38,026 bases of DNA from Deltaproteobacteria bacterium (GCA_016218805.1 JACRCW010000086.1:1-38026), one strand, 5' to 3'; shown: positions 1-38,026, counted from the first letter of the stretch. The notes: generated from the sequence alone by a model not told the origin. Numbers and translations: made by a program.

Positions 1-116
1 CCTCCGTTCCATGGCGACCAGCCGGAACGCAACGCGGGGCCGACGTCGCCAGGCGGGCCGCTTTGTCAGGGGGCCGCGAGACATGCCAAACCCATGGCAC
101 CCCTGTCGTTCCCGTT

Positions 117-1063
117 CTACAACCATCCCGCATCACACCCGCACTCGTCGGTACACGCCACCGGGCACGCGCCGCCGGAGCACGGGTCCCCGTGCGGGGT
201 GGGAGCGGCATCCACGCTGAAGTCCGCCGCGTTGTCGTCGGTGTCAGCGTGGCTTGCCCGGCGTGTGAGGCTCTGCCCGGGCCCCGCGGGCGCGGCCGGG
301 GAGCCCTCGCCACCAAACGTGTCACCGGCTTGGAAAGTCCCGTACCCCAGCGCGTCCACCACCTCGCCGTGCCAGCGCACCTGCACCGAGTCCGGGCCGT
401 TCTGCAGGTCCACCCGCGCATCAACCAGGTCAGCGCGCGCCAGCAGGTCGGGCGCGCCGCCGGGATGCGCCAGGACAAAGAAGCCGTCCGCGCCCAGCAC
501 CTCGCCGGTGAGCGGAATGGTGACGTCCACAGCGCCGCCGGTCCCCACAGCTCAATCATGAGGGTGTTGTTGGAAGCGGTGTCCGTCCCTGCGCTGTCGT
601 ACACCACCTCGTTGATGAGGATGACCGCGGGCGGCGCCGCGGGGCACGCGCCGGCCTGGCAGCCTCCATCCGCCTGGCACGCGTGGCCTGGTGACCAATC
701 CAGGCACGGGTCCGCATCATGCTGGCCGCAGGTTCGCAGGGTGCTGCCGGTGCATTCCGTGGCGTCCTGGGTTGGGCATTCATCCTGGCAGGTGCCGCTG
801 CCGCTGCCGGCGGAGAGCCCGCCGGTGCTTCCGGACGCGGCGCTGCCGGTTCCGACGCTGGTGTTGCCGCCTTGCGAAGGCGCACCGGAAAGGGCGCTTG
901 ACGACGTGACCGCGCAGGGGTCGTCGGCGCGCACGCAGGAGTTGTCCCCGGCGCAGCAGGTGGACCCCTCCGCGCAGGAACAACCGCCACCCGGTTGTCC
1001 GGTGTCAGCGGGACGGCAGGCGATGACGAACAGGGGAATTGCGAGGCCGGCAGACCAGCGCAT
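117..1063 (-). pseudogene. Cys-rich lipoprotein with lamin-tail-like domain (LTD), frameshifted near 545
   Basis: The 5' part reads MRWSAGLAIPLFVIAC (lipobox), then a Cys/Ser/Gly-rich linker, then VILINEVVYDSAGTD...IELWGP (LTD start). The 3' part is in another frame (ORF 117..548: GTGGAVDVTIPLTG...FFVLAH...LQNGPDSV...VDALGYG...GQSLTR...DTDDNAADF) and completes a typical LTD. GGAG lies 6 nt before ATG 1063. Confidence 0.75.
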
Positions 1064-1155
1064 GGGCATCTCCGGAGCGGGCGACCTTGCCGACCGGATG
1101 CGCGCGGAGCAACGCCGCGGCGCCCAACGCTACACCGCGGGCCTGGGCGCGCGGC

Positions 1156-3345
1156 TCAATGGCACCCCGAGTTGAGGCAGGTCTCCGTCGGGCCACACGG
1201 CAGGCCGCAGCCGCCGCAGTGCTCGTGGTCGGAGGTGGTGTCCACGCAGCCGGCGGCGCAGCAGCGGCCGGCCCCGCCGCCATCCGCAAAGCACGGCGCG
1301 CCCGCGTGCGGCGCATCGCACACGTCCACGCCGCACCGCCCGCCACGGCACACCGCGCCACCCGCGCAGCGGTGGCCGCATTCGCCGCAATGGTTGGGAT
1401 CCGTCTGCCGGTCCACGCACGCGGCGCTGCAGCAGAAGCCAAACCCGCCATCCGCGTAGCAAGCCGCGTTGTCCGGCGTCCCGGCGCAGGACAGCGTGGC
1501 GCAGCTTCCCGCCACGCACGTGGTCCCCGCCGCGCAATGCTGGTTGCACCAGCCGCAGTTGGCTTCGTCCGCTTGCAGGTCCGCGCAACCGCTGGCGCAG
1601 CACACCGAGCGGGTGCCGCCGTCAGCGTCACAGAAACGGCCCAGATCCCCGCGGCCGCACGCCGCGGACCCGCCGGTGCACAACCCGTCCACGCAGGTCT
1701 GGCCGGGCGCACAGCGCGCGCCGCACCCGCCGCAATTGTCCGGGTCATTCTTCCAGTCCATGCAGGCGTTGGAGAACATCCCTGACATGCAGCAGATGCC
1801 CAGGCCGCCGCCCTGGAACGCGCACGGGGCGGACATGGGTGAATCACATGCCGGGCGGACACAGCTGCCGTCCACACAGATCATCCCGCCCAGGGAACAG
1901 TCATACGGACAGCTGGCACCGGGGCTGGTGGCGGGGAAGCACCCACCGCCAAAGCTCCCCAGGCACGCCTGGGACGCACAGGCAAACCCGCACTCCATGC
2001 AGTGCTGCGGGTCCTGCTGCACGTCCACGCACGCGCCGCCGCAGCACGTCCCCGTGCCGCCCAGGCCCCCCACGCTCAATCCAAACGCGCAGCGGCCGCC
2101 ATTCCACGCGCCCGCGCAGGCACGTGCCAGGCAGCGCGCCTGTTGGCACACCTCGCCGGGCGGGCAGGCGCCGGCGTCGCCCTGACAGGCGGCGTGGCCG
2201 CCGTCCGCCACGGTGCACTGGCCCCGGTCACAAGCGGCCGCGCCCGGACACCGCAGGCCGCAACCGCCGCAGTTCACTGCGTCCAGCCGCGGGTTGATGC
2301 ACGCGCCGTTGCAGCACGTACCCGGGACGCCGGGCGCAACCGGACACGCCACCGGTCCGTTGGCGGTGGCGCAGTTGACGCGTGGCGTGCAGTTGCCGTG
2401 GCTGCACCATTCGGACGGGGTGCAGGCGTGGCCGCACGCGCCGCAGTTGGCGTCGTCAAAATCCGTGGCGAGGCACGCGCCGCCGCAGCACAGTCCCTGC
2501 GTGTCCGCGCCGGGTTGGCACGCAAAGCCCTCCGGCAGGCCCGCACAGGAAGTGGCCGCGCAGAAGTTGCCCGCGGTGACGCAGCCGCTGCCCGCGGGAC
2601 ATCCCCCGCCGGTGCACAGGCCCGCCGTCCCGCCGGAGTAGCAGTGGATCCCGGACGAACACGCCGCGCCCGCCGGACAGGCCCGGCCGCACACGCCGCA
2701 GTGCGCGCTGTCGTCGTAGACGTTGGTGCACACGCCGTTGCAGCATTGGCCCCATTGCGTGGCGGACACGGCGCACGCGCCGCCCGTGGGGGCGTTCACG
2801 CAGCTCTGCCACAGGCACACGTCTTCCTGGCAGGTCTGCCCATCCGCGCACACGTTGCTGCAGGAACCGCAATGGCGCGGGTTGCCCGTCAGGCGCGCGC
2901 ATTCCGTGCCGCAGCAGGTGGCCCACATGCCCGCATCGCGGTCGCCGCAGTATTCACGGGTGCCGTCGCAATACGGGGGAAGACAGCCGCCGCCGGGGAC
3001 GCAGTATTCGTCTCCCACGCACGCGTTGCCGCACACCTGGCAGTGGTCCGGGTCGTAGTAGTCCCGGCACACGCCGTCGCAGCAGTGGCCGTAACCACCG
3101 TTGGGGGGCGTGCACTCCGCTTCGTTCCGCCCGCAGGACGCCGCTGCGGAGGAGGCGCCGCTGCCGGACGGCTGCACGGACGTGGCCTGGCTGGTGCCCG
3201 TGGAAGTGCCGCTGGCCGCAGCGGACGCGCTGGAACCGGACGCGCCCGTGACGCCAGCGTCGTGGGCGGATGGGTTGGAGCGCGGCGTACACGCGCCGCC
3301 CGCAACCACAACGCACAGCGCCAACCAACGACAGGATGGGTTCAT
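1156..3345 (-). CDS. Cysteine-rich repeat lipoprotein (Stig1-like / myxobacterial DxxNCGxCGxxC repeats)
   Basis: 729 aa. Signal peptide with VAGGAC lipobox, Ser/Thr/Gly linker, and ten D-x-x-(N/H)-C-x-x-C-x-x-x-C units (e.g. [26 protein letters not shown]). GGAGG RBS. Confidence 0.85.
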
Positions 3346-3461
3346 GGCGTCCTCCGGAGGTCATGCGTGACCGGCCGATTGGCAAACATTCATCCCGCGG
3401 GTGGCTCCGTCCTGCCCGGTGGCCCTACCACGCAGCGCGCTCCCGGGGGTACAAGCGCGCC

Positions 3462-4721
3462 ATGGAGCAGGTCGGCACGCTCATCGTCGGCGGAGGCATC
3501 ACCGGGCTGGCCACAGCGGCGTTCCTGGGTCACCCGGACTGCCTGCTGCTGGAGGCGGAGCAGGAGTTGGGCGGGTATTGCCGCAGCATCCGGCGCGACG
3601 GATTCACCTGGGACTTCTCCGGCCATTTCTTCCATTTCCGCAACGCGGAGCTGGAAAGCTGGCTGCGTGACCGCATGCCCGGGCAGCGCGTGCTCACCGT
3701 GAAGAAGCGCTCCTTCATTTCCTACGCGGGCGGCCGCGTGGACTTCCCGTTCCAGAAGAACATCCACCAGCTGCCGCGGGAAGACTTCATTGACTGCCTG
3801 CATGACCTCTACCTGGCGCACGAGGCCGGCGCGCCGGGCCCATTTGCCAACTTCAAGGACATGCTGCTGGCGCGGTTTGGCCGCGGCATCTGTGAGCGCT
3901 TCCTGTTCCCGTACAACGAGAAGCTCTACGCGTGTGACCTGTCCGCGCTGGACCCGGACGCCATGGGCCGCTTCTTCCCGCACGCGTCCCTGCGGGACGT
4001 CATCCGCAACATGCGCACGCCGGACAACGCGGGTTACAACGACACCTTCACCTACCCGGAAGGCGGCGCCGTCCAGTACGTGCACGCGCTGGCCAGCGCG
4101 GTGGATCCCGCGCGCATCCAGGTGGGTGAAGCGGTCACCGCCATTGACCTGGCAACCCGCACGGCTACGACGACACGGCGGACTGTGCACTATGAGCGGT
4201 TGGTGTCCACCATGCCGTTCCCGCGGCTCTTGCGGCTGGCCGCCGTCCCGCATGATGCGTCCGCGTTCACGTGGAACAAGGTGCTGGTGTTCAACCTGGG
4301 CTTTGACCGCAAGGGCCCCGCGGGCGTGCACTGGCTGTACGTTCCGGACCGTGCGCGGTGCTTCTACCGGGTGGGCTTCTACGACAACATCTTTGAGGCG
4401 GACCGCATGAGCCTCTACGTGGAGCTGGGCTTTCCGCGGGATGCCGTGCTGGACCCGGAGGCGCTGCGGGAGCGGGTGCTGGCGGACCTGCGTGCGGAAG
4501 GAATCGTGGATGATCAGCGCCTGGTGGCGCACCACCACGTGGTGATGGACCCGGCGTACGTGCACATCAACCGCCGCTCCCTGGAGGAGGCGGCGCGCTG
4601 CGCGGAGCTGTTGCGCGGCCACGGGGTGCATTCGGCGGGGCGCTACGGCCGGTGGACCTACTGCTCCATGGAAGACAACATGCTGGAAGCGCGTGCGCTG
4701 GCGGCGTCATTCGGCGGGTAG
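3462..4721 (+). CDS. FAD/NAD(P)-dependent oxidoreductase (protoporphyrinogen oxidase / UDP-galactopyranose mutase-like)
   Basis: N-terminal [11 protein letters not shown]ossmann motif, GG...[12 protein letters not shown], and C-terminal [13 protein letters not shown]. Start placed at ATG 3462 inside ORF 3270..4721. Confidence 0.85.
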
Positions 4722-4747
4722 GCGGCGCGCGTGCGTGAGGGGAAGCC

Positions 4748-5425
4748 ATGACAAACGGGATGATGGTGAAGAAAGGGGCCGTGCACGCATTGAAGGAGGA
4801 GCTGCGCGGGGTCCAGGCAGAACAGCGCGAACGCCTGGAGGAGCTCCTGGCGCTCATTGAGCGCAACGTCACGGCGATCAAGGACGCGTTCTTTGAGGTG
4901 GGGACGTCGCTGGCGGAGATCAACAACAACCGCCTGTACGTGGCTGCGGGGTACGCCTCCTTTTCGGAGATGCTGGAGGCGCGCGGCCTGATGAGCACGG
5001 CGCAGGCGGCCAAGCTCATTGCGGTGGCGCAACTGGTGCCGCGTGAATCCGCCATCGAGATTGGCCACGAAAAGGCGTACGCGCTCACCCGCTACGCGCA
5101 GGCCGGCGGGGTGGCCGTGAAGGGGCTGCTCAACGGCAAGATTGACGGGCGGCCCATCCGCGAGCTCACGGTGCGGGAATTCAACGCCGCCACGCGGAAG
5201 CTGCAGGCCCGCCGCGGGCCGGGCCGGCAGGACGGGCGTGAGGAACGCAAGGCCGCCCGGGAGGCCCAGGCGGAGCTGCGCCGGCGCGGCTTGCAGGGCG
5301 TGACGGTCAAAGCGGTGCGCTACGGCAGCGCGTGGGTGTACCGCATTGACGCCGACCGGGACGCCCTGGAACGCCTCACCGCGCGGACTTTTTCCACCCG
5401 GACCTCGCAAAAACCCGGACGGTGA
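4748..5425 (+). CDS. Hypothetical helical protein, DUF3102-like, possible DNA-binding protein
   Basis: 225 aa with GAGGGG RBS. Coiled N-terminus followed by FFEVGTSLAEI...LY...GYASFSEMLEAR.LMSTAQAAKLIAVA, resembling DUF3102-type helical proteins. Family call is from memory. Confidence 0.6.
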   Translation: MTNGMMVKKGAVHALKEELRGVQAEQRERLEELLALIERNVTAIKDAFFEVGTSLAEINNNRLYVAAGYASFSEMLEARGLMSTAQAAKLIAVAQLVPRESAIEIGHEKAYALTRYAQAGGVAVKGLLNGKIDGRPIRELTVREFNAATRKLQARRGPGRQDGREERKAAREAQAELRRRGLQGVTVKAVRYGSAWVYRIDADRDALERLTARTFSTRTSQKPGR

Positions 5426-5443
5426 CGTCGTGCGGTGAAAGTC

Positions 5444-5483
5444 CATACAGACGTCTGTATGCGCTTCCAAAGACGTCTGTATG
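5444..5483. repeat. Perfect 18-bp palindrome plus a degenerate second copy
   Basis: CATACAGACGTCTGTATG at 5444-5461 is a perfect palindrome. AGACGTCTGTATG recurs at 5471-5483, a 22-bp period. Confidence 0.9.
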
Positions 5484-5579
5484 AACGGATGCACCCCCAG
5501 ACACGTGGCCGCCACCGGCGCGCCGGCTTGCGCGGCGGCGGCTGCGGGTGGTGGATTGAGCCTCCCCAGGGAGGGTCCC

Positions 5580-6962
5580 ATGTCCGCCATCCCGTCACCG
5601 GAACCAGCGCCGCTTGCGGCCGACGAAGCGCTCTTTGCGGCGGCACGCGCGGCGCTGGATGCCCCCCGGCCGCAGACGCGCCCCGGCATCTATCTGCTCC
5701 TGTTCCTGCTGTTCATCGGCTCGCAGTGGGAGGGGCTCCAGTCGCTGGCCGGCATCGCCGTGCTGGTCGCGGTGCTGCTGTTCCATGAGGCGGGGCATGC
5801 GCTCGGCATGCGGGCGTTTGGCTTCCGGGACGTGCGGATGTTCTTCATCCCGTTCTTTGGCGCCGCCGTCACCGGACGCCCGCGTGGCGCCAGCGCGTGG
5901 AAGGACGCGCTGGTGAGCCTGCTGGGGCCGGCACCGGGGATCGTCCTGGGCGTGGCGCTGGCCGTGGCGCTGCAGCGCTTTCCGCTGCCCCCGCTGCAGA
6001 CGGTGGTGGAGCTGCTGCTGATGGTGAACGTGTTCAACCTGTTGCCGTTTGGCGGGCTGGACGGCGGGCGCTTTCTGCAGCGGGTGATCTTCTCGCGCCA
6101 CCGCGTGCTGGAGGCGCTGTTCCTCGCCGGCGGCTCCGCGCTCGTCGCGGCGGTCGGTTTCAGCGGGGACAGCGTCATGCTGGGTGTGTTTGGCCTGCTG
6201 GGGCTGCTGACCGTGCCGCAGCGGTTCCGGCTGCGGGGGCGTGCGCGGGCGCTGTGGCGCGCGCATCCCACGCTGAGTCCTGATCCGCCCGCGCTGGGTG
6301 ACGAGCACGCCCGCGCCGTCTTCCAGGCCGCGCGGGCGCCACTGCCGGAGCCCTTCCGCCACAACGCCCAGCACATCGCCCAGGGCATGGAGTCGTTGCT
6401 GGACGCCGGCCGGCCGCCGCCCGGGGCCCTGGCCTCCGTGCTCCTGCTGGCGCTGTACGGTGTCACCTGGATCGTCGCCGTGGCGGGGGTGGTGCTCGCC
6501 ACCGTGGACCGCGCCAACCCGGAATGGCGCGTGGTGCAGGCGCCCGGCTGGCGCGCGGAGATGCCGGCGCAACCGCTGGAGGCTGACACCGTGGCCGTGA
6601 CGCCGGCGGGCGAACGCCCGTGCCAGGTGCGCCGCGCCACCATCACCGGGCTGAAACGGTTCACCGTGGCGGTGGTTGATGCGGGCGGGCCCGTCAACGC
6701 GGCGGATTGGCTCGCGCTGTCCCGCGCGGAGCACCAGGCGGACATGCATATGACCGTGGCCAGCCAGGAAGCGGTGGTGGTTTCCGGCGTCCCGGGCGTG
6801 CGCCTGGTGTTGCGCAACAGCTACCGCCACGCGGTGCTGCTGCAGTTGGTCCACGGGACCCGCCTGTACACCGTGGCCACCAGCGCACCGGACGCGGATG
6901 ATCCGGATGGGCAGCGGTTCCTGGCGTCGTTCGCGCTGACAACGGCGGAGGGTGTTCCCTAG
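5580..6962 (+). CDS. Site-2 protease (M50 family) with C-terminal extracytoplasmic domain
   Basis: HEAGH zinc motif, LLGPAPG, NLLPFGGLDGG and several TM helices. GGAGG RBS before ATG 5580. Confidence 0.9.
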   Translation: MSAIPSPEPAPLAADEALFAAARAALDAPRPQTRPGIYLLLFLLFIGSQWEGLQSLAGIAVLVAVLLFHEAGHALGMRAFGFRDVRMFFIPFFGAAVTGRPRGASAWKDALVSLLGPAPGIVLGVALAVALQRFPLPPLQTVVELLLMVNVFNLLPFGGLDGGRFLQRVIFSRHRVLEALFLAGGSALVAAVGFSGDSVMLGVFGLLGLLTVPQRFRLRGRARALWRAHPTLSPDPPALGDEHARAVFQAARAPLPEPFRHNAQHIAQGMESLLDAGRPPPGALASVLLLALYGVTWIVAVAGVVLATVDRANPEWRVVQAPGWRAEMPAQPLEADTVAVTPAGERPCQVRRATITGLKRFTVAVVDAGGPVNAADWLALSRAEHQADMHMTVASQEAVVVSGVPGVRLVLRNSYRHAVLLQLVHGTRLYTVATSAPDADDPDGQRFLASFALTTAEGVP

Positions 6963-8101
6963 GCGTAGAAGGCGTGCACCGCGTCCACCACGCGTTCCAC
7001 GTCGTCCAGGCCGGCGTACATGGGGAGGCGCAGCAGGCGGTCGCTGGTGTCCTGGGTGACGGCCAGGTCCCCCACCGCGCGCCCGTGCTTGCGGCCCGCG
7101 GGCGCGGAGTGCAGCGGCACGTAGTGGAACACGGACTGGATGCTGCGCGCCTTGAGGTGGGCAATGAGGCGCGTGCGTTCGTCCAGGGACGCGGTGAGGA
7201 CGTAGTAGAGGTGGCTGTTGTGCTCCACGTGCGCGGGCACAATGGGGCGGCGCAGGCGCCCGCTGGCTTCCAGGTCCGCCAGGCCCGTGTGGTAGGCGAT
7301 CCACGCGCGCGCGCGTGACGCGTTGATCTCCGCGCCCTCCTCCAGTTGCGCCAGCAGCATGGCGGCCACCAGCTCGGAGGGGAGGAACGAGCTGCCGATG
7401 TCCACCCACGTGTACTTGTCCACCTGGCCGCGGAAGAACTGTGCGCGGTTGGTGCCCTTCTCGCGGATGATCTCCGCGCGCTGGGCCAATGCGTCATCGT
7501 TGACCAGCAGTGCGCCGCCTTCGCCGGAGACCAGGTTCTTGGTCTCATGGAAGGACAGGCAGCCCAGGTCCCCCAGCGTCCCCAGCGGCTTGCCCTTGTA
7601 GCGCGCCATCACGCCCTGCGCGGCGTCCTCCACAATGCGCAGGCCGTGCCGCTTGCCCAGCGCCAGGAACGCGTCCATCTCCGCGGCAATGCCCGCGTAG
7701 TGCACCACAAACACCGCGCGCGTGCGCGGTGTGAGCGCCTCCTCCACGCGGTTCTCGTCCAGGTTCAGCGTGTCCGGGCGGATGTCCACAAACACCGGGA
7801 CCGCGCGCCGCAGCACAATCGCGTTGGCCGTGGAGACAAACGTGAAGGAGGGGAGAATCACTTCGTCCCCGGGCTCCAGGTCACACAGCAGCGCGGCCAT
7901 CTCCAGCGCGGCCGTGCACGAATGCGTGAGCAGCGCCTTGCGTGCGCCCAGGTAGCCCTCCAGCCACGCGTGGCAGCGCCGCGTGAACGGCCCGTCACCG
8001 GCCAGCGAGCGGGACTGCAGCGCCTCCTGCAGGTACGCGGTTTCGCGGCCCGTCAGAAAGGGCCGGTTGAAGGGCACGGGCGTCGTCGGTGCAGCGGTCA
8101 T
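6959..8101 (-). CDS. rffA: dTDP-4-amino-4,6-dideoxygalactose transaminase
   Basis: PFNRP...GDGPFTRRC, LLTHSCTAALEMAA, SFHETKN (PLP Lys), EKGTNRAQFFRGQVDKYTWVDIGSSFLPSE, VFHYVPLHS. AGGAG RBS before ATG 8101. Confidence 0.93.
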   Translation of the reverse strand: MTAAPTTPVPFNRPFLTGRETAYLQEALQSRSLAGDGPFTRRCHAWLEGYLGARKALLTHSCTAALEMAALLCDLEPGDEVILPSFTFVSTANAIVLRRAVPVFVDIRPDTLNLDENRVEEALTPRTRAVFVVHYAGIAAEMDAFLALGKRHGLRIVEDAAQGVMARYKGKPLGTLGDLGCLSFHETKNLVSGEGGALLVNDDALAQRAEIIREKGTNRAQFFRGQVDKYTWVDIGSSFLPSELVAAMLLAQLEEGAEINASRARAWIAYHTGLADLEASGRLRRPIVPAHVEHNSHLYYVLTASLDERTRLIAHLKARSIQSVFHYVPLHSAPAGRKHGRAVGDLAVTQDTSDRLLRLPMYAGLDDVERVVDAVHAFYA

Positions 8102-8154
8102 TGGGGCTCCTGGGTGCGCGGGGCTGTAGCGCGCCCCGGCAGCCCGCGCCACGG
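7861..8154. repeat. Direct repeat copy 1 (rffA 5' end plus upstream), pairs with 12741-13034
   Basis: Ungapped alignment at offset 4880, about 11 mismatches in 294 bp by eye. Confidence 0.95.
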
Positions 8155-8257
8155 TTCATCTCTGGACACCATGAGGTCCCAATGCCGCAACGATGGTGTC
8201 CACGTTTCATCACCCGGCGTCGTCACTTGCCCGTTGACGCAAGCCATGTGCGCGCGT

Positions 8258-9112
8258 TCACGGCGGCTGGGTCCACCCCAGGCTGAGGGAGAGGTTGCAC
8301 TGCAGCTGCCGCAGGATGCTGTCCACCTCAGAAGCCGGAGCACCCAGGCGCTGCTGCAATACCGCGCGGGTGGCAGCCAGGAGGTCCAGGCGGGCGCGCG
8401 CCAGCCAGCGCGCGGCGGTGGCCCGGTGAACCTGCTGGGAACGCCCCAGGTCGTCCACCGTCATCCCGTGCACGTAGGCCAGGCTCAGCAGGGTGCGCTG
8501 TTTCTCCGTCAGCCCTTCAAACGCCTGCCTGAACGCCTGTTGTACCAGCGGCTTGTGCGCCAGGTGGAGCATCTCCAGTTCCGGGTCGCGGTGGGCGGTC
8601 TGCTCCAGCAGCCCGTCGTCGGGCAGGGGCACTTCACGGGCGTGTCTGCGCTCCACGCTCAGCAGCTCCCGCGTCAGCGCCGTCCTCAGGAATCCCAGCA
8701 ACGTTCCGCGTCCGTCGTACTGGGAGATGCGCGCGGGCTGTCCGTCCCGGGGACACAGGAGCTTCTCCCGGAGCCGCTGCGCGGCGTCATCCACCTGGTG
8801 CGCCCCGTGACGGCTGTTCTTGAGACGCCGGGTGGCCTCCACCGTCAGTTGTTCCGCGTGGGCCAGCGCCAGCGGCTCGCCCAGCAGGCATCCGTGCGCC
8901 ACTGCAAGGTCCCGCCACCGCTCCATTCCCCGCAGCGCAGCATCCGGCGTCTGGGCCAGCGCGCGTGCAAATGCGTTTGCGGAAGGTGAGGTCACCGGCA
9001 CCCAGAACGCGTGTGCCGCCGTGAGCCGGGCCATGACGTCGGGCGGAAGAGCTGCCTCCGCCCGGGCGGCAACCAGCGCGGCCGTCACATCCTCAAAGGT
9101 CAGCAGCTTCAT
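8258..9112 (-). CDS. ECF-type sigma-70 factor, myxobacterial STK-associated type
   Basis: DLAVAHGCLLGEP.AL, DDAAQRLREKLL, ISQYDGRGTLLGFLR, and region 4 GMTVDDLGRSQQVHRATAARWL. ATGA overlap with the kinase stop. Confidence 0.88.
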   Translation of the reverse strand: MKLLTFEDVTAALVAARAEAALPPDVMARLTAAHAFWVPVTSPSANAFARALAQTPDAALRGMERWRDLAVAHGCLLGEPLALAHAEQLTVEATRRLKNSRHGAHQVDDAAQRLREKLLCPRDGQPARISQYDGRGTLLGFLRTALTRELLSVERRHAREVPLPDDGLLEQTAHRDPELEMLHLAHKPLVQQAFRQAFEGLTEKQRTLLSLAYVHGMTVDDLGRSQQVHRATAARWLARARLDLLAATRAVLQQRLGAPASEVDSILRQLQCNLSLSLGWTQPP

Positions 9113-11856
9113 GGTGGATCCCCACTACAGCCCTGCTGCAGGCTGACTGCCTGCGCCGCCAGACGCTGACCCGGCGCGCCGGAATTCGCCAGCAGGCTTT
9201 GCGCCTCCTGGCCCAACTGGCACACGCGGTCCGGGCGCTGGCGCAACGCCTTCAGGGCGCTGGCCACCACCACCATGGAATCCGCGCGTTCCGTGGGGGC
9301 GGCGTGGGACGCTTCCCGGCTGCGGAGGGAGGCCTCCGCCAGCGTGAGGGCTTCCGGCGCTGCTCCTTGCCCCAGCAGTGCGCGCGCCAGCGCGCAACGA
9401 GCGGACGCGGTGTACTCGTTGTCCAGCCCCATCACGGCCTCCAGCCGGCTGAGGACCGCCCGGTAGCGCGCCACCGCCGGGCGGGTCTGACCCAGCTGCC
9501 TGAGCGCATCAGCGCCACCTTTCTGGCACAGCAGCGTGATGAGATGGTCCGAGCCCAACGTGGTGGCGGCGGCTCTGGCACAGCCGTCAAACTCGCGCAG
9601 GGCATCCTCCGGGCGGCCGCCCACCAACAGGGCGTCACCCAGGTTGTTGGTGGCGGTGAGACTGCGCGGGTGCGCGGCACCCACCGTTTCCCTGGTGAGG
9701 GTGCGGCTTGCCTCCATCAGCGCAAGCGCTTCCGGCAGCCGGCCCAGGCGCTTGAGTGCGAGGCCTTGATTGATCATGGGCACGGCCAGCAGCGGATGGT
9801 GCGGGCCCAGGTGGTCTGACAACCGCGCGGCCACGGCTTCAAACTGGTCCAGCGCAGCCTGCGCGTTTCCCTGCTTGAGCAGGAGGACGCCCAGTTCATT
9901 GTGAATGTCATCCTGCCCCATCCAGGACGCGCGCGCGCCGGCCCGCCACAACGTCAAGGCCCGGCGTTGATGCTCCTCCGCCAGCGTCCATTGTCCCTGG
10001 GCGCGCGCCACGCGGCCCGCGGCGTAACGCCAGATGAGTTCCGCGTCCTGTGGGTGGGTGGTGCGGCTGGCCAGGGATTGGGCCAGGCGGCCGGGCGGGA
10101 CCGCGGCGTCACGCTTGAGCGCCAGGGCGCCAAGCACCCAGTGCAGCTGCGTGAACGCGCGTTGGGCGTCGTCGTCGTCACCCATCTGGACGGCGGCTTC
10201 CGCGGCTTGCCACCAGCCAACTTCCGCCTCTGCGTACTTGCCCGCCGCCACGGCCGTGCGGGCCAGCAGTTCAGCAGCTTCATGTTGCAGCGGGAGATAG
10301 CCGGTCTGTTGCGCCCGTTGCTGCGCGGCCTGCGCCGCCTCAAACGCCTTGTGTGACTGGCCCGCCGTCAACCAGCCATCCACGCGCGCCAGCGTCTCCC
10401 TCACCCCACGAACCGCCGACGCCGCGGCCGCGTCCGCTGGCAGCCAGTCGCCTTGCTCGAGGCAGGCCCGCACGTCGGAGAGATGCGCCAGCGGCTGGAG
10501 ACCGCGCTCCAGTGCCAGGCCCTGGGGTTCCGTCACCTGGAGGAACGCCTCCACCTCCAGGGTGCGCTGCTGGAGGCAGTCGGTGGCCTGCGGCAACGGC
10601 GCCCACGCGTCACAGGTCCGCGCGCGGGCGGCTTCCCAGGACAACGCAAACGTCCGCAGTTGTTCCTGCGCGGCGGACCACACCGCGGCCGGGCCCGGGC
10701 CGTTGTTGACAAAGCGTTCCCGTGCTGCCGCCCATGACGGGCCACGCAGGACCGCATCCAGGTCACCCGCCGCGTCTTCACAGGCCGCATGGCGTTGTGC
10801 GCGGACCCCCACGGTGACGCCTGCCAGCAGCGTGACCACCAGGACCGCCGTCAGCGCCCTGGACAGGCGTGGTGACGCCTGGGGAGACAGGGCTGCGGCC
10901 ACGCTGGACATGGAGGCCAGGCGCTCCTGGGGCAAGGTGGACACTCCGCGCAGCAGCGTGCGCAACAGTGCATCGGGAACCTTGCGGCGCCCGCGTTGCG
11001 CCGCAGGCACGTCCTGCAAGGTCATCCCGGCCCTGGGAAGCACGCCCACCAGGACCTCCAGCGCGGTGGCACAGAACGCAAACTGGTCGGTGCACGCGCT
11101 GCCCCTTTCTCCTCGCCAAAGTTCCGGCGCCATGTACGCGGGGGTGCCGCCCCGCTTCTCCGCCGCCGCCGGTGCGCCGGCCGAGCCCTCCTCTTGGGCC
11201 AGGCCAAAATCTATGAGGCACGCGTGGCCATTGGCGCGTACCAGGATGTTGGCGGGCTTGATGTCACCGTGGACCAACCCGTTGGCGTGAACGGCGCCCA
11301 GGCCCTGCGCCACCTGGCGGAGGGTCTCCAGCAGCACGGGCGTGTCCGGTTTGTGGTGTCGTTGCCACGCATCCAGGGTGTGGCCCACCACGCGTTCCAT
11401 CACCAGCAACAGTTGTCCTTCCGCCCAGATGACGTCGTGGATGGGGACCACGTGCGGATGGACCACGCGGGCCAGCGCAGTGGCCTCTGCTTTGAGGCGC
11501 CGGTGCGCGTCCGGGGTCCGGTTGTGCAGTGCCACCACCTTGATGGCCACGCGCCGGTCCAGCACGGCGTCATACGCGGAATAGACCGCGCCCATGCCGC
11601 CGCGTCCCAGCAACTCCAGGATCACAAAGCGGCCCGCCAGGCGTTGGGGCGTGTGGACGGTGTTGGGCAGGTCGCTGGCGTCGGGCGTAGCGGGGGGGGC
11701 CGGTGCGCGGGAGAGTTCCGCCAGGACCTCGCGGCAGTCCCAGCAGGTGGCCAGGTGGTGGTCCAGCGCTTCCCGCGCGGCGGTTGGCAGGTCTCCCTGG
11801 ACGTAGGCGTCCAGCGCCGCGTCTTCCGGACAGCCTGTGGGTGGGTGGGTCGTCAT
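9109..11856 (-). CDS. Ser/Thr protein kinase with N-terminal zinc-finger, TM helix and C-terminal TPR repeats
   Basis: HHLATCWDC (ZAS-like), LGRGGMGAVY, VAIK, HGDIKPANIL, DFGLA, GTPAYMAPE, a TM segment, and kinesin-light-chain-like TPRs (LGPHHPLLAV, VGAAHPRSL). Confidence 0.93.
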   Translation of the reverse strand: MTTHPPTGCPEDAALDAYVQGDLPTAAREALDHHLATCWDCREVLAELSRAPAPPATPDASDLPNTVHTPQRLAGRFVILELLGRGGMGAVYSAYDAVLDRRVAIKVVALHNRTPDAHRRLKAEATALARVVHPHVVPIHDVIWAEGQLLLVMERVVGHTLDAWQRHHKPDTPVLLETLRQVAQGLGAVHANGLVHGDIKPANILVRANGHACLIDFGLAQEEGSAGAPAAAEKRGGTPAYMAPELWRGERGSACTDQFAFCATALEVLVGVLPRAGMTLQDVPAAQRGRRKVPDALLRTLLRGVSTLPQERLASMSSVAAALSPQASPRLSRALTAVLVVTLLAGVTVGVRAQRHAACEDAAGDLDAVLRGPSWAAARERFVNNGPGPAAVWSAAQEQLRTFALSWEAARARTCDAWAPLPQATDCLQQRTLEVEAFLQVTEPQGLALERGLQPLAHLSDVRACLEQGDWLPADAAAASAVRGVRETLARVDGWLTAGQSHKAFEAAQAAQQRAQQTGYLPLQHEAAELLARTAVAAGKYAEAEVGWWQAAEAAVQMGDDDDAQRAFTQLHWVLGALALKRDAAVPPGRLAQSLASRTTHPQDAELIWRYAAGRVARAQGQWTLAEEHQRRALTLWRAGARASWMGQDDIHNELGVLLLKQGNAQAALDQFEAVAARLSDHLGPHHPLLAVPMINQGLALKRLGRLPEALALMEASRTLTRETVGAAHPRSLTATNNLGDALLVGGRPEDALREFDGCARAAATTLGSDHLITLLCQKGGADALRQLGQTRPAVARYRAVLSRLEAVMGLDNEYTASARCALARALLGQGAAPEALTLAEASLRSREASHAAPTERADSMVVVASALKALRQRPDRVCQLGQEAQSLLANSGAPGQRLAAQAVSLQQGCSGDPP

Positions 11857-12078
11857 CGGTGGGCCGCCGGAAGACCTTAAGTGGTCGCGCGCCCACCCAC
11901 CAGCGGATTTCGCCCCGTGTCGACGTCACCCGCGCGCACCCTGGTGGGGACAGCCAGGCGCCAGCGGGGGCGCCGGAACCGCGCTGCGGATCTCTCAGGA
12001 AAAGTTCTGCGACAACCCGCCAACCCTTGCGTCCAGGGGTGACGGCTCCGTGTGTTGGACGCCGTCAGGAGGCCACAC

Positions 12079-12690
12079 GTGGTGAAACCCCCCGCAGTGT
12101 CATGGCTGCCCGCGCGCTTTGGCGGCCGCTTACCCCTCGCCCTGACCCTGACCGTGTCCACCCTCCTGGGAGCCAACCTGGCGCAGGCCGAGCCGCTACT
12201 GGGCCCGCCCGGCGCCGCCGTGGCGCTGGTCAAGCGCCAGCCCGCGCCGCCGCCGGATGAACGCGAAGAAGATAACGCGTTCTTCAAAGCCCTCTACAAG
12301 GTCAACAGTTTCTACCCCGTGGTGCTGGACAAGGACCTGGAGCCGGAGGTGCGCAGCAAGGTGGTTCCGCTGTGGATCACCACGGTGTTTTGCGGTCCCT
12401 TCTTGGGTCCGCTGTGGATTCCCATGCTGATTGTCGGGGAGAATCCCGGGGCGGAGTACTTCATCAAGGAAGCGCTGATCGCGGTGGTGGTGGAGATGGC
12501 GGGGTACCTGCTGGGTGGAACCACCACGGCGTTTGCCGGCCTGGGCTCCATCATCATCGTGGCGCAGTTGCTGTATTTCTCTCCGGTCTCGCTGATTGAC
12601 GGCTATGACCGCGCGCTTAAGCGTCAACGGGCCAAGGCGGCGCGGCAGGATGGTCAGCCCAACCCGCGCAAGCGCAAAGCCGTCCGGTGA
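12079..12690 (+). CDS. Hypothetical membrane protein with signal peptide
   Basis: AGGAGG RBS before GTG 12079. Signal-like LALTLTVSTLLGANLAQA, then about 3 hydrophobic segments and a basic tail. Confidence 0.7.
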   Translation: MVKPPAVSWLPARFGGRLPLALTLTVSTLLGANLAQAEPLLGPPGAAVALVKRQPAPPPDEREEDNAFFKALYKVNSFYPVVLDKDLEPEVRSKVVPLWITTVFCGPFLGPLWIPMLIVGENPGAEYFIKEALIAVVVEMAGYLLGGTTTAFAGLGSIIIVAQLLYFSPVSLIDGYDRALKRQRAKAARQDGQPNPRKRKAVR

Positions 12691-12740
12691 CGGCGGACAC
12701 GATCACGTCAGCCGTAGCGACCAACGCGAACGACACGAGG

Positions 12741-13034
12741 CTTGGTCCCTGGGCTCCAGGTCACTCAGCAGGGCGGCCATCTCCAGCACGGCCGTGCACG
12801 AATGCGTGAGCAGCGCCTTGCGTGCGCACAGGTTGCCCTCCAGCCACGCGTGGTAGCGCCGCGTGAACGGCCCGTCACCGGCCAGCGAGCGGGACTGCAG
12901 CGCCTCCTGCAGGTACGCGGTTTCGCGGCCCGTCAGAAAGGGCCGGTTGAAGGGCACGGGCGTCGTCGGTGCAGCGGTCATCGGGGCTCCTGGGTGCGCG
13001 GGGCTGTAGCGCGCCCCGGCCGCGCGCGCCACGG
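12741..13034 (-). pseudogene. rffA: Truncated duplicate of the rffA 5' end (direct repeat copy 2)
   Basis: Encodes MTAAPTTPVPFNRP...LEMAALLSDLEPRDQ, then diverges. About 96% identical to 7861-8154. Confidence 0.92.
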
Positions 13035-13292
13035 GACGCACATGGGCTGCGGGGCCGCGATCTGCGGAAGCAGCGCCGTCGTCGCCGCGTGCAGGCGCTG
13101 CGCCTCGGCGAGGGCCCGCTTCACCCGCGCGTTCACCGTCCGCCCGCCCATGGCGGAATGGCCCTGCACCGACCCGCGGGTGGGTGCCGCGCTGCGGCGG
13201 AAGATCCCGCCGCCGGACAAGTGCGCGCCGGCGAACGCGGGCGGTCCCGACGAGGCGTGCGAAAAGGAGGACCAGTCCCACCAGCCGGGATC
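13035..13292 (-). pseudogene. Probable tyrosine recombinase (Cre-like integrase) remnant
   Basis: High-GC3 frame with no start, reading AHLSGGGIFRR...GHSAMGGRTVNARVKRALAEA, which resembles the Cre-like GPLFRR...LSGRAVARIVKRRAAAA segment. It is followed, after a +1 shift, by CGC AGC CCA TGT GCG (13051-13037), a degenerate H-S-L-R-A box II. Confidence 0.5.
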
Positions 13293-14549
13293 CTATGGGT
13301 CTTCCGCCTGGCGGACGGGCAACGTCATCGTGAAGGTCGTGCCGCGGCCGGGCGCGCTCTCCACGTCAAGCAACCCGGCGTTGGCCTCGACCAGCGCGTG
13401 GCTGATGGACAGCCCGAGCCCGGTCCCGGTGTCCTTGGTCGTGAAGTACGGCTCGAAGATCTTGGATTGGATCTCCACTGGGATGCCGGCACCTGAGTCC
13501 TTGACGTCGACGGCGAGGGCCTGGGCGCCGCGGAGCAGCGTTGGGCGCAATGCCAGGACGAGCGTTCCACCTCCCTCCATCGCATCCATGGCATTGCGCA
13601 CGAGGTTGATCAGCACCTGTTTCACCTGCGCCGGGTCCGCCCATACGATCGCAACCCGCGACTCCGCGGTGCGCTGCAGGACGATGCCCGCGGGACCGCG
13701 CACTGCCGCGGTCATCGCATCCACCTCGTCGAGAATCGCGCCCACGTCGACAGCCGAGGGCTCCGGATGCGGCGGCCGCGCGAACTGGAGGAATTGAGTA
13801 AGGACGCCCTCGAGGCGCTGCAGTTCGTCCAGGAGGATGCTGGCGAGACGGGCCTTGGGCGTGCTGGGCGGGATGTCCTCCACCAGCACCTCCGCACTTC
13901 CGCGGATGGAACTCAGCGGGTTGCGTATTTCGTGGGCGAGGCCCGCGCTGAGGTGACCAAGCGCGCTGAGTTTCTCGCTCCTGACCAGTTGGGTCCGCAC
14001 CCGGTCGCGTTCATCAAGGGCCGTCTCCAACCGGCGGGCCAGCGCCTCGGATTCGCGCAGCGCGCGCACCCACCGATCTGAGAGCATCCCTGCCAGCCAC
14101 CCCACACCGTGGAACACGGCAAGTTCCACGAACTTCTCTGCGCTGGGAGAAGGATCTCCGGACAGTGGCACGCCGAAGACGGAGTACGCCGCGGGATGGC
14201 CGGCCTCCGCCGTCACGTGACCGGCCAGGCCCGCGGCGTGGTCGTGGCCCATGAAGAACGCGTGGGGCAGGTAGGCCAGCGCGCAGCCGGCCGCCGCGAG
14301 CAGGCCGCCGCGCGCGCCGAAACCCACCGCGGCAACGACGATGGGTACGTAGTACAAGCGGCGGAGGAGGTTGTGGATGACCACAAAATCCATGGGCACG
14401 ATGACGTGGCCCACGGTGATGGCAACGGCGGTGGCTACGACCACCGCTCTGAGCCGCTGGTCCCGCCACAGTTGCGGGCGGGGGGGGAGCGGAATGAATG
14501 AGCCCGGCGCTCCAACCGGATGGGGTCCTTCGGTGGGCGACGTCAGCAT
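13293..14549 (-). CDS. Membrane sensor histidine kinase (NtrB/ZraS-like) with His-rich membrane input domain
   Basis: HNLLRRLYYVPI...LPHAFFMGHDH, H-box LAHEIRNPL, N-box QVLINLVRNA, DSGAGI, FEPYFTTK, GTGLGL. GGAGGGAG RBS. Confidence 0.92.
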   Translation of the reverse strand: MLTSPTEGPHPVGAPGSFIPLPPRPQLWRDQRLRAVVVATAVAITVGHVIVPMDFVVIHNLLRRLYYVPIVVAAVGFGARGGLLAAAGCALAYLPHAFFMGHDHAAGLAGHVTAEAGHPAAYSVFGVPLSGDPSPSAEKFVELAVFHGVGWLAGMLSDRWVRALRESEALARRLETALDERDRVRTQLVRSEKLSALGHLSAGLAHEIRNPLSSIRGSAEVLVEDIPPSTPKARLASILLDELQRLEGVLTQFLQFARPPHPEPSAVDVGAILDEVDAMTAAVRGPAGIVLQRTAESRVAIVWADPAQVKQVLINLVRNAMDAMEGGGTLVLALRPTLLRGAQALAVDVKDSGAGIPVEIQSKIFEPYFTTKDTGTGLGLSISHALVEANAGLLDVESAPGRGTTFTMTLPVRQAEDP

Positions 14550-14693
14550 GCGGCGCAACTCCCTCCAATGCCCGGGCAACTGCAAGCCGTGCGTGCGCCG
14601 CAGCCATGCGCAACGAAGGGGCGCGCCCGACTGCGCCGCCCGGCCCTGAGAATGGCCTCCACGGCATGGCGCCGCGGATACCTCGCAGATTCC

Positions 14694-17154
14694 TCATGGT
14701 GCTGTTCCACCGGTGGGGCCCGCGGTGAAGCGCCCGGCCTCCCGTTGCAGGGCGCGAACCTGACCGCCGAGGCGCCCTACGGACACCTCCATCAGCCGGA
14801 CAGCGTCGAGGTTTCCACCGCTCGCGCGCTCCATGGTACCCACGGCGCGCGTGATGCTCGCAACGCCGTCGCGTTGGCGTTCCGTCGCTTCGCGGATGGC
14901 TCGCGTCATCCGCGACATTCCCGTGACCGCGCGTGAGGCGGACCCGCTGGCTTGGCTCTGCGCGCGCGAAGTGCTGTGAACTCGCGCACTGACCAGGTGC
15001 GCGTGATCGATGGCCTCGCGAATGCGCTGGCTTGCCTGCCCCTGTTCCCGGTTGGCCTGGGCGATTTGGTCGACCCGTTGGCGGAGCCGGGCGACGGTTG
15101 AACGCACGACGCGGCTGGCGTCTGCCTGGGCGGCCATGGCGGCGACGGTTTCCCCGAGTTTCTGATCGGACGGGCGCATTCCCGCAACGATTCCTGTCAA
15201 CGCCTCGTCCGATTGGCGGGCGCGCGCTTCTCCGTCCAGGGAATGCACCACACCCTGCCGCACGGCGTGCACTGCCTCATCGGTTTCACTCCTGATGGTG
15301 ATGATGAAGGCACCAATCTCGTGCGTTGCACTGCGGGTGCGCTCCGCCAGGTCCTTCATCTCGGCCGCCACCACCCCAAACCCGTGTCCCCGCGTACCCT
15401 CCTGCGCCGCCAGGATGGACGCATTCAGGGCCAGCAGGCTCGCCTGGCTCGCCAGCCGCTCGATCACTGACAGAATGCCGCCGATGCTCTCGACGCTGGT
15501 TGCCAGGCGCATGATGCGGTCAACTGCCAGTTCTGACGAAGCCGGGATGAGCGCCATCCCCGCCACCGTCTCCGCAACGGACTGCTGCCCGCGCTGCGCC
15601 TCCGCGAGCACCTCCGCCGCGATGGTGGCCGCCTCGGAGGTAATCTGCTCCACCGTCGCCGTTGTGCGCTCCATGGTCTCGGCACAACGCCCGGCCTCCG
15701 ACGCGGACAGGACCAGCGCGTCCACGTGGTCGCCCACTTCCGCGCTGGTGCCTGCAACCTCTTCGGTGGAGGTGGCTACCGATTCGAACGAACGTGCCAG
15801 GTCCTCAGCATGGGTGGCGACGTCTCGCGCCTGCGATGCAAGGGCGTCCACAAGCGTGCGCGTCTCGTCCGCTGAAACGTCCAGCGCGGCTGCGCTGCCG
15901 GCAACCCGTGTGATGGAGGCCTCCACTCGCGCCACGGCTTCCCGGCTTTCGCGGGCCTGATCGGCCAGGCCCCTCGTGGATTCGGTGAGGTCTGCCGAGG
16001 CGCGGCGCAGCTCCGAAGCAACGAGGTCCATCTCGCCCGCGGAGCCGCGCACGCTGCGCACGACGGCCGCCAGCGATTCGGTGAGGCGATTGAAGTCCCG
16101 CCCGAGCTGTCCGACTTCGTCCGCTACCGGCACGTCCAGCGGCCGCGTCAGGTCCCAGGTGGACGTCACGGACCGGACGTGGCGCCCCAATGAGAAGAAC
16201 AGCGCCACGCTCCGCCGCAGCGACACGAAATGGAAGAGACCCGACAGGATCATCAACCCGTCGAACACAACGATGATCGCAACAATGCCGCGCCACATGG
16301 CTGCGACGCGTGCGGTCACGTCGAGGTTCGAGCTCATCACACCCAACGTGGCGCCGGATGCGTCGGCCACCGGCGCCACACCCACGGCGTAGTGGCCGCC
16401 CGCAATTGCCCGCAGGTCCAACACCTCCTCCGCAAGGCCGCGCTCCAACAGGTCTGCCAGGGGAACGAACGCGGCCGACGCCGCGGAATCCGAGGAGGCG
16501 TTGAGCACCACCATTCCACCCGCGCTTCCGCGGGCAAGAAGTGCGGTGTCCGTGCCATGGGTGACCTTCATGCAATACAGGACGTCCTCCACATCCTGGG
16601 CCAGTTGGAGAAAGCCCACGGTACGTCCCTCCGCGACCACGAGCCCGGTGCTACGCAGAACGAAGGAGGCACCTGCCACCTCAAGACCGGAGACGGGCCC
16701 AGGGAGGATGCGGCGTGGGCGGCGAGTGCTGCCGCCAGTGGCGAGCCCGCCTGCCCGGGCGCGTGGGCCCGCGCCAGGGCGGTTCCATCCAGCGCGAAGA
16801 AGGACAGCTCGCTGACATGGTGATGCGCCCTGAGGTCCTCGAACACAGGGGCAACAGCGCGCAGCAAGTCCGCAGCTCTCCCCGCTGCCAAGGCGCGCGA
16901 ACCGCCTCCATGCGGGTGAGTCCGGCAAAGGCGAGCGCCAGCCCGGACGCGTCGCGCGCAAGGATCGCGCGGAAGAGGGCGGCCTGACTGCGTGGCATGT
17001 CCCGGAGTTCGTCCTCCAGTTGCTGCCGTTGAGCGTTGTAGGCCAAACGCGTCACCACCACCGTGGTGGTGACGAACAGGAAGGCGACTGCGGCGGCGAT
17101 CCGCCTGCGCATGCGGCGGGGCGGTCCCGCCGGGAAGTCCGGCCGCGGTCTCAT
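14694..17154 (-). pseudogene. Methyl-accepting chemotaxis protein (Cache-type sensor, HAMP, MCP signal), two frameshifts
   Basis: TM1 is in ORF 16681..17238. The Cache-like PVFEDLRAHHHVSELSFFALDG..LARAHAP is in ORF 16568..16891. TM2, HAMP (DEVGQLGRDFNRL) and LLALNASILAAQEG..G.GFGVVAAEMKDLAERT are in ORF 14694..16961. Shifts near 16892 and 16699. Confidence 0.85.
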
Positions 17155-17166
17155 GTCACCAAAGGA

Positions 17167-17182
17167 AGCATCGTGCGTGCCA
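17167..17182 (-). promoter_or_regulatory. sigma54 -24/-12 promoter (MCP)
   Basis: TGGCACGCACGATGCT, GG-N10-GC. Confidence 0.75.
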
Positions 17183-17236
17183 TGCAGCGGCGGTGCGCTC
17201 CTCTGGGGCGCGCATGGACGCGAGCCCGCCGAACAC

Positions 17237-17275
17237 AAGTGGCGGATAGTCGTTAGCGGCCGATGGAGAATACTC
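17237..17275 (+). promoter_or_regulatory. Putative enhancer (UAS) pair between divergent sigma54 promoters
   Basis: AAGTGGCGGATAGTC (17237-17251) and CGATGGAGAATACTC (17261-17275), similar to the motifs at 21954, 21975, 27184 and 35290. Confidence 0.55.
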
Positions 17276-17339
17276 TCACCCGCACATGGCCACCGGCCCG
17301 ATCCCGAACCATTCCTTCCCCAATCCGGCTCTCACGGTG

Positions 17340-17354
17340 TGGCACGGTGAGTGC
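17340..17354 (+). promoter_or_regulatory. sigma54 -24/-12 promoter (lipoprotein)
   Basis: TGGCACGGTGAGTGC, GG-N10-GC. Confidence 0.7.
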
Positions 17355-17404
17355 GTGACACTTGCCATCGCGGAGGTTCTTCCGCGCCCAGGAGGTCTGA
17401 CCGA

Positions 17405-17896
17405 ATGAACCGCGTGACGTTGTTTGGGGGGCTGTTGCTGGCCGGTTGCGGGGCGGGCTCGAACGTGGATGTGGAGGCGTACCGCGCCGCCAACCGTGAG
17501 GTCGCCGCGTCAGTCCAGTTGCACCGGGACCGCTCCAGGACCGCCACCACCACGCAGGACTGTGCGGACGAGCAACGCCGCTATGACGCCGACGTGCGGC
17601 CGAAGGTGGAGCGTGTCCGGACCCTGAGCGACGGCATGGACGGGTGCATGCGGTCGAGCGGAAGGCCCGAGTGGGCGGACATGGGGCGCATGTGCGATTC
17701 CATGATGGGTGAGTTGGACCGCTACGGATCGTCGGCGTGCGGATCGTCCGACCAGGGCGCGAACCGCACGGACGCGAACCGCCACTGCGACGTCATGGAC
17801 GGCTACACGGCGCGCGAGAATGAGCGAGCGGACAACGCCGGCCAGTGCGGGGCCGCGAACGGCGGCGGCATGATGGGCGGCGGTGGAATGATGTAA
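17405..17896 (+). CDS. Met/Cys/His-rich helical lipoprotein, candidate metal-binding protein
   Basis: AGGAGG RBS and MNRVTLFGGLLLAGC lipobox. Mature part has MDGCM, MGRMCDSMM, RHCDVM and a GGGMMGGGGMM tail. Confidence 0.8.
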   Translation: MNRVTLFGGLLLAGCGAGSNVDVEAYRAANREVAASVQLHRDRSRTATTTQDCADEQRRYDADVRPKVERVRTLSDGMDGCMRSSGRPEWADMGRMCDSMMGELDRYGSSACGSSDQGANRTDANRHCDVMDGYTARENERADNAGQCGAANGGGMMGGGGMM

Positions 17897-18029
17897 CGTT
17901 CGCCGTGCCACGCCCTCTCCGCGCGTTCCGGGCCGGCCTGCGTCTGCTCGCGGTCATCCGGAAGCATCATGAGTGACGGCCCGACGAGGAACGGGCGCTG
18001 CAACGGGTCGGCTGCCGCGTGGCCTGGCG

Positions 18030-18044
18030 TGGCACGCGCCGTGC
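18030..18044 (+). promoter_or_regulatory. sigma54 -24/-12 promoter (response regulator)
   Basis: TGGCACGCGCCGTGC, GG-N10-GC. Confidence 0.65.
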
Positions 18045-18072
18045 GGGTCCAGTGACCAAGGAGCCCCCAGGT

Positions 18073-19431
18073 ATGACCACCGTCCTGTTGGTGGAAGATG
18101 ACGCACACCTGCGCGAGGTGATGGCCTATCAGCTCCACTCCCACGACATCCCCGTCGACGCGGTGGCCGATGGACGGCTCGCCATCCGTTTCCTTGAGGA
18201 ACAACCGAACCCAGCGCTGATCATCACCGATGTGAAGATGCCCAACGCTGATGGGTTCAAGGTGCTGGAGGCCGCGCGGCGGCTCGCGCCCCGCACGCCC
18301 GTGCTGATGTTGACAGCGTTTGGCAGCGTGGAGATGGCTGTCGAGGCCATGCGAGCCGGCGCGTTCGACTTCATCAGCAAGCCGTTCCACAAGGACCAGT
18401 TCCTTCTCACGGTGGACAAGGCGCTGGGCCACGGTCGTCTGGTCATGGAAAACGCCGAGCTGCGCGGGCGCGCGGGCTCGGACGTCGTTGCGGTATCGCC
18501 GTCCATGCGTGATGTCCTGAATCAGGCCCGGCAGGTGGCGGCCACGTCGGCCACCATCCTGCTGCTTGGCGAGAGCGGCGTAGGCAAGGAGGTGCTGGCT
18601 CACGAGATCCACCGCGCCAGCGAGCGACACGACAAGCCCTTCATCGCCCTGAACTGTGCCGCCATCCCGCGCGAATTGCTCGAGGCCGAGCTGTTCGGGT
18701 TTTCCAAGGGCGCGTTCACCGGAGCGCACAAGGAGCGCGTGGGCAAGTTCGTTGCTGCGGACGGTGGCACGTTGTTCCTGGACGAGATTGGTGACCTGGA
18801 CGACACGCTGCAGGCAAAACTGCTCCGCGTTCTGGAGCAACGCATGGTGGACGTGGTGGGTGGCGCGCCGGTGGCTGTGGACGTGCGCATTCTTGCTGCC
18901 ACCCACCAGGACCTCGCGGCACGTGTGGCAGAGAAGCGCTTCCGGCAGGACCTGTTCTACCGGCTGGCGGTCATCCCGTTGCGCATTCCGCCGCTGCGTG
19001 AGCGCCCCGAGGACATCGCCGTGCTGTTCACGCGTTTTGTTCACTCCTACTCGGGCGCCGCGCAGGTGACCGTGAGTGAGGAGTTGCTCCGCGCCGTGGT
19101 GCGGCGCCCCTGGCCGGGAAACGTGCGCGAGCTACGCAACCTCGCCGAGCGGATGGTGGCGTTGCGCAAGACCGACGCGCTGGATGTCTCCGACCTTCCC
19201 CCCGAGGACGCGCCGACGACCGTGCACCCGGGGTTCCTCCGGCTGGATCCGGCGAACATCCAGCTCCCCGAGGAGGGAGTCGCGCTGGAGGATCTGGAGC
19301 GCGCGGTGGTCATCTACGCCCTACGTCGGCACGCGTGGAACATCGCCGCGGCTGCCCGCTATCTGCGTGTGCCGCGCCACATCCTCATCTACCGCATGGA
19401 AAAATTCGGCATCACCCGGCACGGGACGTGA
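18073..19431 (+). CDS. sigma54-dependent response regulator (NtrC/ZraR family enhancer-binding protein)
   Basis: Receiver domain (VEDD, ITDVKMP), Walker A GESGVGKE, GAFTGA, LFLDEIGD, FRQDLFYRL, WPGNVREL, and a Fis-type HTH. AAGGAG RBS. Confidence 0.95.
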   Translation: MTTVLLVEDDAHLREVMAYQLHSHDIPVDAVADGRLAIRFLEEQPNPALIITDVKMPNADGFKVLEAARRLAPRTPVLMLTAFGSVEMAVEAMRAGAFDFISKPFHKDQFLLTVDKALGHGRLVMENAELRGRAGSDVVAVSPSMRDVLNQARQVAATSATILLLGESGVGKEVLAHEIHRASERHDKPFIALNCAAIPRELLEAELFGFSKGAFTGAHKERVGKFVAADGGTLFLDEIGDLDDTLQAKLLRVLEQRMVDVVGGAPVAVDVRILAATHQDLAARVAEKRFRQDLFYRLAVIPLRIPPLRERPEDIAVLFTRFVHSYSGAAQVTVSEELLRAVVRRPWPGNVRELRNLAERMVALRKTDALDVSDLPPEDAPTTVHPGFLRLDPANIQLPEEGVALEDLERAVVIYALRRHAWNIAAAARYLRVPRHILIYRMEKFGITRHGT

Positions 19432-19440
19432 CCCCTGCGC

Positions 19441-19456
19441 TGGCCCGTTCCCTGCT
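19441..19456 (+). promoter_or_regulatory. sigma54 -24/-12 promoter (GMC operon)
   Basis: TGGCCCGTTCCCTGCT, GG-N10-GC. Confidence 0.6.
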
Positions 19457-19497
19457 GGGCGCACGTCTGCCCCCCGCAGACAACCAGGAGCGTGACA

Positions 19498-19760
19498 TGA
19501 AGGCCCTCCTGCAGCGCAGCAGCGCCAACGTGGCCATCCAATCCGGCCCTCCCGCCCACGCGGGCGCGCGCCCTTGTATGGGCGGCGCATTTTGTCGTCA
19601 GCAAGGTGGGTCAGGAGGATCTCCCGTGGACGACGACCGCGCCGGGTGTGGCCGCGCTCGACTACCTTGGGCTGGCGGCCTCCACGCCTGCCACCGGTTT
19701 CTCCGAGAAGCAGGTGCGTCCGCAACATGGGTGAGCAGTCCGCTCCAGGCGCGTGCGTAG
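19498..19760 (+). other. Small ORF, possibly a frameshifted membrane-protein remnant
   Basis: AGGAG RBS and ATG 19498 (MKALLQRSS...). A more protein-like stretch (LVWAAHFVVSKVGQEDLPW...VAALDYLGLAA) lies in another frame. Confidence 0.3.
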
Positions 19761-19763
19761 GCC

Positions 19764-20354
19764 GTGGACCGCAGCACCTGGCACCCCACTCGGCGGCTGT
19801 TCCTTTGGGGCGCCGTCGTTGGCACGGGCGCCGCCACGGTCGCCGTGCATGCGTCGGGATACGGCTGGCTGGCTGGCTTCCCGGGCGAAGTCCTTGCCAC
19901 GTGGGAGGGCCACGTGGTGGCTGCGGCGGCTGAGCGCCTGCTGAACCTGCAGCAGGGCGGGCCCACGCCGTCGGACGTGGCGCGCCACGTGGATCGATTC
20001 CTCGTCGGCATGCCACCGTCCATGCACCAGGACATTCACCTGATGCTCGGCGCGCTGGAGCACGGGACACTGCCGCTCGGTCTACGGTTCTCGCGGCTCA
20101 CGCGCCTCCCCGCTGCGGACCGCGTGAACTTCCTTGCGGGATTGCCCCAGCTGGGCACGCTGATGGCGCAGGCCTATCGCGGGGTTCGCGACCTGTGTCT
20201 GCTGGGATACTGGCAGGACCCGCGCACCTGGGCGCGTATCGGCTACGGCGGTCCCTGGGGGGCCAGCACGGCCAATGGGCACGCGCGACACGTCACCGGC
20301 TACGACGCGTTGGTGGCACCTGCGGCGGCGCTCCCCAGGAGCGCGCTGCCATGA
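19764..20354 (+). CDS. Gluconate-2-dehydrogenase subunit-3-like partner of GMC oxidoreductase
   Basis: Tat-like TRRLFL, RFSRLTRLPAADRVNFL, and RDLCLLGYWQDPRTWARIGYGGP. ATGA overlap with the GMC gene. Confidence 0.8.
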   Translation: MDRSTWHPTRRLFLWGAVVGTGAATVAVHASGYGWLAGFPGEVLATWEGHVVAAAAERLLNLQQGGPTPSDVARHVDRFLVGMPPSMHQDIHLMLGALEHGTLPLGLRFSRLTRLPAADRVNFLAGLPQLGTLMAQAYRGVRDLCLLGYWQDPRTWARIGYGGPWGASTANGHARHVTGYDALVAPAAALPRSALP

Positions 20355-21872
20355 TCTACGACGCTGCCGCGCTGCCGTTGCCCTTGCGCCTCAAGGCTGA
20401 CCTCTGCGTCATTGGCTCCGGTGCCGGCGGTGGCATGGTGGCCACCGTGGCCGCGGAGGCGGGCCTGAAGGTGGTGGTGCTGGAGGCCGGGGCGCTGTGG
20501 ACGCCGGCCATGATGTCTCAGCGCGAGGAGGAGATGTTCCCGCGGCTGTTGTGGGACAACGGCAGTCGGACAACGACGGATCGCGCGGTGAAGATCCACC
20601 AGGGCCGGGGTATCGGCGGCTCCACGCTGCACAATACCTGCCTGTGCAAGCGCATTCCCGACCCGATCCTCCGCCGCTGGCAGGCAGAACGGAAGCTGGA
20701 GACGCTGGATGCGAAACGCTGGGCGGACCTCTACGGGCGCGTCGAGACGAAGCTGGCAATTGCGGATATTCCCGAGGCGCAGGTCAACCGCCACAATCGA
20801 CTGCTTTTGGACGGGGCGCGCAAGCTGGGCTGGCGCACCGGGACGCTGAAACACAACCGGACCGGGTGTGCCGCAAGCGGTTTCTGCGAGATGGGCTGCG
20901 CGTTTGACGCCAAGAACAACGTGCTCAAGACGCTGGTGCCCAGGATCGTACGGGCCGGGGCGGACCTTCTCAGCAACTGCCAGGCGGTCCGGGTTACGCA
21001 CGGCGCGGCCGGCGTGACCGGCGTGGACGCGGTGGCGGTGCACGCGCGGAACGCATGAGCCAATGGCAGCGGTGCGCGTGGACGCCCCGCGGGTATGCCT
21101 GTCGGCCTCCGCCACGGCGACCGCAGCGCTGTGGCTCCGGTCGTCGCTGCCCGCGCCGGCGGGGACGGTTGGTGAAAACCTGCACATCCACCCGGCCGTG
21201 GTGGTGGCGGGAGATTTCGCCGAGCCGGTCAATGCGTGGCAGGGCATTCCGCAGTCCGCGGAATGCACGGAGTGGTTGGACTTCGAGCGTACCGACGGAC
21301 ATTCCGCGTGGATCGTGCCTGCGTTTGCGCATCCGGTCGGAACGGCAACGCTGGTACCCGGCCACGCGATGGCCCACGCCGCGCTCATGGAACGCTACCC
21401 GCATCTCGGCGTGCTGGCGGCCATGGTGCACGACGACACCACGGGAACGGTACGGCCCGACGGCGACCTCGGTCTTGCCATCGACTACTGGCCCAATGCG
21501 CGGGACCGCGGCGAGCTGGCGCTTGGTCTATGGGCAAGCGCCAGGCTGCTGTTTGCCGCCGGGGCGCGTCGGGTGGTCGTTCCCGCCCACCCCGCTGTTG
21601 AACTGCACAACGAGGCCGCCGCAGAACGGCTCCGGGGGCTGCCTTTGGAGAGGGGGATGATGGACGTTGTGGCTGTGCATCCGATGAGCACGGTGCCCAT
21701 GGGCGACGATCCGCGCACGGCAGCCGTGCGCAGCGACGGCCGTCATCACGGGCTGCGCGGCTTGTGGGTGGCGCACGGCTCACTGTTCCCGACCTCGATC
21801 GGCGGGCCGCCCCAATGGTCCGTGTACGCGCTTGGCCTGCACGTCGCGGAAGCACTCGTTGCCATGGGATAG
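20351..21872 (+). pseudogene. GMC family oxidoreductase, single +1 frameshift near 21050
   Basis: IGSGAGG, GRGIGGSTLHN and C..SGFCEMGC in the first ORF; GENLHIHP, HPMSTVPMG and SLFPTSIGGPPQ in ORF 21063..21872. Removing one A from CGGAACGCATGAG gives a continuous R-T-H-E-P-M-A-A-V. Confidence 0.88.
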
Positions 21873-21953
21873 CCGCCGCGCGAGGGCAGCGCGCGATCGC
21901 CGGTGCGTCAGGAAACCAACGCGTGTAACGCGCGTGCTCCGCGGATGCGCTGA

Positions 21954-21994
21954 AAGCGGGGAATAGTCACCGAAGACTGGCGAATAGTCTTCAA
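21954..21994 (+). promoter_or_regulatory. Putative enhancer (UAS): tandem GAATAGTC at a 21-bp period
   Basis: GAATAGTC at 21961 and 21982. The second lies within the palindrome GAAGACT-N7-AGTCTTC (21972-21992). Confidence 0.7.
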
Positions 21995-22032
21995 CCAGGG
22001 CGCGCGGCACACCGGGAACGCGGCCGTCCTGT

Positions 22033-22048
22033 TGGCACGCTGTTGGCT
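22033..22048 (+). promoter_or_regulatory. sigma54 -24/-12 promoter
   Basis: TGGCACGCTGTTGGCT, GG-N10-GC. Confidence 0.7.
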
Positions 22049-22131
22049 GATGGGGCGCACGCCGCCCAGTGCGGGCGGTGGAGCCGCGCCAGAGCGGACG
22101 GCTGGCCACGACAAAGAAGAGGACGGCGGCG

Positions 22132-24555
22132 ATGGTGGCTCATGGCAAGTACCTTCTGTGCGGCGTTTCCCTGTTGGCGGCATGTGCCGATCCGGTGGAC
22201 CTGCCGCTGGGGCAGCGCGAGTTGGATGTGTTCTTCCGTCACAGCGATTGGCGTCCGCGGACCGACACGCGCGTGGACGTGACCCAGGCTCCACCGTCGA
22301 AAGTGGAGCGCTTCGCAGTCTCCACGGTCGTCGGCGAGGTCAAGGTCATTGAGGGCGACAGCACCAACGTGTCGGCGTTGGCTGGCCAGGGAGGCAGCGG
22401 GTTCGGCCTGCGCATGGACCAGGGACGTCAGGATCTTCCGCGCATCACGCGCCAGGTGGTCGAGGAGGAGGGCGACCATTTCGACTTCATCGTCGTGTTT
22501 CCGTCGTTCGATGACCTGTCCAACCCGGGATTCGCGTACTTCTCCACGATCAAGGCAACGGAGTCTGGCACCGGCCAGGAGCCGGTGGACATGAGCGACC
22601 TATTTGGCTCAGCGGGGAGACTGCAGGGATTTCTCAACATGAACCGTCCCGGCGCGTACACCCAGGTGGACGGCCTGCCGATCACCAACGAGGCTTCCGC
22701 CGCCTACCCGATCATGGGTCAGGAACTCACCCACCGCTGGCTCGCCTTTGCAATGGTGCGGAAGGACGGCCTGGACAACGGCCAGGTGAGCGATGTGCTG
22801 CTGGGGCGCGACGCGGCGCACTGGTCCGCGCTCATGCACACCGGACCCGCCAACATGAACGGTGAGGTGTACACGTCCGTGCAGGACGGGATTGCGTGGA
22901 AGGACAATGGCAACGGCACATTCACCGCGGTGGAGGTCTTCAGTGACCAGCAGTTCAACATTTCGCCGCGTGCGCGTTTCTCCACACTTGACCTGTACTT
23001 GATGGGCTTCAACGCCGTTGAGGAAGTTGACCCGTTCTTTGTGATCACCGGCGCACGCTACGGGGGGCAAGCCGTGACTGCCACCAGCGTGCTGCGCCGC
23101 GGGCTCACGGTGTCGGGTGCGCGCGTCGACCTGGGGGTGGAGCACGTCATCGCGGCGCTGGGGCCGCGCTCGCCGTCCAGCGCGGAGGCGCCCAAGGACT
23201 TCAACATTGCGATGGTCGTCATCACGCAGCCGGGCCAGACCGCCGCCGACGTCCAGGCGCTGGCGGAGGACGTGGACGCGTTCCGCCTCACGTGGGAGCA
23301 GAAGTTCAGCGCGTGGACGGGCGGCCGCGCATCCGTGTGCACCGCGCTGTCCGGCAACTGCGCCACGGCCCGGCTCAAGCTGCACGCGCCGCGGATCGCG
23401 GGCGCAACCGCAACAAGCCCGCCCATGCCAGGACGCCCGCTCAGCGTGGAAGTCGTCGTGGAGAACGCGGGCACGGCCGACTCGGTGGTGGCCACGCTGT
23501 CCCTGGCCACCGAGGACGGCGCGGTCACGCCGGCCGAGCAAAACGTTGCCACCCTGGCCCCCGGAGAAGCGCGCGCGCTGTCGTTCACCGTCACCCCGCA
23601 CGCCACGCTGGCCTGCGGCAGTTTGCTGACCATGGCGGCAACGCTGACCCCTGATGGCGTACGTCCGTTGCGGCGGACCGCGGCCGTCCCGCTTGGTTTG
23701 CGCACGGCGTTTGAGAATACGCTGGAAACGGACCCCGGCTGGACGGTGAACCCCGACGGGACCGACGCGGCAGCGCACGGAGTCTGGGCGTGGGGCGTGC
23801 CGCAACGCACGGACCTCCGCCGATACGGAGCCTCGCAGATCATCGGCCAGCCGGGGGAGGACGCATCCCCCGTTGGAGACCGCGGGTTCTTCACGGATCC
23901 CGGGACGGAGGGCGCGGACCCCGAGGACATCGGGCTGAATGACGTGGATGACGGTGTGACCACGGTCCAGTCCGAGGCCATGGACGTGGGCGGCCTGATC
24001 GACCCGGTCCTGCGGTGGCGGACCTGGCACTCGGCGCTTGTCATTGATGTCCAGGCCGGGGAACTGCGGCTGGGCGTGGGCGACGACTTGGTAACGTTGC
24101 TGAGCGTGGATGAAGGGGATTGGATCGAAGTCGACCGGGACGACACCAACGAGTTCACGTGGCGGGAGAAGAGCGTGCGCCTGGCGGATGTTGCCGCGAC
24201 GGCGCGAACGGTCAGACTCCGCTTCGTCGTCGGCGACATGGGCGATGAGCAGAACGTCGTTGAGGCGGGCGTGGACGACGTGGTCATCACGGAGCTTGCC
24301 GACGGGTGCCCCGGCACGGAACCTCTACCCGCGGATGGCGGCGTGGCTGCGCCGGACGCCGGCGGCTCACCTGCTGATGGGAGAGGCGGCGCGCTTGCCT
24401 GGAAATGCGCGTGCGCATTGGCCGGCGGCGGAACCTCCTGGGCATCCGTGGCGGTGATGGCGGGCGTGATTGCCCTTCTGCGCCGGCGGCGGCGCAGCAC
24501 TGGGGCGCTGCCCACATGCGCACGCGTTTCCGGGAGGTCTGCAATGGGCTCGTGA
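22132..24555 (+). CDS. Large surface protein: zincin-like domain, CARDB/Ig-like domain, jelly-roll-like domain, MYXO-CTERM-like tail
   Basis: LLAAC lipobox, GQELTHRW...LLGRDAAHWS, FSTLDLYLMG, VEVVVENAGTADS (CARDB-like), and C-terminal CACALAGG + hydrophobic helix + RRRRR. Confidence 0.75.
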   Translation: MVAHGKYLLCGVSLLAACADPVDLPLGQRELDVFFRHSDWRPRTDTRVDVTQAPPSKVERFAVSTVVGEVKVIEGDSTNVSALAGQGGSGFGLRMDQGRQDLPRITRQVVEEEGDHFDFIVVFPSFDDLSNPGFAYFSTIKATESGTGQEPVDMSDLFGSAGRLQGFLNMNRPGAYTQVDGLPITNEASAAYPIMGQELTHRWLAFAMVRKDGLDNGQVSDVLLGRDAAHWSALMHTGPANMNGEVYTSVQDGIAWKDNGNGTFTAVEVFSDQQFNISPRARFSTLDLYLMGFNAVEEVDPFFVITGARYGGQAVTATSVLRRGLTVSGARVDLGVEHVIAALGPRSPSSAEAPKDFNIAMVVITQPGQTAADVQALAEDVDAFRLTWEQKFSAWTGGRASVCTALSGNCATARLKLHAPRIAGATATSPPMPGRPLSVEVVVENAGTADSVVATLSLATEDGAVTPAEQNVATLAPGEARALSFTVTPHATLACGSLLTMAATLTPDGVRPLRRTAAVPLGLRTAFENTLETDPGWTVNPDGTDAAAHGVWAWGVPQRTDLRRYGASQIIGQPGEDASPVGDRGFFTDPGTEGADPEDIGLNDVDDGVTTVQSEAMDVGGLIDPVLRWRTWHSALVIDVQAGELRLGVGDDLVTLLSVDEGDWIEVDRDDTNEFTWREKSVRLADVAATARTVRLRFVVGDMGDEQNVVEAGVDDVVITELADGCPGTEPLPADGGVAAPDAGGSPADGRGGALAWKCACALAGGGTSWASVAVMAGVIALLRRRRRSTGALPTCARVSGRSAMGS

Positions 24556-24575
24556 CACCAGGCTCAGTGTTGCGG

Positions 24576-24857
24576 CTACTGGATGATGAGCACACCGGTA
24601 ACCATGTCCATACCGCACGCGAAACGCAGCGTCCCGGCGGCGCGCGGCGCGAGGTGGATCTCAACCGGTTGACCCAATGGCAACTCGTTGTGGACGCCAA
24701 CCTCCTTGATGACGATCTCCTTCACGCAGGCCTTCTCCGTCTTGCGAGTGACCACCAGATGAATCGCCTCGCCGCGAGCCACCCGGACTTCGCGCGGGAC
24801 GAATCCCGCTGACGTGACCGCAAGATCGATCCGCCGGGTCCCGGCCCGGCCCGCCAC
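24576..24857 (-). pseudogene. Cupredoxin-domain protein (CupA-like), apparently 5'-truncated
   Basis: IDLAVTSAGFVPREVRV...VTRKTEKAC..EIVI...LPLGQPVEI...FACGMDM..G.LII. No signal peptide or clear RBS; in-frame stop at 24897-24899. Confidence 0.75.
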
Positions 24858-24889
24858 CGCGGCCAGTGAATCGGCGCGCCGACGCTGGA

Positions 24890-25329
24890 GGTGCGCTTAC
24901 GAGCAGCGTCTCGGCGAGGAAATCCGCCGCGCGCGCCGTTTTGATCGTCCGCTGGCCGTTGCGGTGCTTGACCTCGTGCAGTTCGCCGCCCGGAACCGTG
25001 CACTGGACCAGCTGGCTGCGGGCCGCGCGCTCCGGGAACTGGCGGACCGCCTCCGCGCCCAGTTGCGTGCCCACGACGTTGTCGCGCGGTTCTGTGCCGA
25101 CGAGTTCTGCGTGCTCATGCCCGACACCAGCGTGGATGCGGCGCACGTGGCGCTGGAGCGGATGGCGGGGGCGCTGCACTCCTTGTCGCCACCGGTCTCT
25201 GCATCCCCCCCATGCGCGCTGGGCGTCGGCCTGAGTGTCCTGGAGCCGGGGGATGATGTTGCAACGCTGGTGAAACGCGCCCAGGACGCCTTGGAGGCCG
25301 CAAAGCACCACGGCGACGGCGGACGCTGA
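24890..25329 (+). pseudogene. Degenerate, 5'-truncated GGDEF domain
   Basis: RLGEEIRRARRFDRPLAVAVLDL...DVVARFCADEFCVLMP...LVKRAQDALEAAK. The active site reads CADEF and the N-terminal D.LTGL.N is missing. Confidence 0.75.
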
Positions 25330-25355
25330 ACCCTCGCATCGCCCGGCTCCGGGCA

Positions 25356-26389
25356 TCAGCGGGTGATCACATCCGGACGCCTTCCCGGGAGCCAGACACG
25401 GAACGTGGTGCCGACTCCGGGCGTGCTCGACATGTCCACCGTGCCGCCATGCTCCTCAATGATCCGCTTGCAGATGGAGAGTCCGAGTCCGGTACCCCTG
25501 TCCTCCGGTTTTGTGGTGAAGAATGCCTCGAAAACCCTCCGTTGAAGATGCGCGGGAATTCCCGTTCCTGAGTCTGTCACCTCTGTTGCCACCCCCCGCC
25601 GGCGTGGGCCGTGGTGACCGCGAGGTGGCCTCCGGTCTCCATGGCGTCCAGGGCGTTTCTGAACAGGTTCATGAAGACCTGCAGCAGTTCAGCGCGGTTG
25701 CCCTCAACGGACGACTGAGTGGCACCGAGACCAAGGCTGACCCGCACTCCCTGCGCGGCGAACGCGGTGGAGTTCAACCGGATGCCGTCCTGGAGGACTT
25801 CGTGGAGGTCCAGCACTGCCCGCTCTCCGCTGGTGACCCGGGAGAACCGGCGGACCGATTGGACGAGCGCGCGCAGTCGTTGCAACTGCTCGCACACGTC
25901 GGCCCACGGGCTGCTCGCCCGCTCGGAGGGGACGATCTCGTCGAGTTCGGCGTGGGCAAGCAGCATCAACCCGGCCAGGTAGCCGTTAACGTCGTGAATC
26001 ACAGTCCCTGCCATCAGGCCAAGCGTGGCCATCCGGTTGGCATGCTGCAGCTGGCGGAAGCTCTCCTGCAGTTCGCCATTGGCTTCGCACAGCGCAGACG
26101 ACTGCCGGTGCAGCGCGTCGGTCCGCTCCCGCAGGGAGGCCATCGCCAGTCCCACGGCCGTACCAAGCAACGCTCCCAACAGGATGAACGCCGTCCACCA
26201 TGGCAGGAGTACCGGGCGGAACGCATCGCGCACAGACGCCAACAAGGAGTGCTGCATCTGGTGGCACACCATGGCGTCCAGGTCCGCATGGGTCAGGTGG
26301 AACAGCACCATGGAAAACGGGGACAGCACAAAGTACCCCACGGCTGCTCCCACCAGGCCGGACTGGAGGAGGTGAATCCCCCGCTTCAT
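25356..26389 (-). pseudogene. Sensor histidine kinase, frameshifted at a G6 tract (25592-25597)
   Basis: Two TMs with a His-rich loop, H-box VIHDVNGYL and N-box QVFMNLFRNA in ORF 25577..26389. The D/F/G boxes (DSGTGI, FEAFFTTK, GTGLGL) are in ORF 25356..25592. Confidence 0.88.
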
Positions 26390-27087
26390 GGTGCCTCCGA
26401 AGCGGCCCTGGACGTTCCCAAGCGCGCCTTGCGCTGTACGACCTCGACCCGTGCACCCAGGGCCGTGGCGGCTGACCGGTATTCACGCCGCACCATCCAG
26501 CGCATCACGAACAACGGGAGCCACTGCCCCAGGTCGCATGACTGGAAGTAGCGGACCAGCGCCGCGCGGCCGTCCGCCGCCGGCTCCACGCAGTACCGGG
26601 TCTGGCTCCGATCAACGATGCAGAAGGTCACTTGCCCGTCGAGGACCTTGGCTGGACCGTTCTCCTGGATGCGGTACTTGGACCGACAGTCAAAGGTCCC
26701 CACCAGCGGCACCGTGTGGCGGACCTGCACACGTACCAGCTGCCCTTCCCGCGCAACCACGTCCGAACGCACGACGGTGGGCATCCACTCCTTGAAGTTC
26801 TCGAAGTCAGTCAGCACCGAGAACACGTCATCCACGGAGGCCGGCAGCCGCCCAACGCCCTCAATGATCACGCCGCGGCCGTCCTTTGTGTCCCGCAACC
26901 GGTAGTACGGCTGCTCGCCGCGCAGGTCCGCCTCGGTGAGGGTGAACACCGGGCCTTCCAGGAAATCGCCGCGTATGGGCCTGGCGGAGAGCGTTCCGCC
27001 CAACGCCGGCGCTGCGGGTAGCCAAAGCGACCCGGTACCCAGCCGGACGAGGAGATCACGTCGAGACAGTGTGCGTGCGCTGGCCAT
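26386..27087 (-). CDS. SRPBCC/START (polyketide cyclase-like) protein with Tat-like signal
   Basis: SRRDLL twin-arginine motif, ASVDDVFSVLTDFENFKEWMP.VVRSDV, and DLGQWLPLFVMRW. ATGA overlap with the kinase. Confidence 0.8.
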   Translation of the reverse strand: MASARTLSRRDLLVRLGTGSLWLPAAPALGGTLSARPIRGDFLEGPVFTLTEADLRGEQPYYRLRDTKDGRGVIIEGVGRLPASVDDVFSVLTDFENFKEWMPTVVRSDVVAREGQLVRVQVRHTVPLVGTFDCRSKYRIQENGPAKVLDGQVTFCIVDRSQTRYCVEPAADGRAALVRYFQSCDLGQWLPLFVMRWMVRREYRSAATALGARVEVVQRKARLGTSRAASEAP

Positions 27088-27100
27088 ACCTGTGTGCGTC

Positions 27101-27117
27101 AGCAAGACGCTCGCCAA
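27101..27117 (-). promoter_or_regulatory. sigma54 -24/-12 promoter
   Basis: TTGGCGAGCGTCTTGCT, GG-N10-GC. Confidence 0.75.
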
Positions 27118-27183
27118 GAGCGTGATCCCACTGATTCCGGCGCGAGGGCGCGCCCAACGGGTGGCCACGCCCGCCGGCGTGGC

Positions 27184-27198
27184 GACTATTCCTCATCA
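27184..27198 (-). promoter_or_regulatory. Putative enhancer (UAS)
   Basis: TGATGAGGAATAGTC on the minus strand, about 67 bp upstream of the promoter. Confidence 0.6.
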
Positions 27199-27423
27199 CA
27201 GTCGTTGAAACGACCTGGCGCGTTGGCCGGGCAATTGGCGCGTACGCGGGCCGGGGATCAAACTCGCGTGGCTCCGCTCCGCGCGCATCAAACCCTCCGT
27301 CGCGAGCCAGCCTCCAAACAGCCCGACGAGGGTCAGGGCACCTAGCAGGATCAGTGCCGCCCCGAGCCTTACCGCACGCCCGGACGGCCGCGAGAACCAC
27401 GGCGCCAGGAACAGAGCCGCCAT
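27196..27423 (-). CDS. Small membrane protein or fragment
   Basis: GAGGAGG RBS 7 nt after the GMC stop, and a hydrophobic LGAALILLGALTLVGLFGGWL segment. Confidence 0.45.
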   Translation of the reverse strand: MAALFLAPWFSRPSGRAVRLGAALILLGALTLVGLFGGWLATEGLMRAERSHASLIPGPRTRQLPGQRARSFQRL

Positions 27424-27430
27424 CCCCTCC

Positions 27431-28777
27431 TCACCGTGACGCGATCCAACGTTTCACGGCGTGGCCGACCCTCGTTGCGTGGGCGAGCAGTGTGAGGCTG
27501 GGGTGCCGGTCGCCGGGCGTGGGCATGACGGACGCGTCCGCGATCCACACGTTGGCCAGCGCGCGGAGCCGGCCATCTCCGTTGCAGGCCCCCGCGCCGT
27601 GGTCCCCCATCATGCATGTGCCGGCCTCGTGTCCGGCGCCGGCCAGCAGCGGATCGTGAAATGGAATGACGCGACTGCCCGGAACGGCCATCAGGTCCGC
27701 GATGGAGATGCACGCTTGCTTGATGTCCTGCGCCATTGCACGGTCGGCATCGGACCAACCCATGTGAATGAACGGCACCGGGCGGTCCCACGCGTCGCGC
27801 AATTCCGGGTGCAGGTCCACGTAGCGCTGCGGGTCGGGGAAGACCTCGCCCATGGCGTGGACCTGCGTCGCGCTCCATTGGTCGACCTCGGCACCCGGGA
27901 CCATCCGTTCGATGCCCAGTGAAGGGAGCGACACCGGCCCGGAAACCTCGACGGAGAAGCCGCCGCGGTAGGGCTGCCGGGACGCGTCGTCGACGTTCAC
28001 GAAGTTCTCGATCAGCGCCGCACCGGGGAACGGACCGCGGCCATCGCGCGGTGGCGGAGGAACGGGTTCCAGCAGAACAACACTCGCGACCATGTGGTCC
28101 GTGAAGTTGCGACCGATTCCCCAGCGCGCAGCATCCACGTCGCTGCGCAGCAGGATGCGCGCGGTCTCGACGGGCGAGGCGGCCAACACGATGGCGCGCG
28201 CCCGCACCTGCCGGCGCTTCTCTTTGCGCAAGTCCAGCGTCTCCACGCACGTTGCGTGGTGGCCCTTTGTCTCAACGTGCAGGGCCACCTCCCAGGTGCC
28301 CGCCCGCTGCGCCGCGGACGCACTGGTGGCATTCCAGGCGGTGGAGGGGGAGCTCATGGCGCCCCGCTTGGGCAGGGCCCGGGAGCCAATCTCCTCAGCC
28401 ACCCGGCGGTAACGTTCGTCCACGAGGCCCTCCACCACGCCAAGGCGCCGTTCGACGCGGCGGTACGCGGCAGCGAGGCGGCGCGCGCGGCGCGGCCACC
28501 CCGCGCGCTCCAGGGCGCGTTGGTCGAAGCGGTAGCACCAGCCGCCCCACAGCCAGGAGCGCCCGCCTACCGCCCGTACGCGGTACCAATCGTAAGAACC
28601 GCCGTCCGCTTTGAATCCCCAGGTGCGGCGGTCCGGCTCTGGACACGTTGCGCCGAGCTGCAGGCGCGGTCCGGCGTCCAGCAACCGCACGGACAGGCCG
28701 GCCGCAATGAGTTCCTCCGCAACACGCACGCCGCACAGCCCAGCGCCGACGACAACAGCGTCCCACGTCCGCGTCAC
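27431..28777 (-). CDS. GMC family FAD-dependent oxidoreductase
   Basis: VVGAGLCG, RVRAVGGRSWLWGG..YRF, LAASPVETARILLRS, GRNFTDH, HEAGTCMMG, and NVWIADASVMPT...PSLT. GGAGG RBS just after cusA. Confidence 0.88.
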   Translation of the reverse strand: MTRTWDAVVVGAGLCGVRVAEELIAAGLSVRLLDAGPRLQLGATCPEPDRRTWGFKADGGSYDWYRVRAVGGRSWLWGGWCYRFDQRALERAGWPRRARRLAAAYRRVERRLGVVEGLVDERYRRVAEEIGSRALPKRGAMSSPSTAWNATSASAAQRAGTWEVALHVETKGHHATCVETLDLRKEKRRQVRARAIVLAASPVETARILLRSDVDAARWGIGRNFTDHMVASVVLLEPVPPPPRDGRGPFPGAALIENFVNVDDASRQPYRGGFSVEVSGPVSLPSLGIERMVPGAEVDQWSATQVHAMGEVFPDPQRYVDLHPELRDAWDRPVPFIHMGWSDADRAMAQDIKQACISIADLMAVPGSRVIPFHDPLLAGAGHEAGTCMMGDHGAGACNGDGRLRALANVWIADASVMPTPGDRHPSLTLLAHATRVGHAVKRWIASR

Positions 28778-28787
28778 GTTCCCTCCG

Positions 28788-31700
28788 TCAGCCCGCGGCC
28801 GGCGCCGGGAGCTCCCGCCGGCGCCAGAGGAAATAGACGGCCGGGTACACCAGCAGTTCCATGATGAAACTGGTCAGAAGACCACCCACCATGGGCGCTG
28901 CAATGCGCTTCATCAGGTCTGCGCCGGTCCCAGCGGACCACATGATCGGCAGGAGGCCCATCATCGCGGCGCACACCGTCATCGCCTTGGGGCGCACGCG
29001 CTTGACCGCCCCATGGATGATCGCCTCCACCAGGTCGCGCTCATTGCGCAGCTCGCCGCGGGCTTTTGCCTCGTCGTGGGAGAGGTCCAGGAACAGCAGC
29101 ATGAACACGCCGGTCTCCGCGTCCAGGCCCATGAGCGCAATCATGCCCACCCACACAGCGATGGAGACGTTGTAGTCCAGCGCGTAGAGCAACCAGACGG
29201 CGCCCACCGCGGAGAACGGCACCGCAAGCATCACGATGGACGCCTTCATGGCGGACCGGGTGTTCATGTACAGCAGGGCGAAGATCAGCAGCAGCGTCAG
29301 TGGGATGATCAGCTTGAGGCGCTCACGCACGCGCAGCATGTTCTCGTACTGCCCGCTCCACGACAGACTGTAGCCGGTGGGCAATTGGACACCCGCGGCC
29401 ACCGCGGCCTTGGCCTGCTCCACGTAGGAGCCCACGTCGATCTTGGAGGTGTCAAAGTCCACGTACACGTAGCCGGCAAGCTGGCCGTTCTCGTCACGGA
29501 TCATGGCGGGGCCCTGGGCGAGCACGACGTCGGCGATCTGCTCCATGCGTATCTGCCCCTGCCCGGAGGGAAGTGGCAGGAGCACGCGGCGCAGGGCGGA
29601 CAGGTCCTCCCGGTAGTCCCGCGCGTAGCGCACGCTGACGCCGTAGCGCTCGCGCCCTTCCACGGTGATGGTCTGGTTGTCTCCGCCCACCGCGGTCATC
29701 ACCATCGCATTGGCGTCGTCAATGGAGAGGCCATAGCGCGCCAGGTCCTTCCGCTTGAGCACAAAATCCAGGAAGTACCCGCCGGCCACACGCTCCGCGT
29801 AGACACTTCGCGTGCCGGGCACCTGCTGCACCACCGCCTCAATGGAACTCGCGACCCGTTCAATGGTCTTGAGGTCGGCGCCGCTCACTTTGATGCCAAC
29901 CGGTGTGCGGATGCCCGTTGACAGCATGTCCAGGCGACCGCGGATGGGCATGGTCCAAGCATTGGAAACGCCGGGGAGGCGCAGCGCGGCGTCCATCTCG
30001 TTGCGGAGCTCGTCCTCGGTGATGCGGTCCCGCCACGCGGAGCGGAGCAGGTCCGCCAGCCACTCCGGCGCCCAAGACGTGTACCAGCGCGGGACAAGGC
30101 GCCACTGCCGCTCCGGCCTGAGGATGATGGTGGTCTCCATCATGGTGAACGGCGCCGGGTCCGTGGACGTGCCCGCACGGCCGGCCTTGCCGAACACGCG
30201 CTCCACCTCGGGAAACGTCATCAGGATCTTGTCCTGCACCTGGAGGACGCGCTGGGCCTCCGCCACCGACATGCCGGGCTGCACCGCGGAGGGCATGTAC
30301 AGGATGGTGCCCTCGCGCAGTGGGGGCATGAACTCCGTTCCCAGGGCCAGGTAGACGGGCACCGCGGACAAGACCAGTCCAGCGCTGGCCGCGATGACCG
30401 CGCGCGGATGGCGAAGGACGAACCGGCAGGGACCGTCATAGACGCGGTGCAGGAGCGAGCTGATGGGGTGACGCTCCTCGGAGTGGTAGGTGCCAACCAG
30501 TGCGGCGTTGGCAAGCCACGCGAGGAACCGCGGTCGGAACGTGAACGGGTCGATGCGCGCGAACAGCATCCGCAGCGCAGGGTCGAGCGTGACGGCGAGG
30601 ACCGCCGCGATGGCCATGGCGAGGTTCTTGGAATACGCGAGCGGACGGAAGAGCCGCCCCTCCTGGTCCACGAGGGTGAAGACGGGCATGAACGCAACGG
30701 CAATGACCAGCAGCGAAAAGAACACGCCCGGTCCAACCTCCAGAAGCGCCTCCAGCCGCACGTGGTGGAAGTCGCCCTTGCGCCCCCCGGCGACCCAGTG
30801 ATGGATCTTGTTGTACGCGTTCTCGACCTCGACGATGGCGCCGTCCACCAGGACGCCAATGGAAATGGCGATGCCGGCGAGCGACATGAGATTGGCGTTC
30901 AGCCCCATGAAGTACATGGGGACAAAGGCGAGCGCGACGCTGACGGGGATGGTGACGATCGGGATGACTGCGCTCGGGATGTGCCAGAGGAACAGCAGGA
31001 TGATGAGGGAGACGATGAGCATTTCCTCGAACAGCTTCCCCTTCACCGTCTCGATGGCGCGATCGATCAGCTCGGAGCGGTCATAGGTCACCGCCACCTC
31101 CACCCCGGCGGGCAGCGATGGCTTCAATTCCTCCAAGCGCTGCTTGATCCGCTGGATGACGTTGAGCGCGTTTTCGCCCGAGCGCATCACCACGATGCCT
31201 CCAACGACGTCCCCTTCGCCGTTGTAGTCAGCAATGCCCCGGCGCATCTCCGGGCCAAGCGCGACCTTGGCGACATCCTTGATGGTCACCGGCGTACCGT
31301 CTTCGACCTTCAGGACCAGGGACTCGAAGTCATCAATGGACTTCGCGTAGCCACGACCGCGGACCATGTACTCGCGGCCGGTGATCTCCACGAGGCGCCC
31401 ACCGACGTCGTTGTTGCCGCTGCGGACCGCCTTGATCACCGCGTCCAGTGGAAGGCCATAGTTGGCCAGCGAGTTGGGGTTGACCGTGACCTGGTACTGG
31501 CGCACCTGACCGCCGACGGTTGCCACCTCGGCAACCCCGGGCACCGCCTGGAGGGCAAAGCGCAGGTTCCAGTCCTGGTACGAGCGGAGTTCGTCAGACG
31601 AGTGCGTGCCGGTCCGGTCCACCAGTGCGTACTGGAACACCCAGCCCACGCTGGTGGCATCCGGCCCCAGCTCGGTCTTCACTTCTGGAGGCAGCGACGA

Positions 31701-32051
31701 ACCAATCTTTGACAGGTATTCGAGGACCCGCGTGCGGGCCCAGTAGAGGTCCGTGCCGTCTTCGAAGATCACGTAGACGTAGCTGAAACCGAAGTCCGAG
31801 AACCCGCGGATGGCCTTGACCCTTGGAGCCCCCAGGAGCGCCGTGGTGATGGGATAGGTGACCTGGTCCTCAATGATGTCGGGACTGCGGTCCCACCGTG
31901 AGTACACGATGACCTGGGTGTCGGACAGGTCGGGCAGGGCGTCCAGTGGGATGTTGTGCATGGACCACCACGCACCGGCCAGGGCGGCGCCGGTGGCGGC
32001 CAGGACCAACACGCTGTGCATGGCGCAGAAGCGGATGACGGCCCTGATCAT
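28788..32051 (-). CDS. cusA: CusA/SilA-type heavy-metal efflux RND permease
   Basis: [57 protein letters not shown] (Cu/Ag Met ligands), RVRPKAMT, and [11 protein letters not shown]. Confidence 0.95.
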
Positions 32052-33583
32052 CGCGCGCCCCCGCTGCTCAATGCCTGTAACGACGCCTTCAGGCGTGACT
32101 CCGAGTCAACGAGGAAGTTGGCGCGGGTCACCACCCGCTCTCCCTCATCAACCCCCGCCACGACCTCAACGAGGTCACCGTCCGAAAGGCCCAGGCGGAC
32201 CTCGCGCGGGGTGAACTTCCCTTGTCCCTGGGCAACGAACACGACGCTGCGTGTCCCCGAGTCAATCACCGCGTCCACGGGGATGCGCAGCGCGTCGTGC
32301 GGGGTGGTCCGCAACACCACCTCGCCCACCATCTCCGGACGGAGTTCACCGGGGTTGGGGAAGGAGAGGCGCACGCGCACGGACCGCGTCTTGGGGTCCA
32401 GAAACGGGTCCATGAAGGCCACCTTGCCCTGGTACTCGGTGTCCGGGAGCGCCTTGAGGAACAGGGACGCGGGTGCGCCCACTTTCACGTGCCGGATTTC
32501 CCGTTCGTAGACGTCGGCCATCACCCAGATCGTGGACAGATCGACGATCTCGTACGGCATCTCGCCCGCCGCCACGCTCATTCCGGGCACCACGCCCTTC
32601 TTCACCACCACGCCGCTGGCCGGCGCGCGCAACGTGATGGTCCGCTCCACCACTCCCGTCTTCTCGAGGTTCGCGATGTCTTCCGACGGTACGTCCCACA
32701 GCACCAGCTTCCGGCGTGCCGCGTTCACCACTGCCTCGCCGCCCGGCTTGTCACGCATGCGCAGGACGGAGACAAACTCCTGCTCCGCGGCCAGCAGGTC
32801 CGGGCTGTACATGGAGAACAGCGGTTCGCCGCGGCGCACGGGCCGGCCCACGTAGTCCGCGAACACACGCTCGGTGATGCCGGCAAAGCGCAGGTTCAGG
32901 TGGTGGACGCGGGTCTCGTCCACAACGACACGGCCCGTGGTGCGCCACGCTCCGCCAATGGGGCCGCGCGTCACCGGCTGTGTCCGCAGGCCGATCAACT
33001 GCTGCCGCTCGGGGTCCACCTTGATCGGGGCAAGTCCGTCCACGGCGGGAGCATCGGTGCGCAGGTCCTCCTGGTACACGGGCACATAGTCCATTCCCAT
33101 GGAATCCTTCGCGGGCGCCGGCGATGTCTGCGTGGGGTCCATGGGCGATCGGTAGAACGCGATCTTCCGCTCGCCCCTTGGCGACGCGTCTTCCATGGGC
33201 ACGAGCTTCATGCCGCAGATGGGACAGTCACCCGGGTGGTCCTGAACGATTCCGGGGTGCATGGGGCACTGGTACTTCTGCACCGTCGCCGAAGGCGCCA
33301 CTTCATCGGTCGGCACCAGCTTCATCCCACAGATGGGGCAGTCACCCGGATGGTCCTGGACCACCGTCGGATGCATGGGGCATTGGTACGTGTGCTGCGC
33401 ACCCTTGTGGACATCGGCGCTGCCGCCCAGCCACACGTAGGTGCCCGCCGCGCCGGCGGCGGCCCCGAGCAACGCGACCGCAACCAGCAAGACCAGCGGC
33501 ACGCGGCGCGGCGACGGAGTGATCGTCAGTAGCGCTTCCGGTGCTGGCGCGGACGGGAGTCCAGTCTGCGGGGTGTCAGTCAT
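32048..33583 (-). CDS. cusB: CusB-type membrane fusion protein with two YxCPMHP heavy-metal-binding domains
   Basis: Two YQCPMHP....[14 protein letters not shown] units, YRSPMDP...[21 protein letters not shown], and [11 protein letters not shown]. Confidence 0.93.
33198..33389. repeat. Intragenic tandem duplication of the heavy-metal-binding domain
   Basis: 33198-33275 and 33312-33389 are similar at a 114-bp offset. Confidence 0.85.
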
Positions 33584-34935
33584 GGCTTGCCTCGATGGGT
33601 GTTCTCGCCAAACGCAACGAGTTCCATGCCGGTCGCCCGCTGCAAGTCCGCGAGGCGTAGAGCGTACTCACGCTGCGCCTCCAGGAACTCCAGTTGATGC
33701 TCGCGTACAGCGCGAGCCGCACCGAGGAGCATGAGCACATTCCCCGTCCCGCTCACGTACGCGGCCTCGGCGGCCTCCGCGGAGCGGAGCGACAGGGGGA
33801 TGAGCTTCTCAGCATGCAGACTCATATGCCCGCGCGCGTGTTGGATGCCGGCCAGCGCCTCGTCCACATCGGCCTGAACGGTGCGCATGAGTGCTGCGGT
33901 GTTGGCGTTGGCCCGCCGCACCTCTATGTCCGCCGCCTGTGCCGCGCGCGACTGCTTCCACGGGTAGAACAGTGGAACGGGAATGTTCACTCCAACGGTG
34001 ATCATGTCCGCGGGCCCGAGCAGCGCGCGGTACGGGCCCTCGGACACCGCGACGGGCAGGCCACCCACCGCAAGCGTGTACCCGCCGGTCAGCGTCACGT
34101 CTGGAAGAGCGGCCAGCCGCTCAGCGCGCGCCCGTGCGGAGGCCGCGGCCACCTGCGCATGCGCGGCGCGAAACTCGGGGCGCCCGCGCAGCGCGTGCTC
34201 CAGCAGCCGCTCGCGCGAAGGAAGCGCGCTGACGACCACAACGTCCCTGGCCGCGCCCACTTCTGATGGCACAACGCCCATGAGGGCGGCCAGCCGCGCG
34301 CGTGCGACTTCCTCCTGCAGTGCGAAGTCCAGCAGCGCGCGCTCGGCGGAGTCACGTTCGGTTTGCGCGGCCAGCATGTCTGCGAGTGACCCGGTGGCGG
34401 CTTCCAGGCGCGCTTCAGCCGCGGCCAGCGCCCCGTCAAGGAAGTGCAGGTTGTCGCGGAAGGTCTTCCCGGTTGACGCGGCCGCGCGCAGGTCCGCGTA
34501 GGCGTAGGCCACGGCACGGTCCACGTCTGCGCTTGTCGTGGTCACCGTTGCATCCGCCTCCTCGGCCATGGCGCGCGCCTCGTCCGCGCGCGCTGCCCGT
34601 TTTCCTGGCCAGGGAAACGTCTGGGACGCGGTGACCATGACCGGGACCGAGTCCGGGCCGAGCAGCAACGTGCGCGCGCGATCCTGCGCCGAACGCCCCG
34701 GCAGCAGCGCTCCCTCCACGTTGGATAGGGGGACGTTCCAGAGCTGTGCACCCAGCTGGGGATCATCCCAGGCCCACGCCGCGGTGGCGCGGCGGGTTGC
34801 GGCCGCGGCACCAGCGCGCGCCGCTTCCACCAGCGGGTGGTGCGTGCGTGCGCGTCTCACGGCTTCCGTGAAGGAGAGCGGCTCCGGCGCCGCCAACGGC
34901 ACGAGCAGCGCCGCAAGAAAAGAAGTCAGGATCAT
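33580..34935 (-). CDS. TolC/CusC-type outer membrane efflux protein
   Basis: Signal peptide, [29 protein letters not shown], and AEAAYVSG. First gene of the efflux operon, with an ATGA overlap into cusB. Confidence 0.9.
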
Positions 34936-35201
34936 CTTCCCTCCGCCCGCCCCCACGGCGCCCCAAGCGCCGCGCTACGGCTGGGTGGCGTCATCTTCTG
35001 GAGGGGCCTGGACACTCTGGCAAGCCTTGGCGGTGAGCGAAACGGGGGGTGCCGCTCCATGAGGCGCGAAGCGGCGTACCAACACCGCGTGCGCAGGGGC
35101 GCGGATGGGCCCCACCGGCGTTGATGCTGAATGCACCTCCACGTCACATTTCGGTATCTCAAGTCAGCTGGGTGGGTCGTGGCGGGCATCATGGTTCCCG
35201 C

Positions 35202-35217
35202 TGCAGCGCGCGTGCCG
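35202..35217 (-). promoter_or_regulatory. sigma54 -24/-12 promoter (efflux operon)
   Basis: CGGCACGCGCGCTGCA, GG-N10-GC. Confidence 0.65.
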
Positions 35218-35268
35218 CGACGGGATTCCGTGGGATCGCACACAGTCTAAGGCCTGCACCCACGACGG

Positions 35269-35309
35269 CAGCGGAGAACAGGCCGCAACGAGCGATGAAT
35301 AGTCTTCAA
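35269..35309 (+). promoter_or_regulatory. Putative enhancer (UAS) pair between divergent sigma54 promoters
   Basis: GAACAGGC (35276) and GAATAGTC (35297) at a 21-bp period. GAATAGTCTTCAA is identical to 21982-21994. Confidence 0.65.
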
Positions 35310-35350
35310 GCGGACCGTGCCGCGCGGCCGGAAGAGGGGTGCTGTTGGCC

Positions 35351-35366
35351 GGGCACGCCACATGCG
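35351..35366 (+). promoter_or_regulatory. sigma54 -24/-12 promoter (cyclase)
   Basis: GGGCACGCCACATGCG, GG-N10-GC. Confidence 0.55.
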
Positions 35367-35378
35367 AGTCAACCGCGC

Positions 35379-36032
35379 ATGAGCACGGACCGCACGTTCC
35401 TGTTTGCCGACCTCACCGGTTTCACCGCGCTGACCGAGTCCCACGGAGACAGCGACGCCGCGGACGTGGCCGTGCAGTTTGAGGGCCTTGCCAGGAGCGC
35501 CCTTGTCGGCGGTGCCGTGCTGGTGAAGACCGTCGGCGACGAGGTCATGGTCACCGCGGAGTCCCCAGTGGCCGGCCTGCAGGTCGCCCTGGCGCTACGG
35601 GCGGCAGTCCTCGGTCGCGAGCGCTTCCCATCGCTGCGCTCCGGCCTCCACCACGGGCCCGCGGTCGCGCGCGGTGCAGACTGGTTCGGCAGCGCGGTCA
35701 ACTTGGCGGCACGTGTGGCCGGCCAGGCACGTGCCGGCGAGGTCATGTGCACGGAGGCGTTCGCGCGCGCGGTGGGGCCGCTGGCGGGTGTGCGCTTCGT
35801 GTCCGTCGGCGAGGTGCATCTGAAGAACATCGCGCAGCCGGTGCCCCTGTGCCGCGTCGTGGATGAACAAGACGCGGCCAGCACGGCCCGGGCAATCGAT
35901 CCTGTGTGCCGCATGCAGGTGGACGTCGACGCTGCGCCAGCGCGGTTGTGCCACGCGGGCCGGATGCTGTTCTTCTGCGGGGTCCCGTGCGCCAAGGTGT
36001 TCCTGGACCACCCGGAGCGCTACGCGTCCTGA
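35379..36032 (+). CDS. Class III adenylate/guanylate cyclase fused to a C-terminal YHS/TRASH domain
   Basis: FLFADLTGFT, VKTVGDEVM and DWFGSAVNLAAR, then IDPVCRMQVD...FFCGVPCAKVFLDHPERY. Confidence 0.9.
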   Translation: MSTDRTFLFADLTGFTALTESHGDSDAADVAVQFEGLARSALVGGAVLVKTVGDEVMVTAESPVAGLQVALALRAAVLGRERFPSLRSGLHHGPAVARGADWFGSAVNLAARVAGQARAGEVMCTEAFARAVGPLAGVRFVSVGEVHLKNIAQPVPLCRVVDEQDAASTARAIDPVCRMQVDVDAAPARLCHAGRMLFFCGVPCAKVFLDHPERYAS

Positions 36033-36064
36033 CGTGCGCCCGCTGCCCGGGCTCCGCGCCGTCG

Positions 36065-36084
36065 ACATTCTCGGCACAGAATGT
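36065..36084. terminator. Hairpin between the convergent cyclase and cinA genes
   Basis: ACATTCT-cggcac-AGAATGT inverted repeat, with no clear U-tract. Confidence 0.35.
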
Positions 36085-36117
36085 TCCGCGCGGCCACGCC
36101 AGACTGGCCACTCCACC

Positions 36118-37347
36118 TCAAGCCAGCAGCACGTCACGCAGCCAGCTCAGCGCGCTGGCCGCCGCGCCGCGCCGGATCCGGTCCCGGTCACCGCGCAGCC
36201 GCAGCGCGCGGTGCGCCACCGTGTCCGGCCCGGCAAGGCCCATGAACACCGTGCCCACCGGCTTGTGCTCCGTCCCGCCGTCCGGGCCGGCCACCCCGGT
36301 GAGCGCCACCCCCCACGTCGCTCCCAGCCGCGTGCGCGCGCCCACCGCCATCTGCTCCGCCACCGGCGCGCTGACCGCGCCGTGCGTGGCCAGGTCCTCC
36401 GCGGAGACGCCCAGCAGGTTCACCTTGGCCGCGTTGGAATAGGACACCATGCCGCCCAGGAAGGCGACGGAGGCGCCCGGCTCGTCGGTGAGCCACGCCT
36501 GCAGCAGTCCACCGGTGCAGCTCTCCGCCGCGGCCACCGTCTGGTTGCGCGCGCGCAGCAGGTCCCGCAGCACCGCGCCCAGCGTGCGCCCGTCGTCACT
36601 GAACACCACCGGGCCCAGCCGCGCGTGCGCGTCCGCCACCGCGGCGCGCAGCGTCTGCTGCGCCACGCGCGCGTCCGCGTGACGGGAGACCAGCTTGAGG
36701 TGGTTCTCTGGAAACGCGGTGCGGAAGTGCACGCTGACCCCGGGAAACCGCGCCGCCAGCCCGGCCACGCGCGCATCCAGCTCCGCCTCGGTGATGCCCA
36801 CACAGCGCAGCGTGGCGGAGCGCACCGCACTGCCCGCCTCCGTGACGGCGGGCAGCAGGTAGGTACGGCAAAACCACGCCGCCTCCGCCGGGACGCCGGG
36901 GACCGCGTAGACCACCGCGCCACCCACCCGCAGCGAAAACCCCGGCGCGGTGCCCACCTCGCTGAGCAGCACGCGCGCGCCCGCGGGGATGCGCGCCTGG
37001 CGGCGGTTGTTGTCCGTCAGCTCCCGCCCGTAGGTCCGGAGCCGCTCGCGCAGCCGCTGCAGCGCCGCCGCGTCCTCCACCAGCGTGGTCCCCGCGGCCC
37101 GCGCCAGCGCCGCCGCCGTGCGGTCGTCCTCCGTCGGGCCCAGCCCGCCGCTTACCAGCACCACGTCCGCGCGGGCGCACGCCTCGCGGACCGCGTCCAC
37201 AATGTCCTCCTCGGCGTCACCCACCACCGTACAGCGCGCCAGCTCGCGCCCCGCTTCCAGCAGGATGGATGCAAACGCGGCCGTGTTGGTGTCGCTCACC
37301 GCGCCGGCGAGCAGCTCGTCCCCGCTGCAGATCACCTCAACGCGCAC
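36118..37347 (-). CDS. cinA: Competence/damage-inducible protein A (CinA; MoCF-like + NMN deamidase)
   Basis: GDELLAG.VSDTN, SGGLGPTEDDRT, GTAPG, AAAESCTGG, YSNAAK..LLGV, HGAVS, and TGVAGPDGGT..KPVGTV. Confidence 0.95.
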   Translation of the reverse strand: MRVEVICSGDELLAGAVSDTNTAAFASILLEAGRELARCTVVGDAEEDIVDAVREACARADVVLVSGGLGPTEDDRTAAALARAAGTTLVEDAAALQRLRERLRTYGRELTDNNRRQARIPAGARVLLSEVGTAPGFSLRVGGAVVYAVPGVPAEAAWFCRTYLLPAVTEAGSAVRSATLRCVGITEAELDARVAGLAARFPGVSVHFRTAFPENHLKLVSRHADARVAQQTLRAAVADAHARLGPVVFSDDGRTLGAVLRDLLRARNQTVAAAESCTGGLLQAWLTDEPGASVAFLGGMVSYSNAAKVNLLGVSAEDLATHGAVSAPVAEQMAVGARTRLGATWGVALTGVAGPDGGTEHKPVGTVFMGLAGPDTVAHRALRLRGDRDRIRRGAAASALSWLRDVLLA

Positions 37348-37351
37348 CGCG

Positions 37352-38026
37352 TCACCGCTTGAAGTGCTCGGCCACCACGTGCGCCACGCAGCAGGTGACC
37401 TTCTGCGCCGTGGGGAGGTGCAGGAACTCATTGGGGCCGTGCGCGTTGGCGCCGGGCCCCAGGACGCCCGTGATGAGGAACTGCGCCTGCGGGAACCGGT
37501 CGCCCAACATGGCCATGAACGGGATGGAGCCGCCTTCACCCATCAGGCACGCGGGCTTGCCAAAGTACCGCCGGCTGCCCTCATCCATGGCGCGCTCCAG
37601 CCACGGCGCCAGCGCCGGCGAATCCCACCCCGCGCTGCATTTCTCCAGCTTGAAATTCACGCGCGCGCCGTACGGCGGGTCCCGCTCCAGCGCCTCCTTC
37701 AGCGCCTTGCCGGCCTTCTCCACGTGCGTGGACGGCGGCACGCGCATGGACAGCTTCACCGTGGTGGCCGGGCGCAGCACGTTGCCCGCCAGCTCCAGCG
37801 CCGGCAGGCCGGATGCGCCGGTGACGGACAGCATGGGACGCCACGTGCGGTTGAGCACCAGCTCCGCGTTGTCCTTGTCCATGGGGCGCACGCCCGCGTG
37901 CGTGGGGTACTGCTGGTGCACGGAATCACCCAGGGCGTCCGCCACCGCGCGCGCCTGCGTGATGCGCGCCGCCGGGATGGGCGCGTGCAGCTCGGGCAGC
38001 TTCACCACGCCGGTGACGTCGTCATC
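37352..38026 (-). CDS. M20/M25/M40 family metallopeptidase (partial, runs off the window)
   Basis: LNRTWRP.LSVTG, AGNVLRP...KLSMRVPP, MGEGGSIPFM, and GVLGPGANAHGPNEFLH. Confidence 0.9.
   Translation of the reverse strand, partial: DDDVTGVVKLPELHAPIPAARITQARAVADALGDSVHQQYPTHAGVRPMDKDNAELVLNRTWRPMLSVTGASGLPALELAGNVLRPATTVKLSMRVPPSTHVEKAGKALKEALERDPPYGARVNFKLEKCSAGWDSPALAPWLERAMDEGSRRYFGKPACLMGEGGSIPFMAMLGDRFPQAQFLITGVLGPGANAHGPNEFLHLPTAQKVTCCVAHVVAEHFKR

Follow-up and report, generated by a model that had tools for sequence, protein, structure and literature searches.

The question raised by this locus, a 38,026 nucleotide window (the whole stretch of DNA analysed) from the genome of a deltaproteobacterium, is which regulator reads the DNA motif that recurs upstream of its sigma54 promoters, and what is controlled in this way. 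We think it likely that a two-component system that senses copper controls a sigma54 regulon at this locus, rewired and partly decayed here, with six promoters carrying the site and the GMC oxidoreductase GMC2 as a candidate peptide maturase.

All eight GG-N10-GC elements listed by the initial annotation are present at their positions. On the minus strand they precede the chemoreceptor-kinase unit (17167–17183, 13.3 bits), the SRPBCC gene (27101–27117, 11.9 bits) and, as a weak match with a 256-nt leader, cusCBA-GMC2 (35202–35218, 8.3 bits). Those on the plus strand belong to the lipoprotein (17339–17355, 15.1 bits), the activator (18029–18045, 15.1 bits), the surface protein (22032–22048, 15.3 bits) and the cyclase-YHS gene (35350–35366, 10.4 bits), with one more at 19440–19456 (11.9 bits). 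The predicted transcription start lies 2, 3 and 2 nt before the ATG of the chemoreceptor, SRPBCC and cyclase-YHS genes, respectively. At least three of the eight, among those at 19440, 27117, 35350 and 35218, are weak matches, of which 1.6–11.5 equally good ones are expected per 38 kb, and they are credible mainly because of an adjacent enhancer site or gene start. The proposed enhancer stands upstream of six of the eight; the promoters at 18029 and 19440 have no site 35–135 bp upstream (best scores in the matrix scan -3.5 and -8.5 bits).

The six 15-mers described as this enhancer occur where they had been placed, about 45–100 bp upstream of the promoters, and two of them do lie between divergent promoter pairs. 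Their register was wrong. Column information in the site alignment is limited to a 16-bp AtoC-box-like palindrome, TGnAGAATA(T/G/C)TCTnCA, with the centre GAATA-KTC and T..A ends; its copies are often paired at a spacing of 21–24 bp. The copy at 17264–17279 (13.1 bits), common to a divergent pair, has a weak companion at 17240–17255 (5.1 bits) 24 bp away, and a pair with this 24-bp spacing also stands at the corresponding place upstream of the kinase of genome G001. The strongest copy of the window, at 21978–21993 (20.9 bits, ranking third genome-wide), is preceded at 21 bp by a weak partner at 21957–21972 (1.7 bits). A single copy lies at 27180–27195 (17.6 bits), and the second divergent pair shares that at 35293–35308 (15.0 bits). 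A 21-bp pair had been reported twice; among the listed sites only 21954/21975 have this spacing, 17237/17261 being 24 bp apart, and the only other candidate for a partner at 21 bp is a very weak site at 35272–35287 (0.6 bits), which had not been listed. The sequence GAAGACT-N7-AGTCTTC is indeed present, and unique in the genome, but its GACT left half is found in only one of the six sites; it therefore merely results from two sites lying 21 bp from each other.

Of the 25 exact copies of GAATAGTC in the genome, four are in the 38-kb contig, where 0.15 would be expected (Poisson P 1.8e-5), and three at a paralogous locus, C146. A de novo Gibbs search of eight promoters taken from other genomes returned the palindrome (information 20.3 vs 13.9–14.5 in five shuffled sets, width 17); one of these promoters (L127) had come to view partly through a match to the core. 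The matrix that resulted, forced to be palindromic, was used for scanning. When 6.43 million positions of the genome were ranked, ranks 1–4 and joint 5th went to sites of C146 and the window. A site of at least 12 bits lies upstream of 10 of the 3,300 sigma54-like sites in the 6.4-Mb genome: six are in the window, which has 31 sigma54-like sites, three in C146 and one elsewhere (Fisher P 8e-11). Nine of these ten promoters fall in the window or C146. Column-shuffled matrices marked just 0–1 of the eight promoters. The window probably holds a sigma54 regulon, its -24/-12 sites having a conserved palindrome upstream beyond chance.

The likely reader is encoded between two of these promoters. The open frame at 18073–19431 (plus strand) has a REC domain, an AAA+ domain with GAFTGA and a Fis-type HTH (HTH_8), as an NtrC-family sigma54 activator does; rpoN is present in the genome. 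Its recognition helix, PRHILIYRMEKF, marks a set of 16 activators which form one clade (SH-aLRT 98, quick tree). The sensor histidine kinase (13293–14549, minus strand, 418 aa, open frame; Pfam and structure model) has four predicted membrane helices ahead of HisKA and HATPase_c, and no HAMP match in Pfam; some relatives carry PF13493/DUF4118. Residues H48, H59 and H96 are kept in 140/141, 143/143 and 137/142 aligned relatives. The idea of His-rich kinases is supported by this triad in the first kinase, but the second (25356–26389, minus strand) is frameshifted near 25593, which leaves a single working kinase in the window. Cu(I), or Ag(I)/Zn(II), may bind the three histidines at the outer ends of the membrane helices, whereupon, as is known for these families, the kinase would phosphorylate the receiver domain of the activator. 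Its HTH would then bind the palindrome, in pairs two helical turns apart and 45–105 bp upstream of -24/-12, and the AAA+ ring would open the promoters.

Binding of this kind is suggested by co-occurrence across genomes. Of the 301 genomes sampled from the phylum, 13 have the kinase-activator system. The strict 16-mer is present in 11 of these 13 vs 54 of the 288 others, counts in which related genomes are not independent; two kinase-positive genomes lack it, and the reversed 16-mer was found in none of the 13. Likewise, the activator HTH occurs in 11/12 kinase-positive and 0/18 kinase-negative genomes. This agrees with the earlier view of the motif as the likely enhancer of the local activator. 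In all likelihood the palindrome is bound by an uncharacterised copper-sensing two-component regulator of myxobacteria. Several strict matches each also occur in some genomes with no detected kinase or HTH (G072 in five places, G077, G085, G096 and G057), so another activator may share the motif. A nearer competitor is the paralogous activator of C146, which is 67% identical, has a helix that is nearly the same, is encoded with an intact kinase and could serve the same sites; it probably does read them. We think it rather unlikely that it, or another activator of AtoC-like boxes, is the main reader in the window, with the local system on its way out. Three of the four best sites are in C146, the window kinase sits behind a broken chemoreceptor gene and the promoter of its activator has no site. 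Both local genes, however, are open frames with their catalytic motifs kept, and they group closest to the single system of G001.

That copper is the signal is suggested by the company the system keeps. The cusBA genes adjoin the kinase-activator pair at 9 of 15 other loci, and in G001 the genes headed by the site encode a lipoprotein, two multicopper oxidases and a P-type ATPase with YHS/HMBD. A regulon linked in this way to cusCBA, CopA and multicopper oxidases is probably a copper regulon, the metal being assigned solely from neighbouring genes. In the window the cusC-cusB-cusA operon (28788–34935, minus strand) has open frames, with CusA above the TIGR00914 cut-off (1033/701 bits), and its OEP, CusB and CusA components identify it as a CusCBA-type RND efflux system. 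Three Met residues of CusA fall in what we take to be the motifs of Cu(I)/Ag(I) CusA. A real regulon that responds, like ZraSR, to some wider signal (envelope, redox or zinc) instead of to copper itself is fairly improbable. Relatives of the kinase are named HydH/ZraS by the sources, its core has ZraS as closest solved structure, the C146 targets include cytochrome b/c genes, and His triads can also bind zinc. Against this, the genes targeted in the various genomes encode CusA-type pumps, multicopper oxidases, a CopA-like ATPase and plastocyanin-like domains.

Several described systems resemble this one. ZraSR (HydHG) of E. coli is likewise a sigma54 system associated with metal, in which two promoters diverge and a small partner is exported, but its sensor and binding site differ: the ZraS and ZraR models score far below cut-off (NCBIfam, 200/479 and 334/760 bits), and the zraP-zraS intergenic region gives no matrix match. 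AtoSC of E. coli, which responds to acetoacetate, has an NtrC-family activator whose 16-bp boxes, TG..AAT/ATT..CA, form a pair ahead of a sigma54 promoter (PMC3118216, NC_000913.3). Both boxes score on our matrix (15.6 and 12.5 bits), so the motif is not, as had been supposed, without precedent. The AtoC boxes are 17 bp apart whereas those here are separated by 21–24 bp, and AtoC, with a different recognition helix, lies outside the clade; identity with AtoSC was rejected on a different clade in the tree and on NCBIfam scores below cut-off (AtoS 232/646, AtoC 373/714 bits). The CorSR/curA operon of Myxococcus xanthus combines a copper-linked two-component system and sigma54 activator with several sigma54 promoters per cluster, as here, and its targets (a multicopper oxidase, CopA, cupredoxin and lipoproteins) match in type those of G001 (PMC3707914). 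The accessible portion of that paper gives no CorR binding site. By kinase architecture the window sensor is not of CorSR type, since CorS combines a signal peptide and a periplasmic sensor with a single membrane helix and HAMP, against four helices, a His triad and no HAMP match here. For a copper-linked two-component system whose sensor is unlike CusRS or CorSR, the locus supplies a binding site, sensor residues and a list of targets that can be tested.

Outputs that bear on copper would be cusCBA together with GMC2, the lipoprotein and the kinase itself, and probably also the cyclase-YHS gene. The Met/Cys-rich lipoprotein (17405–17896, plus strand, 163 aa), with no Pfam or NCBIfam family match, is a candidate metal binder; homologues were found in 30 of the 300 other genomes, in four cases next to the GMC family, and only one of 29 has the enhancer site upstream. 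The adenylate/guanylate cyclase fused to a YHS domain (35379–36032, plus strand, by domain matches) has full-length homologues in copper clusters of other genomes. The surface protein, the SRPBCC gene and the chemoreceptor look like local captures. The first is an 807-aa lipoprotein (22132–24555, plus strand) with a CARDB match and a sub-threshold MYXO-CTERM match; a paralogue in C91, 75% identical in DNA, keeps a similar core promoter with no such enhancer. The SRPBCC/polyketide-cyclase-like protein (26386–27087, minus strand) has a twin-arginine-like start. The window also appears to show sigma54 enhancers being moved onto unrelated genes.

In at least five genes the coding sequence is broken or truncated. 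The methyl-accepting chemotaxis gene (14694–17154, minus strand) encodes the first membrane helix in its start frame, which stops after 157 aa, and has its dCache/HAMP/MCP part in another frame. GMC1, which with a small gene presumably resembling gluconate-dehydrogenase subunit 3, though with no family hit, occupies 19764–21872 (plus strand), is frameshifted near 21040–21070; a contig of run X2 bridges this break with no difference. A cupredoxin fragment (24576–24896, minus strand) without the N-terminal signal part overlaps a GGDEF fragment (24814–25329, plus strand), and the second kinase completes the set. The initial annotation had read the region as a single intact and mobile island, with eight promoters induced together in a metal-response programme kept by selection. 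Its link to metal stands, given the association with copper genes across loci, but a single eight-unit programme does not fit two site-free promoters, the broken genes, and targets that differ at C146, G001 and G026. Nor did we find support for portability: no tRNA, integrase, transposase or terminal repeats were found (50 of 229 ORFs domain-scanned), and the sensor has no match in 72,556 plasmids. Apart from the shared site at six promoters, a cluster of cusBA, GMC, lipoprotein, cupredoxin and cyclase-YHS genes recurs in G214:C269 and in part in G255:C17 and G289, CusA is 77–81% identical to copies in other families, and the island genes have a GC3 of 0.80–0.88 vs 0.92–0.94 for DegT, cinA and a peptidase, but genes left of the region are also at 0.82–0.86. 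We regard the mobile island as quite improbable.

Ten bp behind cusA lies GMC2 (27431–28777, minus strand, 448 aa, open frame), a member of a peptide-associated family and candidate RiPP maturase. At 15 of 19 genome loci this family is flanked by short Cys peptides with a Lys-rich leader and RHCG/CC cores, as compared to 0.038 peptides per 4.3 kb at control loci; two more loci have a different short Cys peptide. GMC2-family loci have the short precursor gene of a RiPP cluster, though the window itself does not: no precursor flanks GMC2 there or at G026:C101. The window precursor appears to have decayed. A probable remnant is the 87-aa frame at 19497–19760 (plus strand), with a ribosome-binding site and a leader-like start, which has lost the Cys core and early stop; it ranks 4th of 12,387 RBS-ATG frames by peptide profile, at a non-significant E of 0.67. 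In C146 and G001 intact peptides adjoin the activator, the G001 copy with strong sites and no canonical -12 element. In the f11 copper clusters (GMC, peptide, lipoprotein, cupredoxin and cyclase-YHS) no promoter-linked palindrome was found.

GMC2 most likely matures a short Cys-containing ribosomal peptide. A structure model of the G085 pair, whose enzyme is 52% identical to GMC2, docks the leader on the enzyme with a score of 0.67 (best of three controls 0.01); of the solved pairs 116 of 157 attain this mark, and of the mismatched ones 2 of 215. At least 61% of contacts are shared between runs, the partner pLDDT is at least 60, and the modelled interface, leader residues 1–17, falls on conserved enzyme surface. 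Alternatively, though we judge this unlikely, the peptides may stay unmodified, acting like metallothioneins or as regulatory leader peptides, while a small molecule is what the enzyme oxidises. GMC enzymes usually act on alcohols or sugars, and nine peptides are just about 12 aa long and could be leader peptides. The conserved leader with repeated cores, the modelled docking, exporters at several loci (MFS, and by eye a drug/metabolite-type transporter at C163) and a linkage independent of orientation argue for maturation. There is a precedent in ThaO/TheO, GMC-family oxidoreductases which need neither ATP nor YcaO to form thiazoles from the Cys of ribosomal precursors; the available part of the text does not mention copper (0 occurrences) (PMC13083261). 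Those enzymes are of 528–553 aa, from Acidobacteriota, and act on GGC motifs of lanthipeptide-type precursors; the GMC2 family is of about 450 aa, and its cores are RHCG, RCCG and GCCK rather than GGC. The Gly-Cys motifs used by ThaO/TheO and their Cys cluster motif, which in a comparison by eye only GMC2 lacks, favour the alternative. GMC enzymes as RiPP maturases were first demonstrated in 2026, and in the literature searched we found no link of such maturation to metal homeostasis. Bufferins, oxazolins and methanobactins are Cys-modified ribosomal peptides which bind copper under metal stress, but they are matured by MNIO iron enzymes, bufferins with Sec signals (PMC11626156), whereas the candidate here is a GMC flavoenzyme and the leader Lys-rich.

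The association suggests an undescribed GMC-matured peptide family, possibly of copper chelators: a compact candidate RiPP family of one enzyme and one very short precursor. Tentatively, and with more doubt than confidence, we envisage an undescribed copper defence of Myxococcota in which the three-His sensor and sigma54 activator would induce efflux together with peptides of about 12 residues or more, and the stand-alone GMC enzyme would oxidatively cyclise His-Cys or Cys-Cys into thiazole-type copper chelators, the extra precursors by the activator gene raising output under copper. If true, this route would be a flavin-based counterpart of MNIO-made bufferins and methanobactins. The peptide/GMC family had been missed by the initial annotation.

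The six 15-mers and eight GG-N10-GC sites of the initial annotation were all found at the positions claimed, and its account of the motif proved largely right, with two corrections. Its 21-bp pairing holds for the pair 21954/21975, the pair 17237/17261 being 24 bp apart, and its register was wrong, the information sitting in another, 16-bp frame. This frame emerged from a Gibbs search of eight of 13 loci in other genomes, namely those with a sigma54-like site at the operon head, from which the window's DNA was excluded; a core match had helped to bring one of the eight training promoters to notice, and the matrix was made symmetrical. The search returned TG(C/T/A)AGAATATTCT(G/A/T)CA with an information of 20.3, versus 13.9–14.5 for shuffled sets. 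Site pairs lie 22–24 bp apart in most of the eight training loci, and an alignment of 16 sites limits the information to 16 positions. A ZraR-like register, GACT-N7-AGTC, was rejected since only one of six sites has the GACT left half.

The window, the entire contig C43, belongs to a 6.43 Mb genome (70% GC, 92% complete), which was found in groundwater metagenomes, all from one study, and which contains rpoN and approximately 34 sigma54 activator domains. The organism is probably a myxobacterium, since a protein matching the related genome G001 bears a Myxococcota label. Exact GAATAGTC occurs 25 times genome-wide, with four copies in the window against 0.15 expected, and three on C146, a contig of the same genome encoding a paralogous activator. 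When the matrix was scanned over 6.43 million positions, the top matches were C146:36854, C146:32072, window 21978 and C146:32095, followed by one on contig C57 and window 27180. Among 3,300 sigma54-like sites, ten had a match scoring 12 bits or more 35–135 bp upstream: three on C146, one on contig C42 and six in the window (17183-, 17339+, 22032+, 27117-, 35218- and 35350+). Shuffled matrices flagged none or one of the eight window promoters. The AtoC boxes of E. coli score 15.6 and 12.5 bits on this matrix; the shape of the palindrome is thus already known, and the window's regulator is not AtoC. Literature searches outside subscription journals and bioRxiv supplements returned no description of this site or this regulator, and AGAATATTCT was absent from the 25 papers listed of 158 that matched. 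The Desulfovibrio motifs of PMC4641369 and PMC3333781 are logos in figures, where a matching motif is possible.

Promoters 18029 and 19440 had no site in the matrix scan. Read-through from 17339 could reach their genes, as the intervening DNA showed no terminator-like site; putative looping could be an alternative route. The predicted +1 lies only 2–3 nt 5' of the ATG of the chemoreceptor (MCP; 17154), SRPBCC (27087) and cyclase (35379) genes, which possibly give near-leaderless sigma54 transcripts, and likewise before an ATG inside the cusC leader (35189). This 256-nt leader (34932–35192, minus strand) holds an 86 amino acid frame, its stop overlapping the start of cusC, and a different frame contains a Pro-Pro motif; these may be what is left of a CutF/DUF2946-like leader gene.

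Of the 301 genomes sampled, 15 have a match to the sensor of the window's kinase (13293–14549, minus strand), and 13 of those carry the kinase-activator pair; cusBA adjoins the pair at nine of 15 other loci. A search with the whole activator (18073–19431) yielded mainly unrelated activators, and only one of 80 loci (L028) was taken as orthologous. Its HTH was present in 11 of 12 kinase-positive and none of 18 kinase-negative genomes. The 16 HTH-bearing activators form one clade in a quick tree (SH-aLRT 98), with a helix PRH(I/V/F)L(I/L/V)YR; the paralogue on C146 shares 67% identity with the window's activator. The strict 16-mer was found in 11 of 13 genomes with the pair and 54 of 288 others, relatives in these genome counts not being independent. 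In G001, an 11 Mb genome and the sole family relative among those sampled, there are three distinct 16-mer matches, all on the regulator's contig. The sites, their enrichment and their tendency to occur together with one activator clade and with copper genes were observed directly; from these sequence patterns, the activator would be the protein binding the site. G072 and a few other genomes have several 16-mer matches though the kinase-activator system was not detected in them, and in G072 the box may serve a different activator. G072 has five perfect palindromes on five contigs, with neither kinase nor HTH detected.

In several genomes cusCBA has the site at its head; in G001 the site stands before a lipoprotein gene accompanied by those for two multicopper oxidases and a YHS/HMBD P-type ATPase. 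Gene neighbourhood makes copper the most plausible signal. Four membrane helices are predicted for the kinase, which gave no match to HAMP. Excluding four giant repeat proteins, H48 is conserved in 140/141, H59 in 143/143 and H96 in 137/142 relatives. Fold searches matched kinase cores and nothing in the sensor part, and the sensor had no match among 72,556 plasmids. As described in PMC3707914, CorSR of M. xanthus works alike, although CorS has one membrane helix and a HAMP domain in place of the four helices. At L135 (G028:C1, 9097–10185), directly behind cusA and a cupredoxin, the three-His sensor domain is fused to a domain that by eye is HD-GYP-like.

A 34 amino acid peptide is encoded beside the C146 activator, by a gene that has a promoter of its own as well as two strong sites; in G001 a 40-residue peptide with three CCG repeats follows strong sites, with no canonical -12 element. 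Homologues of these peptides led to GMC enzymes related to the window's GMC2 (27431–28777, minus strand), of which 401 genomes contain 19 loci. Within 1.5-kb flanks, 15 of the 19 encode a peptide with a Lys-rich leader and RHCG, RCCG or CCK cores (ten being approximately 12 residues long) and two a different short Cys peptide; in the window and G026:C101 none was found. Control loci gave 0.038 such peptides per 4.3 kb. Peptide and enzyme are linked, and a wider look at 17 of the loci placed cusBA next to eight. The peptide is present at three of seven metagenome loci, the other four matching the C-terminal part of the enzyme only. NCBIfam has no family for the peptides and none above cut-off for GMC2, and the peptide family was not found described in literature other than subscription journals and bioRxiv supplements. 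On C146 (35097–43566), the genes driven by the paralogous regulon encode a plastocyanin-like protein and cytochromes b/c; similar genes border the peptide-GMC loci at G085:C9 and L174. In another branch of the GMC family, at L181 (G390:C586) and L182 (G262:C201), the precursors differ: their leader is double-glycine-like and their core ends in FC(V/T)TPW, with two copies in G390.

The G085 enzyme is 52% identical to GMC2, and its model with the peptide scores 0.67 (best control, 0.01), placing leader residues 1–17 on enzyme residues 356–378 with contact agreement between runs of at least 61% and partner pLDDT of at least 60. The score mark is reached by 116/157 solved and 2/215 mismatched pairs, counts only roughly applicable here because custom alignments and FAD were used. 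Thiazole formation in RiPPs is catalysed by the GMC enzymes ThaO and TheO, which act at GGC motifs of lanthipeptide precursors (PMC13083261, the only paper returned by one literature search); GMC2 was compared with them by eye. The Cys peptides of the GMC2 family would be modified and might chelate copper.

The frame at 19497, which begins like a leader, is equipped with a promoter and a ribosome-binding site. It is probably a decayed precursor: the peptide profile places it 4th of 12,387, although with an E-value of 0.67. Aligned as DNA, the remnant scores 100 with contig C163 (shuffle maximum, 98), and not significantly with C146. The order across 19497–21872 (peptide remnant, small subunit-like gene and GMC1, the latter within 19764–21872) resembles the theB/theO pair. 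A paralogue of this stretch on contig C97 is without the peptide, its small gene being fused to another protein.

In the window, frameshifts break MCP, GMC1 and the second kinase, and only fragments remain of the genes for the cupredoxin and the GGDEF protein. Contigs of sequencing run X1, a possible source, are identical to the window where they match; one X2 contig runs across the break in GMC1, and the frame at 19497 has its start covered by one X3 contig. The window's units with the site would be co-induced; a single metal programme of eight promoters, as initially proposed, was an overstatement, two promoters being without the site and several genes broken.

No tRNA, integrase or transposase was found in the window. 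Its CusA is 77–81% identical to copies in clusters of genome families f11 and f15, versus mostly 45–50% for activator-linked cusA genes elsewhere. The f11/f15 clusters also carry GMC, lipoprotein, cupredoxin and cyclase-YHS genes, and no promoter-linked site was found in them. Just one of 29 lipoprotein homologues has the site upstream; an Atlas search with the lipoprotein (best 0.84) gave no family. Searches for SRPBCC and MCP homologues, in five genomes each, gave distant matches only, and a surface-protein paralogue on contig C91 has a similar core promoter with the enhancer absent. We infer that copper genes of another cluster, with a few bystanders, were brought locally under this enhancer.

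Elsewhere in the window, a 337-bp partial copy (12698–13034) of the 5' end of a DegT aminotransferase gene (7814–8154; 91.8% identical) adjoins the kinase on its downstream side. The stretch 8258–11856 (minus strand) encodes a zinc-finger Ser/Thr kinase that has TPR repeats and, after it, an ECF-like sigma factor, and 1156–3345 (minus strand) encodes a Cys-rich exported protein of 729 amino acids with several STIG1-like repeats.
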